A stretch of DNA of 64,000 nt from Acidimicrobiales bacterium (GTDB taxonomy: Bacteria; Actinomycetota; Acidimicrobiia; Acidimicrobiales; CADCSY01). The DNA is taken from assembly GCA_035512495.1 (NCBI GenBank), contig DATKDW010000083.1, forward strand, positions 6,045 through 70,044. The letters are read 5' to 3'. Positions 1 through 64,000 of the stretch are shown one piece after another. The notes below the pieces were generated by a model. The model was not told the origin of the DNA, searched no databases, and was given only the letters and a program-made list of their open reading frames with translations. The stretch's first letter is position 1. Each line of letters starts with the position of its first letter. Both the position numbers and the translations under genes were made by a program.

Positions 1-1
1 T

Positions 2-454
2 CTCGGCGTCGCCGCCATGGGGGCCTTCATCGAGCGAGCGGCTGAGTCCGGAAGCTGCCTGCTCGTCGTGACTCGGTCGTCGAACATCGAGGGACGCTCG
101 GTTCAGGCATCGATCGGCAGCGGGGGCCGCTCGGTGGAGCAGTCATTGCTCGACGCGATCCGCGAGCTCAACGCTGAGCTTGCGCCCGGAGAGATCGGAC
201 CGGTCGGCGCGGTGATCGGGCCGACGCACATGGACCCCCGCCTGGATTTGGCTGCACCGAACGCGCTGTACCTGGCGCCGGGCGTCGGTCAGCAGGGAGC
301 GACTCCGGACGATGTGGCCCGTGTCTTCAGCTCGTGTCCGGACCGAGTGTTCCCGAGCGCGTCGCGTTCGCTGCTCACCACCGCGGATCCTTCTCGGCTG
401 CGCGACGACGTTGGGGAGCTCGCCGCCGAGTTCCGCCAGCTCCTCGGAGGCTGA
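2..454 (+). CDS. pyrF: orotidine 5'-phosphate decarboxylase, C-terminal part (5' end lies outside the window)
   Basis: The frame of ORF 17..454 stays open to the window edge. GPVGAVIGPTH and LYLAPGVGQQGATPDDV resemble the C-terminal region of type-2 (actinobacterial) OMP decarboxylases. Confidence 0.65.
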   Translation, partial: LGVAAMGAFIERAAESGSCLLVVTRSSNIEGRSVQASIGSGGRSVEQSLLDAIRELNAELAPGEIGPVGAVIGPTHMDPRLDLAAPNALYLAPGVGQQGATPDDVARVFSSCPDRVFPSASRSLLTTADPSRLRDDVGELAAEFRQLLGG

Positions 455-645
455 CCAGCGCACTGGGGAAAGCGACAACTCACCGGGTCAGCCAGCGATG
501 TGAGGTGTCCGCAAAGTGCCGGTGGCCGCGTGGAGGCCGAGCCGCCCCCGGTAGGCGTCCCAGAAGGCCCGACGATTGGGTGATTCGTTCCGACGTTGGT
601 GGCAGCACAGGTTGTTGTCGTTGCTGTTCTGGAACGTCTCGCAGG

Positions 646-1371
646 GTGCGGCCGTCTACGTTCTTCACCGTGCCGGGCGAGTGGGACGACGAGACCGAGA
701 ACTGGCTGCGGTGGGCCAGGACCCCCGGCTTCGACGCGTACTGGTACTACCGGGACGCGTTCTTCGACTCGCTTCTTCCCACTCCTCGCGGACGCACGCT
801 CGAGATCGGGTGCGGTGAAGGACGGGTCGCTCGCGACCTTGGTGAACGGGAACACCAGGTCACAGCGCTCGACTCGGCAGGTGCCCTCGTCCAACACGCG
901 CGCGACGCAGACACGCAAGGCCTCTATCTCGTGGGCGAGGGGGCTCGGCTACCGGTGAGAGACCGCTCCTTCGACCTCGTCGTCGCGTACAACGCCTTGC
1001 AAGTGGTCGATGACATGGCCCAGACGGTGGTCGAGAGCGCCAGAGTGCTTCGCCCAGGTGGTCATCTGTGCTTCTGCGTCGCCCATCCCGTTACCGACAT
1101 GGGACAGTGGATCCATGCGCACGAGACGTCGAGCCTCGCACTGCGAGTCCCGTACTTCGAGAGCACTCGAGTCGAGGACACGGTCGAGAAGGACGGTCTG
1201 CGAATGACCTTCCGCGGTTGGACCTACACGCTGGAGGACTACGCGGTGGCGCTTGAAGACGCCGGCTTCGCGATCGAAGCCATCCGAGAGCCGAAGCCAG
1301 TCGGCGACGACCGCTACCAGCAGTGGGGGGACCTGCCGTTGTTCATGAACGTCCGGGCTGTCAGGCGGTAG
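646..1371 (+). CDS. class I SAM-dependent methyltransferase
   Basis: Taken from ORF 334..1371. SAM motif I is LEIGCGEGRVARDL, followed by DLVVAYNALQ and LRPGGHL. The start is set at in-frame GTG 646 because the upstream part of the ORF is R/P-rich and probably not coding. Confidence 0.8.
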   Translation: MRPSTFFTVPGEWDDETENWLRWARTPGFDAYWYYRDAFFDSLLPTPRGRTLEIGCGEGRVARDLGEREHQVTALDSAGALVQHARDADTQGLYLVGEGARLPVRDRSFDLVVAYNALQVVDDMAQTVVESARVLRPGGHLCFCVAHPVTDMGQWIHAHETSSLALRVPYFESTRVEDTVEKDGLRMTFRGWTYTLEDYAVALEDAGFAIEAIREPKPVGDDRYQQWGDLPLFMNVRAVRR

Positions 1372-1518
1372 TCGTCGGGAGCGTCTCCGGCCTGAGGCAG
1401 CATGCTCGCGGGCATTCCGAGAGCCGTGAGCTCTCAACCACGGGTCTCTCCCAGAACGTGCCGGCCTATCGGCATGGGGCATGGCCCCGAGGTGCCCGTG
1501 CGCAGCGCATAGATCACC

Positions 1519-1620
1519 CGCCCCATAATCCCGACTTCGGTCGATGCCGAGCGTCCCTAACGGCGTGTCGCGAGCGCACGGACGGGCCCGCGCGGCGACC
1601 GCGAACTCAGAATCGCAGTG
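1519..1620 (+). repeat. long-form copy of the intergenic repeat family (degenerate)
   Basis: Begins with CGCCCCATAATCC, one mismatch from the 13-mer CGCTCCATAATCC found at 1981 and 13506. A GC-rich block follows (GCGAGCGCACGGACGGGCCCGCGCGGCGACCGC) that loosely resembles the repeat core. Confidence 0.35.
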
Positions 1621-1969
1621 GCGGATCGTGACGCGGAATCGTGCTTGGTCGGCCCGCGAGCCACCGCAAGAGATCCCCATTGCTTGCCGTACGGTCAACG
1701 AGTGTCGTTCCGAGCGCCTTGCGCTGGTACCGCAGCATGAAGGTGAGCGCCTCGGTGAGAGTTGCTGGCTCGTCTGGCGGCTCCAGACCGTTCGCTCGCC
1801 GAAGGTCGTCGTGATGAAGCCAAACCTCGGCGAGAGACACTGCTCCCACGCCGCCGCGAGCGAGCAGTCGAGGTGCTGGCGTTCGGAGTGCCTCGACGGC
1901 CACATCGAAGGGCAGGCGTCTGAATGCGCGGATCGCAGCTCGCCCTAATTGGCAGAGACCCGAGGGCAC
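1607..1969 (-). pseudogene. mycothiol-dependent maleylpyruvate isomerase / DinB-like family, C-terminal fragment only
   Basis: The 120-aa ORF contains EVWLHHDDLRRANG, typical of the TIGR03085-like family (usually about 200 aa). An in-frame stop lies 3 codons upstream of the GTG. No N-terminal domain fits in the 160 bp before the next gene. Confidence 0.45.
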
Positions 1970-1980
1970 CGCCGATCAGC

Positions 1981-2075
1981 CGCTCCATAATCCAAACGAC
2001 CACACTCCAACACCTCTCGGATATTGGCGCATACGCGGGCCCGCTGCTCAGTCCCAGTCGGCGCGGCGGAGGATC
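1981..2075 (+). repeat. long-form copy of the intergenic repeat family
   Basis: Has the exact 13-mer CGCTCCATAATCC. About 28 nt later comes GGCGCATACGCGGGCCCGCTGC...GGCGCGGCGGAGGATC, related to the cores at 4441, 13547 and 15824. Confidence 0.4.
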
Positions 2076-2130
2076 TCGACTGCAACGTCGCGCACTCGTC
2101 TTACGTCGAGCCGGCCACGGCCTGATGGCA

Positions 2131-2907
2131 TCACGATCGCACTGTCCAAGCGGGGAGGTGTCCGGTGGTGTCGTTGCCGAGCGCAGCCTCGACCTCCGCA
2201 AGATTGGGGATCTGGCCGTAGGTCGATGGGCGGGCTTGGCGGACCGACTCGGACAGGAAGTGGTCAACGGCGGCGTCGTTGACGGGCTCGAGGTCGAGGA
2301 AGGACCAGAGGTCGCTCATGACTGCCCGGGCGTCGCCCGGCGACGACTCGTACAGGTCCTCGTAGTCGACGCTCATCAGTCGATCCGGTCCGAGGCCAGC
2401 GACCGCCGCGTCGACGCGGGCCGTCTCGCCGCAGGTCCACTCCATGCGACTGGCCACCTCCGCGACATCGAGGGCCGGATGGCCCCTGTAGTAGTCGGCG
2501 AGGTCCCTCTCCGCGTCCCACGTCTTCCACAACCCCGTGCGCTCAGCGACCACCTGCGAGACGGCGGTTTGCAGCACATTGCGCCGCCGTAACGCGACGA
2601 CCTTCACCTCTGGCCGGCCCACGAGTGCCGCCAGCGCCGCGTCGTCGATCTGGTAGCTGAGCTCCTTGAGCCCCGTGAAGGCGGCGAACAGCTCGTCGAG
2701 CAGGCCCTCGAACAACTCACCGTTGCCGAGCCGGGCCACATAGTCCGGGTTGCTCGCATCCCAGCTTGCGAAGTTCTCGTTGAACGGCTCGTTCACGATC
2801 GACACCTGTGGATGCCGGTCGAGTATCTCGACCAGGCTGTTGCTGCCACTGCGCGGGTGGGCGAGCACGACCACCCGCCATGGCCACCTGGCTCCCCCAT
2901 TCGACAT
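2131..2907 (-). CDS. sulfotransferase family protein (Stf0-like)
   Basis: From ORF 2131..2961. The PAPS-binding loop is VVLAHPRSGSNSL near the N-terminus. The start is moved to ATG 2907 (MSNGGARW). Confidence 0.7.
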   Translation of the reverse strand: MSNGGARWPWRVVVLAHPRSGSNSLVEILDRHPQVSIVNEPFNENFASWDASNPDYVARLGNGELFEGLLDELFAAFTGLKELSYQIDDAALAALVGRPEVKVVALRRRNVLQTAVSQVVAERTGLWKTWDAERDLADYYRGHPALDVAEVASRMEWTCGETARVDAAVAGLGPDRLMSVDYEDLYESSPGDARAVMSDLWSFLDLEPVNDAAVDHFLSESVRQARPSTYGQIPNLAEVEAALGNDTTGHLPAWTVRS

Positions 2908-3055
2908 CGCGGCGCACCCTACGGCCGCCGTGGTGACAGAGCACGAGACTTTCGGCCCCATGGCCGACGTGGTCCGGCCCGAACCCGGCTGGTCTCAGCG
3001 AGGCGTACAGAACGCCGACCGTCGGCGCGGCAAGAAGTGACGTGCGGACGCTGGC

Positions 3056-3595
3056 TTGAGGACGGAGACTCGCGTCGTGGGTGATGCGGACTACGAGGAG
3101 ATTCGGCGGTGCATTGCGAGCGGCACCGCTCGCCTCGAGGTCCGGGCGCTCAGTCCCGACCATCTTGTCGCCATCACTTGGTCCGGGAACCCCACCCACA
3201 TCGAGAACGTGGCGCGCCAGCTCGAACGAGTACCTTCGGGCGAGGTCCAGTACTTGGCCGTCTTCGTCGACGGAGAACCGGTATCGAAGGGCGGTGTCGA
3301 CTTCGCGAAGGAGCCTGGCGCCGGCACCATCTGGCAGCTGGCTACCCACCCTCGGCTCGAAGGTCTCGGGCTCGCCACGACGCTCATCGGAGAGCTCGAG
3401 CTCCGGGCAGCACAGCGCGGCATCACCAACTTGCGGCTAGGTGTCGAGCCAGACAACGAACGCGCCCTCCGTCTCTACGAGCACTTGGGCTACCGCAGGA
3501 TCGGTGAGTCCGAAGCTTCCTGGGAAGCTGAACGCAGTGACGGTTCGCGTTTCCTCCACACGACGAGGATCGCCGAAATGTCAAAGCCAGCCTGA
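3056..3595 (+). CDS. GNAT family N-acetyltransferase
   Basis: The acetyl-CoA motif is LATHPRLEGLGLATTLI, followed by NERALRLYEHLGYR. The start is uncertain: TTG 3056 or GTG 3077. Confidence 0.8.
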   Translation: MRTETRVVGDADYEEIRRCIASGTARLEVRALSPDHLVAITWSGNPTHIENVARQLERVPSGEVQYLAVFVDGEPVSKGGVDFAKEPGAGTIWQLATHPRLEGLGLATTLIGELELRAAQRGITNLRLGVEPDNERALRLYEHLGYRRIGESEASWEAERSDGSRFLHTTRIAEMSKPA

Positions 3596-3622
3596 GTCGG
3601 AGCTGGACCGCACGGAAGGCAC

Positions 3623-3643
3623 CCGAACCAGGCTCGGGTTCGG
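3623..3643 (+). terminator. hairpin downstream of the GNAT gene
   Basis: CCGAACC-aggctcg-GGTTCGG is a 7-bp perfect stem followed by TTG. It lies 28 nt after stop codon 3595. Confidence 0.35.
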
Positions 3644-3736
3644 TTGCAACAGAACGCGCGTCCCGAATGCCACCGTCTCGACCCCAAGACGCGCAAGAGA
3701 ACGGCGCATCGCGCGCACGCTCCGTGCCGGAGCCGA

Positions 3737-4369
3737 TTAGTTCTCGCGCGGGCAGCCAGCTTCGAAGGGAACGCAGTCGAGCAGCGACCCGCCGGCTGCG
3801 GTCCATTGCTGCTCATCGACGGCAACGAGGTGCGCAGCGAGCTCGTTGAGATCGACGCCGACGTCGTATGTCAGCAACGTCGTGGTGTAGTCGGCCGTCA
3901 CTTCGAGGATCACGACCGCCGGATTGCCGTCGACCGCGGCCGACACCAGCGCCGGTTGCCCGTCGACGACCTCCGATCGGAGCTCGAAGCCCGGGAGTTG
4001 ACCGCGCCGCCGTTCGAGACCTGTCCTGTGACCGAAAGTTGTGACGTGCGGGATCGTGTACGAGCCATCGGCGTTGTCCCTGCGAGGTCCGTCGTACTCC
4101 GCGAACCAGTCAACATCCGGGTCCCGCGCCTCAAGTGCGCCGAGGCCTGCCCGGTAGTCGACCGCCTCCGTCAGCTGCCACGTCGGCTCGCCGAGCAGCA
4201 TGAGATGGACTTCGTCTGCCGTTGACTCGGTGCGAGACGTCGAGGTTGCGCTCGCGCTCGGTTGGCTGCTGCCGTCCGTACCGGTGTCATCGCCGCAGGA
4301 GCCAACGACCATGAGCGCGGCTGCAGTCACCAGCCCGGCTCGTGCTCTCGGAGCGCGCCGTCGCCTCAC
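3737..4369 (-). CDS. putative lipoprotein, unknown function
   Basis: The N-terminus MRRRRAPRARAGLVTAAALMVVGSCGDD has a positive n-region, a hydrophobic core and a lipobox-like VGSC. A Ser/Thr-rich linker follows. Confidence 0.65.
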   Translation of the reverse strand: MRRRRAPRARAGLVTAAALMVVGSCGDDTGTDGSSQPSASATSTSRTESTADEVHLMLLGEPTWQLTEAVDYRAGLGALEARDPDVDWFAEYDGPRRDNADGSYTIPHVTTFGHRTGLERRRGQLPGFELRSEVVDGQPALVSAAVDGNPAVVILEVTADYTTTLLTYDVGVDLNELAAHLVAVDEQQWTAAGGSLLDCVPFEAGCPREN

Positions 4370-4382
4370 CGAGACATCCTAG

Positions 4383-4409
4383 TCGCGAGCGCCAAACGCG
4401 CGCTCGCGA
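4383..4409 (-). terminator. perfect 9-bp hairpin between the GNAT (4518) and lipoprotein genes
   Basis: TCGCGAGCG-ccaaacgcg-CGCTCGCGA, read directly from the sequence. Confidence 0.35.
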
Positions 4410-4440
4410 ATCCGGCTTCCGGTCACGGCAGAGCCGCACA

Positions 4441-4512
4441 GACCGGCGCTTCTCCAGCGACGAGCGGGTTGCCGACTGGCGACCAGGAGCGCCGTCCCGA
4501 GCGGCACTTCGG
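4441..4512 (+). repeat. intergenic repeat family, copy A
   Basis: GACCGGCGCTTCTCCAGCGACGAGCGGG...GAGCGGCACTTCGG aligns block-wise with 13547-13625. The CGGCACTTCGG end sits 6 nt from the stop of the minus-strand GNAT gene (4518). Confidence 0.6.
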
Positions 4513-4517
4513 TACGG

Positions 4518-5222
4518 CTACCGATGCGCGTCCTCTGCCAACTCTCGAAGGGACCTCCGTTGACCGCCTCCCTCAACGAAGTTGTCTGCGGACAGCCAAT
4601 TCTTGAAGGCGGGACGGAGCTTTTCCCAGTCAGCATCGGTGATGGCGAACCAGGCGGTGTCGCGGTTGCGGCCCTTGTAGTGCGTCGCCTGCCGGAACGT
4701 TCCCTCGTAGAGGAAGCCGAGTCGCTCGGCGGCCGACCGTGACGGGGCGTTCAAGTCATCGCATTTCCACTCGCAGCGTCGATAACCGAGGTCGAAGCAG
4801 TGGTCGATCATGAGGTAGAGAGCTTCGGTCGCTGCTGTGGTTCGTTGCAGCGACGGAGAGAAGGCGATCGAGCCGATCTCGAGAACACCGCTTTGTTGGT
4901 CGACTCGGAGGTAGCTGGCGAAGCCGACAGGTTTGCTGTCAAGGGTGATGGCGTACGGCTGCCGGTCTGAGTGTCCTGTCATGGCATCGAGTGCGCTTGT
5001 CAGCTCCTCCGGGTTCTGGAACGGGCCGATGGCCATGTAGGTCCAGAGGGATGGGGACGCCTCGGCGAAGGCGGCGAACAGACCGTCGGTGTGCAGCCGC
5101 CTGTCGAGTGGCTCCAATTGAACGAGGTCTCCGGTCAGACCGGTGGGCGATGGCATCGCCGGCGGGGCCCATGCGCCGAGGGCGACGCCGACCGGCTGAC
5201 CGAACTGGTTGACGTCGTGCAC
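4518..5222 (-). CDS. GNAT family N-acetyltransferase (RimJ/RimL-like, about 230 aa)
   Basis: Contains LEIGSIAFSPSLQRTTAATEALYLMIDHCFDLGYRRCEWKCDDLNAPSRSAAERLGFLYEGTFR. Confidence 0.85.
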   Translation of the reverse strand: MHDVNQFGQPVGVALGAWAPPAMPSPTGLTGDLVQLEPLDRRLHTDGLFAAFAEASPSLWTYMAIGPFQNPEELTSALDAMTGHSDRQPYAITLDSKPVGFASYLRVDQQSGVLEIGSIAFSPSLQRTTAATEALYLMIDHCFDLGYRRCEWKCDDLNAPSRSAAERLGFLYEGTFRQATHYKGRNRDTAWFAITDADWEKLRPAFKNWLSADNFVEGGGQRRSLRELAEDAHR

Positions 5223-5698
5223 CTCATGACGGTAGCGACGGTGACTTCGCTGGCAGGTGCGCTTTCCGGCCGTTCCGGGATACTGCGGGCACTGAACCGC
5301 AGCCGCACTCGCCCACGGTCGACGTGGGCGACGCCTAGTCGAACCGGACCGCCGCCGACGACGAGGCCAGCCTCGACGACGGGTGATCGTCCGCTCCGAC
5401 AGTTGGGCACGCGGACAAAAGACGCCTTCCGCCGCAGATGTCGTTCAACCTCTGGCGGTGACGAAGTTGAGGAGATGGTTGGGCACAGAGGGCAGGCAGG
5501 CCTCGCTGTGACGCAGCGAACATCCGCACCGAACGCCCGACGCCGCCCGAACACCGTGGAACGGCTCGCTGCAGCCGCCCAGAACGCGCGCTCCAGAACA
5601 CGGTCATGCCGATCGGGCAAGCCGAGCAGCACTGCGCTTCGCCGAAGCGCTGCGTAGCCGGCGATCTGGGCAGGTCACGGCATCGTTTATCGGTGAGA

Positions 5699-6673
5699 AT
5701 GGGCTTGGTGGAACGACCTCCAGATGCAGATCGGAGAGCGCCTCGGCCGGTGTCGGAGCCGACGCCGAGGGCTGTCGCAGACGTACTCGCTGGGCTCCTC
5801 CCCGGGGTCGACTCAACCGTTGTCGACTGGGGTCAGTGGGACACCGACGGCGATCCCCGGTACCACCGGCGCGGCGTCCTGCTCGCAGGAGGCGAGCTCT
5901 TCGCCAAGTTCGCGTGGTCGGAGGAGGCCGCCGACCCGATCGCACGCGAAGGCCGCATCCTGGAGATCCTCGGACGCACGTCGTTTCCCGCTCCGGAGAT
6001 CGTTGCCGTCCACCCCGACAAGGCTCTGTTCGTGACTCGCCTCGTGCCGGGCGGGCCCGTGACCCCAGCGGGCCTCGGTCAACTGAGCCCGAGGGGCCTC
6101 GACCGCTTCGCCGGCCAGCTCGTCGAGGCCCTCGTGGAGCTTCGCTCCCCCGGGCTGCGAAACGACCTCGTCGCACTCGCCGACCCGAAGCCGCCCAGGG
6201 CCCAGGCAGACCCCGAGGAGCTCCGGGCCGACCTCGAACCGATGATTCGTCCCGATCAGTGGCGTCGCGTGCTCGCACTGCTTGAACGGGTCGAGCTCGT
6301 CCTCGCAACACCAGGGCCTGATCCGGTCGTCCTGCACGGCGACCTGCACGGCTACAACCTCGTCTGGGACGGAGAGCATCTGGCGGCGGTGTGCGACTTC
6401 GAGAGCCTCGCAGTCGGTGACCCTTCCTTCGAGGTCCGGTATTTGCCGGACAACGCCCCCAAGCAGACCTACGTCCGTGCGGTGCTCGACGGGCTTCGCC
6501 GCGCCGGTCACGACGACGATCTGGAGCGCGCACTTGCCTGGCATGTGCTGACTCGTCTGGGCGATGCCCGTTGGCGGACGCTGGCCGGGGTCGATCTCCC
6601 GGGCGGCGGGACGCCTGCGCAGTGGGTCGACGAGCTGTTCGCAGTCCTGGCCGAACACGCTGCCCTCATCTGA
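5699..6673 (+). CDS. aminoglycoside/choline-kinase-type phosphotransferase (APH family)
   Basis: The catalytic loop is VVLHGDLHGYNLVW, with CDFESLAVGDPSFEVRYL (the DFE corresponds to DxG/DFD). The start is placed at ATG 5699. The upstream part of ORF 5606 overlaps repeat-like sequence. Confidence 0.75.
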   Translation: MGLVERPPDADRRAPRPVSEPTPRAVADVLAGLLPGVDSTVVDWGQWDTDGDPRYHRRGVLLAGGELFAKFAWSEEAADPIAREGRILEILGRTSFPAPEIVAVHPDKALFVTRLVPGGPVTPAGLGQLSPRGLDRFAGQLVEALVELRSPGLRNDLVALADPKPPRAQADPEELRADLEPMIRPDQWRRVLALLERVELVLATPGPDPVVLHGDLHGYNLVWDGEHLAAVCDFESLAVGDPSFEVRYLPDNAPKQTYVRAVLDGLRRAGHDDDLERALAWHVLTRLGDARWRTLAGVDLPGGGTPAQWVDELFAVLAEHAALI

Positions 6674-6710
6674 ACAGAGAGTTCGCTCGTTCCGTTCGGG
6701 CGAATGCCGC

Positions 6711-7346
6711 TCAGGGGGCGTCCCATCCGTCGGGCAGTTCAGTTGGTTCGAGCATCTCGTCGGGGACCCCACGGGTCCAGGTCGCCTCATCGAACGGCCA
6801 CGTCCGGTCGCGGATGTCCGCAATGGCTAACTCGGCGGTGGCGTGAATCGATCGAGCTTCGGTGGAGCCGAACAGGCCGACCTCGACTGCGAACTCGAGT
6901 TCGTCGGCGTCCTTCAGCCGCCACTCGTCCAAGTCCGCAGAGACCGTGACATCGAGGACGTCATCACGCGAGTCGAAGCCGACCGTGGTACGGGCCCAAG
7001 GCTGTTCGAGGTTGACGTACCACCCCACGAACCGATTCTCCGTGACATCCCAGGTTCGGATTACCGAGTAGCTGCGGCCGACGGGATGGAGGCGTACGCA
7101 GGGCGGACGGTCCCAGGTGTCGTGGCGTCTCGACCCATCCCATGTGCCCGGCAGGAACGACCTGCCGCGCGGTCCGCCGCGCTCGGCAATTCGCCGCACG
7201 ATCGGCGAGCCAGTCGGCTGGACGACCGCAGCGACGTCGGGCTCATCAAGCAGGACCCGACACCCGAAGACATACCCGACGTCACCACCCGGGCGGGATC
7301 GCCACACCACCTGGGTTCCCGAGGAGAACGGTCGGTCACGACGCAT
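6711..7346 (-). CDS. DUF402 domain protein (FomD-like nucleotide phosphatase fold)
   Basis: WYVNLEQP...DDVLDVTVSADLDEWRLKDADELE is characteristic of DUF402. The start is moved to ATG 7346. Confidence 0.6.
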   Translation of the reverse strand: MRRDRPFSSGTQVVWRSRPGGDVGYVFGCRVLLDEPDVAAVVQPTGSPIVRRIAERGGPRGRSFLPGTWDGSRRHDTWDRPPCVRLHPVGRSYSVIRTWDVTENRFVGWYVNLEQPWARTTVGFDSRDDVLDVTVSADLDEWRLKDADELEFAVEVGLFGSTEARSIHATAELAIADIRDRTWPFDEATWTRGVPDEMLEPTELPDGWDAP

Positions 7347-7494
7347 GCGTCGAGTCTGCACCGGATGCGGAGAGCACCTCTCCCCAAGTGCCAGTAATTG
7401 GCACCAGCTATCAGCCGCTCCGAAATCCGTCACCCTTACCCGACCGGGAACTACCTATCGCCGCGTATTCGGTGATCGAGAGCAGACTGACATT

Positions 7495-8028
7495 GTGAGA
7501 AGGGTTGCCGTAGTCGGAGGTCCCGGGTCTGGGAAGTCGACCGTCGCTCGCCTCATCGCCGACCGACTGGACGCCCCGCTGGTCGAGCTCGACGCCCTGT
7601 GGTGGCAGCCGGACTGGGTGCCGACTGACCTCACCCAGTTCCGCAGCGACGTCCGGACCGTCTCCAACACGCCAGCGTGGGTCATCGAGGGCAACTACCT
7701 CGACGAGGTTGGTCGCGACATCGTCTTGCCGCGGGCCGACACGCTCGTGTGGCTCGATCCGCCCCGCCGGATCGCGATCGGTCGCGCCCTTCGTCGGAGC
7801 GTGGGTCGCCTCGTCCGACGCACCGAGCTCTGGGACACGAACCGGCAAGGGATCTCGACGTTGAGCCCAGCCTCTGTCGTGCGGCTGATCAAGAGATGGC
7901 CGGGCTACTCGAAGCTCATCGAGGAGACGCTCGCCAGCGGCCAGTACCCGCACCTGTCCGTGCACCGTTTGCGCAACGACCGAGAGTTCACCGCCTGGCT
8001 CGATCTCGACGGTCACCAGCACAGATAA
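7495..8028 (+). CDS. small P-loop NTPase/kinase (adenylate-kinase / topology-modulation-like)
   Basis: The Walker A motif is VVGGPGSGKSTVARLIA at the N-terminus when started at GTG 7495. The upstream part of ORF 7117 overlaps the DUF402 gene in antisense. Confidence 0.7.
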   Translation: MRRVAVVGGPGSGKSTVARLIADRLDAPLVELDALWWQPDWVPTDLTQFRSDVRTVSNTPAWVIEGNYLDEVGRDIVLPRADTLVWLDPPRRIAIGRALRRSVGRLVRRTELWDTNRQGISTLSPASVVRLIKRWPGYSKLIEETLASGQYPHLSVHRLRNDREFTAWLDLDGHQHR

Positions 8029-8050
8029 CGTCGACCGAGGCCAGCACGGG

Positions 8051-8488
8051 TCAGGTGTTCGGCCCATGTTGGACTGCGAAGAAGGCGTCAGCCGCGTCGA
8101 TCGAGGAGGGTGTGAAGCGGCACATCCTTGTCGTCGGGAGATCTAGCGATGGCACGAACCGCGGATCCCACGCGGATTGGTCGGCGCCGAGGTACCTCGC
8201 AAACGTCCTCATGGCTCGGCCACGGACCACGGGGATGATCTCGGACCTGCCTCGGGCGCGGACGTGGACTACCTCCCCGGTGACGATGTCGCAGACGTCG
8301 ACGACGACTACGAGTCGCTCGCCGGCGCTGACGAGCCGGTGAAGTACGTTCGCGGTGTCTGTGAGCCAGTAGAACGTTCGCTCCTCATACAAGTACCAGA
8401 CGGGGCGCAAGGTCGGTCCATTCGTGGCCACCCTGGCAACGAGTGATCGTTGAAGGAAGGCGTTGATGTCGACCTGGTCCCCTCGCAC
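8051..8488 (-). CDS. pyridoxamine 5'-phosphate oxidase family protein
   Basis: LVARVATNGPTLRPVWYLYEERTFYWLTD is a typical PPOX split-barrel N-terminus. GTG 8488 is chosen because the longer ORF overlaps the next gene. Confidence 0.65.
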   Translation of the reverse strand: MRGDQVDINAFLQRSLVARVATNGPTLRPVWYLYEERTFYWLTDTANVLHRLVSAGERLVVVVDVCDIVTGEVVHVRARGRSEIIPVVRGRAMRTFARYLGADQSAWDPRFVPSLDLPTTRMCRFTPSSIDAADAFFAVQHGPNT

Positions 8489-8552
8489 ACGCGGATCGTC
8501 GCACGCGGCACGCGTGGACCTCAAAGTCGAACGGGTCAGCTCTTGAGGTGGG

Positions 8553-9035
8553 TCACGTCGGTGGGTCGTAGGTCGCCAGCTCTTCGTCCGAGGGCGCCTC
8601 GTAGCTACCGCACCACTCGTCGAGTTCCGCACGAGCGATCGAGCGCGACGCCCACTTCCCTTCGAGGTCGCGTTCGACGATCCGCCTCCACAGCTCCTCA
8701 ACCGGAGCCGTGACATAGCGCAACTCGACGAGGGCGCCGACGGAGCGGGCGGAGTCCCGTAGAGCCTCCCTCTCCTCACGCGCCCAGACACCCCATTCGA
8801 TGACCACGTTCTCTCCAGCAGAAAGGAGTGTGAGAGCGAGCTCCAACTGGAACTGCTCGATGCGGGCCCGGGCGTCGGCGTCCCAGAGGTCGATCCCAGA
8901 CGCCATCATCCAGTCGTCCGGGCACATCCGAGCCGCAGGCATCGACGCTGCCAGTTCAAGAGCGAGACTGGTCTTGCCGCTGCCAGGAAGCCCGGTGATC
9001 ACCACGAGTCGTCCCACGCCTGACCTGCTGTCCAC
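8553..9035 (-). CDS. AAA_33 / zeta-toxin-like P-loop kinase
   Basis: The Walker A motif is VVITGLPGSGKTSLALELA. The protein is about 160 aa. The start is uncertain; several GTG codons occur at 9035-9041. Confidence 0.6.
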   Translation of the reverse strand: MDSRSGVGRLVVITGLPGSGKTSLALELAASMPAARMCPDDWMMASGIDLWDADARARIEQFQLELALTLLSAGENVVIEWGVWAREEREALRDSARSVGALVELRYVTAPVEELWRRIVERDLEGKWASRSIARAELDEWCGSYEAPSDEELATYDPPT

Positions 9036-9292
9036 CACGAGGACCACGATTGCACAGCGGAGGATGCGGGACTCAGGCCCTTGTGCTGGCGCGACGCCGA
9101 GGCGCTCTCCCTCCGACTCGCTCGAGCCCTCGCCACCTTGGCACCGCACCGATCGTGCGTACCGAACGCCGTCGCAGTGACCCGTCAGCGGCCTCGGTGC
9201 CACGTTCGTCCCGCCGGCAATCGGCGCTGCCTGGCAGGCGCCCAAGCCAGAAATCGACGGGCATCTGCTATTGGACCAGGAAAGATAGGGAT

Positions 9293-10321
9293 GTGGCCCC
9301 TGAGTACGTCATCACCAGGCACGACCCTGCCGAGTTCACTGATCAAGAACTTGCTGCGGGCGTTCGTCTCTACAACACCGTTGAGGCTGAGGTGTGGCCC
9401 GAGGATCCGGTCACGCCCGTGGGCGATGCGATCGCCAGATCACGCGCCGTTCCCTCGACGGTTGGGCGTACAGCGTTCCGTGCTTGGTCCGACGGAACGT
9501 TGGTTGGAGAGGTCGAGGTCGCGGTCGACTCAGAACACGACGACAACCCGGACTTGTTGACGTGCCAGATCATCGTCCGAGGCGAATACCGCCGACAGGG
9601 TGTCGGGACGGGTCTGCTGGAACGCGTGACGGAGTTCGCTCGGAGTCATGGTCGCCGACGCCTCGTCGGGAAGACCTACTCGCGAGTTCCCGATGGCGCG
9701 CAGTTCGCTCGACGAGTTGGCGCTGTCCAGAAGAGCGAGTCTCACACCAACCACCTGCCGTTGGCTGAAGTTGACCGAGCACTCTTGGAGTCGTGGGTAC
9801 GCGACGGCTCGCAGCGAGCCCACGGCTATGAGCTGTTGTCATGGGACGACACCGTCCCCGACGAACACCTTGGGGCGTTCCTCGACCTTCTCCTCGTGAT
9901 GAACGATGCCCCGACCGATGACCTCGAACTCAACGACTTCACGATCTCTCCTGGACAGTGGCGAGACGTTCAAGCCCAAGCTGCGGCGGTCGGACAGCAG
10001 CGATGGTTCCTGGTGGCGCGCCGGTCGAGCGACGGCGCGCTCGCCGCACTCCACGATCTCGCATGGGTCCCAGCATTCCCGCAGGTGATGTGGACCGGCT
10101 CCACCGGAGTGCGGCGAGAGGACAGGGGCCACGCTCTCGGCAAGTGGTTGAAGGCATCCATGACACTGCGCGTCCTCGCGGAGCGGCCCGGCGTCTCCGA
10201 CATCCGAACAGACAACGCGACAAGCAACGAAGCCATGCTCTCCATCAACCACGCCATGGGCTATCGGCCCCTGTTCGCGATTCGCCACTGGGAGCTACTG
10301 GTGGAGAAGAGTCAAGCCTAG
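9293..10321 (+). CDS. tandem (two-domain) GNAT acetyltransferase
   Basis: Two GNAT-like halves are present: IIVRGEYRRQGVGTGLLERV, and a C-terminal VRREDRGHALGKWLKA...NEAMLSINHAMGYR. GTG 9293 follows AGGGA. Confidence 0.7.
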   Translation: MAPEYVITRHDPAEFTDQELAAGVRLYNTVEAEVWPEDPVTPVGDAIARSRAVPSTVGRTAFRAWSDGTLVGEVEVAVDSEHDDNPDLLTCQIIVRGEYRRQGVGTGLLERVTEFARSHGRRRLVGKTYSRVPDGAQFARRVGAVQKSESHTNHLPLAEVDRALLESWVRDGSQRAHGYELLSWDDTVPDEHLGAFLDLLLVMNDAPTDDLELNDFTISPGQWRDVQAQAAAVGQQRWFLVARRSSDGALAALHDLAWVPAFPQVMWTGSTGVRREDRGHALGKWLKASMTLRVLAERPGVSDIRTDNATSNEAMLSINHAMGYRPLFAIRHWELLVEKSQA

Positions 10322-10423
10322 CTTTTCCCTTCTCACAACCCGCCGCGAGGGCTTCGCTCGGTCTCGAACCTGCGGCCCTCGCCAGAGACCAGTCCGAGCC
10401 CGTAGCCCCGGCACCGAACCAAG

Positions 10424-10538
10424 CCCCGACGTGCCGATCACCAGCGAGCCTCCGGCCGGGACCGCTCCGGGGAGCGACCGCTCCGATCATCCACTCCCGC
10501 TGGCCTCGACGGTGCGCGAGCCGGCAATCGGCGCGGGT
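10424..10538 (-). repeat. intergenic repeat family, copy E (reverse orientation relative to copies A and B)
   Basis: The reverse complement ends in GATCGGCACGTCGGGG and contains CCAGCGGGAGTGGATGATCGGAGCGG, matching A and B block-wise. It is about 85% identical by eye to copy F over about 95 nt. Confidence 0.6.
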
Positions 10539-10599
10539 CCGAGTCACCAGCGCGCATGGCGCGCGTGACAGCGTCGGGCCCGACGGGCACCATGCGGTC

Positions 10600-11139
10600 A
10601 TGGCTCATCTGGTCGTACTCGTCGGGCCGGTCGGCGCCGGCAAGAGCACGGTCGCCGGTCGGCTTGCGCAGCTTGTGAGGCAGAACGGCATGACCGCGGC
10701 AGACGTCGACATGGACGACGTCGCATTCATGCAGTGCGGCGGCGACGATGTGGAGGAGTTCTGGCGGCGGGCGGCAGTCGCGACGGCCGGGCTCATTCGG
10801 GCATGGTTCGACGCCGGCGTCGACGTTGTCATCACACACGGCCCGTTCTTCGAGTCCGGTGGGTTCGAGATCCTCCGGCACGCGCAACCGGTCGAAGTCG
10901 ACGTCCACCACATTCTGCTCCGCGTCACAGCCGAGGTCGCCATCACCCGTGTCCAGAGCGATCCGACCCGAGGCATTTCGAAGGATCCGACGTTTGTCCG
11001 GGACTCGAACGATCGGCTGCGAGGGCTCAGCGACCTGCTCCCGGTCATGAACCTCGAGCTCGACACGACTCAACGCGGCCCCGACGAGATCGCAGCCGAC
11101 GTGATGGCTGCCGTCACCGCTCCGACGCAACACGCCTGA
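10600..11139 (+). CDS. small P-loop kinase (AAA_33 / chloramphenicol-phosphotransferase-like size)
   Basis: MAHLVVLVGPVGAGKSTVAGRLA is a Walker A motif at the N-terminus. The rest of ORF 9958.. overlaps the previous gene and repeat E. Confidence 0.7.
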   Translation: MAHLVVLVGPVGAGKSTVAGRLAQLVRQNGMTAADVDMDDVAFMQCGGDDVEEFWRRAAVATAGLIRAWFDAGVDVVITHGPFFESGGFEILRHAQPVEVDVHHILLRVTAEVAITRVQSDPTRGISKDPTFVRDSNDRLRGLSDLLPVMNLELDTTQRGPDEIAADVMAAVTAPTQHA

Positions 11140-11238
11140 GTGCCAGCGGGCTGCCGCCGGGACCGCTCCGGGGGAGACCGCTCCGATCATCCAGTCGCGC
11201 TGGCCGTGACGGCGCGCGAGCCGGCAATCGGCGCGCCG
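11139..11238 (-). repeat. intergenic repeat family, copy F (direct repeat of copy E)
   Basis: CCAGCGGGCTGCCGCCGGGACCGCTCCGGGGGAGACCGCTCCGATCATCCAGTCGCGCTGGCCGTGACGGCGCGCGAGCCGGCAATCGGCGCG matches 10441-10535. It starts at the kinase stop codon. Confidence 0.65.
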
Positions 11239-11386
11239 GGAGCTGTTCGACGAGCTGAACGTTCTGCTGCGCTCAAGGGAGTTGCCTGGCATCGACTCGC
11301 ACATGAGGAATAGGTAACGGCCGGGCCGCGGCGCGTGCTCCTGGGACGGCGCCGCCGACGGGTGCTCCTACGGACCGCTGATCGGG

Positions 11387-11743
11387 CTAGCGGAAGAAGC
11401 CCCCGAATGGGCCGAAGTAGGTGGCCCCGAAGCCGTCGAGGACGCCCTTGACCTCGTCGCTCGGCGTTCCGAACACCTGCAGACTCACCGGATCGACGCA
11501 TGCCAGGAACCGCTCCGCGAAGTTGGCTCCGAAGTTCCCGAGGTGCACCATCGTCGCGGCGGAATCGGAGTATCGCTCGTAGATCGCGAGCTTGCCTTCG
11601 GCTTCATCGATGAACCACTCGTAACCCAAGGCGCCCGACTCGTCCTTCGTAGACGACACCATGTCGGCCATGAGCGACCGAAGGTTGTCGAGCTCGCCGT
11701 TCTTCACAGCGACCTGAATCACCCACGAGACTTCGTCTGCCAT
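11387..11743 (-). CDS. ABM-domain (antibiotic biosynthesis monooxygenase-like) protein
   Basis: 118 aa, with WVIQVAVKNGELDNLRSLMADMV...YEWFIDEAEGKLAIYERYSDSAATMVH, the typical ferredoxin-like ABM pattern. Confidence 0.65.
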   Translation of the reverse strand: MADEVSWVIQVAVKNGELDNLRSLMADMVSSTKDESGALGYEWFIDEAEGKLAIYERYSDSAATMVHLGNFGANFAERFLACVDPVSLQVFGTPSDEVKGVLDGFGATYFGPFGGFFR

Positions 11744-11990
11744 TGCAAACCTCCTCGACTGTCTGGGTCAGTCGATTCCCACCCGACGGAACAAGACAGG
11801 ACCCGAGCGACTGCCTCGCCTTAGATCCGGGCTGGGAACACGGATCGCAACGCAACCTAGCCGACGCACCTCTCCTCGCACCGAGAACGCAGACTGCTTC
11901 CTTCCGCGAGCGCGACCGATCGACGGTTCCAGCAGCTCCGCGCCGAGGCCGCACCGAGCGGGCAAGCAGAACGCGCCGACCGATCCCGGC

Positions 11991-12170
11991 GAGGCCGCGG
12001 AACAGATCCTGTTCGTTGGCGACAACCTGCACGACGACATCGGCGGAGCAACCAGGTCCGGCCTGCCGTCAGTCCACATGGATCGAGACGGGTCCTGCCA
12101 GGCTGACGACCACGCCGACATCGCGAGTTGCGTCAGAGACCTCAGATCGCTGCTGGCGTGGCTTGGCTGA
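11991..12170 (+). pseudogene. HAD-superfamily hydrolase, C-terminal remnant
   Basis: A frame not listed in the ORF track reads EAAEQILFVGDNLHDDIGGATRSGLPSVHMDRDGS...LAWLG*. This is HAD motif IV (VGDxxxDIxGA). No start codon or motifs I-III were recognisable upstream. Confidence 0.5.
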
Positions 12171-12285
12171 GCAGCACCGATCACCCGCGCAATGGACCCG
12201 GGCCTCGCGTGCTCCAATCCGTACCGATCGGCGCGTAGCGCGCCGCCGCCCACGAGATGGCATCTGACACCAGAGGGATGGCGGC

Positions 12286-12582
12286 TCAGGCGTCAGGGGC
12301 GGGCTGCCGGAGTGCGTGGCTATCGAGCTCCATTTGGTAGATGCGCTTGAAGTCCTCGATTGCTGCCAACGCTCGCTTCCCATGCGGGCTTGCCGCCATC
12401 TCGCCCTCCTGTCCTTTCACGGGTTCGAAAGAGTGCAGGACGATCTTTTCGAGGAGCTGTCCGAGGGTGAGTCCTTCGAGCTCGGCGAGCGCCTTCAGGA
12501 CCTTCACCATGCTCCGCTCCATCCGGACGCCGATTTGGACGCGATCGACGCGCGTCGGAGCATTCCGTTGGGTCGGGACCAT
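12286..12582 (-). CDS. ribbon-helix-helix (CopG/antitoxin-like) small protein
   Basis: RVQIGVRMERSMVKVLKALAELEGLTLGQLLEKIVL has the beta-strand plus two-helix RHH pattern. 98 aa. Confidence 0.5.
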   Translation of the reverse strand: MVPTQRNAPTRVDRVQIGVRMERSMVKVLKALAELEGLTLGQLLEKIVLHSFEPVKGQEGEMAASPHGKRALAAIEDFKRIYQMELDSHALRQPAPDA

Positions 12583-12622
12583 GGGACCAAGTTACCGTAG
12601 TCCCACCGACCTAGGAGAGACC

Positions 12623-13447
12623 ATGTCCGATCCGTACGCGCTCGCGGTGCACAGCTCCTTCGACGAAGTCGAACCGCAGTTCCATGCCGTGCTGGAAGCG
12701 AGCCTTGACCCCCGTGGTCCAGATGCGCTCTTCGACATCGTCGCTGGGCTCGGACTCGAGAGCGGCGCGGTCGTGCTCGACGCCGGGTGCGGCCGCGGGC
12801 GACAGTCACTGGAGCTGGCGCGGCGATTCGGCTTCGACGTGCTCGGCGTCGACCCCGTCGACCGGCACGCGCCAATCGACAAACAGCTCGCCGAGCGACC
12901 CCTGACGGCCGGATCGGTGCGCTTCACCGAGGGGAGATTCGAGCAGCTGCCAGTCGAGGACTCCTCGATCGACCTGATCTTCTGCCGTGACTCGATCATG
13001 TTCGGTGACCTCGCCGTGACGGCAACCGAGTTCCACCGCGTCTTGCGTCCCGGCGGCCGAGGTCTCGTCTACCTCGTCCTCACCGGTCCACTGATGAGCG
13101 AGCCCGAGGCCGACCACTTCGACCATCTCATGCGCGGCCGAACGCTTCGCCCGGCCGAGATCGACGCAGCACTTGAACGCAACGGTCTCACTGTCAACGA
13201 CCGCATCGACTACAGCGGCGAGTGGGCGGAACGATCCCAGGAGCAGGACGGAGAACCTGCTCGACGACTCCTGTTCGCATCTCGACTACTGAGAAGGCCC
13301 GATCACTACATCCAGAAGTTCGGACAAGACCACTACGACATCATGCTCGGCGACTGCCTCTGGCACGTCTACCGCATGATCGGGAGACTCTCCGGCTACG
13401 CCTGCACCTTCACGCGACCGTTGGCTGCTTCTCCGCCGCCCGAGTAG
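12623..13447 (+). CDS. class I SAM-dependent methyltransferase
   Basis: ATG 12623 is preceded by AGGAGA. Motif I is VVLDAGCGRGRQSLELA, followed by IDLIFCRDSIMF and LRPGGRGLV. Confidence 0.85.
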   Translation: MSDPYALAVHSSFDEVEPQFHAVLEASLDPRGPDALFDIVAGLGLESGAVVLDAGCGRGRQSLELARRFGFDVLGVDPVDRHAPIDKQLAERPLTAGSVRFTEGRFEQLPVEDSSIDLIFCRDSIMFGDLAVTATEFHRVLRPGGRGLVYLVLTGPLMSEPEADHFDHLMRGRTLRPAEIDAALERNGLTVNDRIDYSGEWAERSQEQDGEPARRLLFASRLLRRPDHYIQKFGQDHYDIMLGDCLWHVYRMIGRLSGYACTFTRPLAASPPPE

Positions 13448-13505
13448 AGCCGCCATTGATCGCCAAGGTCGGCGAGACCGAGCAACTGATGCCGCACCGA
13501 GCGCG

Positions 13506-13625
13506 CGCTCCATAATCCGCATCGGCTCCTGCACTTGACCCGAGCAGAACGGCGCTTCTCCAGCGGCGATCGGGACGGCGGGTGCTAGCCAGGCGAGTCC
13601 TCGCGATCGGCACTTCGGCTGCGGG
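13506..13625 (+). repeat. intergenic repeat family, copy B (long form, with the 13-mer)
   Basis: CGCTCCATAATCC is followed 28 nt later by GAACGGCGCTTCTCCAGCGGCGATCGGGACGG...GCGATCGGCACTTCGGCTGCGGG. The CGGCAC end faces the stop (13642) of a minus-strand ORF. Confidence 0.6.
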
Positions 13626-13641
13626 ACCGAGATCAGTCGAT

Positions 13642-14022
13642 CTAGATGAGATGGCCCTCAAAGAACTCGGAGACGTTGTCGAAGCCGGCGGCGGTCAACA
13701 TGCGCTCCTCCTGGGGTGCTGGGTCGGGTGCGGCATCCCGGGTGACGACCGCCAGCACAGCACCTGCGGCTTCGGCCTCAGCTACCGCTCGCACTGCCAC
13801 CTCCGAGTCGATGTTTCCGAGGATGCAGACCGGTCCGCCAGGCGCATAGACCGGCGGCGCAGGCACGAGCATCGCCGTGACCCCTGCGAGCTCCACCTCG
13901 GCAAAACCGACCTCCGCTGGCTGGGAAGGGTCCAGAGGACACACCCACCAACGCGAGACAACGGTCAGTCCGAGGTCCGACAGCATCTGACGCTTTGCGG
14001 TGTCCTGGCGCGCGGTCACCAC
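13642..14022 (-). CDS. hypothetical protein (possibly the chimeric 3' part of a decayed gene)
   Basis: A 126-aa ORF with no recognisable motif. It overlaps the out-of-frame tail of the APH-like ORF 13778..14374. Confidence 0.3.
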   Translation of the reverse strand: MVTARQDTAKRQMLSDLGLTVVSRWWVCPLDPSQPAEVGFAEVELAGVTAMLVPAPPVYAPGGPVCILGNIDSEVAVRAVAEAEAAGAVLAVVTRDAAPDPAPQEERMLTAAGFDNVSEFFEGHLI

Positions 14023-14058
14023 CCGGACTCGGACCGGTCGGGCGAGGGGCTACGGGCC

Positions 14059-14374
14059 AGGGGAAGGGGTACGCCTCGCAAGGGTTGCCCATGGCGACTG
14101 CCTCGGGGATGGCCAGCGGCAACTGGGGGCGTGCCCAGTCGAGCCAGCGGTGGTGGGCTTCGATCGCCTCGTAGCTCGACGCGAAGCTCGGCGCCCGAGG
14201 AAGCCGTAGGACCAAGTCATGACCGAGCCGGAAGATGGCGTTCACGGTCCCGGACGACCGGAGACGCCGCAGCGGCAGCCCTCGCCAGCGAGGGAACTGG
14301 GTGTCGACGAGAGAGCGCGCGAGGGAGTCGTCGATGGGAACCTCGTCGCCGTGGAGGGGAGTGTGATCGGTCAT
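14059..14374 (-). pseudogene. APH-family phosphotransferase, N-terminal lobe only (frameshifted or truncated)
   Basis: The first 105 or so aa of ORF 13778..14374 (SGTVNAIFRLGHDLVLRLPR...LPLAIPEAVAMGNPCEAYPFPW) look like an APH N-lobe. After that the frame turns to G/R/P-rich nonsense, and no HxDLxxxN catalytic loop appears in any frame. Confidence 0.45.
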
Positions 14375-14396
14375 AGACTGGCCTACAGCACCGGTG

Positions 14397-14855
14397 TCAC
14401 CGAACAGGGCTCCCGGCGCTCTCGACCGTTCTGAGGAAGGTCAGGCTCGGCCAATCGATCGTGAGTCCCTCGCCATCATCAAGCGCCACCCACCGACCGG
14501 CGTAGAAGTTGAGAACCTCCGCACACGGGGTCGGTTCCCCGTGCGTCCAGCGGCGAAGGTGCTCTCCGACCACGTGCTCAGCCCTGTCGATGCCGCCGCG
14601 GTTCTGCGCGATCACCGCGCGACCGGGCTTGGTCCGCTTGCGACCGGTGCTCCTGAAGGTCGCCCCCGCGGCGACGCTGCCCCAGAAGCCATCATCGATG
14701 CCGACGGTACCTTCGACCAGCAACTGGAGGAGGTCGTGCGGCATGCCGCCGCGGCCGAGGGCCATCGGGGTGCCGGGGATCCTGGTTCGCTTCCCTCGAA
14801 CTGCCTCCCAGTACGAAAGGCGGTCCTCCACCATCTTGAAGAAGGTGATGCGCAC
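14397..14855 (-). CDS. hypothetical protein
   Basis: A 152-aa ORF of normal composition with a GTG start. No family was recognised. Confidence 0.45.
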   Translation of the reverse strand: MRITFFKMVEDRLSYWEAVRGKRTRIPGTPMALGRGGMPHDLLQLLVEGTVGIDDGFWGSVAAGATFRSTGRKRTKPGRAVIAQNRGGIDRAEHVVGEHLRRWTHGEPTPCAEVLNFYAGRWVALDDGEGLTIDWPSLTFLRTVESAGSPVR

Positions 14856-14901
14856 GAACCGCCACCGTAGGAGCGACTACCTATCACCGACACCAAATAT
14901 C

Positions 14902-14952
14902 GAACGCGGCCGCCTCTCCGGCGAGAAGGATCGGCGCGTCGCGAGCGGTCAA
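14902..14952 (+). repeat. intergenic repeat family, short copy I
   Basis: GAACGCGGCCGCCTCTCCGGCGAGAAGGATCGGCGCGTCGCGAGCGG shares the GAACGSSGC...CTCC.GCG...GATCGGC blocks. It lies 3' of the GT2 gene (stop 14961). Confidence 0.4.
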
Positions 14953-14960
14953 GTCTTCTG

Positions 14961-15749
14961 TCAGGTCGGAGGTGACTCGCAAGCGGCGATCAGAGACGGC
15001 CCGTCGAGCGCTCCCACCTCAGATCGGAAGCGGGTCAGGATCGACTCGTATCTCTCGCGGGCACCTGGGATGCCTCCGAAGTGGGGTGCGTGATGCTCGA
15101 GGGCCCACTCGTAGAGCGGGTGAGAGCGATCATCGCTGGTCACGACGCCCGCGAGGCTTGCCCTGCCCCGGTGAATGAGATACCCGTCGGCTGCGAAAGG
15201 GAAGTTCTCGGCAGCAAGGCCAGCCTGCTGGGCGGCTGCGAGGAGCTCGAACGACGGGTCACCATCGTCCCGGAAGGTGGGTGCACCAGGGTGCCAGATC
15301 TGCATGGGATCGATGAGCAGGCTGTACAGCTCCAAGCGGTGCATCTCATGCCATGGATCCCAGTGGCGCTCGCCGACGATCGCGGCGCCGCTCCCAGCGA
15401 CGGCCAGTGCCTCACGGAGCACGTCGCCACGGCGTATGACCACATCGGAGTCGAGGATCCACACGTAGCGGGGCGGTGTCGGTTGCTCGACAAGCTCTCC
15501 CATCGCCTGGTTCAGGGCTGGGCCGTGGTGAGTGTTCTCGTCGTTGGCGAGCAGTCGGCAGAGGCCTGCCTCGGACGCTTCGGCGAGCAGCCGACCTGAC
15601 CCGTCGCTCGAGCCGTTGTCCACCACAACCACCTCGACGTCATCGTCGAGGACGCGGTGTAGCGACCAAAGAAGCAGCGCGGTGAACTCGATGGTGTTGA
15701 ACGACACGGTGACGACGCTGACCCGGCCTTGACCGATGCTCCCGGACAC
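14961..15749 (-). CDS. glycosyltransferase family 2
   Basis: VSVVTVSFNTIEFTALLLWSL...VVVVDNGSSDGS is the classic GT2 N-terminus. A DSD motif occurs in WILDSDVV. Confidence 0.8.
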   Translation of the reverse strand: MSGSIGQGRVSVVTVSFNTIEFTALLLWSLHRVLDDDVEVVVVDNGSSDGSGRLLAEASEAGLCRLLANDENTHHGPALNQAMGELVEQPTPPRYVWILDSDVVIRRGDVLREALAVAGSGAAIVGERHWDPWHEMHRLELYSLLIDPMQIWHPGAPTFRDDGDPSFELLAAAQQAGLAAENFPFAADGYLIHRGRASLAGVVTSDDRSHPLYEWALEHHAPHFGGIPGARERYESILTRFRSEVGALDGPSLIAACESPPT

Positions 15750-15823
15750 AGAACGAGTATCGACGACGATCGCACCTATCGGGCACTCAGTATCCCCACG
15801 AGCTGGCGCATCGCCTCCGCCCC

Positions 15824-15880
15824 GATCGGCGCATCTCCAGCGTCGATCAGGACGGATGGCGGCTAGGAATCCTGGGCCAG
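15824..15880 (+). repeat. intergenic repeat family, copy C (not adjacent to a gene 3' end)
   Basis: GATCGGCGCATCTCCAGCGTCGATCAGGACGGATGGCGGCTAGG matches the 5' half of copy B (GGCGCTTCTCCAGCGGCGATCGGGACGGCGGGTGCTAGCC). Confidence 0.5.
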
Positions 15881-15997
15881 CCGCGTGTCTGAGTGATGGT
15901 CTCGAGCACGCCGGAGCGCTCTGCCCGCTCAGCAGATCGACGTGCGGATCCGTCGGTGCGAGACTGGGACGACACGGCCATGGATCAGGAGCGCACC

Positions 15998-16393
15998 ATG
16001 TCGGGCCTCGCCATCATCACCGAAGCGTGCATCGGCGTGAAGGACCGTGCGTGTGTCGACGTGTGCCCGGTCCAGTGCATCTACGAGCTCGATCAGGCCA
16101 AGGGTGTGTTGTTCTCCGAGGACGAAGCCGGCAGCGGCGAGATCGAGAACACCCACGCGCCCGACCCGGACTCCATCGGGGTGTTCGGGGACAGCCTGCT
16201 GTACGTGAACCTGGAGGAGTGCACGTCGTGCACCGCCTGCTACCAACCCGACGTCTGCCCTGTCGGTGCGATCTATACCGAGGAAGCCGTGCCCGACGGC
16301 ACCGATCCCAAGGCCTACAACGCCGAGGACCCGCACAAGGGCCACGACCACACCTTCTTCATTCAGCTCAGCCGCGACGTCTTCGCCGACTGA
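15998..16393 (+). CDS. ferredoxin, two Fe-S cluster motifs separated by an unusually long insertion
   Basis: MSGLAIITEACIGVKDRACVDVCPVQCIY carries the Cx7Cx3CP motif. About 50 aa later comes CTSCTACYQPDVCPVGAIY. ATG 15980 is an alternative start. Confidence 0.75.
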   Translation: MSGLAIITEACIGVKDRACVDVCPVQCIYELDQAKGVLFSEDEAGSGEIENTHAPDPDSIGVFGDSLLYVNLEECTSCTACYQPDVCPVGAIYTEEAVPDGTDPKAYNAEDPHKGHDHTFFIQLSRDVFAD

Positions 16394-16688
16394 CGGTGCC
16401 GGCCCGCCATGAGCGGAAACCGGGCAGCCTGGGGGCGGTGTGCCCCGAAGCGAGCGCGATCGCCGGCATCCGATGCGTCGTGTCGACCCCCCTTGAGACC
16501 GAGAGCAGCAACCTCGACGAGGTGTCGCTGTCGCCTCCAGCTGGCCCACGGCTTGACCGTGACGGAAGACGGGCGTTGATCACGGGCCTCCTGTCGGCGA
16601 TGCCAGGCCACTCGGCGGGCCGTCTGAGCAGGACGCCACACGCCTCTGGGCGATGTCTACCGATCGCGGAAGCCTCAAATGCGGACGC

Positions 16689-16745
16689 CTATCGGCGGCA
16701 CCGATCTCCAGAGCGCGTGGTCAGCACGCCGGCACTGCCGCGGTG
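16689..16745 (+). repeat. intergenic repeat family, degenerate copy D
   Basis: CTATCGGCGGCACCGATCTCCAGAGCGCG...CGCCGGCACTGCCGCGG lies 3' of the minus-strand relE (stop 16766), in the same gene-relative orientation as copies A, B and I. Confidence 0.4.
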
Positions 16746-16765
16746 AGCCTCTCCGCGCCGACTGG

Positions 16766-17029
16766 TCAGGATCTGTAGACGTCTCGGCGGTGACCCACGC
16801 TCACCACGAGCACGACGAGGCGACGGTCGTGCACCTCGTAGATGATCCGATAGTCACCGACCCGAACTCGGTAGGCGCGCTCCTCGCCCTTGAGGGCCAC
16901 ACACCCCGGCGGACGAGGCTCGTCTGCCAGCAGGTCGATCGCAGCTCGGATCCGCTGCTGCTCACGCCTGGGCAAACGGGCAAGCGACTTCACCGCTCGA
17001 CGCGCGATGTGGACCTCATAGCGGCTCAC
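16766..17029 (-). CDS. relE: type II toxin, RelE/ParE superfamily
   Basis: 87 aa, with YRVRVGDYRIIYEVHDRRLVVLVVSVGHRRDVY. It overlaps the upstream antitoxin gene by 4 bp. Confidence 0.85.
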   Translation of the reverse strand: MSRYEVHIARRAVKSLARLPRREQQRIRAAIDLLADEPRPPGCVALKGEERAYRVRVGDYRIIYEVHDRRLVVLVVSVGHRRDVYRS

Positions 17030-17277
17030 GCCAAGCCCAGGTCCGCCTTGACCTCATCCCAAGGCACGTAGTCGTCCTCTTCCCGAGCGGCTTCGAGCTC
17101 GTATCGATCGATCGCGTCCTCAGCCGCCTCGACGACCTGGTCGTACAGGTCGGCGTCGAGGATCACGGCCACGCGTCGACCTCGCCGCGTGACATAGACG
17201 GGCTCGCGTGATCGCCTCGCCTCGTCGATGATCTCGGCAAGCCGGCTCCTCGCTTCGCTCACGGCGATATCGCTCAT
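17026..17277 (-). CDS. type II antitoxin, Phd/YefM family
   Basis: MSDIAVSEARSRLAEIIDEARRSREPVYVTRRGRRVAVILDADLYD has an acidic C-terminus. ATG 17292 is an alternative start. Confidence 0.85.
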   Translation of the reverse strand: MSDIAVSEARSRLAEIIDEARRSREPVYVTRRGRRVAVILDADLYDQVVEAAEDAIDRYELEAAREEDDYVPWDEVKADLGLA

Positions 17278-17335
17278 GTACGAATCGTACATGAAGCCTC
17301 GGCGGGGGCGCCTCCTCGGGCTCGGGCGCCTTCCA

Positions 17336-17374
17336 CGGCAGAGGTCAGGGGTTCGAGTCCCTTTGCGCCCACCA
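17336..17374 (+). other. tRNA 3' remnant (variable loop, T-arm, acceptor 3' strand, encoded CCA); not a complete tRNA
   Basis: CGGCAGAGGTC-AGGGG-TTCGAGT-CCCTT-TGCGCCC-A-CCA. The T-loop TTCGAGT and stem AGGGG/CCCTT are canonical. No D-arm or intact anticodon arm lies upstream. Confidence 0.6.
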
Positions 17375-17394
17375 CGCGCCTGCGCCTTCCGGCG

Positions 17395-18453
17395 CTAGAT
17401 CGCCAGCTCGCTCTTGGTGCGGCCCTGGCGGGACCAGTAGGAGTCGGTGCGCCCGAGGCGGAAGTGTGCGGGCTTCTCGTCGTCGGCCAGCAGCTCGGTC
17501 TCCAACCACAGGCGCTTGAGGTGGCGGACCTTGCCGCTGGCGCGGTCGTCCTCGTAGCCCTTGCGGGCGTGGAGCACGTGGTAGTTGTTGATGAACTGCA
17601 TGTCGCCCGGCTGCAGAACCATGCTCACGTGGTGCTTCGGGTCGGCGCACATCTCGTCGACTCGGTCGAGGGCTTCCCGGGCCCGGTCGGAGATCAGCGG
17701 GGCATCCTCGTGGCGGGTCACCGAGTCGATGTACGGGCGGATGTAGCGCACGAAGAGCCGGGCGCCCTTCCGGCTGCAGATCGGCATCAGGTACCAGCTC
17801 TTCCCTCCTGGCGGCTGCTCGCCTCGGAGGTCGTAGGGATAGGGCTGGTAGAGCTCGGCGGCCAGCTCCGGGTCGGTGCGCACCAGCTCGTTGTGGATGG
17901 TGACGATGTTGGCCACCAAGCTGGCACCGCCTCGCAGGCCGGGGTCGAGGCAGAACAGCCCGACGAGGTCGGAGCCGTCGGAGTGGAAGGGGAACGGCAC
18001 ACCGCCGATCTCGTTGCCCCGTGAGGTCCCGTCGGTGTAGCTGCGTCCCTGGTCGGTCACATCGCCGAGCAGGTGGCCCTTGGCGTTCTGCGGCCAGGGC
18101 GCACCGAGGTGGGCACCGACGCCCCAGTAGATCGTCGACGCCCGCTCCTTCGAGTAGCGCTCCATGGGCAGACCGCGGATCAGCGTGACCCCCCGGCCGT
18201 TGATGAGCTCGTCGGTGATGCGGGCCAGCTCGGGGCCGAGGGTCGGGAGGGGGAAGTGGTCCTTGGTGACGTCGAGCACGTCGTCGCAGCGGCGCTCGGC
18301 TTCGTGGAGGGCGGCGTCGAGCTCGGACACGTGCTCGTCGCTGAGGTGGAAGACGTAGCTCTCGCCGAGGTCGTCACGGCGCCACTCGCACTGCTCCTCC
18401 AGCGGCTCGAGGTCGGACGGGTCGACGGCGGTGCTGGTCTCGGTCGTGGTCAT
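17395..18453 (-). CDS. TauD/TfdA-family Fe(II)/2-oxoglutarate dioxygenase
   Basis: The start at ATG 18453 is preceded by GGAGG. FPFHSDGSD carries the HxD iron ligands, and NNYHVLHARKGYED is present near the C-terminus. Confidence 0.8.
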   Translation of the reverse strand: MTTTETSTAVDPSDLEPLEEQCEWRRDDLGESYVFHLSDEHVSELDAALHEAERRCDDVLDVTKDHFPLPTLGPELARITDELINGRGVTLIRGLPMERYSKERASTIYWGVGAHLGAPWPQNAKGHLLGDVTDQGRSYTDGTSRGNEIGGVPFPFHSDGSDLVGLFCLDPGLRGGASLVANIVTIHNELVRTDPELAAELYQPYPYDLRGEQPPGGKSWYLMPICSRKGARLFVRYIRPYIDSVTRHEDAPLISDRAREALDRVDEMCADPKHHVSMVLQPGDMQFINNYHVLHARKGYEDDRASGKVRHLKRLWLETELLADDEKPAHFRLGRTDSYWSRQGRTKSELAI

Positions 18454-18487
18454 CGGGAACCTCCGGTGGTGGGCGGGTCGTGCTCGC

Positions 18488-19552
18488 TCATGCGGGAGCT
18501 GCCTCGCGCAGTGCCGGGAGCACCTCGGTGCGCACCAGTCGGTCGGCCAAGCGGGATGCCTCACGGTCACCCCCGAACGTCGGTCCCGTGAGGACGAAGC
18601 GGTCGAGCCCGAGGCGAGCGAGCCCCTCGAGCCGCTCGACGCAGCGATCGGGCTTGCCGACGACGGCGAAGCGGTCGACGAAATCCGGCTCGAGGACGTC
18701 GGTGTGGGCGGCGTCGTTGCGCAGGTGCTGGTGGCTGTCGTAGCGATGCCCCACCTCGGCCACGACCGCCTTGTCCCTCTCGGCCAGGCCCGCCCCGGTG
18801 GAGCCCGGCATGGACGAGAAGTGGGCGAACGCGGCGACGCCGCCGGCGATCAGAGAGCGAGCCGTCTCTGCGTCGGGATGGCAGCCGATGTTGACGTAGG
18901 CGCCGAACGCCACCGCACCGGGCTCCCGGCCCGCGTCGGCCACGGCCGAGCGGGCAAGCTCGATGGCCCAGGCGAGCCGGTCGGGGTCGGCGCCGACGGC
19001 GAAGGTGATGCGGTCGGCGACGCGAGCGGCAAGGTCGATCACCTTCGGCCCGGACGCGGCCACGTCGAGGGGGACCTTCGCCTCCCGTGTCCGGTCCAGC
19101 CACCGGAGCCGGCTCGCGAACCCGTTCAGCTCCACCGAGCCACCCCGCAGGTAGGTCTGCAGCTCCTGCAACCGCTCGCCGAACGGGGCGACCGGCATGG
19201 GCGTGCGGCCCAGATGGAACAGGGCGGTGTCGCCCCGGCCGACGCCCAGCAGGAACCTCCCGCCCGACTCCTCCTGCACGGTGACGGCCACGTTGGCGAG
19301 AGCAGCGGGGTGGCGGGTGGCGAGGTTGGTCACGGCCGTGGCGAAGCGCAGCCTCTCCGTCACCCGGGAGGCGAGCGCCACGGCCACGAACGGGTCGCCG
19401 ACCAGGTTCTGTGAGTCGGTGAAGGTGATGCCGTCCCATCCCGCCAGCTCGGCCCGCTCGGCCTGGCCCTCTGCGGTGCGCACCTCGGGGGTGCGGGTGC
19501 TCCACAGCTCCACGTCAGCGCTCCTCCCGGGGCGAGGACGGCGATCGGTCAT
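18488..19552 (-). CDS. LLM-class (luciferase-like) flavin/F420-dependent oxidoreductase
   Basis: WDGITFTDSQNLVGDPFVAVALAS...FLLGVGRGD...FVLTGPTF is a typical LLM pattern. GTG 19513 is an alternative start. Confidence 0.75.
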   Translation of the reverse strand: MTDRRPRPGRSADVELWSTRTPEVRTAEGQAERAELAGWDGITFTDSQNLVGDPFVAVALASRVTERLRFATAVTNLATRHPAALANVAVTVQEESGGRFLLGVGRGDTALFHLGRTPMPVAPFGERLQELQTYLRGGSVELNGFASRLRWLDRTREAKVPLDVAASGPKVIDLAARVADRITFAVGADPDRLAWAIELARSAVADAGREPGAVAFGAYVNIGCHPDAETARSLIAGGVAAFAHFSSMPGSTGAGLAERDKAVVAEVGHRYDSHQHLRNDAAHTDVLEPDFVDRFAVVGKPDRCVERLEGLARLGLDRFVLTGPTFGGDREASRLADRLVRTEVLPALREAAPA

Positions 19553-19665
19553 CGCCGTCGGCGCGACGGTAGCGCGCCGGCCCGTCCCGCATCCTCGTGA
19601 CCGCCCGCTCGACAGGTGCCGCGGACCGACGCCCGAGGAGAGGCCAGCGGCGTAGGGTCACGGCC

Positions 19666-20226
19666 ATGAGCACCCACCCTTCGGCCCCTCGTCTCACCCC
19701 CTTGACCCTCGACGAGATGACCGACGACCAGCGCGAGCTGGTGGGCGCGGCGGGCCAGAGCCGACCGCTGAACATCTTCGCCACGCTGGTGCGTGCTCCA
19801 GGCCTCTACCGGCGGTGGTCGACCTTCGCCGGGAAGCTGCTACGAGGCGGCAAGCTGCCCGAGCGCGACCGCGAGCTGGTGATCCTGCGCACCGCGCTCC
19901 GCTGCGCCGCCGCCTACGAGTGGGGCCAGCACATCTCGATCGCCCGTGATGCCGGCCTCAGCGACGAGGAGATCCTCCGGGTCGCCGAAGGCCCGTCGGC
20001 CGACGGATGGAGCGACCACGACCGTGCCCTCGTCACCGCGGTCGACGAGCTCCACGATGCGCACTGCCTCGGCGACGCGACCTGGCAGGCGCTCGCATCG
20101 AGCTACACCGACCAGCAGATGATCGAGCTGACCTTCCTGTCCGGTCACTACGCCATGCTGGCCGGGGCGCTGAACTCCTTTGGCGTGCAACCCGAGGGGC
20201 CGCTCCCCGGCCTGGGCGAGGTCTGA
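19666..20226 (+). CDS. carboxymuconolactone decarboxylase (AhpD-like) family protein
   Basis: ERDRELVILRTALRCAAAYEWGQHISIA carries the CMD-family ExxxH-like core. Start at ATG 19666. Confidence 0.7.
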   Translation: MSTHPSAPRLTPLTLDEMTDDQRELVGAAGQSRPLNIFATLVRAPGLYRRWSTFAGKLLRGGKLPERDRELVILRTALRCAAAYEWGQHISIARDAGLSDEEILRVAEGPSADGWSDHDRALVTAVDELHDAHCLGDATWQALASSYTDQQMIELTFLSGHYAMLAGALNSFGVQPEGPLPGLGEV

Positions 20227-20227
20227 G

Positions 20228-21025
20228 GTGAGCGACGGGGGACGGCTGGCGGGCAAGACGGCGGTGGTCGTCGGTGCCGGCCAGACTCCGGGCGAGACGG
20301 TGGGCAACGGCCGCGCCACCGCCCTCACGTTCGCTCGCGAGGGCGCCCGCGTCTTCGCGGTCGACCGCGACAGGGAGTCGCTCGACGAGACCGTCGCCAT
20401 GATCCGCGAGGCGGGCGGTGAGGTGACGGCGCACGTGGCATCCATCGGGCCCGAGGAGGTGTGCCGCAGGATGATCGAGGCGGCCCACGCCGCGCTCGGC
20501 CGGATCGACATCCTCCACAACAACGTGGGCATCGGGGCAGGCGACGCTGGAGTCTCGTCGCTCGAGGAGCGGGCCTGGGACCGGATCATGGACGTCAACC
20601 TCAAGGCCATGTGGCTGACCTGCAAGCACGTGCTGCCGGTGATGCGGGACCAGCGGGCCGGGGCCATCGTCAACATCTCGTCCATCGCCGCGATCGAGGT
20701 GCCGGGCAATCTCGTGGCTTACAAGATCTCCAAGGCCGGTGTGAACGCCCTGACGCAGTCCCTCGCCGCCAGCAACGCCCGGTTCAACATCCGTGCCAAC
20801 GCCATCATGCCGGGGCTGATGGACACGCCCATGGCAGTCGACGCCGCAGCACGTGCCTCGGGCCGGACCCGCGACGAGATCGCCGCCGCCCGGGCCGCGG
20901 TCGTGCCGCTCGGCCACCAGGGGACCGCGTGGGACGTCGCCAACGCCGCCCTGTTCCTCGCGTCGGACGAGTCGGCCTTCGTGACCGGGGTGCTCCTCTC
21001 TGTCGACGGCGGCCAGTCGCTCTGA
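20228..21025 (+). CDS. SDR family oxidoreductase
   Basis: GKTAVVVGAGQTPGETVGNGRA is the cofactor-binding motif. NISSIAA...YKISKAG provides the catalytic S-YxxxK. GTG 20228 lies 2 nt after the previous stop. Confidence 0.85.
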   Translation: MSDGGRLAGKTAVVVGAGQTPGETVGNGRATALTFAREGARVFAVDRDRESLDETVAMIREAGGEVTAHVASIGPEEVCRRMIEAAHAALGRIDILHNNVGIGAGDAGVSSLEERAWDRIMDVNLKAMWLTCKHVLPVMRDQRAGAIVNISSIAAIEVPGNLVAYKISKAGVNALTQSLAASNARFNIRANAIMPGLMDTPMAVDAAARASGRTRDEIAAARAAVVPLGHQGTAWDVANAALFLASDESAFVTGVLLSVDGGQSL

Positions 21026-21039
21026 CCCGCTGCCGACGA

Positions 21040-22539
21040 TCAGTCGGTGGTGGCACGCGACCTGCGCCGCATGGTGACCACCGACAGCGCCAGGACCACC
21101 GGATAGATCTCCAGGCGGCCGAGGAGCATCTGGAGCATGGTGACGAGGCGGGCCGTCCACGGCAGCGCCAGGTAGTCCCCCGCCGGGCTCACGGCGCCGA
21201 GGCCCGGGCCGACGTTGCCGAAGCTGGAGGCCGACGCCGAGAACGAGGTGATCATGTCGGGCCCGGTGAGGGCGATCAGCACGGCACCGCCGCCAAAGAT
21301 CACCAGCGCCAGGATCATGAAGCCGACGATCCGCGTGGCGATCTCCTCGGGGATGGCGCGGTCGCCGACGCGCACCGGGCGCACGAGGCGAGGGTGGAGC
21401 TGGCTGAGGGCAGCGCGATGTGCGTAGCTGGCGACAGCGAGGAGCCGGACGATCTTCACCCCGCCGGCGGTCGAGCCGGCCATCGCCCCGAGGGGCAGCA
21501 GCACCATGACGATGAGCTGCGCCCCCTGGCTCCACCCTCCGAAGTCGGCCGTGGCGTAACCGGTCGTCGAGACGACCGACGTGATCGAGAACAGCGAGGC
21601 GCGAGCGTGCTCCCCCATGGGCGATTCGACGTCGGCGACGACGAACACCACGCCTGACGCGATCAGCACCAGCGCGGCATAGGCGCGGAACTCGGTCGAG
21701 CGGAGCAGCGGGCTCGGGCGGCCGCGCAGCGCCCGGTAGTAGAGGGCGAAGCTGCCACCAGCCAGGAACATGGCCGTGATGGCGATCCACTCGACCGCTG
21801 CCGATTCGAAGTGCGCGAGCGACGCGTCGTGCGGTGAGAACCCGCCTGTCGACACGGTCGTGAAGGCGTGGGCGACGCCGTCGAAGATGCTCATCCCGGC
21901 GGCCAGGTAGGCGACGGCGACCACCGCCGTGAACCCGGCGTAGACCGACCAGAGGTTGCGCGCCGTCTGACGGACCTTCGGCGTCAAGCGCTCGCCGGGT
22001 GGGCCGGGTGCTTCGGCGGTCATGAGGCTCATCGCCCCGCTGCCGACGGTGGGCAGGACCGCGATGACCAGCACGATCACCCCCATGCCCCCGATCCACT
22101 GGGTCATCGCCCGGTAGAGCAGCAGCCCCTGTGACGTCTCCGAGATCGGCCGCAAGATCGTGGCGCCGGTCGTGGTGAAGCCGGAGATCGACTCGAACAG
22201 CGCCTGGTCGAACGACGTGAGGCGACCCGACACCAGATACGGTGCGGCGCCGACGACGGCGAGGGCGACCCAGGCCATGGTGACGGTCAGGAAGACCCCG
22301 AGGCTGCGCACCTCCTTCGGGACGACGGTGCTGCGCCAGACCACCAGGCCGATGACCGTCGTGGGAACGCCGCACACGGCGAGGGCGGCGACATCGGGCC
22401 CGCCGTCGATCCGGTCGACCATCGCGGCGATCATCATGGCCACCCCGGCCACCGTGGCCGACAGCGCGGCGACGTGGATGGGCAGGGACGGGCGCGGCTG
22501 GGATGGCACCAACCAGCCCCTGGCGCCCTCCAGGATCAT
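21040..22539 (-). CDS. trkH: TrkH-family potassium uptake permease
   Basis: A 499-aa polytopic membrane protein with TrkH-like repeats (GFTTTGATIL, VSTGGFSPH, VSTTGYAT). Its start overlaps the trkA stop (ATGA). Confidence 0.85.
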   Translation of the reverse strand: MILEGARGWLVPSQPRPSLPIHVAALSATVAGVAMMIAAMVDRIDGGPDVAALAVCGVPTTVIGLVVWRSTVVPKEVRSLGVFLTVTMAWVALAVVGAAPYLVSGRLTSFDQALFESISGFTTTGATILRPISETSQGLLLYRAMTQWIGGMGVIVLVIAVLPTVGSGAMSLMTAEAPGPPGERLTPKVRQTARNLWSVYAGFTAVVAVAYLAAGMSIFDGVAHAFTTVSTGGFSPHDASLAHFESAAVEWIAITAMFLAGGSFALYYRALRGRPSPLLRSTEFRAYAALVLIASGVVFVVADVESPMGEHARASLFSITSVVSTTGYATADFGGWSQGAQLIVMVLLPLGAMAGSTAGGVKIVRLLAVASYAHRAALSQLHPRLVRPVRVGDRAIPEEIATRIVGFMILALVIFGGGAVLIALTGPDMITSFSASASSFGNVGPGLGAVSPAGDYLALPWTARLVTMLQMLLGRLEIYPVVLALSVVTMRRRSRATTD

Positions 22540-23882
22540 GCGGTGAGGTGCTGACTGGCCTTGTGCAGGTCGCTGGCGCGGGCGAACACCACGACCTTGT
22601 CACCGGCGACCAGCCTCGTCGGACCGCGCACGATCTCCACCGTGCCGTCAGCGTGCACCGCGGCACCCAGGAGGACCGAGCGCGATACGTGGAGATCCGC
22701 CACGACGGCGCCGTCGGCGGGGCTCCCCGGAGCGACGGTGAACTCGTTGACCTCCACGTCGCTCTCCAGGAACGTGGCCACCGAGCCGCCACCGCCGCGC
22801 ATCTCGCGCAGAACCGCGTTCGCCGACGCCGTCCGGGGGCTGAGGGTCGCGTCGATCCCGAACTTGCCCACAAGGGGCAGCAGCGCCAGCCGGTGCATCA
22901 CCGCGACGGTGAAGCCGGACCCCTCCGCGGCGGCGTAGGCGCAGGCGAGCACGTTGGCGGTGTCCTCGCCAGAGGTCGCGACCACCACGTCCATCGTCGC
23001 GATCGACTCCTCGGACAGCAGCGCCACGTCGGTGATGTCGCCGTGGATGACCCGCACCTTCGGCGACGCGGCTGCGAGGTGCTGTGCCCGGACGAGGTCG
23101 CGCTCGATGATCACCACCTCGGCACCCTCGGCCGACATGGCCGTGGCGACCATCGACCCCACCGCGCCCCCGCCGAGGATCATCAAGCGACGCACCCGCC
23201 GGCTGACGGCGCCGATCAGCTGCAGGGTCTCGCGGCGAGCGACCTTGGTGGTCAGCACCCGCACGTGGTCACCGACCTCGAGCACCTCGTCGCCCCGGGG
23301 GATGATGGTCTCACCACCTCGGGTCACCGCCCCGAAGAGGAACTGCCAGTGCGGCTCGAACTCCGCCCCGACCTCGCTCAGCCGACGGCCGGCCACCGCC
23401 GAGCCCGACCGGATGACCGCACCGATGACCACCAGCTCCCCACCGACCATGGGGTAGACCTCGTCGGCGCCGGACAGGTGGGCGAGCTCGAGGATCTCCT
23501 CGGCCGTGTCGGCGTCGGGGTCGATCACCACGTCGGCCCCGACAGCCAACAGCAGCTCCCGCCCCGCCGGACCCCGCAGCTCCTCGGTCTGGACCCGCAC
23601 GACCGTCTTCGGGACGCCCGCGCCCTTGGCGAGGAGCGAGGCGATGAGGTTGACCTCGTCGCTCTGGGTCACCCCCGCCAGCAGCGAGGCGCGCTCGATG
23701 CCCGCCTCGGCCAGCACCGAGGGGTGGCACCCGTTCCCCACGATGACCTGGATGTCGAGGTCCTCACCGATGGCGCTCGCCGTGGACTCGTCCTGCTCGA
23801 TCACGACCACGTCGTGCTCGGTGCCCAGACGCTCCGCCAGGTACCACCCAACCTCACCGGCTCCGACGATGACCACGTGCAC
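22536..23882 (-). CDS. trkA: Trk system NAD-binding subunit TrkA (two RCK units)
   Basis: Two Rossmann motifs are present: VVIVGAGEVGWYLAERL and LMILGGGAVGSMVATAM. GTG 23882 is preferred, though the ORF is open to 23927. Confidence 0.85.
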   Translation of the reverse strand: MHVVIVGAGEVGWYLAERLGTEHDVVVIEQDESTASAIGEDLDIQVIVGNGCHPSVLAEAGIERASLLAGVTQSDEVNLIASLLAKGAGVPKTVVRVQTEELRGPAGRELLLAVGADVVIDPDADTAEEILELAHLSGADEVYPMVGGELVVIGAVIRSGSAVAGRRLSEVGAEFEPHWQFLFGAVTRGGETIIPRGDEVLEVGDHVRVLTTKVARRETLQLIGAVSRRVRRLMILGGGAVGSMVATAMSAEGAEVVIIERDLVRAQHLAAASPKVRVIHGDITDVALLSEESIATMDVVVATSGEDTANVLACAYAAAEGSGFTVAVMHRLALLPLVGKFGIDATLSPRTASANAVLREMRGGGGSVATFLESDVEVNEFTVAPGSPADGAVVADLHVSRSVLLGAAVHADGTVEIVRGPTRLVAGDKVVVFARASDLHKASQHLTA

Positions 23883-23984
23883 CGCCGCAGTCTTGCGGGT
23901 AGGAGGGGGTACCGGGCGCCATGCCACGGGAAGGACTCGCCCGGGGCTCCCGCCGGCGTCGTGCCGCCCTCGTAGGATCAGGGC

Positions 23985-25772
23985 ATGAGCATCGACCTGC
24001 CGCCCCGCTGGGACGTGAGCGACGTCTTCCCCGATCTCGGCTCGCGCCAGTTCGCCGCCGCCCGTGAGGAGCTCGGCGCCGAGCTGACCCGGCTGTCAGG
24101 CCTCTACGACGAGCACGACGTGCGGGGTGGTGAGACCCGCCCCGTCGACGAGGTGACCGTGGAGGCCTTCGAGTCCGTGCTGGACGCGACCAACGACGTG
24201 CTCGAGCGGGTGCGCGTCCTGTACGCCTTCATCTCGTCGTTCGTCACCACCGACGCGCGCCACGACCTCGCCCAGGGAGAGCTGTCGTCGTTGCAGGCCG
24301 AGCTGGCGGAGCTGTCCAAGCTGCGGAGCCGCTTCGACGCATGGGTCGCCGTACTCGGCGACGAGGAGCTCACGAAGCGCTCCCAGCTCGCCGCCGACCA
24401 CGCCTACCCCCTCGAGCGGGCGACGGTGCGCTCCACCCACCAGATGACCGAGCCCGAGGAAGCCCTCCAGGCCGACCTCTCCCTCACCGGCTCCAGCGCG
24501 TGGCAGCGGCTCTACACCACCTTCACCTCCCAGCTCACCGCCGCCGTAGCCGGCGAGGAGCTGCCGATGAGCCAGGTGCGCGGCCTCGCATACGACGCCG
24601 ACACCGAGCGGCGACGGGAGGCCTTCGACGCCGAGCTGGGAGCCTGGCGGGCCAGCTCGGTGCCCGTCATCGCCGCCCTCAACGCCATCAAGGGGGAGGC
24701 GTCGACCCTGAACCGCAGGCGAGGGTTCGCCGACGACCTCGAGCCCGCCCTGCTCTCCAACGGGGTCGACCGCCAGACCCTGGAGGCCATGCAAGGCGCC
24801 TGCGTCGATGCCTTCCCCGACTTCCGCCGCTACCTGCGTACCAAGGCCGGGATCCTCGGCCACGAGGGTGGTCTGCCGTGGTGGGACCTGTTCGCGCCGG
24901 TCGGCGGCGAGCCGTCGCAGACGTGGTCGGAGGCCACCGCCGCGGTCACCTCCTCGTTCGGCTCCTACTCACCGCAGCTCGAGCGCCTCGCCCGCCGGGC
25001 CGTCGACGAGCGGTGGATCGACGCCGAACCCCGCGACGGCAAGCGCGACGGTGCCTTCTGCATGGGCTTCGACGGCGACCGGTCGCTCGTGCTCATGAAC
25101 TTCGACGGCTCGGCGCGCGACGTCTCGACCCTCGCCCACGAGCTCGGCCACGCCTACCACAACGTGACGCTCGCAGACCGGACGCCGATGCAACGCCAGC
25201 TCCCCATGGCCCTTGCCGAGACGGCCAGCATCTTCTGCGAGACCATCCTCATGCAGGACGGCCTCGCCGCCGCGACCGGCGACGAGCGCCTCGGCCTGAT
25301 CGAGGGCGACCTCCAGGCCTCGTGCCAGATCGTCGTCGACATCCACAGCCGCTTCCTGTTCGAGCGCGCCTTCGGCGAGGCACGCGCCAAGCGGACGGTG
25401 TCGGCCGACGAGGCGTGCGCCCTCATGGCCGAGGCCCAGGAGGCCACCTACGGCGACGGCCTCCACGACGAGCACCGCCACCCGTGGATGTGGGCGGCCA
25501 AGCCGCACTACTACTCCAGCGCCTTCTACAACTGGCCGTACACGTTCGGGCTGCTGTTCGGTCTCGGCCTCTACGCCCGCTACCAGGCCGACCCGGAGCG
25601 GTTCCGGGCCGGCTACGACGACCTGCTCTCGTCCGTCGGCCTCGCCGGAGCCGCCGACCTCGCCGCCCGGTTCGACATCGACGTGCGCGACCGTGCCTTC
25701 TGGGACGCCAGCCTCGACGTCATCCGGACCCGCATCGACGACTTCGAGAAGCTCGCCGCGCTGCCTACCTGA
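23985..25772 (+). CDS. pepF: M3-family oligoendopeptidase F
   Basis: 595 aa with the zinc motif TLAHELGHAYHN (HExxH) and a downstream ETASIFCE. Confidence 0.85.
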   Translation: MSIDLPPRWDVSDVFPDLGSRQFAAAREELGAELTRLSGLYDEHDVRGGETRPVDEVTVEAFESVLDATNDVLERVRVLYAFISSFVTTDARHDLAQGELSSLQAELAELSKLRSRFDAWVAVLGDEELTKRSQLAADHAYPLERATVRSTHQMTEPEEALQADLSLTGSSAWQRLYTTFTSQLTAAVAGEELPMSQVRGLAYDADTERRREAFDAELGAWRASSVPVIAALNAIKGEASTLNRRRGFADDLEPALLSNGVDRQTLEAMQGACVDAFPDFRRYLRTKAGILGHEGGLPWWDLFAPVGGEPSQTWSEATAAVTSSFGSYSPQLERLARRAVDERWIDAEPRDGKRDGAFCMGFDGDRSLVLMNFDGSARDVSTLAHELGHAYHNVTLADRTPMQRQLPMALAETASIFCETILMQDGLAAATGDERLGLIEGDLQASCQIVVDIHSRFLFERAFGEARAKRTVSADEACALMAEAQEATYGDGLHDEHRHPWMWAAKPHYYSSAFYNWPYTFGLLFGLGLYARYQADPERFRAGYDDLLSSVGLAGAADLAARFDIDVRDRAFWDASLDVIRTRIDDFEKLAALPT

Positions 25773-25778
25773 GGGCAG

Positions 25779-26321
25779 TCAGCAGCGGCTGGGCGCGGTG
25801 CCCGGACCGGGCCCGGCCCGTGCAGGCAGCTCACCGCCGGTGGTGGTCGGCGGCGATGATCGGGTCCGCGCACCGTCCGGCGAAGGCTGCGGTGTGGGTG
25901 CGAAGCGTCGTTCGGCGAGGGGGTCGTACTTCGCCATGCGCTTGGCGACGCTTCGGCGTAGGGGTTGGACGGTGGTGGTCACCGCGGTCCCCCACTGGTT
26001 GAAGAACGTCAGGGTGGCGTTGGGGTCGCCGCTGATGCGCCACCCGTGGTTGTGGATGTTGTTGTGGCAGGTCCAGCACAACGCCACCAAGTTGTCGAGG
26101 TCCGTCGGTCCGCCTCGTGACCAGTGCCAGAGGTGGTGGATCTGGTGGATGGGCCCGCCGCAGCAGCGGCAGCGACCGTCACGCCGCGTCACCAGCCGGC
26201 GCAGCCAGCGGGGAACCACCCGCTCGGCGCGCCCGACCCCGACCGCTTCGCCGTTGATCGTCATCACGAACTGCACCCGACCGCCGCACGCGAACCGCAA
26301 GAGCACGCAGTTGTGCTGCAC
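25779..26321 (-). CDS. HNH endonuclease domain protein, corresponding only to the C-terminal part of the actinobacterial DUF222-HNH family
   Basis: RRLVTRRDGRCRCCGGPIHQIHHLWHWSRGGPTDLDNLVALCWTCHNNIHNHGW is an HNH motif. The usual 250-aa or so DUF222 N-terminal region is absent. The tail is P/T/G-rich. Confidence 0.6.
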   Translation of the reverse strand: MQHNCVLLRFACGGRVQFVMTINGEAVGVGRAERVVPRWLRRLVTRRDGRCRCCGGPIHQIHHLWHWSRGGPTDLDNLVALCWTCHNNIHNHGWRISGDPNATLTFFNQWGTAVTTTVQPLRRSVAKRMAKYDPLAERRFAPTPQPSPDGARTRSSPPTTTGGELPARAGPGPGTAPSRC

Positions 26322-26354
26322 ACCCCAGGTAGGAACGAGCTGCGCACCGCTCGG

Positions 26355-26660
26355 TCAGTCGTCCTCGAAGCCGATGAGCGGGGCATCGCCCTCGCAGTGA
26401 CGGGAGGTCGCGCCCCTAAGGTCATCCCCCTCGGGATGGTCGTCAAAGGGATCACCCAGCCACTGCAGCCGCTCGTAGCAGGTGGCCCGCTGCTGTTCCA
26501 CGATGAGGGAATCCGTCCGGTCGATTAGCTGACCGAGTCGAACAACGCCGACGACGGCGAGCACTGCCAGGACCGCGAGAAGGGCAACGGCCACCCACGT
26601 GGGTGAGAGCCCGGCGCTTCGCTCGAGCGAGAGCTCGGTCTGATCGTCCGGCAGGTTCAC
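26355..26660 (-). CDS. small single-pass membrane protein, unknown function
   Basis: A TM segment (WVAVALLAVLAVLAVVGVV) is followed by a Cys-containing acidic tail. The start is uncertain because the ORF is open to 26774. Confidence 0.4.
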   Translation of the reverse strand: MNLPDDQTELSLERSAGLSPTWVAVALLAVLAVLAVVGVVRLGQLIDRTDSLIVEQQRATCYERLQWLGDPFDDHPEGDDLRGATSRHCEGDAPLIGFEDD

Positions 26661-26737
26661 CCGGTGATCGTACGTCGGCGCCTTGAGATGACCTGCGAGG
26701 ATGGGGCCGTCGCCGGATGCTGAGGGATGGACAGGCC

Positions 26738-27130
26738 ATGGAGCTTCGACCGTCCACGCCGGGAGATGCGGCATCGTTGTCGTTGGTGCATGCCGCGACG
26801 TGGAGGGCCACCAACGTCGGTCAGGTGCCCGAAGTGCTGGCGGAGGAGCGAGTCGTGAAGGCGCGGAACAGGACTGGGTCAGCTACACCGAGAAGCGTGT
26901 CGCCGCTGGTGGAGGCGTCTTGGTGGTCGCCGACGAACACGATGTCGTCGGGTTCTGCGAGTACGGACCGACCGAGGACGCCCCACTCTCATGGCGGTTC
27001 CTTCCACTCCCTGGCCCGCGGCGGTCGTGAAACGCAAGGAATCGCCACGAGAACCTGGGGACGGGCGTTTGGTCGCGGGCCTGTGGGACGACGGGCTAGC
27101 CGGCAGCAGGAGCGGGGTGGCCCATTTCGG
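26738..27130 (+). pseudogene. GNAT acetyltransferase disrupted by frameshifts
   Basis: Frame 1 reads MELRPSTPGDAASLSLVHAATWRATN. Frame 2 continues WVSYTEKRVAAGGGVLVVADEHDVVGFCEYGPTED. The motif A region is scattered over frames (FHSLA..RETQGIAT / GRLVAGLWDDGLAG). Confidence 0.55.
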
Positions 27131-27155
27131 GCCATTGGTGGCTAGGATCGGGCCG

Positions 27156-27317
27156 ATGGCGAACGTCGAACTCGAACGGGTCGAGGCGCTGGAGCTGCTC
27201 GGGATGGTGTTGGCACACCTGAACGACGCTGAGGCTCGACGCGAGATGTCGGCAAGGGTTCCGATGCTGATGGGCATCCGGAACAAGTTGGCTGCATCGC
27301 TCCGGGAGGAACAATGA
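27156..27317 (+). CDS. small helical protein (53 aa), unknown function
   Basis: MANVELERVEALELLGMVLAHLNDAEARREM... Its stop overlaps the next ATG (ATGA). Confidence 0.35.
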   Translation: MANVELERVEALELLGMVLAHLNDAEARREMSARVPMLMGIRNKLAASLREEQ

Positions 27318-27571
27318 CCTACAGCGAGGCCCAGGTGACCGCGGCGAACACCGCGATCGACAAGTACCGCTCCGGGGAGGAAGGAGAGGTTGGCGCCGCG
27401 CTTGCGGTGGTCGGTCTCAGCGCCGAGCGAGCCGCACGCGAAGCCGCCATCCGCGATGACATGATCCGGGTCGCTCATCGAGCCGGGGCATCTCTGCGTC
27501 AGCTCGCCGAGGTGTCCGGGCTCAATCGCAAGACGGTGACGACCATCGTCGAGGCCGACGTCTCGGCCTGA
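27314..27571 (+). CDS. small protein with a C-terminal helix-turn-helix (85 aa)
   Basis: ASLRQLAEVSGLNRKTVTTIV is HTH-like. It is translationally coupled to the preceding small ORF. Confidence 0.45.
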   Translation: MTYSEAQVTAANTAIDKYRSGEEGEVGAALAVVGLSAERAAREAAIRDDMIRVAHRAGASLRQLAEVSGLNRKTVTTIVEADVSA

Positions 27572-27609
27572 CCGGCAGGGGCGCATTGGCGCCTCGCAGG
27601 TGGCTCGGT

Positions 27610-28194
27610 CTACGCCGGGTCGACGCTCGCGCCGCCGTCTTCGCCCGCCAGGGCGGTGGCGGGCGTGGAGGCGAGGGCGCCGGTCTCGATCAGCTCGCGC
27701 ACCGCCGGCACCGGGTCGGGGTCGGAGAAGAGACGGCGGTCGCCATAGTCGGCGTCGCGGCCGGTCGGGTCGATGACCCACCACGAGGCCTCGAGGGCGA
27801 TGCCGTTCGGGTCGGTGAAGTAGATGGAGCGCACGAAGACGTGGTCGACGACATCGGTGACGGCGCACCCGTGGGCCTTGAGGCGGGCGGCGAGCTCCTC
27901 GAGGGCGTGCTCGTCGGCGAGGTTGAACGCCAGGTGGTCGAACTGCGCCGCTCTCGGGTCGGGGACCCCGGCGGGCTTCGAGAACGGCTCGATCTTGGCG
28001 TTGCGGTACTCGAAGAAGGCCACGGTCTGCTCGGGGCCGAAGTCGAAGAAGTAGTGCCGGAAGCTGGCAGCGCCGATGGTGGTCACGAGCCTGGCTCCCA
28101 GCACGCCGTGCCAGAAGCGGACCGTGGCATCCATGTCGGTCGTCACCAGCGCCAGGTGGTTGATGCCCCGCCAACGGGGCTGCACGGAGGTCAT
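27610..28194 (-). CDS. VOC (glyoxalase/bleomycin-resistance/dioxygenase) family protein
   Basis: INHLALVTTDMDATVRFWHGVLG...FDHLAFNLADEHALEELAARL...SIYFTDPNGIALE. Confidence 0.8.
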   Translation of the reverse strand: MTSVQPRWRGINHLALVTTDMDATVRFWHGVLGARLVTTIGAASFRHYFFDFGPEQTVAFFEYRNAKIEPFSKPAGVPDPRAAQFDHLAFNLADEHALEELAARLKAHGCAVTDVVDHVFVRSIYFTDPNGIALEASWWVIDPTGRDADYGDRRLFSDPDPVPAVRELIETGALASTPATALAGEDGGASVDPA

Positions 28195-28270
28195 GGCTCC
28201 ACGGTACGGCCCGATCGGCCACCTTGCTCCGCCCAGCGGAGCAGGTCGGATGGCGCGGCGGCTCCCTCGC

Positions 28271-28666
28271 TCAGACGGGGCTCCCGTACCGGGCGACCAA
28301 TTCGGGGATCCGGGGAAGGAAGCTGACCTTGTCGAAGCAGGCAGTGGCGCCTCGCCGCCGGGTCTGCTCGAACACGTCGACCGGCGCCTGCCCGCTCACC
28401 ACGAGCACCACGGCATGCGGGCAGCGACGTCGGAGCTCGGGCAGGGTCGCCATGCCGTCGCGCTCGGGCATGAAGAGGTCGAGGATGACGACGTCGGGCG
28501 TGTGGCGCTCGACGCAGGCGATGCAGTCGTTGCCATCGACGGCCTCGACCACCTCGGCGCCCTCGTCCTCGAAGGCCATCCGGAACAGGGTGCGGATGGG
28601 CGCCTCGTCGTCGCAGATGAGGACAAGCACACCTCCAGGTAAGCAACAGCGCTGCGTGCCGACCAT
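28271..28666 (-). CDS. stand-alone response-regulator receiver domain (CheY-like)
   Basis: VLVLICDDEAPIR...PDVVILDLFMPERDGMATL...VVLVVSG. No output domain is present and no histidine kinase occurs in the window. Confidence 0.75.
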   Translation of the reverse strand: MVGTQRCCLPGGVLVLICDDEAPIRTLFRMAFEDEGAEVVEAVDGNDCIACVERHTPDVVILDLFMPERDGMATLPELRRRCPHAVVLVVSGQAPVDVFEQTRRRGATACFDKVSFLPRIPELVARYGSPV

Positions 28667-28769
28667 GGCCCGTTCGGGTGGTCGTGCGGAGTGGTTGACC
28701 ATCTGCGACATCGGCGCGACGATCGACCTACCGGCTCGTGAACAGATTCACGAGCGATGGAGGTACCAC

Positions 28770-29186
28770 GTGACCGAGCGCAAGCCGCCGGGGGTCCGGT
28801 GGGAGGGGTGGGTCGACCGCATCGTCCGGGAGGGCCGCGAGCGGGGCGACTTCGACGACCTCCCCGGGACGGGCAAGCCCCTCCCCGACCTCGACCGCCC
28901 TCGTGACGAGATGTGGTGGGTCAAGCAGCTGCTCCAACGTGAGCAGGTGACCGTGACCCCGCCGACGATCGCCGTCCGCCGGGAGCTCGAGGAGGCACGG
29001 GCGCTGATCGCCGGGCTGGACGACGAAGGCCGGGTCCGGGAGGTCGTCGAGGCCATCAACACGCGGATCCGGGGCGTCAACCGCCTCGCCTCCAGCGGAC
29101 CGCCCTCCACCCTCATGACCCTCGACGTCGAGGAGACGGTCGAGCACTGGCGCACCACCCGCCAGGAGCTCAGCGGCAGCTGCTGA
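28770..29186 (+). CDS. DUF1992 (DnaJC28-like) domain protein
   Basis: WVDRIVREGRERGDFDDLPGTGKPLPDL...WWVKQLLQRE. GTG 28770 follows GGAGG. Confidence 0.7.
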   Translation: MTERKPPGVRWEGWVDRIVREGRERGDFDDLPGTGKPLPDLDRPRDEMWWVKQLLQREQVTVTPPTIAVRRELEEARALIAGLDDEGRVREVVEAINTRIRGVNRLASSGPPSTLMTLDVEETVEHWRTTRQELSGSC

Positions 29187-29826
29187 GCGCCGGCTCCGGG
29201 GCCCGCAGGGGGGCGCGCAGGGTCGAGGTGAGCCCCACGGGGTGGCGCGCCGGCCGCAGGACCAGGCGCATGCTCGTGAGGTGCGCGCCCGGGTGCACTC
29301 CGGCGATCCCGGCAAGTGGGTCGGCGGCCGGCGCCACCAAGCGGACCGACGCCACGTGGGCGCGCCCACGGAGCCGCCCCGGTGCCACGACGGGGCCGTC
29401 TGCCCGGCGCTGCAGGGCCCGCAGGGGGAACAGCCCCGGCAGTGGGACGCCATGGGGCTGGCCACGGACGACGATGTCGCGCTCGGCCCAGCGCAGCTCG
29501 CGCTCGTCACCGTCGCGACGCCAGGTGAGCCGGCCGACCTCCTTCGGCAGCCCCCAGCTGATGCGTCCGGCCCGCCGGGACTCGGGCGAGTCGACCACCA
29601 TGGTGGTGAAGCACCAGCCGGGCCGCAGGCCCAGGCGGGCCGGCTCGCCCACGGCCAGCTCGAGGTACGGCCCCACCGGGGAGGACTCGTAGCAGGCCCC
29701 GACGATGAGCAGCGGGCCCGGCAGGCGGTGCAGGCCCATCGGCAGCGCGGGAGACGAGCTCGGTCGCCGGGCCAGGGCGACGAGCGCCTCGCCGCCGAGG
29801 GTCCACGGCGCGTCCGGGGTGGTCAT
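29170..29826 (-). CDS. acetoacetate decarboxylase-like family protein
   Basis: YESSPVGPYLELAVGEP...WGLPKEVG pattern. Start at ATG 29826. The assignment is moderate. Confidence 0.5.
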   Translation of the reverse strand: MTTPDAPWTLGGEALVALARRPSSSPALPMGLHRLPGPLLIVGACYESSPVGPYLELAVGEPARLGLRPGWCFTTMVVDSPESRRAGRISWGLPKEVGRLTWRRDGDERELRWAERDIVVRGQPHGVPLPGLFPLRALQRRADGPVVAPGRLRGRAHVASVRLVAPAADPLAGIAGVHPGAHLTSMRLVLRPARHPVGLTSTLRAPLRAPEPALSSCR

Positions 29827-29975
29827 CGGCGCTCCCCCCGCGTCGGGGGTGCGCCGCCGCACCGCTCCACGCGCGCCCTGTCGGCCACGGTGCCGATCGT
29901 ACGCCTCCCCGCCTGGGACCGGGCGGGCCGAGGCGCGAATTTCGCCCCGTGGCGGGTGGCGGCGATGATCGACCG

Positions 29976-30770
29976 GTGATCACGAGCATCGACCTCGACC
30001 ACGTCGCCGTCGCCGTCGAGCGCCACGTCGACGCCTGGCCCCGCTACGTCGGCGACCTCGGCGGCCGCTGGCTCTCGGGCGGCGACAGCATCGGCTTCGC
30101 CGCCGCCCAGGTGAGCTACGCCAACGGCATGAAGCTCGAGGCCCTCCAGCCGGCGTCGGTCGACCGCAACGACTTCCTCCGACGCTTCCTCGACGCCAGC
30201 GGCCCGGGCGTGCACCACCTCACGTTCAAGGTGGCCGACATCAGCGCCGCGCTGGCCGCCGCCGAAGGAGCCGGCATCCAACCCGTCGGCGTCGACCTCC
30301 GCGACGCCGACTGGAAGGAGGCCTTCCTCCACCCCAAGGCGGCGCGGGGCGTCGTGGTCCAGCTCGCCCAGTCGATGGGCAGCTGGAGCAGCCCCCCGCC
30401 GCCCGACCTCCCCGAGGCGGCGCGAGGCCCCGCCGCGCTGGCCCACGTGACCCACGCCGTGGCGGACCTCGACGACGGGCTGGTGCTCTTCGCCGACCTC
30501 CTCGGCGGCGAGCGCACCGAGGAGGGTCACGGACCCGACGGCCGGTGGGTCGAGCTGGCCTGGCCCGGCCCTGGCAGGGTCCGACTGCTGGAGCCCGTCG
30601 ACGAGCTCCGGCGGTGGCTGGGCGGGCGTCCCGGCCGGGTGCACCACCTCGCGTTCGAGCTCGACGACCCGGGGGCCGTCACCGGCGCCCGGGCGCTCGG
30701 CGAGGACTCGTGGGAGGTCGCGCCCGAGGACAACCTCGGCGTGCGCCTCCGCCTCACCGCCACCGGGTGA
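29976..30770 (+). CDS. VOC family protein, two-module
   Basis: LDHVAVAVE...GVHHLTFKVADI forms one module and LAHVTHAVADL...VHHLAFELDD the second. Confidence 0.7.
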   Translation: MITSIDLDHVAVAVERHVDAWPRYVGDLGGRWLSGGDSIGFAAAQVSYANGMKLEALQPASVDRNDFLRRFLDASGPGVHHLTFKVADISAALAAAEGAGIQPVGVDLRDADWKEAFLHPKAARGVVVQLAQSMGSWSSPPPPDLPEAARGPAALAHVTHAVADLDDGLVLFADLLGGERTEEGHGPDGRWVELAWPGPGRVRLLEPVDELRRWLGGRPGRVHHLAFELDDPGAVTGARALGEDSWEVAPEDNLGVRLRLTATG

Positions 30771-30815
30771 GCCACGGCGGGGAATCATCGGGCGGCCGAG
30801 CGCGTTGGGCAAGAC

Positions 30816-31466
30816 ATGGCTGACGTCGACTTCTTCTGGGACCCGGTGTGCCCCTGGGCATGGATCACCTCGCGGTGGATCGAGGAGGTGGCGAGCCAGA
30901 CCGAGCTCCACGTCGACTGGCGATTCATCTCCCTTCGCATCGTCAACGAGGACCGCGACTACGGCTCGAAGTTCCCCCGCGGGTACCCGGAGGCCCACGG
31001 CGCCGGCCTCAGCCTCCTGCGGGTGGCGGCGCGCGTGCGCGCCGAGCACGGCCGCGAGCACCTCGGTCCGCTCTACACCGCCCTCGGGACCCGCCTCCAC
31101 GTCGAGCGGGAGGGCCTCGACATCCGCACGCCGGAGGGTGTGGCCGGCCTCCTGGGCGAGGTGGGGCCCATGCTCGAGCGCCTCGGCCTCGACCCGGCCA
31201 TCGCCTCCGCCGCCGAGGACGACTCGTGGGACGACGACGTCCGTGCCGACACCACAACCGCCCTCGAGCGGGCCGGCAAGGAGGTCGGCACCCCGGTGAT
31301 CACCTTCGAGCCGCCCGACGGGCCCTCGTTCTTCGGGCCGGTCATCTCCCGCATCCCCCGAGGGGACAAGGCCGTCGAGCTGTGGGATGCGGTGACCAAG
31401 ATCGCCGGATGGCCCGGCTTCGCCGAGCTCAAGCGGGCCATCCGGGAGCGACCCGCCACGTCCTGA
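30816..31466 (+). CDS. DsbA-family thiol:disulfide oxidoreductase (FrnE-like)
   Basis: The N-terminus FFWDPVCPWAWITSRW carries a CxxA/CxxC-type active site. GTPVITFEP is present near the C-terminus. Confidence 0.7.
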   Translation: MADVDFFWDPVCPWAWITSRWIEEVASQTELHVDWRFISLRIVNEDRDYGSKFPRGYPEAHGAGLSLLRVAARVRAEHGREHLGPLYTALGTRLHVEREGLDIRTPEGVAGLLGEVGPMLERLGLDPAIASAAEDDSWDDDVRADTTTALERAGKEVGTPVITFEPPDGPSFFGPVISRIPRGDKAVELWDAVTKIAGWPGFAELKRAIRERPATS

Positions 31467-31491
31467 CAGGACGCACCTACTCCGCCGCCGC

Positions 31492-32100
31492 TCAGGGGGC
31501 GTTGGCGTCGCGCAGGCAGAGCCACACGCCGTCGGCGGCCATCGGGGTGGCCGACGAGTCGCTCGGGCAGCGCGAGGAGCGGTGCACCACCAGGTCGACC
31601 CTCCCCTCGTTGGGCTCGGTGCACGGCACGGCGACCACGTCGGCACCTCGCTGCACCTGGACGCATCCACCGACGAGGTCGGACGGCCGCACCCGCTCGT
31701 CACCGTCGCCCGAGCCCCCGGCAAACGCGGTGAACACGAAGATGATCCCGAGCACGAGGAGGGCGACGATCCACGGCAGCCCCCGGACGAACGACAGCCC
31801 GACGTCGCCCGGGACGGCCTGCCGGCCGACGTAGGGGCGATCGACGTCATCGGCGTCCCGGGGCCCGCCCATGGGCGCGGCGGCCACGTCGAGCGAGCGG
31901 TCGTAGGCGGCCCGCCGGACCGGGTCGCCCAGGACGCGCCACGCCTCGTTGACGTCTTGCATCGCCCGCGGGGTCGCCGTCTCGCCCTGCGCCGCGGCAC
32001 GGTCGGGGTGCAGCGCGCGAGCCCGGTGCAGGTACGCCTGGCGCACCTCGCCGGCGGTGGCCCCTCGGCCGACGCCGAGGGTCTGGTAGTGCGTGGCCAC
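31492..32100 (-). CDS. J-domain (DnaJ-like) membrane protein
   Basis: HYQTLGVGRGATAGEVRQAYLHRARALHPDR carries the HPD motif. A TM helix (LPWIVALLVLGIIFVFTAF) and a Cys-containing C-terminal domain follow. Confidence 0.75.
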   Translation of the reverse strand: MATHYQTLGVGRGATAGEVRQAYLHRARALHPDRAAAQGETATPRAMQDVNEAWRVLGDPVRRAAYDRSLDVAAAPMGGPRDADDVDRPYVGRQAVPGDVGLSFVRGLPWIVALLVLGIIFVFTAFAGGSGDGDERVRPSDLVGGCVQVQRGADVVAVPCTEPNEGRVDLVVHRSSRCPSDSSATPMAADGVWLCLRDANAP

Positions 32101-32129
32101 GATGCCGAGGCTACGGGCGCCGCGGGTGC

Positions 32130-33044
32130 TCAGTACCCGAGGTCGAGGTCGACGAGGCCGACCAGGTCCTCCCCTGCCCCGAACCGCCGGACGTTCTCGG
32201 TGATGCGGGCCTCGACGTGAGGTCGCGCCATCGCGAGGGTGTTGGCGGTGTGGGGCGTGATGATGCAGCGGGGCTCATCCCAGAGGGGGTGACCCTCGGG
32301 CAGCGGCTCCGGGTCGGTGACGTCGATGCCGGCACCGCCGATGCGCCCCTCTCTCAGGGCGACCGCCAGGTCGTCGGTGACGACGTGAGCGCCCCGGGCA
32401 ACGTTGACCAGCCAGGCGTGCCCCTCCATCTGGTCGAGCTGGGCGGCGCCCACCAGCCCGGCCGTCTCGGGGGTCAGGGCCAGCGCCAGGACCACCAGGT
32501 CGGCGCCGGGCAACGCGTCGTCGAGGTGCTCGGACCCCAGCACGCGGGCCGCCCCGGGCACCGAGTCGGGGTGGCGGCGCACCACCGTGACCTCGCAGCG
32601 GAACGGGGCGAGGAGCGCCAGGAGGGCTTCGGTGATCCCACCGCCGCCCACCACGGTGACCCGTCCGTCGATCAGCGTCCGGCCACCCTGGCGACCCCAC
32701 GACGTGGCGCGGGCTCGCTGCGGCAGGCCACGTAGGCCGGCGAGGCCGAGGGCCAGGGCGTGCTCGGCCACCGGCTCGGCGTAGACGCCCTTGCCGCACG
32801 TCCATGTGCGGTCGGGCGTGAGCAGCCCGACGTACGGCTCGATGCCGGCCCAGGGCAGCTGCACCCACGACGCGCCGGTGGCCTCGGCCAGCACCGGCTC
32901 GAGGCCGTCGGGGTCCGGGGGACCGAACCACACCAGGGCCTCGGCCTCGGCGGGAGCAACGAGCTCGCCACCCCCGGCGACGATGGCCTCGGCGACCCAG
33001 GGAGGGACGCCGGCGGGGGCGAGGGCGACGCGCGGTGCGGGCAC
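32130..33044 (-). CDS. D-isomer-specific 2-hydroxyacid dehydrogenase family protein
   Basis: The NAD motif is VTVVGGGGITEALLALL, with NVARGAHV and ITPHTAN. GTG 33044 is chosen as the start. Confidence 0.8.
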   Translation of the reverse strand: MPAPRVALAPAGVPPWVAEAIVAGGGELVAPAEAEALVWFGPPDPDGLEPVLAEATGASWVQLPWAGIEPYVGLLTPDRTWTCGKGVYAEPVAEHALALGLAGLRGLPQRARATSWGRQGGRTLIDGRVTVVGGGGITEALLALLAPFRCEVTVVRRHPDSVPGAARVLGSEHLDDALPGADLVVLALALTPETAGLVGAAQLDQMEGHAWLVNVARGAHVVTDDLAVALREGRIGGAGIDVTDPEPLPEGHPLWDEPRCIITPHTANTLAMARPHVEARITENVRRFGAGEDLVGLVDLDLGY

Positions 33045-33100
33045 CAGCCCACGGTACCGCCGGGCGCGGAGAGGTTTGGTTGGCCTCTGCAACCTCTATC

Positions 33101-34426
33101 GTGCGACCGGTGCGAGCGTTGCGACGGCGGCAACCCATCATCACTGAGGAGCACGAGGAGGTCCCCACCTCCGGCGACTCCCCCTTCGCCCCTGGCACAG
33201 CGCGCGCGGCACTGGCGCACCGTGAGTTCCGCATCGTCTGGAGCGGGTCGTTCGCCTCCAACATCGGCAAGTGGATGCAGAACGTCATCCTCGGCGCCTA
33301 CGCCTACGAGCTCACCGGCTCGGCGCTGTTCGTGAGCCTGATCTACGTCGCCCAGCTGGGTCCCATGCTGCTGCTCTCGATCGTCGGCGGAGCGCTCGCC
33401 GACCTCGTCGACCGCCGCCGCCTGCTGCTGATCGCACAGGTGGAGCAGGCGGCAGCCTCGGTGGTCCTCGCCGTGCTCGTCCTCGCCGGCGACCCACCTC
33501 AAGTCGCCCTGCTCGCCGTCGTGGCGGCGATCGGCATCGGCAACGCCATCAACGCCCCCGCCTACACCGCCGTCCTGCCCCTCCTCGTGGGTCGGCGCGA
33601 CATGGCCGGCGCCATCGCCCTCAACTCCACCCAGATGAACGCCTCCCGGGTCATCGGGCCCGCCCTCGGTGGCCTCGCCTTGCCACTGATCGGCGCCGCC
33701 GGCGTCTTCTTCGTCAACGCCGCCACCTACGCCTTCGTCATCGCCGCCCTGCTGGTCATCCGCCTCCCGGCCACCGAGCCGGACCCCACCGGCGCCAAGG
33801 GCTGGCGGCGGCTGGTGGCGGGGCTCACCATCGCGCGTCGGGGCCCGCTGGTGCGCCGGTGCCTGATCACCATGTCGGTGTTCTCGCTGCTCTGCCTGCC
33901 CTTCATCGGTCAGCTGCCCACCCTGGCGGCACGCAACCTCGGCATGGACGTCGAGAGCACCGCCTACGGCCTCCTGTACTCCTGCTTCGGCCTCGGCGGC
34001 GTGATGGGCGCAATCTCGGTCGGCACCTTCCTCTCCCGCTTCGACCGCATGCGCACTGTGCGCGGCGGCCTCCTGGCGTTCGCCGTCGCCCTCACCACCT
34101 TCGCCCTGTTGCGCTCGCCGTGGCCCGCCTACCCCGTCGTGGCGGTGGTGGGGTTCTGCTACATGAGCACGGTGGTGTCGCTGTCGACCATCCTCCAGGA
34201 GCACATCCCGGACAGCGTGCGGGGTCGGGTCATGGCGCTGTGGATCATGGCCTTCGGCGGCACCGTGCCCATCGGCCTCCTCATCGCCGGTCCGCTCATC
34301 GAGCTCACCTCGGTCACGGCAGTGGTGCTCTACGGCGCCGTGGCCGCCGTGGGGCTGGCCTGGTACGCCGATCTCCGCAGCGCCGCCGAGCAGCCCGCGT
34401 CCCAGGCCCTCGCCGCCGGCCTCTAG
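33101..34426 (+). CDS. MFS transporter (EntS/MFS_3-like)
   Basis: REFRIVWSGSFASNIGKWMQNV, with about 12 predicted hydrophobic segments. The start is one of GTG 33101, GTG 33110 or TTG 33119. Confidence 0.75.
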   Translation: MRPVRALRRRQPIITEEHEEVPTSGDSPFAPGTARAALAHREFRIVWSGSFASNIGKWMQNVILGAYAYELTGSALFVSLIYVAQLGPMLLLSIVGGALADLVDRRRLLLIAQVEQAAASVVLAVLVLAGDPPQVALLAVVAAIGIGNAINAPAYTAVLPLLVGRRDMAGAIALNSTQMNASRVIGPALGGLALPLIGAAGVFFVNAATYAFVIAALLVIRLPATEPDPTGAKGWRRLVAGLTIARRGPLVRRCLITMSVFSLLCLPFIGQLPTLAARNLGMDVESTAYGLLYSCFGLGGVMGAISVGTFLSRFDRMRTVRGGLLAFAVALTTFALLRSPWPAYPVVAVVGFCYMSTVVSLSTILQEHIPDSVRGRVMALWIMAFGGTVPIGLLIAGPLIELTSVTAVVLYGAVAAVGLAWYADLRSAAEQPASQALAAGL

Positions 34427-35742
34427 TAACCCTCCACCAAGCGCTCGGCGAGGACCTCCAGGCCGGCGACCCGGCTGCCTTTGACGAGCACGGCGTCCCC
34501 CTCGGTCAGCGTCCCGAGGTGGGCCACCGCTCCCTCGATGTCGGCCACGTCGAGCACCCCGTAGGCGGGCTCGCCCACCGCCAGCACCTCGATCCCGAGC
34601 TCCGCGGCCAGCTCAGCCACGGCCCGGTGTTCGCGCTCGGCCACGTCGCCGAGCTCGGCCATGGTGCCGAGCACCGCCACCCGCCGTCGGGCCGGGAGGG
34701 CGGCGAGCGAGCGCAGCGCCGCCGCCACCGAGACCGGGTTGGCGTTGTACGAGTCGTTGACCACCAGCGCGCCGACGGGCGTGCGGACCAGCTCCATCCG
34801 CCACGGCGAGAGAGCGGCGTCGGCCAGCCCGGCGACGGCGTCGTCGACGACGACGCCGCAGGCCACCGCGCCCGCGACCGCGGCGAGTGCGTTGGCCACC
34901 TGGTGGTGGCCCCGGACCGCTAGGCGCACCTCTGCGTCACCCCACGGGCTGCGGAGGCGGAACGATGGCCGCAGCTCGTCGTCGACCACGATCGCCTCGG
35001 CCACGACGTCGGCCAGCGACCCGGGGTGGGCGAGGCCGTAGCGGACCACCGTGGCCGGGGTGACCGACGCCATGGCGGCGACCCGCTCGTCGTCGGCGTT
35101 GAGCACAGCTGTGGCGGTCGCCGGCAGGTCGGCCACCAGCTCGCTCTTGGCCCGGGCCACCGCCTCCAGCGACCCGAAGGTCTCGGTGTGGACCAGGCCC
35201 ACCGCGGTGACCACCCCCACCGTCGGCCGGGCGATGTCGCAGAGGAGCCGGATGTGGCCCGCCCCGCGCGCGCCCATCTCCACCACTGCCGCGTCGCACC
35301 CCTCCGGGGCGGCGAGGAGGGTGAGGGGGACGCCGAGCTCGTTGTTGAAGGACCGCTCGCTGGCCACCACGGTGAGGGTCGAGCCGATGGCCGCGGCCAT
35401 CAGGTCCTTCACCGACGTCTTGCCCACCGACCCGGTGATGCCGACCACGCGCTCGGGCAGGCGGTCGCGCGCGGCGCGGCCGAGCGCCGTGAGGGCGGCG
35501 GTGGTGTCGTCGACCACCACGGCGGTGCCGCCGACGGGAGGTCGCGAGGTGAGGTAGGCGGCGGCGCCGGACTCGAGCGCCCCGCTGATGAAGTCGTGGC
35601 CGTCGCGCTCGGCCACCAGCGGCACGAACAGCTCGCCGCCCACGACCAGGCGCGAATCGATGACCGCACCGTCGATCGCCACGTCGGGCCCGACCACCCG
35701 GCCCCCGGTCGCGGCCGCCACCTCTGTGGTCAGGAAGCGCAC
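34423..35742 (-). CDS. murF: UDP-N-acetylmuramoyl-tripeptide--D-alanyl-D-alanine ligase
   Basis: The last 439 aa of the fused ORF 34423..37491 contain VVGITGSVGKTSVKD (P-loop), NNELGVPLTLL and NDSYNANP. GTG 35742 gives an exact in-frame length of 1320 nt. Confidence 0.85.
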   Translation of the reverse strand: MRFLTTEVAAATGGRVVGPDVAIDGAVIDSRLVVGGELFVPLVAERDGHDFISGALESGAAAYLTSRPPVGGTAVVVDDTTAALTALGRAARDRLPERVVGITGSVGKTSVKDLMAAAIGSTLTVVASERSFNNELGVPLTLLAAPEGCDAAVVEMGARGAGHIRLLCDIARPTVGVVTAVGLVHTETFGSLEAVARAKSELVADLPATATAVLNADDERVAAMASVTPATVVRYGLAHPGSLADVVAEAIVVDDELRPSFRLRSPWGDAEVRLAVRGHHQVANALAAVAGAVACGVVVDDAVAGLADAALSPWRMELVRTPVGALVVNDSYNANPVSVAAALRSLAALPARRRVAVLGTMAELGDVAEREHRAVAELAAELGIEVLAVGEPAYGVLDVADIEGAVAHLGTLTEGDAVLVKGSRVAGLEVLAERLVEGY

Positions 35743-35766
35743 GTCGGTCGCCGGGGTGTCGCCGTC

Positions 35767-36948
35767 ATGGGCGGTACCGTGCCACAACCCCGCCCCCTCC
35801 GCGATCGAGGAGCCGTGACCGGACACGACGCCCCCGCACCGAGCACCGCCGACCTCCCCGAGCGGGTTCGCCTCGTGGTGCTCTTCGGGGGCCAGTCGGC
35901 CGAGCACGAGGTCTCGTGCACCTCGGCCGCCTCGGTGCTGGCCGCCGCCGACCCCGACCGCTACGACCTCCAGCCGGTGGGCATCACCCCCGACGGGCGA
36001 TGGGTCCTGGCCGAGGACGCCATCGCCGCCCTCGCCGCTGGTGCATCGGGCCTCCCGTCTGCCCTCACCGCCGCCGGCCCCGAGCTCGACCCCCTCCCCA
36101 CGGTGGCCGCTCGGCGCGGCCCCGGTGGCGGCAACGACGTCCCCACCGTGGTCCTGCCCCTCCTCCACGGTCCCCTCGGCGAGGACGGCACCATCCAGGG
36201 GATGCTCGAGCTCGCCGGGGTCCCCTACGTGGGCTCGGGCGTGCTGGGCTCGGCGCTGTGCATGGACAAGGCCAAGGCCAAGGAGGTGCTGGCCCACCAC
36301 GGCGTGGCCCAACCCCGCTGGATCGCCCGTCGCGACACGGGCATCGAGGCCGACCTCGTCGACCGGGTCACCGCCGAGCTCGGGTGGCCGGTGTTCGTGA
36401 AGCCGGCCAACCTCGGCTCGTCGGTCGGCATCTCGAAGGTCGCCGACCCCTACGGGCTCGCCGCCGCGGTCGAGGAGGCCCTGCGCTTCGACGAGTGGGT
36501 GGTCATCGAGGAGGCGATCGTCGGCCGGGAGATCGAGTGCGCCGTGCTCGGGGGGGCCGACCCCATCGCCTCGGTCCCCGGCGAGATCCTGCCGTCGGCC
36601 GAGTTCTACGACTACGACGACAAGTACTCGGGTGACGGGGCCGACCTCGCCGTGCCCGCCGACCTCCCCGACGACGTCACCGCCGAGGTGCAGCGGCTGG
36701 CCCTGACCACCTTCGCCGCCCTGCGGGCGGATGGGTTCGCGCGGGTGGACCTCTTCTACGAGGAGGCCGGCCGGGGGCTGCTCGTCAACGAGGTCAACAC
36801 CATCCCCGGCTTCACCCCGCACTCGATGTACCCCCGGCTGTGGGCCGCCTCCGGGCTGCCCTACGACCTGCTCATCGACCGCCTCGTCGCCCTTGCCCTC
36901 GAGCGCCGCGCCCACCGCGCCGCCAAGGTCGGCCGCCCGCGCGACTGA
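35767..36948 (+). CDS. ddl: D-alanine--D-alanine ligase
   Basis: VLFGGQSAEHEVS, LHGPLGEDGTIQG, FVKPANLGSSVGI, EFYDYDDKY and NEVNTIPGFT are all present. Start at ATG 35767 or GTG 35815. Confidence 0.85.
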   Translation: MGGTVPQPRPLRDRGAVTGHDAPAPSTADLPERVRLVVLFGGQSAEHEVSCTSAASVLAAADPDRYDLQPVGITPDGRWVLAEDAIAALAAGASGLPSALTAAGPELDPLPTVAARRGPGGGNDVPTVVLPLLHGPLGEDGTIQGMLELAGVPYVGSGVLGSALCMDKAKAKEVLAHHGVAQPRWIARRDTGIEADLVDRVTAELGWPVFVKPANLGSSVGISKVADPYGLAAAVEEALRFDEWVVIEEAIVGREIECAVLGGADPIASVPGEILPSAEFYDYDDKYSGDGADLAVPADLPDDVTAEVQRLALTTFAALRADGFARVDLFYEEAGRGLLVNEVNTIPGFTPHSMYPRLWAASGLPYDLLIDRLVALALERRAHRAAKVGRPRD

Positions 36949-37012
36949 CACCGCGGCACCAGCCCCCGGGGGACCGCGAGCAGGCGCGGCGCCAGGGGCC
37001 AGGAGGGCGCAG

Positions 37013-39400
37013 ATGCCCGCCGTCCTCGGCACCTCCACTAGACAGGGGGCCGTGATCGCCGACGCGCTGGCCGGCAAGCGCCTCTTCGTCACCGGCTCGA
37101 CCGGCTTCCTCGGCACCGCGCTGGTGGAGCGGCTGCTGCGCTCCGTGCCGGGCTGCGAGCTGGTGCTCCTGATCCGCCCGGGCCGACAGCGAACCGTCGA
37201 GCAGCGCCTCGCCCGCGAGCTCATCCGCAACGATGCCTTCGACCGCCTCCGCGCCGAGCTGGGCGAAGGCTTCGACGACGAGGTGGCTCGCCGGGTGCAA
37301 GTGGTGGCCGGCGACGTGAGCAGCGACGGGCTCGGGCTCGACGACGCCGGAAGAGAGCTGCTCGCCACGTGCGACACGGTCATCCACTCCGCCGCCACCG
37401 TCGCCTTCGACTCGCCCCTCGACCGCGCCGTGGAGGTCAACCTCCTCGGACCCTCCCGCATCGCCACCACCCTCAACGAGATCGGGTCCACCGCCCACCT
37501 CGTCGCCGTCTCGACCTGCTACGTGGCCGGGAACCGTCGGGGGCGGGCGCCCGAGCTGCCGCTGCTCGACCAGCCGTTCACCCCCGACGTCGACTGGCGG
37601 GCCGAGGTGGCGGCTGCCCGCCGCACCCGAGCCGACGTGGAGGCAGCCAGTCGCACCCCAGCGATGCTCGCCCGCTTCCGCAAGGAGGCTCGTGGCGAGC
37701 TCGGTGCCGCCGGCACGCCGCTCCTGGCCTCCAAGGGCGAGAAGCGGCGCGACGCCTGGGTGGCCAGCGAGCTGGTCGAGGCGGGCAGGGCACGTGCCCG
37801 GTCCCTCGGCTGGCCCGACGCCTACGCCTACACCAAGGCGCTCGGCGAGCAGGCCCTGCTCGAGACGCGCGGTGCGGTGCCGGTCACCATCGTGCGTCCC
37901 TCGATCATCGAGTCGGCCCTCGCCGAACCCAGCCCGGGCTGGATCCGAGGCTTCCGCATGGCCGAACCGGTCATCATCAGCTACGCCCAGGGCCTGCTGA
38001 AGGAGTTCCCCGGGATCCCCGAGGGCGTGGTCGACGTCATCCCCGTCGACCTGGTCGTCGCCGCGGTCATCGACGCTGCCGCCCGGGGCCCCGAGGAGCA
38101 GCCCGCCGTGGTGCAGGTGGCATCCGGCTCCGCCAACCCGCTCGGCTACCGCCACCTCGTCGACCTGGTGCAGGGCTGGTTCTCGGAGCACCCCCTCTAC
38201 GACGCCAAGGGCCAGCCGATCCTCGTGCCGGAGTGGACCTTCCCCGGCCGCGGTCGCGTGCAGAAGCAGCTGGAGCGGGCCTCGTCGATCATGGACCGCG
38301 CCGAGAAGGCCCTCGCCACCCTCCCGCTGCGGGGCACCCAGGCCCGGTGGTCGGCCACCCTCGACGACAAGCGGGCCGACGTCGACCGTGCCCTCACCTA
38401 CGTCGAGCTCTACGGCGCCTACGCCGAGACCGAGGCCGAGTTCTCCGTCGACCGCCTCCTCGAGCGCTTCCGCTCGCTCGACGACGACGACCGTGCCACG
38501 TTCTGCTTCGACCCCGGAGTTGTCGACTGGGACCACTACGTCACGTCGATCCACCTCCCGTCGGTGGTGGCCCACGCACGGGTCAAGACCACGCCCGGCG
38601 CCACCAACCGCGAGAGCCGCAGCTCCCGCCTGCGCCGCCAGGTGCTGGCACCCGAGCGCCACCTCGCCGCCTTCGACCTCGAGAACACCCTGATCGCCTC
38701 GAACGTGGTCGAGTCGTACTCCTGGCTGGCGACCAGGCGGCTGGGGCCCGACGACCGCCTCCGCTTCGTGCTCAAGACGCTCCGCGAGGCACCGGGGCTG
38801 CTCGCCCTCGACCGCAAGGACCGGGGCGACTTCCTTCGCCACTTCTACCGGCGCTACGAGGGCGCGCCGGTCCGCCAGCTCGACGAGGACGCCGCCGAGC
38901 TGTTCAGCCGCCTGATCCTCACCAAGTCGTTCCCCGCCGGCTTCCGGCGTGTCCGGGAGCACCGGGCGCTCGGCCACCGCACGGTGCTCATCACCGGTGC
39001 GCTCGACATCGTGGTGGAGCGCAACCTCGCCCCCCTCTTCGACGACATCGTGTGCGCCCGCATGGGCGTGGTCGACGGGCGCTACACCGGCGAGCTCACC
39101 TCGGCGCCCCCCACCGGCGAGGCGCGCGCCCAGGCCATGGCCGACTACGCCGAGGCCGAGGGACTCGAGCTCGAGCAGTCGGTCGCCTACGCCGACTCGG
39201 CCAGCGACCTGCCGATGCTCGAAGCCGTCGGCTTCCCGGTGGCGGTCAACCCCGAGACCCGCCTGTCGGCCATCGCCCGCAAGCGGGGCTGGCTGGTCGA
39301 GGACTGGACCAAGGCCCCGGGCGCCCCCCGACCCCTGCTCCCCATCGGCCCGATGACCCGCCGCACGTCGTTCCGCCGCCCCGCCGGGGCACGACGATGA
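37013..39400 (+). CDS. fusion protein: fatty acyl-CoA/ACP reductase (NAD_binding_4 plus FAR_C-like) fused to a HAD-IB hydrolase domain
   Basis: AGGAGG lies 6 nt before ATG 37013. LFVTGSTGFLGTALVERLL and YAYTKALGEQ (YxxxK) mark the reductase. The C-terminal HAD-IB part has AAFDLENTL (motif I as DxE) and YADSASDLPML. Confidence 0.75.
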   Translation: MPAVLGTSTRQGAVIADALAGKRLFVTGSTGFLGTALVERLLRSVPGCELVLLIRPGRQRTVEQRLARELIRNDAFDRLRAELGEGFDDEVARRVQVVAGDVSSDGLGLDDAGRELLATCDTVIHSAATVAFDSPLDRAVEVNLLGPSRIATTLNEIGSTAHLVAVSTCYVAGNRRGRAPELPLLDQPFTPDVDWRAEVAAARRTRADVEAASRTPAMLARFRKEARGELGAAGTPLLASKGEKRRDAWVASELVEAGRARARSLGWPDAYAYTKALGEQALLETRGAVPVTIVRPSIIESALAEPSPGWIRGFRMAEPVIISYAQGLLKEFPGIPEGVVDVIPVDLVVAAVIDAAARGPEEQPAVVQVASGSANPLGYRHLVDLVQGWFSEHPLYDAKGQPILVPEWTFPGRGRVQKQLERASSIMDRAEKALATLPLRGTQARWSATLDDKRADVDRALTYVELYGAYAETEAEFSVDRLLERFRSLDDDDRATFCFDPGVVDWDHYVTSIHLPSVVAHARVKTTPGATNRESRSSRLRRQVLAPERHLAAFDLENTLIASNVVESYSWLATRRLGPDDRLRFVLKTLREAPGLLALDRKDRGDFLRHFYRRYEGAPVRQLDEDAAELFSRLILTKSFPAGFRRVREHRALGHRTVLITGALDIVVERNLAPLFDDIVCARMGVVDGRYTGELTSAPPTGEARAQAMADYAEAEGLELEQSVAYADSASDLPMLEAVGFPVAVNPETRLSAIARKRGWLVEDWTKAPGAPRPLLPIGPMTRRTSFRRPAGARR

Positions 39401-40587
39401 AGGCACTGCGCTTCGAGCGCTCGGTCCCGCGCTTCGCCGCCGCCCGTCTCGCCGGGTCGCTGGCCCATGGCCGGGGCGCCACGGTCGGACCCCTGCGCCT
39501 CCGCGATGTCGACCTTCCCGACCTCCCCGGCCCCGGCTGGCAGCGCGTGAGGCCCCGTCTCGCCGGCATCTGCGGCTCCGACCTCGCCACCATCGACGCC
39601 ACCTCGAGCCGCTGGTTCGAGCCCATCGTCAGCTTCCCCTTCGTTCCGGGCCACGAGGTCGTGGGCGACCTCGACGACGGCACGCGTGTGGTGCTCCAAC
39701 CCGTGCTCGGCTGCGCCGCTCGCGGCATCGAGCCGCCGTGCGATGCGTGCACCTCGGGCCAGGTGGGGCGCTGCGCCAACATCGCCTTCGGCCACCTCGA
39801 TCCCGGCCTGCAGACCGGCTACTGCGCCGCCACCGGCGGAGGCTGGTCCACCGCCCTCGTGGCCCACGACAGCCAGCTGCACCGGGTGCCCGACGCCCTC
39901 AGCGACGAGGCAGCGGTGATGGTGGAGCCCACCGCCTGCGCCGTGCGTGGCGCGTTCCGAGCCGGCACCGACGCCACCACCGTGGCCGTCATCGGCGCCG
40001 GCACCCTCGGCCTGTGCACCATCGCCGCCCTGCGCCGGCTGGTGCTCACCGACGACCAGCACATCGTCGCCGCCGCCAAGCACCCCGAGCAGCGGGCCCT
40101 CGCGCGCGAGCTCGGGGCCACCACCGTGGTCGAGCCCGACCAGCTCGACCGGGTGGCCCGCCGCCTCACCGGCTCCATGGCCACCGGCGACGGCGAGATC
40201 GGACGCCTCACCGGCGGCGTCGACGTCACCGTCGACTGCGTGGGCAGCGCCGACAGCCTGGCCCAGGCCCTCGCCGTCACCGCTCCCGGCGGCCGCATCG
40301 TGATGGTCGGCATGCCCGGCCGGCTCACCGTCGACCTCACCCCGCTGTGGCACCGCGAGATCGAGCTGGTCGGGGCCTACGCCTACGGCGTGGAGCCCAC
40401 CGGCCGACCCACCTTCGACCTCGCATTCGAGCTGGTGGCCGACGCCGGCCTCGAACGCCTCGTCTCGGCCACCTACCCCCTCGATCGCTTCACCGACGCC
40501 ATCGCCCACGCCGCCGAGGCAGGTCGCCGCGGCGCGGTCAAGATCGCCTTCGACCTCCGCACCGAGAAGGAAAGAGACCGACTGTGA
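39397..40587 (+). CDS. zinc-type medium-chain alcohol dehydrogenase family protein
   Basis: ATGA overlap with the previous stop. GICGSDL and PFVPGHEVVG are the Zn ligands. The Rossmann motif is VAVIGAGTLGL. Confidence 0.8.
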   Translation: MKALRFERSVPRFAAARLAGSLAHGRGATVGPLRLRDVDLPDLPGPGWQRVRPRLAGICGSDLATIDATSSRWFEPIVSFPFVPGHEVVGDLDDGTRVVLQPVLGCAARGIEPPCDACTSGQVGRCANIAFGHLDPGLQTGYCAATGGGWSTALVAHDSQLHRVPDALSDEAAVMVEPTACAVRGAFRAGTDATTVAVIGAGTLGLCTIAALRRLVLTDDQHIVAAAKHPEQRALARELGATTVVEPDQLDRVARRLTGSMATGDGEIGRLTGGVDVTVDCVGSADSLAQALAVTAPGGRIVMVGMPGRLTVDLTPLWHREIELVGAYAYGVEPTGRPTFDLAFELVADAGLERLVSATYPLDRFTDAIAHAAEAGRRGAVKIAFDLRTEKERDRL

Positions 40588-42182
40588 CTCGTAAGACGGC
40601 ACGGCCAGGCTTCGTGCTGGAGGTCGACCGCTCGACCCCGCCGACGATGTTCATGGACGGTGAGGGCTTCCGCCTCGAGCGCCTGCCAGTGGGGCGCAGC
40701 CGGATCATCTACCCCGGCGAGCCGCTGCCGACCCTGCGCGACCCCGAGGCCGCCATCCGTCACGCCCTGCTGAACCCGGTGGGCCAGGACCCGCTGCCGG
40801 CCCAGCTCTTCCCCGGCATGAAGCTCACGATCGCCTTCGACGACATCTCCTTGCCCCTGCCGAAGATGCGCCGGCCCGACATCCGCCAGCGCGTGATCGA
40901 GGCGGTGCTCGACCTGGCCGCCGAGGCCGGCGTCGACGACGTCCACATCATCGCCGCCCTGGCGCTGCACCGGCGCATGACCGAGGCCGAGCTGCGCCAC
41001 TGCCTCGGCGACCGCATCTACGACGCCTTCTCCCCCGACGGCACCCTCTACAACCACGACGCCGAGGACCCCGACGGCATGGCCCACCTGGGCGAGACCG
41101 AGCAGGGCGAGGAGGTCGAGATCAACAAGCGGGCCGCCGAGTCCGACCTGCTGGTCTACGTCAACATCAACCTCGTCTCGATGGACGGCGGCCACAAGTC
41201 CACCGCCACCGGGCTGGCGTCGTACAAGAGCCTGCGCCACCACCACAACGTCAAGACCATGCGCCACAGTCGGTCGTTCATGGACCAGCACCGCTCCGAG
41301 CTGCACTCCTCCAACTGGCGCATGGGCGAGGTGATCCGCAAGGCGGGCATCAAGATCTTCCAGATCGAGACCACCCTCAACAACGACACCTTCCCGGCCC
41401 CATTCGACTTCCTCCAGAAGCGGGAGTGGGAGTGGACGGCACGTGACCGCGTGACCTTCGTGGCAGCCAAGAAGGGACTCGACACGCTGCCCATGAGCGC
41501 TCGCCGGGCGATCTTCCAGTCGATCGAGGCGCCCCACGACATGACGGGCATCACCGCCGGCGACATCGAGGAGGTCCACGCCATCACCACCCAGCGGGTG
41601 TGGGACCAACAGCTCGTCCAGGTGGAGGGCCAGACCGACATCCTCACCATGGGGCTGCCGTACCTGTGCCCCTACAACGTGAACTCGATCATGAACCCGA
41701 TCCTGGTGGCCTGCCAGGGGCTCGGGTACTTCTTCAACCTGTACCGCAACAAGCCCCTGGTGCGCGAGGGCGGCGTGGTGATCATGACCCACCCCACCCC
41801 CTGGGACTTCCACCCGGTCCACCACCCCAGCTACATCGACTTCTTCGAGCAGGTGCTGGCCGAGACCACCGACCCGGTCGAGATCGAGAAGCGCTTCGAG
41901 ACGTCGTTCGCCGAAGACGAGTGGTACCGCCACCTCTACCGGACGAGCTACGCCTACCACGGCGTGCACCCGTTCTACATGTGGTACTGGTGCGCACACG
42001 CCCTCCAGCACCTCGGCGCGGTGATCATCGTCGGCGGCGACGCCAGGGCGGTGCGCCGCCTCGGCTTCCGCCCCGCCTCCACCATGCGAGACGCGCTCGA
42101 GATGGCCGAGGACACCGTGGGGCGCGACCCATCGGTCACCCACCTCCACGCCCCGCCGCTCCTGGTGGCCGAGGTCAGCTGA
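40584..42182 (+). CDS. LarA-like (lactate racemase N-terminal domain, DUF2088) protein
   Basis: GTGA overlap with the previous stop. LTIAFDDISLPLP, VNINLVSMDGGHKSTATG (a GGxKS-like lysine motif) and about 530 aa in length. Assigned from memory of LarA-family motifs. Confidence 0.6.
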   Translation: MTRKTARPGFVLEVDRSTPPTMFMDGEGFRLERLPVGRSRIIYPGEPLPTLRDPEAAIRHALLNPVGQDPLPAQLFPGMKLTIAFDDISLPLPKMRRPDIRQRVIEAVLDLAAEAGVDDVHIIAALALHRRMTEAELRHCLGDRIYDAFSPDGTLYNHDAEDPDGMAHLGETEQGEEVEINKRAAESDLLVYVNINLVSMDGGHKSTATGLASYKSLRHHHNVKTMRHSRSFMDQHRSELHSSNWRMGEVIRKAGIKIFQIETTLNNDTFPAPFDFLQKREWEWTARDRVTFVAAKKGLDTLPMSARRAIFQSIEAPHDMTGITAGDIEEVHAITTQRVWDQQLVQVEGQTDILTMGLPYLCPYNVNSIMNPILVACQGLGYFFNLYRNKPLVREGGVVIMTHPTPWDFHPVHHPSYIDFFEQVLAETTDPVEIEKRFETSFAEDEWYRHLYRTSYAYHGVHPFYMWYWCAHALQHLGAVIIVGGDARAVRRLGFRPASTMRDALEMAEDTVGRDPSVTHLHAPPLLVAEVS

Positions 42183-43106
42183 GTGGCCGGCCGCCGCCTG
42201 CCCGACCCGGTCCGCCGGCTCCTTCGACCCGGCTTCCCCTGGTCGGCGCCCACCACCCCACTCGGCATCGAGCCGCTCGAGCAGGAGCCCACCACCGGCG
42301 CCCACTACGCCACCGGCTGGGCCCGTCGCCAGCCGGCGCGCTACGCCCGCTTCTTGGTGGTCGAGGGACCCATGAAGGCGGTGGTCCGAGCCCTCGCCGC
42401 GCCCACGGTCCACGGCACCGACCGCCTCGCCGCCCTCGAGGGGTCGGTGATCTTCGCCGCCAACCACCAGAGCCACCTCGACGCGCCGCTCATGCTCACG
42501 ACCATCCCCGAGCCCTGGCGGCACCGCATGGTGGTGGGGGCGGCAGCCGACTACTTCTTCACCAGCCGTGCCCGCTCCGCCCTCTCGGCCCTGGCCATGG
42601 GCGCCTTCCCGATCGAGCGCAGCAAGGTGACCCGCCGCTCGGCCGACCAGGCCGCCGAGCTGCTCGGCAAGGGGTGGAGCCTGCTGATCTTCCCCGAGGG
42701 CGGCCGCAGCCCCGACGGGTGGGCCCAGGACCACCGCGGCGGCGCCGCCTACCTGTCGTCGCGCTGCGGCGTCCCGGTGGTCCCGGTGCACCTCCAGGGC
42801 ACGGGCCGCATCTTCGGCCGGGGCGACACGCGCCCGCGCCCGGGCACCACAAGGGTCACCTTCGGCTCGCCCATGCGGCCCGAGGAGGGCGAGAACGCCA
42901 CTCGGTTCGCCCAGCGGGTCGAGCGGGCCGTCGACGCCCTCGCCGACGAAGCGTCCACCGACTGGTGGTCGGCGCGCCGTCGGGCGGCCAGCGGGGCGAC
43001 ACCCTCGCTCTCGGGACCAGCGACGAGCGGTTGGCGCCGGTCGTGGGCCCTCGGTGACCGCAAGGGCCGGCCGTCTCGCACCCGCCGGCCTTGGCCTGAT
43101 CTGTAG
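42183..43106 (+). CDS. lysophospholipid (1-acyl-sn-glycerol-3-phosphate type) acyltransferase
   Basis: GTG 42183 directly follows the TGA. The HX4D motif is ANHQSHLD, and FPEGGRS is present. Confidence 0.8.
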   Translation: MAGRRLPDPVRRLLRPGFPWSAPTTPLGIEPLEQEPTTGAHYATGWARRQPARYARFLVVEGPMKAVVRALAAPTVHGTDRLAALEGSVIFAANHQSHLDAPLMLTTIPEPWRHRMVVGAAADYFFTSRARSALSALAMGAFPIERSKVTRRSADQAAELLGKGWSLLIFPEGGRSPDGWAQDHRGGAAYLSSRCGVPVVPVHLQGTGRIFGRGDTRPRPGTTRVTFGSPMRPEEGENATRFAQRVERAVDALADEASTDWWSARRRAASGATPSLSGPATSGWRRSWALGDRKGRPSRTRRPWPDL

Positions 43107-43259
43107 GAGCAGCGTCCGGCTGAGACCCCCGATCGGTTCTTCGCTCGCCGGGGACGGCAGGTACGATCGTCCCTCGCACGACCGGGGCCATGGGCAACGA
43201 CGCCTCCCCTGCTTCAACGAGGAAGCGTCCCGGTCATCCCCCCGACGGAGGAGAGCCCC

Positions 43260-46200
43260 ATGCGCCCCCTGACCGAACGTGACGCCTGTGGCATCGGCTT
43301 CGTGGCCGACGCCCACGGTCGCTCCAGCCGGGAGATCGTCACCGCCGCCCTCGGGGGCCTCGCCTGCGTGAAGCACCGCGGCGCCGTCGCCGCCGACGCC
43401 CGCTCGGCCGACGGTGCCGGCGTGCTCGTCCCCATCCCCGCCGCCATCTTCGGCGAGGGCAACGGCGTCGCGAGCCTCTTCGTGCGCGGCGACGTCGACC
43501 CCCGTCCTGCCATCGAGGCTGCCGCCACCGAGGAGGGTCTTGCCATCGTCGACTGGCGGGAGCCGCCGACCGACGACGCCCACCTCGGCGACCAGGCCCG
43601 CCGGGCCCGCCCGGCCATGCTCCAGGCCACCTTCACCTCGCCCGGCGACACCACCGACCGGGCCCACGAGATCGCCGCCTACCGCTTCCGCCGGCGCATG
43701 GGCACCACCGAGGGCGTCTACGTGGTGTCGTGCTCGTTCCGCACCGTCGTGTACAAGGGCCTCGCCGCCGCCGACGCCGTCGGCGACTTCTACCTCGACC
43801 TCGCCGACGAGCGCTTCGCCGCGCCCTTCACGATCTTCCACCAGCGCTTCTCCACCAACACCGCGCCGTCGTGGGAGCGGGCCCAGCCGTTCCGGATGAT
43901 CTGCCACAACGGCGAGATCAACGCCATCCAGGGCAACCACCATCGCATGCTCGCCCGGGCCGAGCTCGGGACCGAGGCGGCCGGGCTCGGGGCCGAGGGG
44001 CTCTTCCGGCCGCTGCTCGACCCCGAGGACTCCGACTCCGGCATGCTCGACGCCGCCGTCGAGCTGCTGGTGCGCGCAGGCCGCGACCCCCGCCACGCCG
44101 TGGCCATGCTCGTGCCGGAGGCGTGGGAGAACACCCGTGACCTCGACCCCGACGTCCGAGGGTTCTACCGCTACCACTCCGCCCTCATGGAGCCCTGGGA
44201 CGGGCCGGCCGGGCTCGTGTTCACCGACGGCCTCGGGGTCGGTGCTTCGCTCGACCGCAACGGCCTCCGACCGCTGCGCTACGCCGCCTGCGAGGACGGC
44301 TTCATCGCCGTGTGCTCCGAGGTCGGCGCCGTCGACGTGTCGGGCCACGGAAGCGTCACCCGGGGGCGCCTCGGACCCGGCCAGATGCTCTTCGTCGACC
44401 CCGCCAGAGGGCTGCAGCTCGACGCCGAGATCAAGGTGCGCATCGCTGCAGGCTCGTACGCCCGCTGGGCCGCCGACGGCTTCCGGGACCTCTCCCGCGG
44501 GGCGCCACTCGTCGACACCCCCGGGCCCGACGAGCTCGCCCGCCGCCAGGCGGCCCACGGCTACACCAAGGAGGAGCTGGCCATGGTGCTCAAGCCCATG
44601 GCCTCCGACGCCCACGAGCCCACCTTCTCCATGGGCGACGACTCCCCGCTCCCCCACCTGTCCGACCGCCCGCGACCGGTGCAGCACTACCTTCGACAGC
44701 GCTTCGCCCAGGTCACCAACCCGCCGATCGACCCGGTGCGCGAGCGCCGCGTCATGACGCTGCGCACGCTGCTCGGGCCCCGTCAGCCGATCCTCACCGA
44801 GAGCGCCGACGCGGCCCGGATCCTCACCCTGCGGTCGTTCTTCCTGTACCCGAGCGGTGTCGACCAGCTCTACGACGAGGACCGCTGCCCGTTCATCACC
44901 ATCCCCCTCGACGCCACCTTCCCCGTGGCCGACGGACCCGCGGGCCTCCGGTCGGCCGTGGAGCGGATGTGCGACAACGCCGTCGCCGCCGTCCGCGGCG
45001 GGACGGGCATCCTCATCATCGACGACAGCGCGGTCGGCCCAGAGCGTGCCGCCGTCCCGTCGATCCTCGCCTCCGGCGCCGTGCACCAGCGCCTCATCGC
45101 CGAGAAGCTGCGGTCGCGCACGAGCCTGGTCGTCGTCAGCGACAGCGCCCGCGAGACCCACGAGTTCGCGGCACTGCTCGGCTACGGCGCCGACGCCATC
45201 TGCCCCCGCCTGGCGCTGCAGACCGTGGCCTCGGAGGCCGACGCCGACGACAGCGGCGACGTGGTCAGCCCCGAGGCCCAGCACCGCTTCCAGTCGGCCA
45301 TCGAGGAGGGGGTGCTCAAGATCCTGTCGAAGATGGGGATCTCGACCATCGACTCCTACCGCGGCGCCCAGATCTTCGAGGTCATCGGCCTCGGCGCCGA
45401 GGTGGTCGACGTGTGCTTCACCGGCTCGGCATCCGTCGTCGGGGGCGTCGGCTGGGACGACCTCGGCGCCGACTCCCTCACCAACCACGCCGCCGCCTTC
45501 CCGGCCGACGCCGAGACCGCCGTCGAGCTCACCTCCCCCGGCTTCTACCGGGTGCGCAAGAACGGCGACTACCACGGCAAGAGCAAGGAGGTCGTCGACG
45601 CCCTCAACGACCTGTCGCTGGTCAAGGAGACCGAGGAGATGGCGGCCGCCCACCTCCTCCAGCGCGCCATCAAGGGCGACGACTACGACCTGTACGAGCG
45701 CTTCTCGACCATGGTCAACGAGCGGCCGGCGACCGAGCTCGCCGACCTGCTCGAGCTGGTCCCCCTCGAGACCGGTCCCGTCCCCGTCGACGACGTCGAG
45801 CCGGCATCGGAGATCGCCAAGCGCTTCTCCACCGGCGCCATGTCGCACGGCGCGCTGTCCAAGGAGGCCCACGAGACCCTCGCCGAGGCCATGAACCTCA
45901 TCGGCGCCAGCTCCAACTGCGGCGAGGGTGGCGAGGCCCCCGAGCGCTTCCGCACGCGGGGCCAGGCCACCGGCGACAAGAACTCCAAGATCAAGCAGAT
46001 CGCCTCCGGCCGCTTCGGCGTGACCCCGGAGTACGTGGCCTACGCCGACGAGCTCCAGATCAAGATGGCCCAGGGCTCCAAGCCCGGCGAGGGCGGCCAG
46101 CTGCCGGGCCACAAGGTCTCGGAGGAGATCGCCCGCCTCCGCCACACCCAGCCGGGCGTGGCGCTCATCTCGCCACCGCCGCACCACGACATCTACTCCA

Positions 46201-47693
46201 TCGAGGACCTCGCCCAGCTGATCTACGACCTCAAGCAGGTCAACGGGGCCGACGTCTCCGTGAAGCTCGTCGCCGGCGACGGCGTGGGCACCATCGCTGC
46301 CGGCGTGGTCAAGGCGCTGGCCGATGTCGTCCACATCTCCGGTGCCAACGGCGGCACCGGCGCCTCGCCGCTCTCGTCGATCAAGCACGCCGGCATGCCG
46401 TGGGAGATCGGCCTGGCCGAGATCCAGCAGGTGCTGGTGGCCAACCAGCTGCGCGACCGGGTGCGGGTCCGGGTCGACGGCGGGTTCATGACCGGGCGCC
46501 ATGTCGCCATCGCCGCCCTCCTCGGCGCCGACGAGTACTCCTTCGGCACCGCCGCCATGATCGCCGAGGGCTGCATCATGCTCAGGGCGTGCCACCGCGA
46601 CACCTGCAAGCCGGGCATCGCCACCCAGCGCCCCAACCTGCGGGCCAACTTCACCGGCACCCCTGAGGGGGTGGCCGCCTACTTCCTGTACATCGCCGAC
46701 GAGGTCCGCCACCTGCTGGCCTCACTGGGGCTCCGGTCGCTCGACGAGGCCATCGGGCGCGTCGAGTGCCTCCGCCAGCGCGCCGTGGGCGATGCCCGCG
46801 CCGATTCCGTCGACCTGGCTCCTCTGCTCGAGGCGCCGGAGGACCTCGAGGCGGTCCGCCACTTCGTGGCCACCGACCCCATCCAGAAGGCCCGGTCCGA
46901 CCTCGGCGACCGGCTGCTCGCCGACGCCTTCCGCGCCATCTGGGACGGCGACGACATCGAGCTCGAGTACGAGATCCGCAACGCCGACCGCGCCATCGGA
47001 GCCGCCCTCGGAGGTGCCGTGGCCCTCGAGTACGGCGAGCTGTCGCCTCGGGGCACCGCCGCCGTGCGATTCCGTGGCTCGGCCGGTCAGAGCCTCGGCG
47101 CCTTCCTCACCAACGGCGTCGAGATCGAGCTCGTCGGCGAGGCGAACGACTACGTCGGCAAGGGCATGGGCGGTGGCCGGATCGTGATCATCCCGCCGTC
47201 CGACGACGCCGGCGACCCCGTGCTCGCCGGCAACACCTGCCTCTACGGCGCCACCGGCGGCGACCTGTTCATCGCCGGCGCCGCCGGCGAGCGCTTCGCC
47301 GTCCGCAACTCCGGCGCCACCGCCGTGGTGGAGGGCACCGGTGACCACTGCTGCGAGTACATGACCGGCGGGACCGTCGTCGTCCTCGGCGAGGTCGGCT
47401 ACAACCTCGGCGCCGGCATGACCGGCGGGGAGGCGTTCGTCTTCGACCCCAACACCCAGCTCATGTCCCGGCTCAACGCCGCCCTCGTCGAGGCCGAGCG
47501 ACCCGATGCCGAGTCGCTGACCGAGCTGCGCTGGCTCGTGGAGCGCCACGCCGAGCTCACCGGCTCCACCCGGGCGGCCGAGCTGCTCAAGGACTGGGAC
47601 GCGGCCGAGGAGCACTTCTGGCACGTCCTGCCCGTCGACCGCGTCCGCCGCATCGAGCAGCAGTCCGCCGTCCGGGTGGCCTCCACCAGCTGA
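43260..47693 (+). CDS. gltB: glutamate synthase large subunit
   Basis: 1477 aa. The N-terminal amidotransferase is RDACGIGFVA (Cys1 after processing). The FMN/Fe-S region and the C-terminal GXGXG domain are present. GGAGGAG lies before the ATG. Confidence 0.95.
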   Translation: MRPLTERDACGIGFVADAHGRSSREIVTAALGGLACVKHRGAVAADARSADGAGVLVPIPAAIFGEGNGVASLFVRGDVDPRPAIEAAATEEGLAIVDWREPPTDDAHLGDQARRARPAMLQATFTSPGDTTDRAHEIAAYRFRRRMGTTEGVYVVSCSFRTVVYKGLAAADAVGDFYLDLADERFAAPFTIFHQRFSTNTAPSWERAQPFRMICHNGEINAIQGNHHRMLARAELGTEAAGLGAEGLFRPLLDPEDSDSGMLDAAVELLVRAGRDPRHAVAMLVPEAWENTRDLDPDVRGFYRYHSALMEPWDGPAGLVFTDGLGVGASLDRNGLRPLRYAACEDGFIAVCSEVGAVDVSGHGSVTRGRLGPGQMLFVDPARGLQLDAEIKVRIAAGSYARWAADGFRDLSRGAPLVDTPGPDELARRQAAHGYTKEELAMVLKPMASDAHEPTFSMGDDSPLPHLSDRPRPVQHYLRQRFAQVTNPPIDPVRERRVMTLRTLLGPRQPILTESADAARILTLRSFFLYPSGVDQLYDEDRCPFITIPLDATFPVADGPAGLRSAVERMCDNAVAAVRGGTGILIIDDSAVGPERAAVPSILASGAVHQRLIAEKLRSRTSLVVVSDSARETHEFAALLGYGADAICPRLALQTVASEADADDSGDVVSPEAQHRFQSAIEEGVLKILSKMGISTIDSYRGAQIFEVIGLGAEVVDVCFTGSASVVGGVGWDDLGADSLTNHAAAFPADAETAVELTSPGFYRVRKNGDYHGKSKEVVDALNDLSLVKETEEMAAAHLLQRAIKGDDYDLYERFSTMVNERPATELADLLELVPLETGPVPVDDVEPASEIAKRFSTGAMSHGALSKEAHETLAEAMNLIGASSNCGEGGEAPERFRTRGQATGDKNSKIKQIASGRFGVTPEYVAYADELQIKMAQGSKPGEGGQLPGHKVSEEIARLRHTQPGVALISPPPHHDIYSIEDLAQLIYDLKQVNGADVSVKLVAGDGVGTIAAGVVKALADVVHISGANGGTGASPLSSIKHAGMPWEIGLAEIQQVLVANQLRDRVRVRVDGGFMTGRHVAIAALLGADEYSFGTAAMIAEGCIMLRACHRDTCKPGIATQRPNLRANFTGTPEGVAAYFLYIADEVRHLLASLGLRSLDEAIGRVECLRQRAVGDARADSVDLAPLLEAPEDLEAVRHFVATDPIQKARSDLGDRLLADAFRAIWDGDDIELEYEIRNADRAIGAALGGAVALEYGELSPRGTAAVRFRGSAGQSLGAFLTNGVEIELVGEANDYVGKGMGGGRIVIIPPSDDAGDPVLAGNTCLYGATGGDLFIAGAAGERFAVRNSGATAVVEGTGDHCCEYMTGGTVVVLGEVGYNLGAGMTGGEAFVFDPNTQLMSRLNAALVEAERPDAESLTELRWLVERHAELTGSTRAAELLKDWDAAEEHFWHVLPVDRVRRIEQQSAVRVASTS

Positions 47694-47711
47694 CCTTCGG
47701 TCGGCGCCGGT

Positions 47712-48314
47712 TCAGGCGCTGGAGGGCGTGAGGGTGGTGACGGGGAGGCCGCTGCGGTGCTCGAGGCGCTTGGGCAGGTCGACGTCGAGCCACCGCGACA
47801 GTGCCGGGGGCAGCGTGGACAGCACGATCTCGTCGAACTCCTCGTCGGCCAGGAGCCGGGTGACGGCCACGAACGGATCGGGGTGCCCGATGCGGCCGTC
47901 GGCGTCGATGCCGGCATCGTGCAGGCGGTCGAGCGTGGTGCGGAGCCTCCAGCGGGCGGTGGCGAGGCCGACATCGTCGCCGGCAGCGGCACTCTCGGGA
48001 GGCGGCACCGTCCCGCTCGGCGGCGAGGCATGGTGGGCGGAATGGGTGGCGGGCACGAGGACCGTGAGGCGCACCGGCCCCGCCTGGGCGCGGGCGCGCA
48101 CCTCGTCGACCAGCCGCTCGTCGCCCAGCGTCTGGTTGGCCACGAGGAGGATGCGCTGGCGATCGGTGTCGACGCGGGCGGATCGGGCCGGGTAGCGGTA
48201 GCGGTCGAAGGTGTCCGGGTCGGCATGGTGATCGCGCCCGAAGTGGTCGCGCAGCTCGGCGCTGTTGGCGAAGCGGAGCTCGCAGCGTGGGCACTGGTGC
48301 ACATCGATCGACAT
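47712..48314 (-). CDS. C2H2 zinc-finger N-terminus fused to a USP-like (adenine-nucleotide alpha-hydrolase-like) domain
   Basis: CPRCELRFANSAELRDHFGRDH fits C-X2-C-X3-F-X5-L-X2-H-X4-H. The following RILLVANQTLGDERLVDEV...VRLTVLVPA...DEIVLSTLP resembles a USP-like fold. Confidence 0.6.
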   Translation of the reverse strand: MSIDVHQCPRCELRFANSAELRDHFGRDHHADPDTFDRYRYPARSARVDTDRQRILLVANQTLGDERLVDEVRARAQAGPVRLTVLVPATHSAHHASPPSGTVPPPESAAAGDDVGLATARWRLRTTLDRLHDAGIDADGRIGHPDPFVAVTRLLADEEFDEIVLSTLPPALSRWLDVDLPKRLEHRSGLPVTTLTPSSA

Positions 48315-48367
48315 GAGCGATCACCTCCGCCCGTCAGGATACTGATCCCGCCGGCCGGTGAGCATGG

Positions 48368-49105
48368 CTACTCGACGAGGCGGATCCCCGTGGGGGCGAT
48401 CGACGGCGCCGAGGTCGACAGCTCGACCACGAACTCGGTGCGATGCGCCGGGAAGACGTGCTCGCTGACCAGCACCGGCTCCCCCGACACCGAGGTGGTG
48501 ACCCGCCAGCACCGCAGCAGCGGCGAGCCCGCCGGCACCTCGAGCACGGCGGCGTCGTCAGCTGGGGCTGCCACCGCTCCGATCACCTGGCTGGCGCCGC
48601 CCAGCTCGATGCCGAGCAGCTCGTAGAACGGCGAGCGCTCCACGTCGGCCCTCGACAGCTCGGCGCCGAGCGCCTCCGGGCACCACACCGTCACCCGGGC
48701 GAAGGGGTTCCCGTCGGCCAGGTTCACCCGACGGACCTGGAGCACCGGCCCTTCCCCCAGCACGGCCGCCACCGGCGCGGGGGCGGCGACGAAGGCGAAA
48801 CCGAGCACGCGCCGCTCGGGCACGACACCCGAGGCCGCGAGCTGGGCCTCGATGGTGCCGAGCCGCCCCAGTGACTGGCGGAGGGGGTCGACGGCGGCGA
48901 ACCACCCGAAGCCCTGGCGGGAGTCGACCAGGCCGGCGGTGCGCAGGTGCTCGAGCGCTCTGCGGACCGTGACGCGGCTGGCACCGTAGGCTGCGGAGAG
49001 CTCGGACTCGCTGGGCAGGAGGCGCCCGGCGGGGAACTCACCCGCGAGGAGCCTGGCCGACAGCTCGTCGGCGATCTCCCGGTACCGCACCCGTCGCGCC
49101 TCCAC
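48368..49105 (-). CDS. GntR-family transcriptional regulator, HutC/UTRA subfamily
   Basis: [31 protein letters not shown] is the winged HTH. The C-terminus is UTRA-like. Confidence 0.85.
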
Positions 49106-49127
49106 TTGTCCTATACTTGTCTACATT
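49104..49127. promoter_or_regulatory. AT-rich tandem GT-N-AC type motif; candidate GntR operator and -10 region
   Basis: ACTTGTCCTATACTTGTCTACATT has two copies of CTTGTC(C)TA(T/C)A at the GntR start codon, 46 nt upstream of the aconitase ATG. It is the most AT-rich stretch in this neighbourhood. Confidence 0.4.
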
Positions 49128-49172
49128 CGGGTCGGACGCAACGCCGGCAGCACAGACCACGAGGAGCACACC

Positions 49173-51449
49173 ATGGCCGTGACCGCAGGGACGCCGATCG
49201 AGCTGATCGAACAGGTCTACGGGACCCTCGACGAGCGCGTGGCCGCCGGGCGGGAGCGCCTCGGCCCGCTCACACTGACCGAGAAGATCCTCGTCAACCA
49301 CCTGAGCGACCCCGGCCAGGAGATCGAGCGGGGCCGCTCCTACGTCGACTTCCAGCCCGACCGCGTGGCCATGCAGGACGCCACCGCCCAGATGGCGCTG
49401 CTCCAGTTCATGACCGCCGGCCTGCCCGAGGTGGCGGTGCCCTCCACCGTGCACTGCGACCACCTCATCCAGGCCCGCACCGGCGCAGGCGACGACCTCG
49501 CCTTCGCCCTCGACGTCAACTCCGAGGTCTACGAGTTCCTGCGCACCGTGTCGGCCAAGTACGGCGTGGGCTTCTGGAAGCCCGGCAGCGGGATCATCCA
49601 CCAGGTCGTGCTCGAGAACTACGCGTTCCCCGGCGGCATGATGATCGGCACCGACAGCCACACCCCCAACGCCGGGGGCCTCGGCATGGTCGCCATCGGC
49701 GTTGGCGGCGCCGACGCCGTCGACGTCATGACCGGGTTCCCGTTCAACGTGCGGGCCCCCCGAGTCATCGGCGTGCACCTCACCGGCGAGCTCAGCGGCT
49801 GGGCCTCGGCCAAGGACGTGATCCTCAAGGTGGCCGACGTCCTCACCGTCGCCGGCGGCACCGGCGCCATCGTCGAGTACATCGGCCCCGGCGCCGCCAC
49901 CATCAGCGCCACCGGCAAGGCCACCATCTGCAACATGGGCGCCGAGATCGGCGCCACCACCTCGCTGTTCGGCTACGACGCCGCCATGGCCCGCTACCTG
50001 AAGTCCACTGGCCGCGAGGAGATCGCCGACCGGGCCGACGCGGTGGCCCACCACCTCCGACCCGACGACGAGGTGCTGACCGAGCCGGCGAAGTTCTACG
50101 ACCGGGTGGTCGAGATCGACCTCTCCACCCTCGAGCCGGCCATCAACGGCCCCCACACCCCCGACCTGCGCCACACCGTCAGCGAGATCGGCGCGGCCGC
50201 CAAGGAGGCAGGCTGGCCCCTCACCATCAGCAGCGCCCTGGTGGGTAGCTGCACCAACAGCTCCTACGAGGACATCACCCGGGCAGCCAGCCTCGCCCGC
50301 CAGGCATCGGCCCGCGGCCTGCGGTCCCGCACCCCGCTGCTCATCACCCCCGGCTCCGAGCAGGTGCGCGCCACCATCGAACGCGACGGCCTGCTGGCCG
50401 ACCTCGAGGCCATCGGCGCCCAGGTGCTGGCCAACGCCTGCGGGCCGTGCATCGGCCAGTGGGACCGCACCGACGTCGCCGAGGGCGAGGTCAACGTCAT
50501 CATCAACAGCTACAACCGCAACTTCCCGAAGCGCAACGACGGCAACGCCGCCACCCTCGCCTTCGTGACCTCACCCGAGACGGTCGTGGCCTATGCCCTC
50601 GCCGGCACCCTCGACTTCAACCCCATGACCGACCCGATCCCCGACGCCGACGGCGGCGAGGGCACGCTCCTCGACCCGCCCGTGGGCGAGGAGCTCCCCT
50701 CGGCCGGCTTCGACGCCGGTGAGTCGGGCTTCATCGCCCCCTCGGCGCTCGGCGCGTCCGTCGCCGTGGCCGTCGACCCCGAGAGCGACCGCCTCCAGCT
50801 CCTGCAGCCCTTCGAGGCGTGGGACGGCAACGACTACCTCGACCTGCCCGTACTGGTGAAGGCCCAGGGCAAGTGCACCACCGACCACATCTCGGCGGCC
50901 GGTCCGTGGCTGAAGTACCGCGGCCACCTCGAGAACATCACCGGCAACCTGTTCCTCGGGGCGGTCAACGCCTTCACCGGCGAGGCCGGCGTGGGCAAGG
51001 ACCAGCTCGACGGCGAGCTCCGTCCGTTCCCCGAGATCGCCAAGCGCTACCACGAGGCCGGCCAGCCCTGGGTGGCCGTCGGCGACCAGAACTACGGCGA
51101 GGGCTCGTCGCGCGAGCACGCCGCCATGGAGCCGAGGTACCGCAACGGCAAGGTGGTCTTCGCCCGCTCCTTCGCCCGCATCCACGAGACCAACCTCAAG
51201 AAGCAAGGCATGCTCGGCCTCACCTTCGCCGACCCGGTCACCTACGACCAGATCGGTGAGGACGACCGCATCTCGGTGCTCGGCCTGGCCGACCTGGCCC
51301 CCGACGTGGCGGTGCGGTGCCGCATCACCAAGCCCGACGGCACCACCGTCGACTTCGAGGCCACCCACACCCTCTCCCCCGACCAGATCGAGTGGTTCCG
51401 GGCCGGCAGCGCCCTCAACGTCATCCGCCGGCGCGTGGCCGACGCGTAG
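49173..51449 (+). CDS. acn: aconitate hydratase (about 758 aa, short mitochondrial-like type)
   Basis: [41 protein letters not shown] and [10 protein letters not shown] (cluster cysteines), plus [16 protein letters not shown] lies before the ATG. Confidence 0.9.
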
Positions 51450-51482
51450 CGGGGCCCGTCACCTGCCGAGTCCTGTTGCCTG

Positions 51483-52904
51483 TCAGTCGGTGCCCGGGCG
51501 GCGGGTCGTCTCGTCGGACGACCCGTCGTGGCCCGCCGGCAGCGCCCGGCGGATCTCCTCGTCGGTCGGCTCCCGGGCCACGTGGGCCTCGGGCGGGAGG
51601 AGCGCGGTGATGGCCGCCATGATCGACTTGGTGTCGACGTCGACATCGTCGCCGGCCACGTGGAACGGCGCGCCGGCTCGCACCGTCACCAGCGGCGGGC
51701 TGGTGAGGTTGAGCACGTTTGGCACCCGGGCGCTGCGGGGCCACACCCGCTCGGTGCCCCACAGCCCGAGCGGCACGATCGGTGCGCCCGACATGGCGGC
51801 GAGGCGGGCCGCCCCCCAGCGGCCGTGCAGCTCGGTGTCGTAGAAGGCCCGGCCCCGCGGGATGGTGCCTTGGGGCATCATCGCCACCAGCTCACCGGCG
51901 GCCAGGGCGCGGGCTGCCTCCACCAACGGCTCGTCGGAGCCGGTGCCCCGCTCGACGCGGATGCCGCCCATGGCACGTGCCAGCTGGCCCACGACCGGGG
52001 CGTCGAAGACCTCCTTCTTGCCGAGGAAGCGCAGCGGCCGCCCCGACCGGGCGACGGCCAGCGCCACCGCGGCGGTGTCGAAGTAGCTGCGGTGGTTGGC
52101 CACCACGATGGCGGGACCCTCGGTGGGGATGTGGTCGGTGCCGTCGATGTCGAAGCGGGCGAAGGGGAAGGCCTCCGGGCGCATGAAGGGCCGCAGCGCC
52201 TGGAACGGCTCGACCCCTGCGAGCTTGGGGACCCCGGGCGGCACGTCGAGGTGGAGCGTCGGCCAGCGGCGCACCGCGGCCAGGATCCGCAGCCGGGGGT
52301 CGGGGTTGACGGCGGTGGGGTGACCCACGGCGGAGAGGAGCGGCGTGTCGTAGATGCTGTCGGAGTACGCCCAGCTCTCGCGCAGGTCGACGCCGTGCTC
52401 CTCGGCCCACGCCCGCACCGCCGCGAGCTTGCCCGGGCCCCACACGAAGCTCCCCACGATCGATCCGTCGTAGAGGCCCTCCGGCGTGCGGCCGTACCTC
52501 GTGGCGATGACGTCGTCGAGACCCAGCGCGTCGGCGAAGGGCTTCACCATGTCGAACGGCGAGGTGGTGGCCAACACCACCGGCCGGCCGGCGAGGCGGT
52601 GCTCGTCCATGATCTCCCTGGCATAGGGCTGCACCGCCCCGGTGAGCACCTTGGCCGCCTCGGTGGCCGCCGCCACCACGGCGTCGGCAGACCATCCGGA
52701 GGCGAAGGAGGCGGCGGCCCGGGCCAGGCCCATGCCCGGCAGGGTCTCGCCCACCGCGTCGAAGAACTTGTAGATCAGGTTCTCGCCCGGGATGTCGCGG
52801 TCGGGCACGACCCCCGCCTGCTTGAGCGCGGCGGTGATGACCGGCCCGCTGGCGCCCTTGAGGATGGTCCGGTCGAGGTCGAAGAACGCTGCACCTGTGG
52901 CCAT
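51483..52904 (-). CDS. fusion protein: HAD-IB hydrolase plus lysophospholipid acyltransferase (PlsC-like)
   Basis: The N-terminus is AAFFDLDRTIL (DxD), followed by YSDSIYDTPLL. The C-terminal half has VANHRSYFD (HX4D) and MPQGTIP. Confidence 0.8.
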   Translation of the reverse strand: MATGAAFFDLDRTILKGASGPVITAALKQAGVVPDRDIPGENLIYKFFDAVGETLPGMGLARAAASFASGWSADAVVAAATEAAKVLTGAVQPYAREIMDEHRLAGRPVVLATTSPFDMVKPFADALGLDDVIATRYGRTPEGLYDGSIVGSFVWGPGKLAAVRAWAEEHGVDLRESWAYSDSIYDTPLLSAVGHPTAVNPDPRLRILAAVRRWPTLHLDVPPGVPKLAGVEPFQALRPFMRPEAFPFARFDIDGTDHIPTEGPAIVVANHRSYFDTAAVALAVARSGRPLRFLGKKEVFDAPVVGQLARAMGGIRVERGTGSDEPLVEAARALAAGELVAMMPQGTIPRGRAFYDTELHGRWGAARLAAMSGAPIVPLGLWGTERVWPRSARVPNVLNLTSPPLVTVRAGAPFHVAGDDVDVDTKSIMAAITALLPPEAHVAREPTDEEIRRALPAGHDGSSDETTRRPGTD

Positions 52905-52929
52905 GGCCCGACGCTACCTCTCACCTCTC

Positions 52930-52946
52930 CATGACCGACGGTCATG
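52930..52946. promoter_or_regulatory. perfect 17-bp palindrome upstream of the HAD-PlsC gene
   Basis: CATGACCG-A-CGGTCATG lies 26-42 bp upstream of start codon 52904. Confidence 0.35.
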
Positions 52947-53107
52947 CCGGACGCGGTGCGCCGTCAGGCCACGACGCTCCGTGATCGTGTCGTAAGTGTT
53001 CCCACGCTTCGTGGTATCACGCCCGACGGGTGGTGTTAGAACCCGCGCCAGCGGGCATAGTGGGACAAGTCCGCGAGTCGCGTGCTTCACACAAATCGGA
53101 GACCCCC

Positions 53108-54028
53108 ATGAACAGAGTCCAACGAACCACGACCAGAGCCGGTGGCCTCCGGGCGCGGGTTGGCGTGGCCCTCACCGGCCTCGCCGCCATCGCCCTCTTG
53201 GCGGCACCCATGGCGAACGCTGACCCGATCGATTCCGGCTCGGCCGCCGGCTTCGGCGCCGAGATCATGCTCTCCGACACCGACGTGACCCGCGAGCCCG
53301 TCGCCGAGGTCACCGCGGTGGCCGGCGACGACGAGAGCACGGTCATCGACATCCCCGCCGACCCCCTTGCGGTCAGCGGCACGCTCACCGCGCGGGCCAA
53401 CGTGCACGTGGAGAGCGACATCGAGAGCGGCCTGACCGTGAACGACCACACCGTCGAGGGCCCCTACAACGCCCGCGGCCTCGGTGAGATCGAGAACGCC
53501 CAGGTCCTCATGGACGCCGCCGGCGAGGATGTTCCCCTCCTGTCGGCCGCCCTCATCCGGGCCGAGGCCGTCGCCGTCTGCACAGCCGACACCGTGCAGT
53601 ACTCCGCCAACTCCGAGCTCGTCGACCTCCAGATCGGTGGCGAGGCGGTCCCCCTCGACAGCCCGCTGTCCGACATCATCGACGGGATCAGTACGGTCCT
53701 CGCCGAGTCCGGCCTCGACGTCCTGGTCAACGTCGAGCGCAACGTCATCGCCGAGACCGAGGGCGGTGGCATCGAGGTCGACGCCCTGGTGGTCACCGTG
53801 CTGTCAGCCGTAGGCGACGTCCCGCTCGGTCAGGTGACCCTGGCCCACGGTGAGGTCGGCCCCATCACCTGCGCCGCCGCCCCGGCCGCGGAGCTGCCCC
53901 AGCAGTTCGAGCCGGAAGAGACCCGGGCGCTGCCGGCCACCGGTGGCAGCGCCGCCAGCCTCCTCGGCGCCGGCCTGTTGGCCGCCGCCCTCGGCGGTCT
54001 GGCACTGCGACGCAGGTTCGCCGCCTGA
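53108..54028 (+). CDS. secreted LPXTG-type cell-wall-anchored protein, unknown function
   Basis: The signal peptide is ...ALTGLAAIALLAAPMANA/DP. The C-terminus has LPATGGS, a hydrophobic stretch and RRRFAA. Confidence 0.8.
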   Translation: MNRVQRTTTRAGGLRARVGVALTGLAAIALLAAPMANADPIDSGSAAGFGAEIMLSDTDVTREPVAEVTAVAGDDESTVIDIPADPLAVSGTLTARANVHVESDIESGLTVNDHTVEGPYNARGLGEIENAQVLMDAAGEDVPLLSAALIRAEAVAVCTADTVQYSANSELVDLQIGGEAVPLDSPLSDIIDGISTVLAESGLDVLVNVERNVIAETEGGGIEVDALVVTVLSAVGDVPLGQVTLAHGEVGPITCAAAPAAELPQQFEPEETRALPATGGSAASLLGAGLLAAALGGLALRRRFAA

Positions 54029-54049
54029 TCGCAGCGTCGCCTGCACCAC

Positions 54050-54081
54050 CACCACCCCGCCGCCACCGCGACGGGGTGGTG
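54050..54081 (+). terminator. 10-bp perfect hairpin 22 nt after the LPXTG gene stop
   Basis: CACCACCCCG-(12 nt)-CGGGGTGGTG. No U-tract follows, which is common in high-GC actinobacteria. Confidence 0.5.
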
Positions 54082-54166
54082 TCGCGTCCGGCTCCACTCG
54101 CGCGGCCGCGGCCCTGGCGTCGGGCGTCGGGTGTCGAGCGACACCAACCGCGAACCGGGTGCAAAA

Positions 54167-54209
54167 CGAGGAGAGACTGGCCCGGGGGGGGATGGGCCAG
54201 TCTCTCTCG
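54167..54209. other. long hairpin (13 perfect bp, extendable to about 17) with a G8-containing loop
   Basis: CGAG-G-AGAGACTGGCCC-ggggggggat-GGGCCAGTCTCT-CTCG lies in the 300-bp spacer before the LysR gene. Confidence 0.45.
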
Positions 54210-54326
54210 TGTGCGAAGCGGTCGGCGAGTGGACCGGGGGGGAGGTCAGCTCACCGCCGCTGAGGACCAGTGTGGCGGGGCCGACGGCATCTGTCCAACA
54301 CATGTTGTCGATGTGTGCCATCATCG

Positions 54327-55250
54327 ATGGTGATGGACCTCCGACAGCTGGCCGCCCTCACCGCGGTCGCCGACACTGGCACCTTCTCCGCCGCGGCCGA
54401 CGTGCTCCACACGGTCCAGTCCAACGTCTCCACCCACGTGGCCCGCCTGGAGCGCGAGCTCGGGGCCACCCTGGTCGACCGGTCCGCCGGACGCCTCACC
54501 GAAGAGGGTGAGGTGGTCGTGGCCCGGGCCCGACGCATCGCCGCCGAGCTCGACGCCCTGGCGGCCGACGTGGCCTCGCTGCGCGACGAGGTTGCCGGTC
54601 ACGTGCGCCTCGGCGTCATCGGCACGACCGGCCGCTGGCTGATGCCACCGCTGCTCACCGCCATGGGCGTCACCCACCCCAAGGTCGAGGTGGCGGTCCT
54701 CGAGGGCAACACCACCTCGCTCCTCCCCCAGCTCGCCAGCGGTGCGGTCGACCTGGCGGTGGTCAACCTGCCCGTCGACGACCCCGACATCGCCGTCGAA
54801 CCGATCTTCGAGGAGGACCTCATCGTGGTGGCGCCCACCTCACACCCCCTCGCCGCACTCGACGTCGCCGACATCGCCGACCTCGCCAGCCACGAGCTGC
54901 TCCTCACCCCGCCCGGCAACTCGATCCGCACCGAGCTCGACAAGGCGGCGGCGGCCGCCGGCGTCGAGCTGAAGGCCAAGGCCGAGCTCGACGGACTTCG
55001 TCTCATCGCCTCGCTCACCTTCGAGGGCTTCGGGGCGGCGGTGCTGCCGGCCAGCGCCGTGCCCCGGTGGCTCACCGGTGAGTGGCGGCGCATCCCGATC
55101 ACCGGTCTCGGCCGTCGCCAGGTCGGCGTAGCCCGCCGGCGGCGCGGCCTCCTGTCGGCGCCCGCCCGCGCCCTGCAGGAGGTCCTGGCGGAGGTGGTCA
55201 CTGAGCAGTCGAAGATCCAACCCGGCCTCGACCCCCTCACCGACCGATGA
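54327..55250 (+). CDS. LysR-family transcriptional regulator
   Basis: MDLRQLAALTAVADTGTFSAAADVLHTVQSNVSTHVARLEREL is followed by a substrate-binding domain. Confidence 0.9.
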   Translation: MVMDLRQLAALTAVADTGTFSAAADVLHTVQSNVSTHVARLERELGATLVDRSAGRLTEEGEVVVARARRIAAELDALAADVASLRDEVAGHVRLGVIGTTGRWLMPPLLTAMGVTHPKVEVAVLEGNTTSLLPQLASGAVDLAVVNLPVDDPDIAVEPIFEEDLIVVAPTSHPLAALDVADIADLASHELLLTPPGNSIRTELDKAAAAAGVELKAKAELDGLRLIASLTFEGFGAAVLPASAVPRWLTGEWRRIPITGLGRRQVGVARRRRGLLSAPARALQEVLAEVVTEQSKIQPGLDPLTDR

Positions 55251-56599
55251 CCTCCCGACCCACCACGACCCTTCGGGGGCACGTGCCGGGAACGGCGACC
55301 GCCGAGGTCACCGAGCTCGACGGACGCCGCGTCGTCCTCGCCCGCGTCGACCCGACCACCCGGCGGGGCGCGCTCGACCTCACCAGCGGGGAGACCCTGG
55401 CCGCCGCCGCCCGTGCCGCCCTCGATGCCCGCCTGCCCCTCGTGGGTGTGATCTCCTCGAGCGGCGCCGACGTGCACGACGGCGTCGCCGCGCTCCACGG
55501 CTGGGGCGGCGCCGCCCGCGCCATCGCCGCCTGTGGCGGCACGGTGCCGGTCCTGCTGGCGGTGACGGGGCCTACGGTGAGCGGGCCCGCTCTCCTCCTC
55601 GGGATGGCCGACGTCGTGGTGGCCACCGAAGCCGCCTCCGCCTACGTCGTCGGCCCCGGCGCCGTGGCCTCCTTCACCGGCGAGCGCCTCACGGCGCGCG
55701 AGCTCGGCGGTGCCGACGCCCTCGCCCGCCACAGCGGGGTGGCCGCCGCCGTGGTCGCCGACGAGGAGGCGGCCCTGTCGTGGCTGTCGGCCGTCCTCAC
55801 CCACCTCCCCGACAGCTGCGACGACGAGCCGCCGTCCTGGGCCACCGACGACCCCCCCGACCGGCCGACCCCCGAGGCCGGGGCCCTGATGCCCGCCACC
55901 GCCACCGGGAGCTACGACGTCCGCCACATCGTCGCCGCCGTGGCCGACGAGGGCGAGCTGCTCGAGCTCTGGTCGGCCTGGGCGCCCAACCTCGTCACGT
56001 GCCTCACGACGATCGGCGGCTACACCGTCGGGGTGGTGGCCAACCAACCCATGTCGCTGGCCGGCACCCTCGACATCCCCGCCAGCCAGAAGGGCGCCCG
56101 CTTCGTGTCGATGTGCGACGCCTTCAACGTGCCGCTGCTCACCCTGGTCGACACGCCCGGGTTCTTCCCCGGCAAGGACCTCGAGTGGCGGGGCATGATC
56201 CGCCACGGTGCCCAGCTGGTGGGTGCCTACGCCCGGGCGACGGTGCCGCGGATCTGCATCGTCCTTCGCAAGGCGTACGGCGGCGCCTACATCGTCATGG
56301 ACTCGAAGAAGATGGGCAACGACCTGTGCCTGGCCTGGCCGTCGGCCGAGCTGGCCGTGATGGGCGCCAAGGGCGCGGTCGAGATCCTCCACCGCCGGGC
56401 CACCCCCGAGGTGCGGGCCGCGGCGGAGGCCGACTACGCGGCCACGCTCCTCACCCCGTGGGTGGCCGCCGAGCGGGGCTATGTCGACGCCGTGATCGAC
56501 CCCGCCGAGACCAGGGAGGCGGTGACCTCGGCACTGGACGTGCTGCGGTCGAAGCGCGAGCACCTCGGCCGCCGGAACCACGACAACCTTCCGCTCTGA
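55247..56599 (+). CDS. acyl-CoA carboxylase carboxyltransferase (beta) subunit, short AccD6-like form
   Basis: ATGA overlap with the LysR stop. VANQPMSLAGTLDIPASQKGARFV, LVDTPGFFPG and RKAYGGAYIVM are present. Confidence 0.8.
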   Translation: MTSRPTTTLRGHVPGTATAEVTELDGRRVVLARVDPTTRRGALDLTSGETLAAAARAALDARLPLVGVISSSGADVHDGVAALHGWGGAARAIAACGGTVPVLLAVTGPTVSGPALLLGMADVVVATEAASAYVVGPGAVASFTGERLTARELGGADALARHSGVAAAVVADEEAALSWLSAVLTHLPDSCDDEPPSWATDDPPDRPTPEAGALMPATATGSYDVRHIVAAVADEGELLELWSAWAPNLVTCLTTIGGYTVGVVANQPMSLAGTLDIPASQKGARFVSMCDAFNVPLLTLVDTPGFFPGKDLEWRGMIRHGAQLVGAYARATVPRICIVLRKAYGGAYIVMDSKKMGNDLCLAWPSAELAVMGAKGAVEILHRRATPEVRAAAEADYAATLLTPWVAAERGYVDAVIDPAETREAVTSALDVLRSKREHLGRRNHDNLPL

Positions 56600-56855
56600 T
56601 CCAGCGCGAGACCCGGGGCCGCTCTCAGCGGGCCTCGTCGGGCTCGTGGGGGTACTCGTCGTGGGGCTCGAGCACGGTGATGACGCTACGGTCGTCCATG
56701 ACCGAGACCCTAGGGCGAGCTCCCACGTAGCCGAAGAGCTGACTCGCTCCTTCCACATCGATGGCCGAAGCGACGGCTCCGTGAACCCACGGTTGGCCCG
56801 CCGACTAGAAAGGGGAGGGCACACAGAGCGCACGCGACGAGAGTGACGGGAGCCA

Positions 56856-58124
56856 GTGAGCGAGACGATCACCATCACCGATGACCGGACGGGCAAGTCG
56901 GTCACCGTCCCCATCGAGCAGGGCACCTTCCCGGCCTCGGCCATCCGCGAGCTCGATCCGAACCTCTACGTCTACGACCCGGCCTTCATGTCCACGGCCA
57001 GCTGCGCCAGCGAGATCACCCTCGTCGACGGCGAGGCCGGCATCCTGCGCTACCGGGGCTACCCGATCGAGCAGCTCGCCGAACGGTCGACCTTCCTCGA
57101 GGTCGCCTACCTGCTGATCCACGGCGAGCTGCCCACCAAGGACCAGGGCGAGGCGTGGCGCCACGAGGTCACGGTGCACACCTACGTGCACGAGAACGTG
57201 AAGCACTTCATGCGCCAGTTCCACCACGACGCCCATCCCATGGGGATGCTGGTCTCGACCACCGCGGCGCTCTCGACCTTCTACCCCACGGCCAAGGACA
57301 TCGGCGACGAGGACACCCGCCAAAAGCAGGTCGTCCGCCTCATCGCCAAGATGCCGACGCTGGCCGCGTTTGCCTACCGCTTCAGCGTGGGCCAACCCTT
57401 CGTCTACCCCGACAACAGCCTCGACTACGCGTCCAACTTCCTGTCGATGATGTGGAAGATCGCCGAGCCCCGCTTCGACGCCAACCCGGCGCTGGCCCGA
57501 GCACTCGACGTGCTGTTCATCCTCCACGCCGACCACGAGCAGAACTGCTCCACCACCGCGATGCGCACCGTGAGCTCCAGCCAAGCCGACCCCTACTCGG
57601 CCACGGCCGCCGCCTGCGCCGCCCTCTACGGTCCCCTGCACGGCGGCGCCAACGAGGCCGTCATCCACATGCTCCAGCGCATCGGCAGCGTCGACCAGGT
57701 CCCCGCGTTCATCGAGTCGGTGAAGCAGGGCGAGGGCCGGCTCATGGGCTTCGGCCACCGGGTCTACAAGAGCTACGACCCCCGGGCCACGATCGTGAAG
57801 CGCACCGCCGACGAGGTGTTCCAGATCACCGGCTCGAACCCCCTGCTCGACATCGCGCTCAAGCTCGAGGAGGCCGCTCTCTCCGACGACTACTTCACCG
57901 AGCGCAAGCTCTACCCCAACATCGACTTCTACTCGGGGCTGATCTACCAGGCCATGGGCTTCCCCCTGGAGATGTTCACCGTCCTCTTCGCCATCCCCCG
58001 CACGGCGGGGTGGCTGGCGCACTGGCTCGAGCTGCTCGACGACGAGGAGCAGCGCATCGCCCGCCCCCGCCAGCGCTACATCGGCGAGGGGGCCCGCGAC
58101 TACGTGCCCCTCGGCGACCGCTAG
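56856..58124 (+). CDS. gltA: citrate synthase (type II)
   Basis: GILRYRGYPIEQLA, LHADHEQNCSTT, GPLHGGANE and GFGHRVYK. The GTG start is preceded by GGGAG. Confidence 0.95.
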   Translation: MSETITITDDRTGKSVTVPIEQGTFPASAIRELDPNLYVYDPAFMSTASCASEITLVDGEAGILRYRGYPIEQLAERSTFLEVAYLLIHGELPTKDQGEAWRHEVTVHTYVHENVKHFMRQFHHDAHPMGMLVSTTAALSTFYPTAKDIGDEDTRQKQVVRLIAKMPTLAAFAYRFSVGQPFVYPDNSLDYASNFLSMMWKIAEPRFDANPALARALDVLFILHADHEQNCSTTAMRTVSSSQADPYSATAAACAALYGPLHGGANEAVIHMLQRIGSVDQVPAFIESVKQGEGRLMGFGHRVYKSYDPRATIVKRTADEVFQITGSNPLLDIALKLEEAALSDDYFTERKLYPNIDFYSGLIYQAMGFPLEMFTVLFAIPRTAGWLAHWLELLDDEEQRIARPRQRYIGEGARDYVPLGDR

Positions 58125-58137
58125 GACTCCGGCCCGC

Positions 58138-59121
58138 TCAGGCGGGCGCCACGTCGACGACGATCTTGCCCACGTTGGCGTTGGACTCCATGTGGCGGTG
58201 CGCGTCGGCGATGTCGGCGAGGGCGAAGCGGCGGTCGATGACCGGTCGGGCCAGCCCGGCGTCGAAGAGGGGCAGCACCTCGCGCCCGAAGCGCTGGGTG
58301 ACGGCGATCTTCTCCTCGAGGGGCCGCGCCCGCAGCACCGTGCCCCTCAGGGTGGCTCGCTTGGGGAGCAAGAGCCCGAGCGGGAAGGTCGCCATGGCGT
58401 CACCCATGACGCCCACCTGGACGATGGTGCCGCCCACCCGCAGCGCATCGAGGTTGCGGGCGAGGTAGTCGCCGCCGATCACGTCGAGGACCACGTCGAC
58501 CCCGGCACCCCCGGTGGCCGCCTTGGCCGCGGGCACGAAGTCGTCGCTGGTGTAGTCGACCGCCACGTCGGCCCCGAGGTCGAGGCAGGCCGCCACCTTG
58601 GCGCTCGAGGCGGTGACCACGACCCGGGCGCCGATGGCCTTGGCCACCTGGGTGGCGGCGGTGCCCACGCCCGACGCGCCGGCGTGGACGAGCGCCACTC
58701 GACCCGAGGTGAGGCCGCCCTGGAGCACCAGCGCATCCCAGGCGGTGATCCACACCTCGGGGATGGCCGCCGCGTCGGCCACGCCGACAGAAGCGGGCAC
58801 GGCCATGAGCTGGCGCTCGTGAACGGCGATGCGCTCGGCGTAGGCCCCGCCGCCGACGATGCCCATCACCTCGTCGCCGGCCGACCACGCCCGCACCCGT
58901 TCCCCCGCCGAGACGACCCGGCCGGCGAGCTCCATGCCCGGGATCTCGTGGGGCATCGGGGGGCCCGGGTACCGGCCCAGCCGCTGGAGGAGGTCGGCCC
59001 GGTTGAGGGCCGTGGCCACGACCTCGACCACCACCTCCTCGGGCCCCGCCACTGGGTCGGGCACCTCCCGGATGGTGAGCACCTCGGGACCGCCATGGGA
59101 CTCCAGCACGACTGCACGCAT
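58138..59121 (-). CDS. qor: NAD(P)H:quinone oxidoreductase (zeta-crystallin-like MDR)
   Basis: MRAVVLESHGGPEVLTIREVPDP, ATALNRADLLQRLGRYP and VHAGASGVGTAA. ATG 59121 gives 984 nt in frame. The longer ORF 58138..60147 is an antisense artefact over the acyl-CoA dehydrogenase gene. Confidence 0.85.
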   Translation of the reverse strand: MRAVVLESHGGPEVLTIREVPDPVAGPEEVVVEVVATALNRADLLQRLGRYPGPPMPHEIPGMELAGRVVSAGERVRAWSAGDEVMGIVGGGAYAERIAVHERQLMAVPASVGVADAAAIPEVWITAWDALVLQGGLTSGRVALVHAGASGVGTAATQVAKAIGARVVVTASSAKVAACLDLGADVAVDYTSDDFVPAAKAATGGAGVDVVLDVIGGDYLARNLDALRVGGTIVQVGVMGDAMATFPLGLLLPKRATLRGTVLRARPLEEKIAVTQRFGREVLPLFDAGLARPVIDRRFALADIADAHRHMESNANVGKIVVDVAPA

Positions 59122-59181
59122 GCCCGAGAACCTACGCGCCGGGCGCCCGCCGCCCCACCGGGGCCGCCGTAGGCTGGGCCC

Positions 59182-60282
59182 ATGGACTTCGCCCTGCCGG
59201 ACGAGCTGGAGAAGCTGCGCCTCGAGGCCGAGGAGGTGGCGGTGGCCGCCGCCGCCGACCTCGAGATCAAGGAGGACAGCTGGATCAACAGCCACGACCG
59301 CGCCTTCTCCGAGGAGCTCGGCGACCGCGGGTGGCTGGGCATGACGTGGCCAAAGGAGTACGGCGGCGGCGAGCGCACCGCCCTGGAGCGGTTCCTCGTG
59401 TTCGAGGCCATGATCGCCAACGGGGCGCCGATCGCCGCCACCTGGTTCTGCGACCGCCAGATGGGCCCGTCGCTGCTGGCCTTCGGCACCGAGGACCAGA
59501 AGCGCCGCTTCCTGCCCGACATGATCGCCGGCAAGGCCGCCTGGTGCATCGGGATGAGCGAGCCCGACTCCGGCTCCGACCTGGCGTCGCTGCGCACCAG
59601 GGCCGAGCGCGACGGCGACGACTTCGTGATCAACGGCCAGAAGGTCTGGACCTCCTTCGCCGCCCTGGCCGACTACTGCTACCTGATCTGTCGCACCAAC
59701 CCCGAGGGAAAGGCCCACCAGGGGCTCTCCGAGCTGATCGTGCCCATGGACACGCCGGGCATCGAGGTGCGGCCCATCACTGACATGACCACCAACTCGC
59801 ACTTCTGCGAGGTGATGTTCGACGACGTGCGGGTGCCGGCGTCCAACCTCGTGGGCGAGCTCAACGGCAGCTGGAAGCAGACGATGAGCCAGCTCGAGCA
59901 CGAGCGGGGCGGCATCGACCGCCTGCTCAGCAACCGGGCGCTCTACCGCGACTCGCTCCCCCGCGCCGACATGGCCGACCCGCGCATCCGCCAGGAGGTC
60001 GCCGCCCTTGAGTCGTTCTACCGGATCGGCCGCCACCTCATCCTGCGCGAGGTGCTGGGCCAGGCCCCCAAGGGCTGGTCGGCGCTGACCAAGACCGCCG
60101 CCACCACCTTCGAGCAGCGGGTGGCCGAGTTCTGCGCCCGGGTCCACGGCCCCGAGACCATGCTCTGGAACCGGGTGTCGCGAGCGGTCTGCTACGCCCC
60201 CGCCTACACGATCATGGGCGGCACCAACAACGTGCTGCGCAACATCATCGGCGACCGCATGCTCGGCCTCCCGAGGGGCTGA
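59182..60282 (+). CDS. acyl-CoA dehydrogenase family protein
   Basis: WCIGMSEPDSGSDLASLRTRAERDGDDFVINGQKVWTS is present, and the C-terminus has IMGGTNNVLRNIIG. Confidence 0.85.
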   Translation: MDFALPDELEKLRLEAEEVAVAAAADLEIKEDSWINSHDRAFSEELGDRGWLGMTWPKEYGGGERTALERFLVFEAMIANGAPIAATWFCDRQMGPSLLAFGTEDQKRRFLPDMIAGKAAWCIGMSEPDSGSDLASLRTRAERDGDDFVINGQKVWTSFAALADYCYLICRTNPEGKAHQGLSELIVPMDTPGIEVRPITDMTTNSHFCEVMFDDVRVPASNLVGELNGSWKQTMSQLEHERGGIDRLLSNRALYRDSLPRADMADPRIRQEVAALESFYRIGRHLILREVLGQAPKGWSALTKTAATTFEQRVAEFCARVHGPETMLWNRVSRAVCYAPAYTIMGGTNNVLRNIIGDRMLGLPRG

Positions 60283-60355
60283 GCACTAGGTTGCACCGCA
60301 TCGAGGAACCCTCCGGCGCCACGCCGGCGACCGCCCACCGAGGAGAACCGCCCAC

Positions 60356-60439
60356 ATGAGCCACTGGGGCTTCGACACCCGCCAGGTCCACACCGGCGCC
60401 GAGGCGATGCTGGGCCTCACCGCGGCGAGGGGTGCCTGA
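60356..60439 (+). pseudogene. 27-codon relic matching the N-terminus of O-acetylhomoserine sulfhydrylase (MetY-like PLP enzyme)
   Basis: MSHWGFDTRQVHTGAEA... resembles the conserved HW(S/G)F(E/D)T(K/R)Q(I/V)H(A/T)G start of MetY/MetC-type enzymes. It is preceded by GAGGAG. Its TGA overlaps the ATG of the usp gene. Confidence 0.45.
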
Positions 60440-60885
60440 TGGCCCGGATCCTGCTCGCCACCGACGGCTCCGATCTCGCCACCCACGCCGCCAAGACGGC
60501 CACCGAGCTGTTCGGCCCCGCCCACGACTACACCGCCATCGTCGTCGTGCCCCCGCCGCCGGCCGCGGTGCCGGTCGGCGAGGCCGGGGTGGCCCCCATG
60601 GTCGACCCCGCCGTCAGCGAGGAGCAGACCGCAGCGCTGGCCCACGAGGCCGAGGTCGTCCTCCAGCTGGTCGACGACGCCACCGCGGTGCCGCTGCGGC
60701 CCAAGGTGGTCCACGGCGACCCGGGGCGGACCATCTGCGAGGTGGCCCGCGACTTCGACGTCGTGGTGGTCGCCTCCCACGGCACCGGGTTCTTCAAGCG
60801 GCTGCTGATCGGCTCGGTCAGCAACCACGTGCTGCACCACGCCCCCTGCCCGGTCTTCGTGGTCCGGGAGAAGAACCAGGACTGA
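60439..60885 (+). CDS. universal stress protein (UspA family)
   Basis: ARILLATDGSDLATHA...DVVVVASHGTGFFKRLLIGSVSNHVLHHAPCPVFVV. Confidence 0.9.
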   Translation: MARILLATDGSDLATHAAKTATELFGPAHDYTAIVVVPPPPAAVPVGEAGVAPMVDPAVSEEQTAALAHEAEVVLQLVDDATAVPLRPKVVHGDPGRTICEVARDFDVVVVASHGTGFFKRLLIGSVSNHVLHHAPCPVFVVREKNQD

Positions 60886-60913
60886 CGACGCTCACCGAAG
60901 GATCTCCTCCGGT

Positions 60914-62419
60914 TCAGACCTCGTCGAGGTGTCCCTGGCGGAGCTCCTCTTCGCGCTGCTTCTGCTCCTGCATCGCCGTGAGCACGGCCTCGAAGATCTT
61001 GGCGGTGTCGGCCTCGAGGTGCTTGCGGGCCGAGAACAGCAGGGCGGCGCCGAGGAACACCGGAAAGCTGATGATCACGAAGGCGGTGCGCAGGTTGTCG
61101 TCGTAGGCGTTCGACAGGAACGACACGACCAGCGGGGCGGCCGCCTGGCCGAAGAGCACCGAGGCCAGGTTGAAGGCGCCGAACCCGGCGCCGCGGAGGT
61201 TGGCGGGCACCGCGTCGGACAGGCCGGCCCGAAGCGCCGGGATCGACATGGTGAGCGCGAAGATCCCCACCAGCTGGAGCAGGTAGGTGGGCAGCACCGC
61301 CAGGCGTGCGTACGACACCATGAAGAAGAGGTTCCCGATGAAGATGCACATGGCAGGGATGGCCATGCGCCCGCCCTGGATCCGGGTGACGTACTTGTCG
61401 GCGACCTTGCCGCCGTAGAGGACGCCGGGAATCCCGCCGAGGATGAGCAGGGAGCCGACGAGGAGCTGGGCCGTGCCACCCGCGACGCCCAGCTGGCGCT
61501 CGTAGAACGACGGGAGCCACACGCTGATGCCGGTGACGGTGAACAGCAGCACCCCGACGCCGACGAGGGCGTAGCGCATGGTGCGGATCCGCGAGATCGT
61601 CTTCATGTCGGCGACCAGCCCGCGGGCCATCTCCCGGAAGAACACCCGGAGGCCCTCGTCGAGCAAGTTCGGGCCGAGGCCGTCGTCGTCCTCGTCGCTC
61701 TCGCTGACCCCGGCGTGCATGCGGTCGGCGGCGCCGCGCCTGGGCTCGCGGAGGCGGTAGACCATGAAGGCCACGACGACGCTCGGGCTGCCGACGATCA
61801 GGAACGCCCAGCGCCAGCCGAGGGTGGCGCCGACGAGGCCACCGAGGCCGAGTCCGATGCCCATGCCGACCATGCCCATGACCTGCTGGATGGAGAACGC
61901 CTTGCCGCGCTCCTCGAGCGGGTAGTAGTCGGCGACCAGGCTGTTGGCCGACGGCTCGGTGATCGCCTGGCCGAAGCCGAGCGCCGAGCGCACCGCCACG
62001 AGGAAGCCGTAGTTCGGTGCCGCTGCGGTGATGGCGGTGATGCCCGACCACAGCAACATCGTGTGGCCCACCGTCCGGGTGCGGTTCCAGCGGTCGGCGA
62101 GGTAGCCGGCGGGGATGGTGATGAGGCCGTTCACCAGGATGAAGCAGCTGGCGAGCAGGCCGAGCTGGGGGTCGGAGAGCCCGAACTCGGCGCGCAGCTG
62201 CTCGAGCACGCCGCGCAGGATGCTCTGGTCGATCTGGTCGGTGAGGACCACGAAGCCGAGGACCCACATCGGCCACGAGTCGGAGCCCTTTCGGGTGGCC
62301 GAGGGCGGGATCACCGGAGAGGAGTCGGCCGATGCCGCCGCCGCCGACGCCGCCGGATCGGGCACCGCGCCCAGCGTCCTCGGATCGGGGACCGCGCTCG
62401 TCTCGACGTCATCGCTCAT
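60914..62419 (-). CDS. MFS transporter (Spinster-like)
   Basis: PAGYLADRWNRTR and multiple TM segments. ATG 62419 is preceded by AAGGGAAG, though the ORF is open to GTG 62491. It lies 78 bp downstream of selD on the same strand. Confidence 0.8.
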   Translation of the reverse strand: MSDDVETSAVPDPRTLGAVPDPAASAAAASADSSPVIPPSATRKGSDSWPMWVLGFVVLTDQIDQSILRGVLEQLRAEFGLSDPQLGLLASCFILVNGLITIPAGYLADRWNRTRTVGHTMLLWSGITAITAAAPNYGFLVAVRSALGFGQAITEPSANSLVADYYPLEERGKAFSIQQVMGMVGMGIGLGLGGLVGATLGWRWAFLIVGSPSVVVAFMVYRLREPRRGAADRMHAGVSESDEDDDGLGPNLLDEGLRVFFREMARGLVADMKTISRIRTMRYALVGVGVLLFTVTGISVWLPSFYERQLGVAGGTAQLLVGSLLILGGIPGVLYGGKVADKYVTRIQGGRMAIPAMCIFIGNLFFMVSYARLAVLPTYLLQLVGIFALTMSIPALRAGLSDAVPANLRGAGFGAFNLASVLFGQAAAPLVVSFLSNAYDDNLRTAFVIISFPVFLGAALLFSARKHLEADTAKIFEAVLTAMQEQKQREEELRQGHLDEV

Positions 62420-62497
62420 CCACTTCCCTTTCGGCGCCGTAACGCTTTTCTCCTGCTTCTCAGGGAGATGATCAGGCGTGGCATCGGTCACCTCGGC

Positions 62498-63535
62498 TCA
62501 GGTGAGCCGGATCCGTCCCTCGCCGGCCCTGGCCGCGCCGACCACGGCGGCGGCGTGGCCGCTCGAACGTAGCGTCTCCACCATCCCCGGGGCGGCCTCG
62601 GGCGCCAGCCCCACCAGCAGCCCACCCGACGTCTGGGCGTCGGCCAGGAGGGTGACGGTGACATCGTCGACGCCACCACGGTCGAGGCGGTCCTCGACCC
62701 ACTCGAGGTTCCGTCCCGTGCCCCCCGGCACCACGCCGGCCTCGGCCAGGGCGCGGGCTCCGGGCAGGAGGGGCACCGCCGGGCTGTCGATGACCACGTC
62801 GACCCCCGACTCGTCGGCCATGCGCCGGAGGTGGCCGAGGAGGCCGAAGCCCGTCACGTCGGTGGCGCCGGTGGCGCCGGCCTCGACCGCCAGGCGGGCG
62901 GCCACGTCGTTGAGGCGCACCATCGAGGCCACCGCCGCTTCGACCGAGGCGGGGTCGGCCCCGTCGCGCTTGATGGCGGTGGTGATCACCCCGGTCCCGA
63001 GCGCCTTGGTGAGGACCAGGGCGTCGCCGGGTCGCAGCCCGGCGTTGGTGAGGAGGTGGTCGGGGTGGACCTCGCCCACCACGGCCAGGCCGTACTTGGG
63101 CTCGGGGTCGTCGACGGTGTGACCGCCCGCGATGACGAAGCCGGCCGCGGACGCCACGTCGGCGCCGCCCGCCAGCACCTCACCGAGCAGGTCGGTGGAC
63201 AGCTCGTCGACGTTCCACCCCACGAGGTTCAGCGCCAGCAGCGGCCGGCCGCCCATGGCGTAGACGTCGGAGACGGCGTTGGTGGCGGCGATGCGGCCCC
63301 AGGTGCGCGCGTCGTCGACCACCGGCGTGATGAAGTCGGCGGTCACCACCAGGGCGCGGTCGTCGGCGACGCGCCAGACGGCGGCGTCGTCACCCGTGGC
63401 GGCGCCCACGAGGAGGTCGGGGTGGTCGATCGGGGCCATGCGGCGCAGCACCTGCGCCAGCTCGCCGGGGGCGAGCTTGCCCGCTCAACCAGCCCCGTGG
63501 CTGAACTCGGTCAGCCGACGGCTGTGGCGGTCCAC
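62498..63535 (-). CDS. selD: selenide, water dikinase (selenophosphate synthetase) with an in-frame UGA (predicted selenocysteine) at codon 17
   Basis: The ORF track starts at 63451. The same frame upstream reads VDRHSRRLTEFSHGAG-TGA-AGKLAPGELAQVLRRM, matching the E. coli SelD N-terminus (RLTQYSHGAGCGCKISP). The TGA (63485-63487) falls at the catalytic Cys17 position. GTG 63535 follows GGAGGGGAG. Total length is 1038 nt in frame. Confidence 0.8.
63455..63487 (-). promoter_or_regulatory. candidate bacterial SECIS hairpin immediately 3' of the selD UGA
   Basis: The mRNA reads UGA GCG GGC AAG CUC GCC CCC GGC GAG CUG GCG. CAAGCUCGCC pairs with GGCGAGCUGG (8 contiguous bp, one mismatch, then 2 more bp) around a CCC loop. 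Confidence 0.45.
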
Positions 63536-63630
63536 GCTCCCCTCCCCTCGTCCGGACGGCGTGCTGGCGGTCGCCCCGGATGCTAACGGTGCCGGACGCG
63601 AGGCGAGCCAGCCTGGGTAGGGTCGCTCGC

Positions 63631-64000
63631 ATGGCCGCCAGCACCGTCCAGGTCGACGTCCACCTCGGACCCGCCGACCTCACCGCCGCCCTCCTCGAGG
63701 AGGCCCGGGTGGGGCTGGGGTCCCAGCCGAAGGCCCTCTCCCCCAAGTGGCTCTACGACGAGCGGGGCTGCGACCTGTTCGACCAGATCACCCGCCTCGA
63801 CGAGTACTACCCCTTCCGTCGCGAGCGCTCAATCCTCCAGGCCCGGGCCGCCACGATCGCCGAGGCCACCGGCGCCGACACCCTTGTCGAGCTGGGCTCG
63901 GGGACCTCGGAGAAGACCCGGCTGCTGCTCGACGCGCTGGCCGGCGCCGGCACCCTCGAGCGCTTCGTGCCCTTCGACGTGAGCGAGCCCACGCTGCGGG
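63631..64000 (+). CDS. egtD: L-histidine N-alpha-methyltransferase (hercynine synthase), N-terminal 123 codons; continues beyond the window
   Basis: Not in the ORF track because there is no stop in the window. The translation ...LSPKWLYDERGCDLFDQITRLDEYYPFRRERSIL...ADTLVELGSGTSEKTRLLLDAL...FVPFDVSE closely matches my recollection of mycobacterial EgtD. Confidence 0.8.
   Translation, partial: MAASTVQVDVHLGPADLTAALLEEARVGLGSQPKALSPKWLYDERGCDLFDQITRLDEYYPFRRERSILQARAATIAEATGADTLVELGSGTSEKTRLLLDALAGAGTLERFVPFDVSEPTLR

Follow-up and report, generated by a model that had tools for sequence, protein, structure and literature searches.

A possible cassette-like accessory island with co-oriented intergenic repeats in an uncultured Acidimicrobiales bacterium

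The 64-kb stretch of DNA analysed here (hereafter the window) opens with a region, positions 1-17374, whose composition is foreign to that of the flanking DNA and most of whose longer spacers are filled by copies of a ~90-nt element, which we term E. With moderate confidence, we regard this stretch as a chromosomal array of accessory genes in an uncultured Acidimicrobiales bacterium from soil, and we favour, about as readily as we doubt it, an explanation in which a decaying accessory island was built module by module via recombination at E, with the recombinase acting in trans. Because its copies are co-oriented, lie at nearly every module junction and recur in other genomes, E is the organising feature of the region, whereas the original prediction had treated the repeat as a side observation.

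The lower GC content noted by eye in the original prediction was borne out by calculation: it amounts to 0.663 at 1-17374 versus 0.722 at 17395-64000 (500-nt windows; Mann-Whitney p=4e-15), and the GC3 values of genes in the region (n=22; 0.69-0.86, mean 0.79) show zero overlap with those of flanking genes (n=22; 0.88-0.98, mean 0.93; U=0, p=1.4e-8). The GC3 step coincides exactly with a tRNA scar, giving the atypical composition a sharp right edge, and the first gene with core composition is that of a TauD/TfdA dioxygenase on the right flank (17395..18453, - strand; GC3 0.90). On the left, the low-GC block is present from base 1 of the window, which begins within pyrF (orotidine-5'-phosphate decarboxylase, C-terminal half; 2..454, +; PF00215; TIGR02127 positions 124-252 of 261, 79.7 bits). 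This fragment has an island-like GC3 of 0.81, and pyrF may or may not lie inside the island. The intact tRNA expected to mark this other end is absent from the window.

The scar is a 44-nt tRNA 3' fragment (17331..17374, +), a putative att site remnant that comprises an anticodon-arm remnant, variable loop, T-arm, 7-nt acceptor 3' strand (TGCGCCC), discriminator A and CCA, and that scores only 16.3 bits (E=0.35) against the Rfam tRNA model. It occurs once in the window, and the stop codon of the TauD gene lies 20 nt away. Beside it lie the genes for a Phd/YefM antitoxin (17026..17292, -; PF02604 E=5.1e-15, 55 bits) and a ParE/RelE-superfamily toxin (16766..17029, -; PF05016 E=1.2e-12, 49 bits), which overlap by 4 nt; the toxin gene matches one from a Dietzia plasmid at 77% DNA identity. 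Elements that have integrated into a tRNA gene typically leave such a tRNA 3' scar beside an addiction module. Both features had been predicted for this edge, as had the lack of visible mobility genes: domain searches found no integrase or transposase in any ORF tested from the window, and ARAGORN found no intact tRNA gene in the 64 kb.

Pfam and NCBIfam searches support ~22 small genes, about half on each strand, fewer than the ~25 originally counted, with the unrelated functions and two-strand arrangement standing as described. Judging from sequence, the encoded enzymes would mostly acetylate, phosphorylate, methylate, sulfate or glycosylate small molecules, as drug-modifying-type enzymes do. 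Instead of four intact GNATs there are three GNAT ORFs: GNAT 1 (3056..3595, +; Acetyltransf_1 E=2.6e-14), GNAT 2 (4518..5222, -; Acetyltransf_3), with 70-76% DNA identity to betaproteobacterial (Burkholderia/Ralstonia) GNAT genes, and GNAT 3 (9398..10321, +; start uncertain; Acetyltransf_1 at residues 158-222 of ORF 8999-10321), which has two GNAT-like segments, the second resembling GNAT 1. The remaining predicted functions were all recovered. They comprise two class-I methyltransferases, MT1 (SAM-dependent; 580..1371, +; Methyltransf_11 E=3.5e-20; start uncertain, at 580, 646 or 670) and MT2 (12341..13447, +; domain 12725-13192; start uncertain), the latter near a doubtful RHH ORF (12286-12582, -); a sulfotransferase (2131..2961, -; Sulfotransfer_3 and Stf0); an APH-family phosphotransferase (5606..6673, +; PF01636 E=5.5e-19, profile positions 19-235 of 239), whose real start is probably downstream of the E copy E5; three P-loop kinases, namely the adenylate-kinase-like kinase 1 (7498..8028, +; NCBIfam family name 'DNA topology modulation protein'), the AAA_33 kinase 2 (8553..9035, -; PF13671 E=3.7e-19) and kinase 3, described below; a family-2 glycosyltransferase (GT2; 14961..15749, -; PF00535); a PPOX-class (pyridoxamine 5'-phosphate oxidase-like) protein (8054..8512, -; Pyridox_ox_2 and PNPOx_N); an ABM (antibiotic biosynthesis monooxygenase-like) protein (11387..11743, -; PF03992); a DUF402/FomD-like protein (6711..7433, -; PF04167; NF049998 at 89 bits, under the family cut-off); a 2x[4Fe-4S] ferredoxin (15893..16393, +; Fer4 families); and a lipoprotein with a signal peptide and the lipobox VVGSC (3737..4369, -), which lacks a family match, as does a 152-aa ORF with no assigned function (14397..14855, -; GC3 0.82). 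Two ORFs were rejected as genes, in line with the original gene list: 5813-6823 (-), which has zero homologues and is the exact antisense of the APH gene, and 10438-11304 (-), the exact antisense of the third kinase.

Where at least three gene remnants had been proposed, two protein-gene remnants were verified. One is the C-terminal part of a HAD hydrolase (11982..12170, +; Hydrolase_like profile positions 16-59 of 75), whose stop codon abuts E7; the other is the N-lobe of an APH (13778..14374, -; PF01636 profile positions 5-95 of 239), the C-terminal part of which is absent from neighbouring frames. A further candidate, ORF 1544-1948, was discarded, its translation resembling non-coding junk and lacking a Pfam match; it is all that the 380-nt interval between E1 and E2 holds.

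The repeat family said to occupy many of the spacers gained independent statistical support. There are 12 strong copies of E in 15 kb, plus 1-3 weak ones (nhmmer, cmsearch), all intergenic and all on the + strand, and 0 copies in the other 47 kb of the window. They fill 12-13 of the 16 spacers of at least 90 nt: E1 (1485..1583; nhmmer, cmsearch), which is the copy nearest the metagenome consensus and has 83-89% identity over 44-60 nt to copies on contigs L086, L087 and L091; E2 (1964..2045); E3 (3631..3725); E4 (4372..4512, core 4372-4467); E5 (5559..5654); E6 (7385..7480) and E9 (15756..15849), each between divergent gene starts; E11 (10442..10548) and E12 (11144..11248), at the left and right junctions of the kinase-3 module; E7 (12154..12250); E8 (13473..13618), in which a partial tandem box B comes after the core (13473-13574) and which shares a 127-nt stretch, 72% identical, with E4; and E10 (14857..14953), first found by an nhmmer model built without it (E=0.021). 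A possible degenerate copy at 9140..9193 (+; cmsearch E=0.0011; nhmmer E=0.17-0.21) was in no seed alignment. The consensus consists of box A, GC(A/G)CCGATCA(C/G)CCGC(C/T)CCATAATCC, then ~28 variable nt and, 3' of these, box B, (T/G)ATCGGCGCnTC.

Beyond the window, E forms arrays in unrelated metagenome contigs and is co-oriented within each (4/4 copies in L104, 3/3 in L109, 2/2 in L087), so that co-orientation including the window is 21/21, with a chance probability of 2^-17 given the first copy of each array. Between these copies lie genes for GNAT, NUDIX, RibD_C, glyoxalase, ABM, AAA_33 kinases and a methyltransferase, and in L104 a 5'-truncated kinase abuts an E copy. Neither other Acidimicrobiia loci (~1.3 Mb in total) nor plasmid and phage collections contain E; no recombinase gene is seen in the E-bearing contigs (window 64 kb, L104 9 kb, L109 6 kb, L087 9 kb).

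The kinase-3 module (10555..11139, +) contains a promoter followed by a CPT/AAA_33 kinase gene (10600-11139, 179 aa, NCBI locus tag VMN58_12150), and the arrangement E11-promoter-kinase-E12 is homologous to an E-kinase-E arrangement in L104, with 81% DNA identity in the gene and alignable elements; the homology ends at the E copies, and the neighbours differ. This is the only module common to the window and another genome. E11 and E12 are 88% identical, more alike than either is to its L104 counterpart, a likeness that local duplication or gene conversion would also explain. The kinase family comprises just 45 members, which occupy at least 7 distinct neighbourhoods, and the same gene occurs without E in L102, L105, L106, L110 and L111. 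In L102, the kinase (83% identical) belongs to an integrase-less module of 1.69 kb, on either side of which stand 130-nt direct repeats derived from the 3' end of a neighbouring intact tRNA-Gln; this indicates that module-wise insertion at repeated att-like sites occurs in this lineage.

Under our preferred explanation, the right end would derive from an element once integrated into a tRNA gene, leaving the scar beside the Phd-ParE module, and the interior would consist of at least 12 modules, 0.4-3 kb long and with 1-4 small genes apiece on either strand, parted by one co-oriented E copy each and, for kinase 3 at least, carrying their own promoter. Modules may have been gained, lost and shuffled singly by recombination at E, the likeliest agent being a site-specific recombinase that acts on double-stranded DNA and is encoded elsewhere, in a manner functionally like an integron cassette array or the tandem accretion of integrase-less elements. 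Later decay would account for the truncated genes, for one module being empty and for the lack of a recombinase. E bears no relation to the tRNA scar, so integration at the tRNA may have a history separate from that of the E junctions. The original prediction of a horizontally assembled, decaying, cassette-like locus is partly supported, by the atypical composition, the scar and toxin-antitoxin edge, the truncated genes, a recurring module and the GNAT 2 similarity; a left boundary at pyrF is only tentative.

Alternatively, E could be an intergenic repeat of the REP/BIME or MITE type, selfish or structural in nature, that entered the spacers of a dispensable region already holding its genes; the co-orientation would then reflect strand-specific insertion relative to replication, and gene gain would be unrelated to E. 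We consider this unlikely. It fits short, non-coding, strictly intergenic copies that are old and diverged (mean column identity ~46%), the existence of the kinase gene without E, and boxes that form 8-9-nt inverted repeats at consensus level, ~50 nt apart (67.6% of cells pair versus 20-37% in slid controls). Yet E has no conserved fold or hairpin (RNAalifold predicts 0 pairs whether given 10 or 24 copies, and z-scores for single-strand folding span ~-2 to +1.4, with no fold common to copies) and no clear terminal inverted repeats at its ends, and complete co-orientation is not expected of a symmetric inverted-repeat element. Also against it are the tight clustering, with E confined to accessory arrays within 64 kb plus 1.5 Mb of loci, the end of the shared kinase homology at E, and the spacers at E3, E4, E7, E9 and E10, which at 106-149 nt hold little beyond E itself and leave no room for an earlier spacer.

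A cis-regulatory role for E, with a single regulator binding two inverted half-sites next to an AT-rich patch, is a rather doubtful option; the array would then be a co-regulated intrinsic resistance/detoxification regulon, and arrays elsewhere would share E through a shared regulator. The lack of covariation between boxes A and B is as expected for independently conserved protein-binding half-sites, 8 of the 12 copies have a gene start on at least one side, and the theme (GNAT, APH, CPT-like kinases, methyltransferases, ABM, glyoxalase) is consistent across the window, L087, L102, L109 and L111. However, four copies (E2, E3, E8 and E12) are flanked by convergent gene ends, so a plain promoter function does not fit, and E is oriented independently of the genes. 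The conserved promoter of kinase 3 (GTGACA-N17-CACCAT) lies outside E and is kept in genomes without E, L102 and L111 hold similar kinds of genes without E, and no sigma-70-like promoter was predicted in the region.

It is very improbable that there is no island, that is, that the region is a native, weakly expressed, fast-evolving segment whose low GC3 reflects relaxed codon selection and whose tRNA-like fragment is a chance match or ancient relic. The kinase-3 homologues do all come from Acidimicrobiales-like sources, housekeeping pyrF has a similar GC3, and the region has not been seen missing in a relative, the nearest genome available for comparison having only 79% TauD identity and no synteny. 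By contrast, the GC3 step at the scar, the toxin-antitoxin module at the edge, the truncated genes, the many neighbourhoods of the kinase module and the betaproteobacterial affinity of GNAT 2 all speak for an island.

A classical integron remnant (CALIN, a cluster of attC sites without integrase) would account for co-oriented repeats of attC-like length (~90 nt) 0.4-3 kb apart and for content typical of sedentary integrons (GNATs, a toxin-antitoxin pair, a lipoprotein, unknowns), but is effectively refuted, since E, with neither a palindromic fold nor R/L box pairing, is not an attC site, genes occupy both strands, the kinase-3 module at least has its own promoter, IntI is absent, and surveys report no complete integrons in Actinobacteria (PMC4889954; bioRxiv 10.1101/2022.02.28.482270).

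The array nonetheless resembles known systems in part. As in sedentary chromosomal integron arrays, short unrelated accessory genes are parted by co-oriented repeats of roughly 60-140 nt, single modules recur elsewhere among different neighbours, and repeat copies resemble one another more closely within one array than across arrays, as reported for attC sites (PMC4889954); unlike those arrays, the window shows neither imperfect palindromes in E, nor a folded-strand signature, nor an attI. CIMEs (ICESt1-type), for which a definition and a three-step accretion model have been given (PMC5704250), and the ssrA islands of Dehalococcoides (PMC3146451) are integrase-less islands accreted in tandem at a tRNA or tmRNA gene, and share with the window an edge marked by a tRNA 3'-end direct repeat, decayed units without integrase and tandem modules parted by att-like direct repeats. 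L102 fits the accretion model literally, whereas the E copies at the internal junctions of the window show no relation to the tRNA fragment, and the modules are far smaller than typical CIMEs, often one gene, with at least 12 junctions. The pdif modules of Acinetobacter plasmids are likewise small resistance, toxin-antitoxin or accessory modules in either orientation and varied contexts, bounded by short recombination sites. The sites in question, 28 bp long and recognised by XerC/XerD, alternate in orientation, unlike the longer, always co-oriented E, and no dif-like site (ATAA-N6-TTAT) occurs anywhere in the window. Recombinase core sites usually have close inverted arms flanking a 6-8 bp spacer, a layout that E lacks, and this counts against recombination at E. 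Co-oriented E copies at module junctions hint at cassette-style gene capture in a phylum without complete integrons.

The array between pyrF (2-454) and the TauD gene (17395-18453) is compositionally foreign to the remaining window, as the original prediction had proposed from its lower GC by eye. Specifically, GC in 500-nt windows is 0.663 ± 0.019 over 1-17374 and 0.722 ± 0.027 over the remaining window (p = 4e-15), and GC3 spans 0.69-0.86 in 22 array genes versus 0.88-0.98 in 22 flanking genes with zero overlap. The flanking genes were chosen as long ORFs whose GC pattern looks coding, a choice that biases their GC3 upwards; even so, they include no credible gene of lower GC3. The right compositional step lies exactly between the Phd gene (GC3 0.79) and TauD (0.90). 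No step occurs on the left side, where the pyrF fragment, a genuine C-terminal half of type-2 pyrF (TIGR02127, 79.7 bits), has a GC3 of 0.81. The best 80 reference-genome loci of TauD relatives all belong to Acidimicrobiia or related MAGs (60-76% identity), and the next-best protein, self excluded, is 79% identical; among the best relatives (72-79% TauD identity), only the pairing of TauD with a luciferase gene is kept, and neither pyrF nor the island genes adjoin it. The TauD dioxygenase and luciferase-like monooxygenase (17395-19552) are paired in 54 of the 80 Acidimicrobiia loci, in surroundings otherwise unlike those of the window. Along the whole window, the cumulative GC skew stays level through the first 22 kb and from there declines steadily (about -0.1 per kb window) as far as 64 kb. 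Two 1-kb GC dips, at 41001-42000 (0.650, after the LarA-like domain of ORF 39357-42179) and 57001-58000 (0.668), interrupt DNA of 0.70-0.77. After an HNH endonuclease ORF (25779-26351, minus strand) come some 1.3 kb with a lower GC (0.67) and with ORFs lacking a Pfam match; the stretch 25779-27600 is possibly another small patch of accessory DNA.

Nearly all of the predicted gene content of the array was confirmed by Pfam and NCBIfam, with a signal peptide and lipobox supporting the lipoprotein. The count of at least three gene remnants stood in part: two protein-gene remnants were verified, one keeping the C-terminal part of a HAD protein and the other the N-lobe of an APH. The translation of ORF 1544-1948 is junk-like. 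Two further ORFs, 5813-6823 and 10438-11304 on the minus strand, were rejected as exact antisense of the APH gene (5606-6673, plus strand) and of kinase 3, a CPT/AAA_33 kinase (10600-11139, plus strand); both have a convincing coding-like GC1/GC2/GC3 pattern (0.77/0.51/0.78), the frame plot being blind to strand because GC1 is close to GC3, and the former has zero homologues among 5.8 billion proteins, self included. At the right edge, the anticipated RelE/Phd pair corresponds to a Phd antitoxin (17026-17292, 55 bits) and a ParE/RelE-superfamily toxin (ParE_toxin, 16766-17029, 49 bits), both on the minus strand, antitoxin first and with a 4-nt overlap, as in type II toxin-antitoxin modules. 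The tRNA 3' fragment expected there is likewise present: the sequence of 17331-17374 (plus strand; tRNA model, 16.3 bits only) reads as a variable loop (AGGTC), a T-arm (AGGGG-TTCGAGT-CCCTT), an acceptor strand (TGCGCCC), a discriminator A and CCA, and ends 20 nt from the TauD stop codon. Its acceptor sequence and A73 suggest what is presumably a tRNA-Val. The fragment occurs once in the window, and neither an intact tRNA gene nor a tRNA 5' half was found there. As it lies on the plus strand, the intact gene is expected to the left, and the partner would thus be left of base 1 or lost. A low-GC island with a tRNA scar and a toxin-antitoxin pair is ordinary.

The repeat occupying the spacers is another matter. 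Starting from a 127-nt, 72%-identical pair (4389-4512 and 13494-13618), iterated nhmmer recovered 12 copies of E, a spacer repeat of about 90 nt, several of them with models built without the copy concerned (E10, for example, at an E-value of 0.021). A sequence-only Infernal model of 24 copies returned the same 12 at E-values of 5e-7 or better, as well as additional weak copies (9140-9193, 5503-5559 and 13587-13624). E is found in 12-13 of the 16 spacers of at least 90 nt, bearing out the original claim of a repeat family in many spacers, and several spacers (106-149 nt) are essentially E alone. A degenerate copy between pyrF and the methyltransferase gene MT1 (about 508-590), proposed by eye, was unsupported by any model. 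Within the window, all copies are on the plus strand and none lies inside a gene; the other 47 kb yielded a single match at chance level (E-value 0.009, minus strand). Copies E2, E3, E8 and E12 sit where two genes converge, E5, E6 and E9 where two genes diverge, and the remainder after one gene and before another, so the orientation of E is independent of that of the genes. The region is modular, with one co-oriented copy of E per junction.

For E itself, RNAalifold gave no consensus secondary structure, with 0 pairs whether 10 or 24 copies were aligned, and single-strand folds are not better than those of shuffles and differ from copy to copy. At the consensus level, its two conserved boxes, box A (GC[A/G]CCGATC) and box B (GATCGGCGC), are inverted repeats of each other, with 67.6% of cells pairing versus 20-37% when slid, and they show no covariation above shuffles; this is how double-stranded half-sites look when each is conserved independently, and it is not the pattern of a base-paired stem. 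Having no Rfam match, consensus fold or covariation, E was rejected as a structured RNA or attC, and no Rfam family was found. As a coding remnant it fares no better: nothing but short ORFs, unrelated between contigs, starts at the ATG in GGATTATGG. Neither a sigma-70 promoter nor an intrinsic terminator is predicted in it, and four copies lie between convergent genes. A dif/Xer (IMEX) reading of box A (CATAAT) was also discarded, there being no ATAA-N6-TTAT or dif-like site in the whole window.

The same repeat recurs in other genomes. A metagenome scan with the 20-nt box A as pattern returned 17 loci, about the chance expectation, and four of these carry the whole of E, with a nearly identical 40-nt left part (GTGCCGGTACGCCGCGCACAGATCACCCGCCCCATAATCC), the same spacing to box B and unrelated flanks. 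Among the E-bearing metagenome contigs, L087 has two co-oriented copies between RibD_C, GNAT and NUDIX genes, L086 one copy adjoining an ABM gene, L091 one adjoining glyoxalase genes, L104 four co-oriented copies (one recovered by a model built without it, E-value 4e-5) and L109 three, found with a model built without them (E-values 1e-7 to 3e-4) among AAA_33 kinases, a methyltransferase and unknowns. For copies noted by eye on either side of the L109 kinase, cmsearch gave no support. Across 1.52 Mb of fetched DNA, E is confined to these contigs and co-oriented in every array. An IS110-family (DEDD) transposase gene (L091 3792-4682), 3.6 kb from the E copy of that contig, is the only recombinase seen among the E-bearing contigs.

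At least one E-bounded module recurs with the repeat in a different context. For the kinase 3 protein (179 aa), encoded between E11 (10442-10548) and E12 (11144-11248), only 45 homologues were found, each of them from a metagenome or an Acidimicrobiales MAG, and its gene was found in at least seven differing neighbourhoods. Window 10554-11142 is 81% identical to L104 5546-6135 over both promoter and kinase, E12 aligns with the L104 copies (window 10993-11235 against L104 3745-3996, 70%), and beyond the E copies the two loci have nothing in common. In L104 the kinase has E on both sides, and a 5'-truncated second kinase in this contig is followed by another E. A promoter-like GTGACA-N17-CACCAT before the start codon is kept in at least five loci (the window, L101, L104, L106 and L109), two of which, L101 and L106, yielded no copy of E; the kinase module therefore has its own expression signal, distinct from E. 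Because this promoter-like sequence (window 10555-10600 and its counterparts in the other four loci) ends 6-8 nt ahead of the start codon, the kinase mRNA is predicted to be leaderless or nearly so.

The array can be compared with several known systems. It has the distinct composition expected of a tRNA-associated island. Such islands have an intact tRNA and a 3' direct repeat at opposite ends, of which the window holds the 3' fragment only, its partner being left of base 1 or lost. They also carry an integrase or other mobility gene, whereas no such domain occurs in any ORF tested within 1-29 kb, consistent with the original observation that no integrase or transposase was visible. Tandem accretion of the CIME type would supply repeats between modules, but there each unit lies between att repeats that duplicate the target gene's 3' end, and E is unrelated to the single-copy tRNA fragment. 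The related contig L102 does show such repeats: there the kinase and a second CPT-like kinase form a 1.69-kb module between 130-nt direct repeats (93% identical) that combine the final 26 nt of a neighbouring intact tRNA-Gln(CTG) with 105 nt downstream, inside a 5.3-kb integrase-less island (L102 1477-6806) that is located at this tRNA and has a distal tRNA 3' scrap, 5.3 kb away. The arrangement is a textbook case of accretion lacking an integrase (PMC5704250; compare PMC3146451). The same island contains a second pair of 126-nt repeats (94%) around an APH gene, and AAATTGGCGTCAA iterons. Selfish elements of the REP/BIME or MITE kind form stable hairpins or terminal inverted repeats and are dispersed around the genome in both orientations. 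Here the comparison is mixed: E has short inverted boxes but no hairpin, and its copies are clustered and co-oriented in the DNA examined (the window and the 1.52 Mb of loci). The classical integron or CALIN, to which a cassette-like array invites comparison, was rejected: attC sites are imperfect palindromes with paired R''/R' and L''/L' boxes that act as folded single strands, and E shows no consistent fold and no covariation above shuffles; IntI with attI and Pc should stand beside the array, and none is present in the window; and cassettes are mostly promoterless and co-oriented with the array, whereas the genes here are about evenly divided between strands and kinase 3 has a conserved promoter-like sequence of its own. 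Genome surveys found no complete integrons in Actinomycetota (PMC4889954; bioRxiv 10.1101/2022.02.28.482270). A defence island (PADLOC matches are trivial P-loop hits only), tandem paralogue duplication (MT1 and the second methyltransferase, MT2, share only 36% identity over 96 aa, and the GNATs, like the kinases, are mutually unrelated) and a plasmid or phage origin (short matches in the plasmid and phage collections for GNAT2 and ParE only, with E absent from both) can be set aside. Within the GNAT2 gene (4518-5222, minus strand), the stretch 4577-4890 matches GNAT genes from replicons of Burkholderia, Ralstonia and Caballeronia at 70-76% DNA identity across 240-315 nt, unusually high for a cross-phylum comparison.

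Taken together, the region is very probably an acquired, decaying accessory array. Whether its junctions were made by recombination at E seems to us an even call. We infer this mechanism because circular modules inserted repeatedly at a recombination site would leave direct repeats, all pointing one way, between modules whose genes run in either direction, which is the arrangement seen, and L102 demonstrates that modular islands lacking an integrase do form at repeated att-like sites in this lineage. Substantial evidence also stands against recombination at E: there is no recombinase in view, the architecture of E is unusual for such a site, just one module is shared and its kinase gene is also found without E. 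A bolder and rather unlikely possibility is an undescribed gene-capture system, integron-like and belonging to soil Acidimicrobiales, with E as its recombination site. A recombinase encoded elsewhere would then insert and excise single-gene modules at the approximately 90-nt double-stranded E, each module with its own promoter and either orientation allowed. If true, arrays of antibiotic- and xenobiotic-modifying enzymes would be assembled in this way in a phylum essentially without integrons.

Actinomycetota are major producers of antibiotics and major resisters, yet surveys have found no complete integrons in them, and the route by which they build up sets of small modifying enzymes is therefore poorly described. 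To our knowledge, a conserved, unstructured and always co-oriented junction repeat in arrays of modifying enzymes is undescribed in this integron-less phylum, and a literature search found nothing comparable to the E arrays. Occurring at module junctions in a single orientation, in several uncultured soil lineages and near GNAT, APH, CPT-like kinase and methyltransferase genes, E offers a concrete, searchable handle on such sets. Even if E proves to be regulatory or selfish, the arrays that it marks constitute a compact catalogue of candidate resistance and detoxification enzymes from an under-studied class.

Follow-up and report, generated by a model that had tools for sequence, protein, structure and literature searches.

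Repeats at the 3' ends of accessory genes in an Acidimicrobiales island and their possible role as cassette junctions

A foreign-looking accessory island of an Acidimicrobiales bacterium carries a real family of repeats, 80-135 nt in length, positioned immediately 3' of the stop codons of unrelated accessory genes. We put the probability at roughly one half that these repeats mark the junctions in a cassette system analogous to integrons, built on a non-canonical site and carried as cargo of tRNA-integrated islands. The window, meaning the whole 64-kb stretch of DNA analyzed here, contains four full copies (A, B, C, and D) and two truncated copies (H and F) that are statistically significant.

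The island and its repeat copies

The copies are restricted to a low-GC accessory island of 17.4 kb that extends past the left end of the window; neither nhmmer nor the covariance model detected any in the 46.6-kb core, in agreement with the first-pass annotation. The island cargo comprises some 22 small genes, unrelated to one another and distributed over both strands, including methyltransferases, four GNATs, two APHs, a sulfotransferase, P-loop kinases, PNPOx, ABM, GT2, ferredoxin, and ParE/Phd (Pfam). GNATs, methyltransferases, APH, a toxin-antitoxin pair, and many small unknowns are the content expected of chromosomal cassette arrays. About 13 strand switches occur in the window, with units on both strands, and the convergent gene pairs at 6673/6711 and 8028/8051 leave no room for an element. 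Downstream of TauD, the relatives L064 and L066 carry different DNA. The right border of the island coincides exactly with a tRNA-like 3' fragment that is unique in the window. It scores 16.3 bits against the Rfam tRNA model, under threshold, and ARAGORN called no tRNA; the fragment is probably what is left of an att site used by a tRNA-integrating element. The features are as follows.

1..17390, no strand: low-GC accessory island (GC 64-68% versus 70-77% in the core)
4382..4528, minus strand: copy A, full length, A/D subtype (blastn, nhmmer)
4518..5222, minus strand: GNAT (RimJ/RimL-type) gene with copy A at its 3' end (Pfam)
5567..5698, minus strand: copy H, truncated (blastn E 4e-6 versus D, nhmmer, A/D-type alignment)
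9140..9228, plus strand: degenerate partial copy of the B/C subtype, with the third exact copy of the 15-mer GCCGGCAATCGGCGC
10424..10537, plus strand: copy B, full length, B/C subtype (covariance model, 91.2 bits)
10593..11139, plus strand: P-loop kinase-like orphan gene (sequence)
11125..11235, plus strand: copy C, full length, B/C subtype (blastn, external-only HMM)
13485..13634, minus strand: copy D, full length, A/D subtype (blastn, nhmmer)
14875..14955, minus strand: candidate copy E, by-eye likeness TTGACCGCTCG ... GCGCCGATCC ... GGTGATAGG, statistically unsupported
15763..15895, minus strand: copy F, truncated (blastn E 3e-8 versus D, nhmmer, A/D-type alignment)
16690..16765, minus strand: candidate copy G, by-eye likeness GCAGTGCCGGCG ... 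CTGGAGATCGGTGCCGCCGATAGG, unsupported
17324..17374, plus strand: tRNA-like 3' fragment with T arm, acceptor 3' strand, and CCA (sequence)

The terminus of copy A, CCGAAGTGCCGCTCG (reverse complement of 4498-4512), begins 5 nt past the stop of the GNAT(-) gene at 4518, and its distal end lies 19 nt ahead of the lipoprotein gene start at 4369. The terminus of copy D, CCGAAGTGCCGATCGCG (reverse complement of 13602-13618), begins 24 nt past the APH(-) stop at 13642. On the plus strand, the terminus of copy B, CCGACGTGCCGATC, is found about 105 nt 3' of the GNAT(+) stop at 10321, with the distal end, GCGAGCCGGCAATCGGCGCG, 56 nt ahead of the kinase-like gene start at 10593. This gene, for which no Pfam family and no homologue was found, has copy B on one side and copy C on the other, with 700 nt from the start of one copy to the start of the other; the degenerate terminus of copy C overlaps the gene's stop at 11139, and no co-oriented gene is present downstream of C. 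The distal 15-mer of the degenerate copy (9213-9227) lies 65 nt ahead of a GNAT(+) start (about 9293) and has no exact copy in the core part of the window.

Copies H and F correspond to the orphan copies described earlier between gene 5' ends. Copy H consists of the distal two thirds only, without the GTGCC terminus, and has the GNAT(-) 5' end on one side and the APH(+) 5' end on the other; copy F keeps the distal part, lacks the GTGCC terminus, and is flanked by two gene 5' ends, its distal end about 15-35 nt ahead of the GT2(-) start at 15749. The window locus is not a clean array, since its units lie in both orientations and the truncated copies sit at strand switches.

Evidence for the family comes from pairwise alignment and from profile searches. 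Between window copies, blastn E-values range from 1e-12 to 1e-25. Copies A and D share 74% identity over 82 nt without gaps in the window repeat search (blastn E 4.6e-12 for this stretch, 5e-16 over 140 nt), copies B and C share 89% over a 66-nt core (E about 1e-24), and F and H match the A/D type significantly over part of its length. The 14-mer GAKCGGCACKTCGG has exact matches in A(+), D(+), and B(-). The external-only HMM, which was trained solely on copies from outside the window, matches B (E 1.5e-13) and C (E 2.4e-13) and is weak on the A/D type (A, E 0.44; D, E 2.6). Judged from the sequences, the A/D and B/C types appear to be kin by their common gene-proximal terminus and position, the only features that join them. 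The covariance model scores copy A at 47.2 bits, with A itself a training member.

Two of the seven copies listed by the first-pass annotation, at 14902-14952 and 16689-16745, did not reach significance, having blastn E > 0.03 and no nhmmer match at E <= 10; the covariance model gave 12.9 bits (E 4.1) for the former and no match for the latter. The corresponding candidates E and G lie immediately 3' of the GT2(-) stop at 14961 and 3' of the ParE(-) stop at 16766, respectively. The A/D-type unit spans ~135-150 nt, more than the intervals first listed for it. Chance similarity of G+C-rich intergenic DNA would explain these two noise-level copies and agrees with the over-representation of short sub-motifs such as GYRCCGAKC in the core too. 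As an account of the family it is exceedingly improbable and is refuted for A, B, C, D, F, and H. Against it stand the E-values between window copies and the external-only HMM; in addition, no shuffled sequence gave motif counts as high as those observed, and one copy outside the window is an independent covariance-model match.

Site anatomy, orientation, and folding

In the sense direction of the upstream gene, the site begins 0-30 nt after the stop codon (105 nt in B) with motif m1, CCGA(A/C)GTGCCG(C/A)TCG, followed by a variable G+C-rich stretch of 30-50 nt. Next is m2, CACCGATCAACCNTTCGCGCTGG, a direct repeat of m1, and, after ~10 nt, m3, GCGCGAGCCGGCAAT(CGGYGC), which repeats m1 and m2 in inverted form; the next start codon lies 20-70 nt beyond m3. 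The element is bounded by imperfect inverted repeats (GTGCCG-CTCG-(G)CGC and GCG-CGAG-(C)CGGCA(A)); the interiors are highly variable and the lengths non-uniform.

The full window copies begin 0-110 nt past the stop of a same-strand gene with the CCGA(A/C)GTGCCG end toward that gene. Among all full copies with a readable upstream gene, the GTGCC end faces a co-oriented upstream stop in 13 of 13, a count made up of six copies on the metagenomic contig L071, copies A, B, C, and D, one copy on contig L145, and two on L157 that are covariance-model matches at noise level picked by eye. The orientation toward the stop originally proposed for six window copies holds for the four full ones; the 14902 and 16689 copies follow stops as well but lack significance.

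Overall, folding energies do not separate the family from shuffled sequence. Whole-element z-scores point both ways (A, -3.1; D, +1.6; B, +0.6; C, > 0), and the variable region has a mean z of -0.53 (p 0.30), with one L071 variable region down to -6. The inverted-repeat ends contain bulges, 70-74% of cells are paired, and the single-strand DNA folds are inconsistent across copies. No covariation above shuffles was found among the copies. A terminator scan returned 8 sites versus 5.5 expected from shuffles, none of them at copies, a reading of the sequence found no T-tract at the copies, and no Rfam family matches the repeats. The suggestion of a shared terminator or hairpin found no statistical support from folding or covariation, and membership among terminator or 3'-UTR RNAs was rejected on the mixed z-scores, the empty Rfam search, and the absence of terminator-like sites at the copies. 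It is the sequence of the three related motifs that is conserved, rather than fold stability, which fits recognition of the DNA by a protein.

These data bear on the unlikely explanation that the repeats are a REP/BIME-like or 3'-UTR module, a lineage-specific extragenic element copied behind island genes and not mobilizing them, which would work on RNA or on DNA, for instance as a transcript 3' end, mRNA stabilizer, insulator, or regulator-binding site. Such a module predicts the position just past stops and the gene-relative orientation, and it is consistent with the failure to find a recombinase, with copy A and some L071 copies folding better than shuffles (whole-element z -2 to -3), and with a minimal hairpin, GGTGCCGGTGATCCGGCACC, after a stop in L155. 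It does not predict overall folding no better than shuffles, positive z-scores for D, B, and C, or the lack of covariation, T-tracts, and terminator sites. The absence of copies behind any gene of the core, the truncated F and H between gene 5' ends, one copy per unrelated L071 gene, and the L145 pair described below also argue against it.

Copies in other genomes

The repeat family is rare. A 21-nt pattern search gave no true match in 185,579 GTDB species genomes, and the metagenome matches comprise three true contigs only. The Logan contig L001 terminates inside copy C, and such an assembly break suggests more copies in that genome.

Contig L071 contains six significant co-oriented copies and one degenerate copy within 5 kb, all on one strand, with successive copies spaced 440-1510 nt apart. 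Five of the significant copies start 8-31 nt beyond the stop codon of an unrelated ORF on the same strand, and the sixth overlaps the 3' end of its ORF; the ORFs with copies are DUF6461, one unknown, DUF1841, DUF4349, a small ORF, and PNPOx, and the degenerate copy comes after a methyltransferase. Contig L145 carries two tandem copies around a 250-nt unit, which surround a reverse-oriented small ORF. The second is the independent covariance-model match (42 bits, E 2.4e-5), and its terminus is identical over 17 nt to that of copy D. Both lie within a tRNA-integrated mobilizable element with tRNA-Pro, a tyrosine integrase, and a TrwC relaxase; the integrase is of the ordinary tRNA-site type, next to tRNA-Pro and about 4.3 kb from the nearer repeat. 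A site after each unrelated ORF, with the sites co-oriented, is expected of a cassette array and is seen in both L071 and L145, but only in part in the window, where units occupy both strands and two copies, F and H, are truncated.

The GNAT gene beside copy A (4518..5222) behaves, in sequence comparison, as a single-gene unit. Its homologues, at 80-89% nucleotide identity, occupy four different neighborhoods, and homology is limited to about 50-80 nt ahead of the start and at most 15 nt past the stop. Window positions 5304-4503 align with L157 1140-1942 at 88.7% identity, and the match spans the GNAT stop, 5 nt, and CCGA(A/C)GTGCC before breaking off; the homologues in L155 and L156 lack the terminus. 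The equal 5-nt distance in L157 implies that the element is older than the split or moves with the gene.

Distinctly less probable than the 3' module is that the repeats are MITEs, transposable elements that are non-autonomous, have imperfect inverted repeats at their termini, and insert themselves in intergenic island DNA. This alternative would fit the inverted-repeat ends, the 80-135 nt length, the IS3 transposase that adjoins the L071 array, and the assembly break inside copy C. No target-site duplications were found, however, interiors and lengths vary, the core has no copies, and in L157 the orthologous GNAT gene has this terminus, again 5 nt from the stop. The 13/13 orientation and narrow stop distance are not expected from independent insertion.

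Known systems and the cassette reading

The integron comparators are attC arrays, integrase-less arrays (CALIN), and the long, homogeneous repeats of sedentary chromosomal integrons, such as the Vibrio VCRs. As in integron cassettes, the accessory genes, unrelated and mostly small, each have a single repeat behind them in a fixed gene-relative orientation, co-oriented arrays can occur (L071), and the gap to the next start codon is short. The sites resemble attC in length (about 60-140 nt), imperfect inverted-repeat ends, and variable center, and the toxin-antitoxin pair within the window island is a further parallel. The repeats differ from attC in lacking RYYYAAC/GTTRRRY cores and in conserving an internal third motif (m2); window units lie on both strands, and a folded single-strand substrate has no support here. 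Scanning both strands with the regular expression RYYYAAC-N35-130-GTTRRRY confirmed the absence of these cores reported earlier, with 0 matches in island, core, and L071. The repeat ends read GTGCCG ... CCGGCAA where attC cores would stand, and the site is not a canonical attC.

Other repeat classes match less well. REPs are 20-40 nt long, are found behind core genes in hundreds of copies per genome, and alternate in orientation in BIMEs, and REP/BIME palindromes are mobilized by RAYT transposases. The repeats described here are likewise intergenic, often just 3' of genes, palindromic, and lineage-specific, but they are 80-135 nt long and co-oriented with genes, and no RAYT was seen alongside them; REP/BIME membership was rejected on length, the absence of copies in the 46.6-kb core, and the lack of a match in GTDB species genomes. 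Correia/ERIC-type MITEs are 100-150 nt long, can carry promoter or terminator activity, and share the intergenic location and terminal inverted repeats. The repeats here differ in having no target duplications, a variable interior, and strict orientation and stop distance, and MITE membership was rejected on the first two of these and on 13/13 co-orientation with the upstream gene. The pdif (XerC/D) modules of Acinetobacter plasmids similarly hold single genes or small sets between sites, in either orientation. Each pdif site measures 28 bp and consists of two 11-bp arms plus a 6-bp spacer; inspection by eye revealed no dif-like site, only a faint GCGC-ATAAT likeness in the distal block of the A/D type, which lacks a XerD arm.

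The comparison with gene cassettes made in the first-pass annotation gains from island confinement, the L071 array, the L145 copies, and the GNAT contexts, to which orientation (13/13) and motif conservation can be added. The cassette reading is weakened by the failure to find a recombinase, the lack of attC cores, the use of both strands in the window, the convergent gene pairs that leave no space for an element, the L155 and L156 GNAT homologues that lack the terminus, the absence of covariation or a supported fold, and rarity. No integrase was identified by Pfam among candidate island ORFs, L071, or L155-L157, where arrays run off contig or window ends; no recombinase adjoins any array examined; IntI, attI, and Pc were not found; and neither an excision product nor presence/absence polymorphism of the same array was seen. 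If the cassette reading is correct, a putative site-specific recombinase would bind the three related motifs and swap single-gene units at the sites, building co-oriented arrays such as that of L071. Recombination between inverse sites or later rearrangement may then have produced the mixed-orientation, partly truncated state of the window. The hosts of such a system would be Acidimicrobiales and related Actinomycetota.

Actinomycetota, the host phylum, has been reported to be without complete integrons (PMC4889954, PMC9024848); the arrangement found here resembles integron gene cassettes. More tentatively than the cassette reading itself, Actinomycetota (Acidimicrobiia) may possess their own gene-capture system, with integron-like function, non-homologous sites, and a predicted recombinase, carried as cargo by tRNA-integrating mobile elements. 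In such a system, tripartite sites of about 110 nt (GTGCCG ... CACCGATCAACC ... CCGGCAAT) would join single-gene cassettes.

Repeat copies within an accessory island

Bases 1-17390 of the window have a G+C content of 64-68%, compared with 70-77% in the remaining 46.6 kb, the core. The candidate ORFs of this stretch that were submitted to Pfam are small, unrelated accessory genes on both strands: two methyltransferases, a sulfotransferase, four GNATs, two APHs (one frameshifted), DUF402, PNPOx, ABM, three P-loop kinases, GT2, ferredoxin and ParE/Phd. No recombinase was found among the ORFs submitted. The following features mark the right border.

16766-17292, minus strand: ParE/Phd toxin-antitoxin pair, in the island's last position beside the tRNA-like fragment
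17324-17374, plus strand: tRNA-like 3' fragment CTTCCACGGCAGAGGTCAGGGGTTCGAGTCCCTTTGCGCCCACCA (T arm, acceptor 3' strand, CCA)
17395-18450, minus strand: TauD gene, bordering the island on the right

Flanked by the Phd start and the TauD stop, the tRNA-like fragment coincides exactly with the G+C border. It scores 16.3 bits with the Rfam tRNA model, under the threshold; ARAGORN calls no tRNA at this place, and the window holds no second copy. The loop CTTCCAC suggests an origin in tRNA-Gly (UCC), and the fragment is probably what remains of an att site of a tRNA-integrating element. Relatives of TauD with 75-79% amino-acid identity have different DNA downstream of the gene. Based on the lower G+C content, the tRNA-like border and the differing DNA downstream of TauD, the region is an accessory island; it is probably carried as cargo by a tRNA-integrating element that extends beyond the left edge of the window.

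Within the island lies a family of intergenic repeats that falls into two types.

4382-4528, minus strand: copy A, full, A/D type
5567-5698, minus strand: copy H, truncated, A/D type
9140-9228: partial copy, B/C type
10424-10537, plus strand: copy B, full, B/C type
10593-11139, plus strand: P-loop (GPVGAGKST) kinase-like ORF
11125-11235, plus strand: copy C, full, B/C type
13485-13634, minus strand: copy D, full, A/D type
13642-14374, minus strand: APH gene behind copy D
15763-15895, minus strand: copy F, truncated, A/D type

Copies A and D are 74% identical in an ungapped 82-nt alignment, and blastn gives an E value of 5e-16 over 140 nt. Copies B and C, whose starts are 700 nt apart with the orphan kinase-like gene between them, are 89% identical in a 66-nt core (E about 1e-24). 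F and H, although truncated, also reach significance with blastn and nhmmer. The first-pass annotation had proposed this family with further members at 14902 and 16689; these never reached significance with blastn, nhmmer or the covariance model, and their likeness is one of eye and position. It had also noticed no copies in the core, and indeed none occurs there. A 15-mer at the end of both B and C, GCCGGCAATCGGCGC, is found again at 9213-9227 and nowhere in the core. That the family is a product of chance similarity is extremely improbable beside these alignment scores.

A coding origin of the A/D repeat was rejected, as mismatches lack 3-base periodicity and no frame is conserved. No Rfam family matches the repeats, either at gathering or at E <= 1. 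The short sub-motifs GYRCCGAKC, GSWRATMGG and CGCKCYCCATAATCC are too degenerate and are present in the core too. Upstream of B, a possible remnant of the 3' end of the kinase-like gene was dismissed as not significant, with 35/300 shuffles reaching its similarity.

Several observations accompany the copies. The kinase-like ORF between B and C matches no Pfam family, and a search of 5.8 billion proteins detected no homologue. The APH gene behind copy D consists of two overlapping ORFs (13642-14022 and 13778-14374) and looks like a frameshifted pseudogene. Truncated copy H contains a near-perfect 17-nt palindrome, GCGCTTCGCCGAAGCGC (5634-5650, plus strand), in place of the CTCCAGCG block of A, D and F. 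Blocks resembling the A/D-type distal block (...GCCGCTCCATAATCC...) occur in other island intergenic regions at 1507-1533, 1965-1993, 7400-7428 and 12174-12200, all on the plus strand; with nhmmer E values of 0.1-1.4 they are individually too weak to call, and they may be eroded junctions. The Logan contig L001 (run SRR8556377) equals window 11177-13218 at 100% identity, and thus represents the same organism in that run; it terminates inside copy C, and the repeat probably breaks short-read assemblies.

Motif anatomy and tests of mechanism

The elements are read on the sense strand of the upstream gene, which is plus for B and C and minus for A, D, F and H. The layout is the same in every full copy: the stop codon is followed after 0-30 nt (about 105 nt in B) by m1, CCGA(A/C)GTGCCG(C/A)TCG, and a variable G+C-rich stretch; then comes m2, for the B/C type CACCGATCAACCNTTCGCGCTGG, for the A/D type C(C)CCG(A/C)TCG(Y)CGCTGGAGAAGCGCCG; last is m3, GCGCGAGCCGGCAAT(CGGYGC), with 20-70 nt up to the next start codon. 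The relation to the stop of a same-strand upstream gene, described in the first-pass annotation, is fixed in 13/13 full copies with a readable upstream gene, counting two in contig L157 that were identified by eye and score at noise level with the covariance model. The A/D and B/C types have m1 in common, including an exact 14-mer, as well as position, and their interiors have diverged. An HMM built from external copies only recovers B and C at E about 1e-13; for A and D the values are no better than E 0.44 and 2.6. From these sequence comparisons the types are best treated as two putative subtypes of one superfamily, and the link between them is the weakest part of the observation.

One motif recurs in direct orientation as m1 and m2 and inverted as m3, which can therefore pair with m1 or m2. 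The candidate m2-m3 and m1-m3 hairpins are 70-74% paired. Compensatory changes, for which the first-pass annotation had proposed a test, did not exceed shuffles in pair-count tests of either hairpin; whole-element folding is inconsistent, and the variable-region hairpin shows no stability beyond that of shuffles (mean z -0.53, p 0.30). Conservation thus lies in the sequences of three related motifs, always arranged in the same way. Combined with how the elements are placed and oriented relative to genes, this fits a site recognised as DNA by a protein better than it fits a structured RNA. A REP-like or 3'-UTR module shares the placement behind stop codons; no terminator-like sites were found at the repeat copies, and this reading is a tentative, less probable one. 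Repeats spread as a MITE could likewise carry an inverted end such as m3; a search for target-site duplications at the elements found none, and such an origin is unlikely. A sigma-70 scan detected no promoter-like sites in the island. The TTGAC of some copies in contig L071 was rejected as a promoter, the proper -10 hexamer being missing, as was, by eye, the dif/Xer likeness of the ...GCGCTCCATAATCC block, which has no XerD arm.

Related arrays and a mosaic gene

A gapped pattern from the shared blocks returned 88 metagenome stretches, 3 of them true members. The key result is L071, a contig of 6978 bp with six significant copies and one degenerate copy, all on the plus strand, with successive starts 440-1510 nt apart. 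Five copies start 8-31 nt past the stop of a different plus-strand ORF, and the remaining one runs into its ORF at the 3' end. The significant copies follow DUF6461, an unknown, DUF1841, DUF4349, a small ORF and PNPOx; a methyltransferase precedes the degenerate copy, and an IS3 transposase follows this co-oriented array of unrelated genes. A second contig, L145 (1-6130), carries two co-oriented copies, the second an independent covariance-model match (42 bits, E 2.4e-5), bounding a 250-nt unit with a small reverse ORF. Both lie inside an integrative mobilisable element with these features.

46-122: tRNA-Pro
57-1304, minus strand: tyrosine integrase
1743-4451, minus strand: TrwC relaxase

The apparent product of the 250-nt unit, roughly 65 aa on the opposite strand, resembles a membrane protein by eye. 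Among other searches, the 21-nt pattern GGCGCWTCTCCAGCGNCGAKC hit 62 loci in 185,579 species genomes, each a lone chance match, scattered over diverse phyla; the strict two-block B/C pattern had 0 matches in metagenomes and the m2 core pattern 0 in viral contigs. In PLSDB, a distant search with an L071 unit hit nothing beyond the coding part of PNPOx.

The GNAT gene beside copy A (4518-5222, minus strand) was compared with the contexts of its close homologues, and it occupies four different neighbourhoods, the window included. Over window 5304-4503, contig L157 matches at 88.7% nucleotide identity; it retains the GNAT stop, the same 5 nt and CCGA(A/C)GTGCC, and diverges beyond. Behind its first gene, sequence that is element-like by eye scores at noise level with the covariance model (17 bits, E 0.76). 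In L155 and L156 the gene is 84% and 80% identical, with other neighbours and without m1. Homology stops about 50-80 nt upstream of the GNAT start. The GNAT unit shows mosaicism of a single gene. No elements are present in the more distant GNAT contexts L158 and L159, nor in the TauD relatives L064-L066. L158 (1-14334 of a 42-kb JGI contig) has a 65%-identical GNAT amid similar mixed-orientation small accessory genes (sulfotransferase, GNATs, zeta-toxin-like kinase, glyoxalase, SDR).

Comparison with integron cassettes

In placement, length, end symmetry and gene content the elements resemble attC sites as known from chromosomal cassette arrays, but they fail the defining core-sequence test: as the first-pass annotation had observed, RYYYAAC/GTTRRRY cores are lacking, here in all sequences scanned. 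The elements are therefore not classed as attC sites or as an integron. Among the readings first offered (cassette signal, REP, MITE or 3'-UTR module), the cassette gains most from the L071 array and the L145 copies. The best-supported reading, with a probability of about one half, is that the repeats are junctions of an integron-analogous cassette system with a non-canonical site, carried in mobile-island cargo. A recombinase would act on the repeat sites, and inversions or decay would produce the mixed orientation of the window, which has about 13 strand switches with the truncated F, H and 9140-9228 at switch points. Copies C and D fit the situation of integrons, in which the element body moves with the upstream gene; a body that moves with the downstream gene would suit F, H, 9140-9228 and the break in window-L157 homology just past GTGCC.

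Literature searches found no description of such repeats. IntegronFinder surveys report no complete integron in Actinobacteria, for a reason termed unclear (PMC4889954, PMC9024848). Should the repeat turn out to be a 3'-end module, it would keep its use as a marker of one mobile-island lineage. If the cassette reading is true, the three motifs and model R1 are a handle for mining accessory genes of uncultured soil and sediment Actinomycetota. A different site in a cassette array would be a pointer to a recombinase yet to be discovered, and such a repeat-delimited array in Actinobacteria would make modular gene capture more widespread and mechanistically more varied than attC/IntI searches detect.

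Follow-up and report, generated by a model that had tools for sequence, protein, structure and literature searches.

A dispersed ~105-nt repeat that may mark joints between single-gene accessory modules in low-GC islands of an Acidimicrobiales bacterium

Within a 64-kb stretch of a draft Acidimicrobiales genome (hereafter the window; C83:6045-70044), a small P-loop kinase gene is bracketed by two direct repeats, E and F, which sequence comparison identifies as members of a dispersed element family rather than as a private or sister pair. We consider the chances about even that this lineage-restricted element, ~105 nt long, marks joints between single-gene accessory modules in low-GC islands. 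Each module would then have element sequence at its ends: in the kinase unit, block B, the tail end of one element, would lie ahead of the gene's own ~40-nt leader and the ORF, and the head of the next element would begin right at the stop codon (TRA, then GTGC..CCGATC). The kinase would thus be bracketed by two copies because it and the preceding GNAT gene each end in an element, with no recent duplication involved.

Both copies are full long-form elements on the + strand, E at 10431-10537 (GTGCCG...ATCGGCGCGGG) and F at 11140-11236 (GTGCC...ATCGGCGCG). In E, a 5' GTGCCG and a variable GC-rich segment precede CCGATCATCC (10483-10492), block A (TCCCGCTGGCC, 10495-10505) and block B (GCGCGAGCCGGCAATCGG, 10514-10531); the 5' end of F is degenerate, with GTGCCAGCG in place of GTGCCGNT..CCAGCG. 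An earlier note made from the letters of this DNA had described two same-orientation repeats, about 85% identical over about 95 nt, and blastn agrees closely, giving 88.4% identity across 95 aligned columns with two 1-nt indels. The ungapped core (10470-10535 against 11170-11235) is 89% identical over 66 nt and the whole length 81%; the precise alignment that the note had called for thus leaves both the local and the full-length value above the level of about 70% under which it held that its claim would fail. Two internal words, of 18 and 22 nt, each occur exactly twice in the 64-kb window (chance expectation 0.16 and 0.02, respectively). The placement given in the note is likewise borne out: E lies between the two genes, starting 110 nt past the GNAT stop (10321) and ending 62 nt ahead of the kinase ATG; F follows directly on the kinase TGA (11137-11139), its start one base past the stop codon; and the distance from E start to F end is 806 bp, as against the ~800 bp proposed for the repeat-kinase-repeat unit. 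What has to be given up is the idea of the repeats as a feature specific to the kinase, since the family adjoins many unrelated accessory genes.

Searching the source genome (2.8 Mb, 72% GC, 97 contigs, 96% complete) by iterated nhmmer and a sequence-only covariance model, R1, we found 10-12 long-form copies, on four contigs only and co-oriented within each cluster. Besides E and F (+), contig C83 carries copies at 1243 and 2655 (-); the others lie at C50 19903, 23220 and 26086 (-), at C52 42524, 44431 and 49946 (-), and at C39 62802 and 64118 (-). The element starts with (A/G)N-GTGCCG, often right behind a TAA or TGA stop codon, and continues through a variable GC-rich segment of 40-55 nt, CCGATCA(T/A)CC or a CCGAA variant, block A (consensus TCGCGCTGGCC), 7-9 variable bases and block B (consensus GCGCGAGCCGGCA(A/G)T(C/A)GG-N-GCGG); in summary, GTGCCG ... 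CCGATCATCC ... TCGCGCTGGCC ... GAGCCGGCAATCGG. Across ~35 copies from eight genomes its ends are (A/G)NGTGCCG and GAGCCGGCA(A/G)TCGG. Truncated half-copies and mosaic copies are common, and likeness is ~80% inside a genome and 55-67% between genomes.

The window also holds short-form relatives, so that element copies occur there on both strands. One (4441..4512, -), whose reverse complement opens AAGTGCCGCTC and closes CGCTGGAGAAGCGCCGGTCTGTGCGG, sits directly 3' of a GNAT gene (4518-5222, -); a second (13547..13625, -) is 74% identical to it; and a degenerate copy (14902..14952, -) sits directly 3' of a glycosyltransferase gene (14961-15749, -). By eye, the copies at 4441 and 13547 open AAGTGCCG and close CGCTGGAGAAGCGCCG(G/T)TCTG, that at 16689 has AGTGCCG with weaker 3' blocks, and of those at 14902 and 15824 the internal blocks alone remain. 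Some 30 nt from a short-form copy there is an AT-containing 13-mer, CGCTCCATAATCC (reverse complement GGATTATGGAGCG; 13506-13518), and a near-identical word, GGATTATGGGCGC, stands behind the stop of a kinase ortholog in metagenomic contig L043 (L043:2120-2135).

The copies are found in the genome's islands of lowest GC. The first 18 kb of the window (1..18000) form a low-GC accessory island, which extends 6 kb further upstream of the window and has 64-68% GC against 72% for the genome and 71-77% for the rest of the window. It encodes methyltransferases, a sulfotransferase, GNATs, an APH, three P-loop kinases, a PNPOx, an ABM monooxygenase, a GT2 and a Phd antitoxin. Genome-wide, the flanks of all 12 copies fall within the lowest 6% of 6-kb GC windows, and those of 10 within the lowest 3.4%. 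Because composition-based gene calling is unreliable in such islands, we assigned genes by Pfam matches and inspected reading frames; around the kinase, the composition-based caller chose over the real gene a 288-aa antisense open frame (10438-11304, -) that spans the whole kinase gene, from F to E, and is most likely an artefact of high GC content. A co-oriented gene ends 0-120 nt ahead of at least 8 of 11 long-form copies, and for 6-7 of the 11 a co-oriented gene starts within ~100 nt downstream. Three copies (F, C50_19903 and C39_64118) stand between convergent genes, which for those three excludes a role solely as 5' leader. Around the kinase itself, the upstream neighbour is a GNAT acetyltransferase (9050..10321, +; Pfam Acetyltransf_1 / Acetyltransf_7), a 423-aa open frame whose true start is uncertain, and the downstream neighbour is a convergent ABM monooxygenase gene (11387..11743, -); with no + strand gene behind it, F would act only as a 3'-side element.

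The window has, inside one 4-kb stretch, three distinct genes for small P-loop kinases (AAA_33, Zeta or CPT-like), at 7495-8028 (+), 8553-9245 (-) and 10600-11139 (+), adjoining PNPOx-like (8051-8791, -) and GNAT genes, and a similar gene set (CPT-like kinases, PNPOx, GNAT and APH) recurs on metagenomic contig L022. At C52:49650-49990, an element copy reduced to its 5' half precedes two genes that look by eye, from N-terminal sequence rather than by Pfam search, like a vapB (AbrB/SpoVT-like) and vapC (PIN) pair, which suggests that elements also join toxin-antitoxin modules. Another copy on this contig (C52:44431-44551) directly adjoins a tRNA gene (C52:44560-44640), which borders a region with a weak integrase-like match (C52:35664) and a helicase-like ORF (VLVIDEAGM motif).

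Of the 33 genomes in the taxonomic family, R1 detects the element in 8, which represent 4 of its 12 genera. The source genome has 10 copies, others have 20, 6 and 2, four more have one each, and the remaining 25 have none; within one genus, copy number differs widely. Two relatives carry co-oriented arrays spaced by 0.45-3.9 kb, with four copies in 4.1 kb on G024:C210 and, on G023:C220, four + strand copies (237, 1424, 2473 and 6381) and a weak fifth at 7985; the genes between them are mostly ORFans, together with a MerR regulator, an RHH protein and an ECF sigma factor.

The kinase gene offers the clearest view of how such a unit behaves. It encodes a 179-aa protein (10600..11139, +) that is CPT/AAA_33-like, with Pfam matches to AAA_33 and CPT-like families that fall below threshold, and carries the Walker A motif GPVGAGKST in its P-loop (MAHLVVLVGPVGAGKST); an exact-protein look-up returned no record. 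The gene is accessory, being present in 3 of the 33 family genomes. In metagenomes its orthologs (68-86% identity) are common; the neighbourhoods of those at 68-85% differ in every contig examined, at least eight of them unrelated. Where the window has the GNAT gene upstream and the ABM gene (-) downstream, L024 has an unrelated 424-aa gene upstream and a 67-aa gene (-) and an inositol phosphatase (-) downstream, and family genome G009 (L075) has an unrelated 426-aa gene upstream; by BLASTP, these two ~424-aa genes, although GNAT-sized, are unrelated to the window GNAT. The ortholog lies between a 127-aa gene and a biotin ligase (-) in L025, between a 125-aa gene and an 84-aa gene (-) in L043, between a contig end and a 347-aa gene (-) in L044, between a 177-aa GNAT and a CPT-like kinase (-) in L022, and between an amylase (-) and a 129-aa gene in L026. 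In L042, a methyltransferase overlaps the kinase start, and downstream is a short partial ORF (37 aa) whose frame, by eye, resembles a response-regulator receiver domain. A metagenome scan with the window's GNAT protein found relatives at no more than 35% identity, and thus neither a strain-level locus nor an empty site.

In most contexts the kinase is accompanied by its leader and, ahead of that, by the 3' part of an element. This leader (10538..10599, +; GCGTGACAGCGTCGGGCC..CACCATGCG) is conserved before the ortholog in four other contigs, regardless of which gene precedes it, and in the alignment all five contexts share a block-B-like tail, GCAAYNGGNGCG, followed by the leader GCGTGAC..CACCATGC, beyond which the sequences diverge further upstream. 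On the other side, the kinase stop is followed in the window, L024 and L044 by an element head through CCGATC..CC, the point at which similarity to L044 stops. With the gene confined to 3 of 33 genomes, its orthologs set between unrelated genes and pieces of the element at both ends, the mobile kinase unit that the earlier note had suspected gains substance, and module shuffling is, on comparative sequence evidence, well supported for this kinase. The L022 and L042 orthologs have little or no element sequence; upstream of the former (L022:4700-4970) there is no element, and several TTGGCGTCAA / TTGACGTCAA-type words are found there that are possibly operator sites.

One of these contigs preserves what looks like the trace of an event. 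In L024, an ENA farmland contig, a ~150-nt remnant of a kinase 3' end (3130-3310) lies upstream of the unrelated 424-aa gene and is nearly identical to the corresponding part of the intact kinase (5370-5549), ~2.2 kb downstream. Identity between the two collapses within ~2 nt of the boundary between TAA and GT, where a different element copy starts, so that an end of the rearrangement coincides with the edge of an element. Judging from this alignment, the remnant is the record of a recent rearrangement with one end at the 5' edge of the element. From this breakpoint and the recurrence of element parts at module borders, we infer that the elements are the cause of shuffling, being places where modules would be joined or exchanged; they could act as portable recombination homology, or as sites for a putative recombinase. 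The breakpoints fall at three places in the element (the 5' edge, after CCGATC..CC, and near block B) rather than at one fixed point, which makes homology-driven or illegitimate joining more likely than a single site-specific crossover.

Several observations weigh against the elements as module joints. No recombinase is linked to them: matches to PF00589 in the source genome (G000) lie on C16, C47, C75, C40, C56 and C52 (at 35664), with none on C83, C50 or C39; tyrosine recombinases show no consistent co-location with element contigs in seven other genomes; and their number does not track element copy number. The copies in the window lie in both orientations, unlike a classical cassette array, and the breakpoints keep to no single position. 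The contrast between ~80% likeness within and 55-67% between genomes could equally have arisen if a purely RNA-level 3' element spread locally or underwent gene conversion; and around several kinase orthologs (L022, L042) element sequence is nearly or wholly absent. As for the recombinases themselves, three genomes of one sister genus (G047, G024 and G013) have 26-42 tyrosine-recombinase matches each against 6 in the source genome, some of them adjacent in twos or threes on one contig (G024:C159, G024:C143 and G047:C283), an arrangement that resembles recombinase-in-trio elements.

The element could instead be a 3'-UTR RNA module (a U-tract-less terminator, stabiliser or insulator) that hitch-hikes with horizontally acquired genes but does not help to move them, its own spread being due to gene conversion. 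Copies that stand in sense orientation just behind stop codons, three of them between convergent genes, are what such a module would lead one to expect, and its consensus has inverted-repeat potential (UCGCGC..GCGCGA and CCGAU..AUCGG), which in the R1 copy of L024 becomes a perfect 11-6-11 palindrome (TCGCGAGCGGC-TTGCAC-GCCGCTCGCGA); E, F and most other copies have 6-bp arms only (TCGCGC/GCGCGA), 13-16 nt apart. A preponderance of G-U over A-C cells on the sense strand (59 vs 27) adds a weak hint of pairing. Formal tests, however, give this structure little substance. RNAalifold found almost no consensus structure in 10 or in 31 copies; a hand-built three-helix model of the 3' module has 70.8% of cells paired over 28 distinct copies, against 69.4 +/- 0.9% when shuffled, a level of pairing that 42 of 500 shuffles reach, so that covariation is not significant; and folding energies are close to those of dinucleotide shuffles (mean z -0.1 for the 5' module and -0.3 for the whole element, with a further value of -0.9). 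With neither covariation nor an excess of folding, conservation appears to lie in sequence blocks rather than in demonstrable pairing. Scans found no intrinsic terminator (hairpin and U-tract) in 10200-11500, U-tract-less actinobacterial types lying outside the scan, and a search of both strands of window 1-20000 against Rfam 15 gave no hit at E <= 1, which sets aside a curated RNA family as an identity. The RNA module also leaves the L024 breakpoint at the element edge unexplained; we regard it as the chief rival, possible but unlikely.

That the family is instead a non-autonomous transposable element (MITE-like, or the hairpin of an HUH transposon), multiplied in some genomes and landing beside stop codons, would suit its patchy distribution, a copy number ranging from 0 to 20 within a genus, its short inverted ends (GTGCCG...CGGCA) and the many copies that open with TAA or TGA followed directly by GTGCC. 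We nonetheless think it improbable: the complementarity of the ends, at 5-6 bp, and the lack of any duplicated flank or target-site bases at E, F and C50_23229 speak against a MITE, and the absence of a Y1/RAYT transposase (no PF01797 match in the 96%-complete genome, with control genomes matched) against REP/RAYT and IS200/IS605-type hairpins; the element's length and sequence, unlike the 20-40-nt palindrome and 5' GTAG of REP, count against REP too; moreover, orientation is fixed relative to the upstream gene, and half-copies and mosaics abound. A block-B tail that always precedes the kinase leader, in all five contexts, and the frequent co-oriented gene start just downstream of a copy might mean that downstream genes share a promoter or leader supplied by the element's 3' half, with E controlling the kinase. 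This is hard to reconcile with F, C50_19903 and C39_64118, which have no co-oriented downstream gene; no sigma-70-type promoter hexamers were found, and the genes downstream of copies are functionally unrelated (kinase, GNATs, VapB antitoxin, PLP enzyme, oxidoreductase), so that we give a promoter little credence. Least probable of all is a recent local event that duplicated the repeat during kinase insertion, or, as the earlier note had put it, the recent insertion of a gene-plus-repeat unit beside an existing copy. Direct repeats of 88% local identity placed exactly around one gene would be its signature, but at full length a copy on another contig, C50_23229, matches E just as well as F does (81% in either case) and matches F at 79%, which argues that E and F are not sister copies; and L024, with a 79%-identical kinase, shows the same layout with strongly diverged elements, which indicates that the arrangement is old.

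Integrons are among the nearest parallels. Their cassettes, attC sites and CALINs share with the present family single accessory ORFs (GNATs, kinases, toxin-antitoxin genes, ORFans), a 60-140-nt site at or near the stop, sites that resemble one another inside a genome and have diverged from one genome to the next, the same ORF in different arrays, and co-oriented arrays with ~0.5-3 kb spacing (here the clusters on C50, C52, G023:C220 and G024:C210). They differ in that the element has neither core sites, nor a nearby IntI, nor a supported hairpin, that both orientations occur in one island, that there are several breakpoints in place of one crossover point, and that each gene retains its own leader. 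An attC identity is rejected on sequence, since the core sites are missing: there are no RYYYAAC/GTTRRRY cores, the AAC...GTT arrangement is found on neither strand, and no IntI lies nearby. Actinobacteria have been reported to lack complete integrons (PMC9024848). That this Acidimicrobiales family possesses an integron-like cassette exchange system built on a ~105-nt non-attC junction element, with the kinase a true cassette excising and reinserting via a putative recombinase, seems to us doubtful.

Other dispersed sequences offer partial likenesses. REP/BIME (RAYT) and ERIC-like repeats are also dispersed, GC-rich and intergenic, with inverted-repeat potential and a post-gene position, often lie within transcription units and are known rearrangement substrates; unlike REP/BIME, the present element has ordered blocks over ~105 nt, no accompanying RAYT gene, and a distribution confined to low-GC islands rather than genome-wide. 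On Acinetobacter plasmids, XerC/XerD sites flank accessory modules known as pdif modules. There too, a short site recurs at the borders of small modules, accessory or toxin-antitoxin, that are reshuffled from replicon to replicon, and the perfect palindrome of the L024 R1 copy recalls such a site; most element copies differ from it in their imperfect palindrome and wider spacer, and in a sequence unlike dif.

In their layout the islands described here recall cassette arrays: genes for small modifying enzymes (acetyltransferases, phosphotransferases and kinases) and toxin-antitoxin genes are each tied to a recurring junction element. If the elements mediate exchange of these modules, they would point to a route, so far unrecognised, by which Actinobacteria abundant in soil and water capture and shuffle genes, and would provide a sequence tag for the flexible gene pool in metagenomes. 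Were they 3'-end RNA modules only, they would still constitute an undescribed, island-specific repeat family, one that breaks assemblies and marks horizontally acquired DNA.
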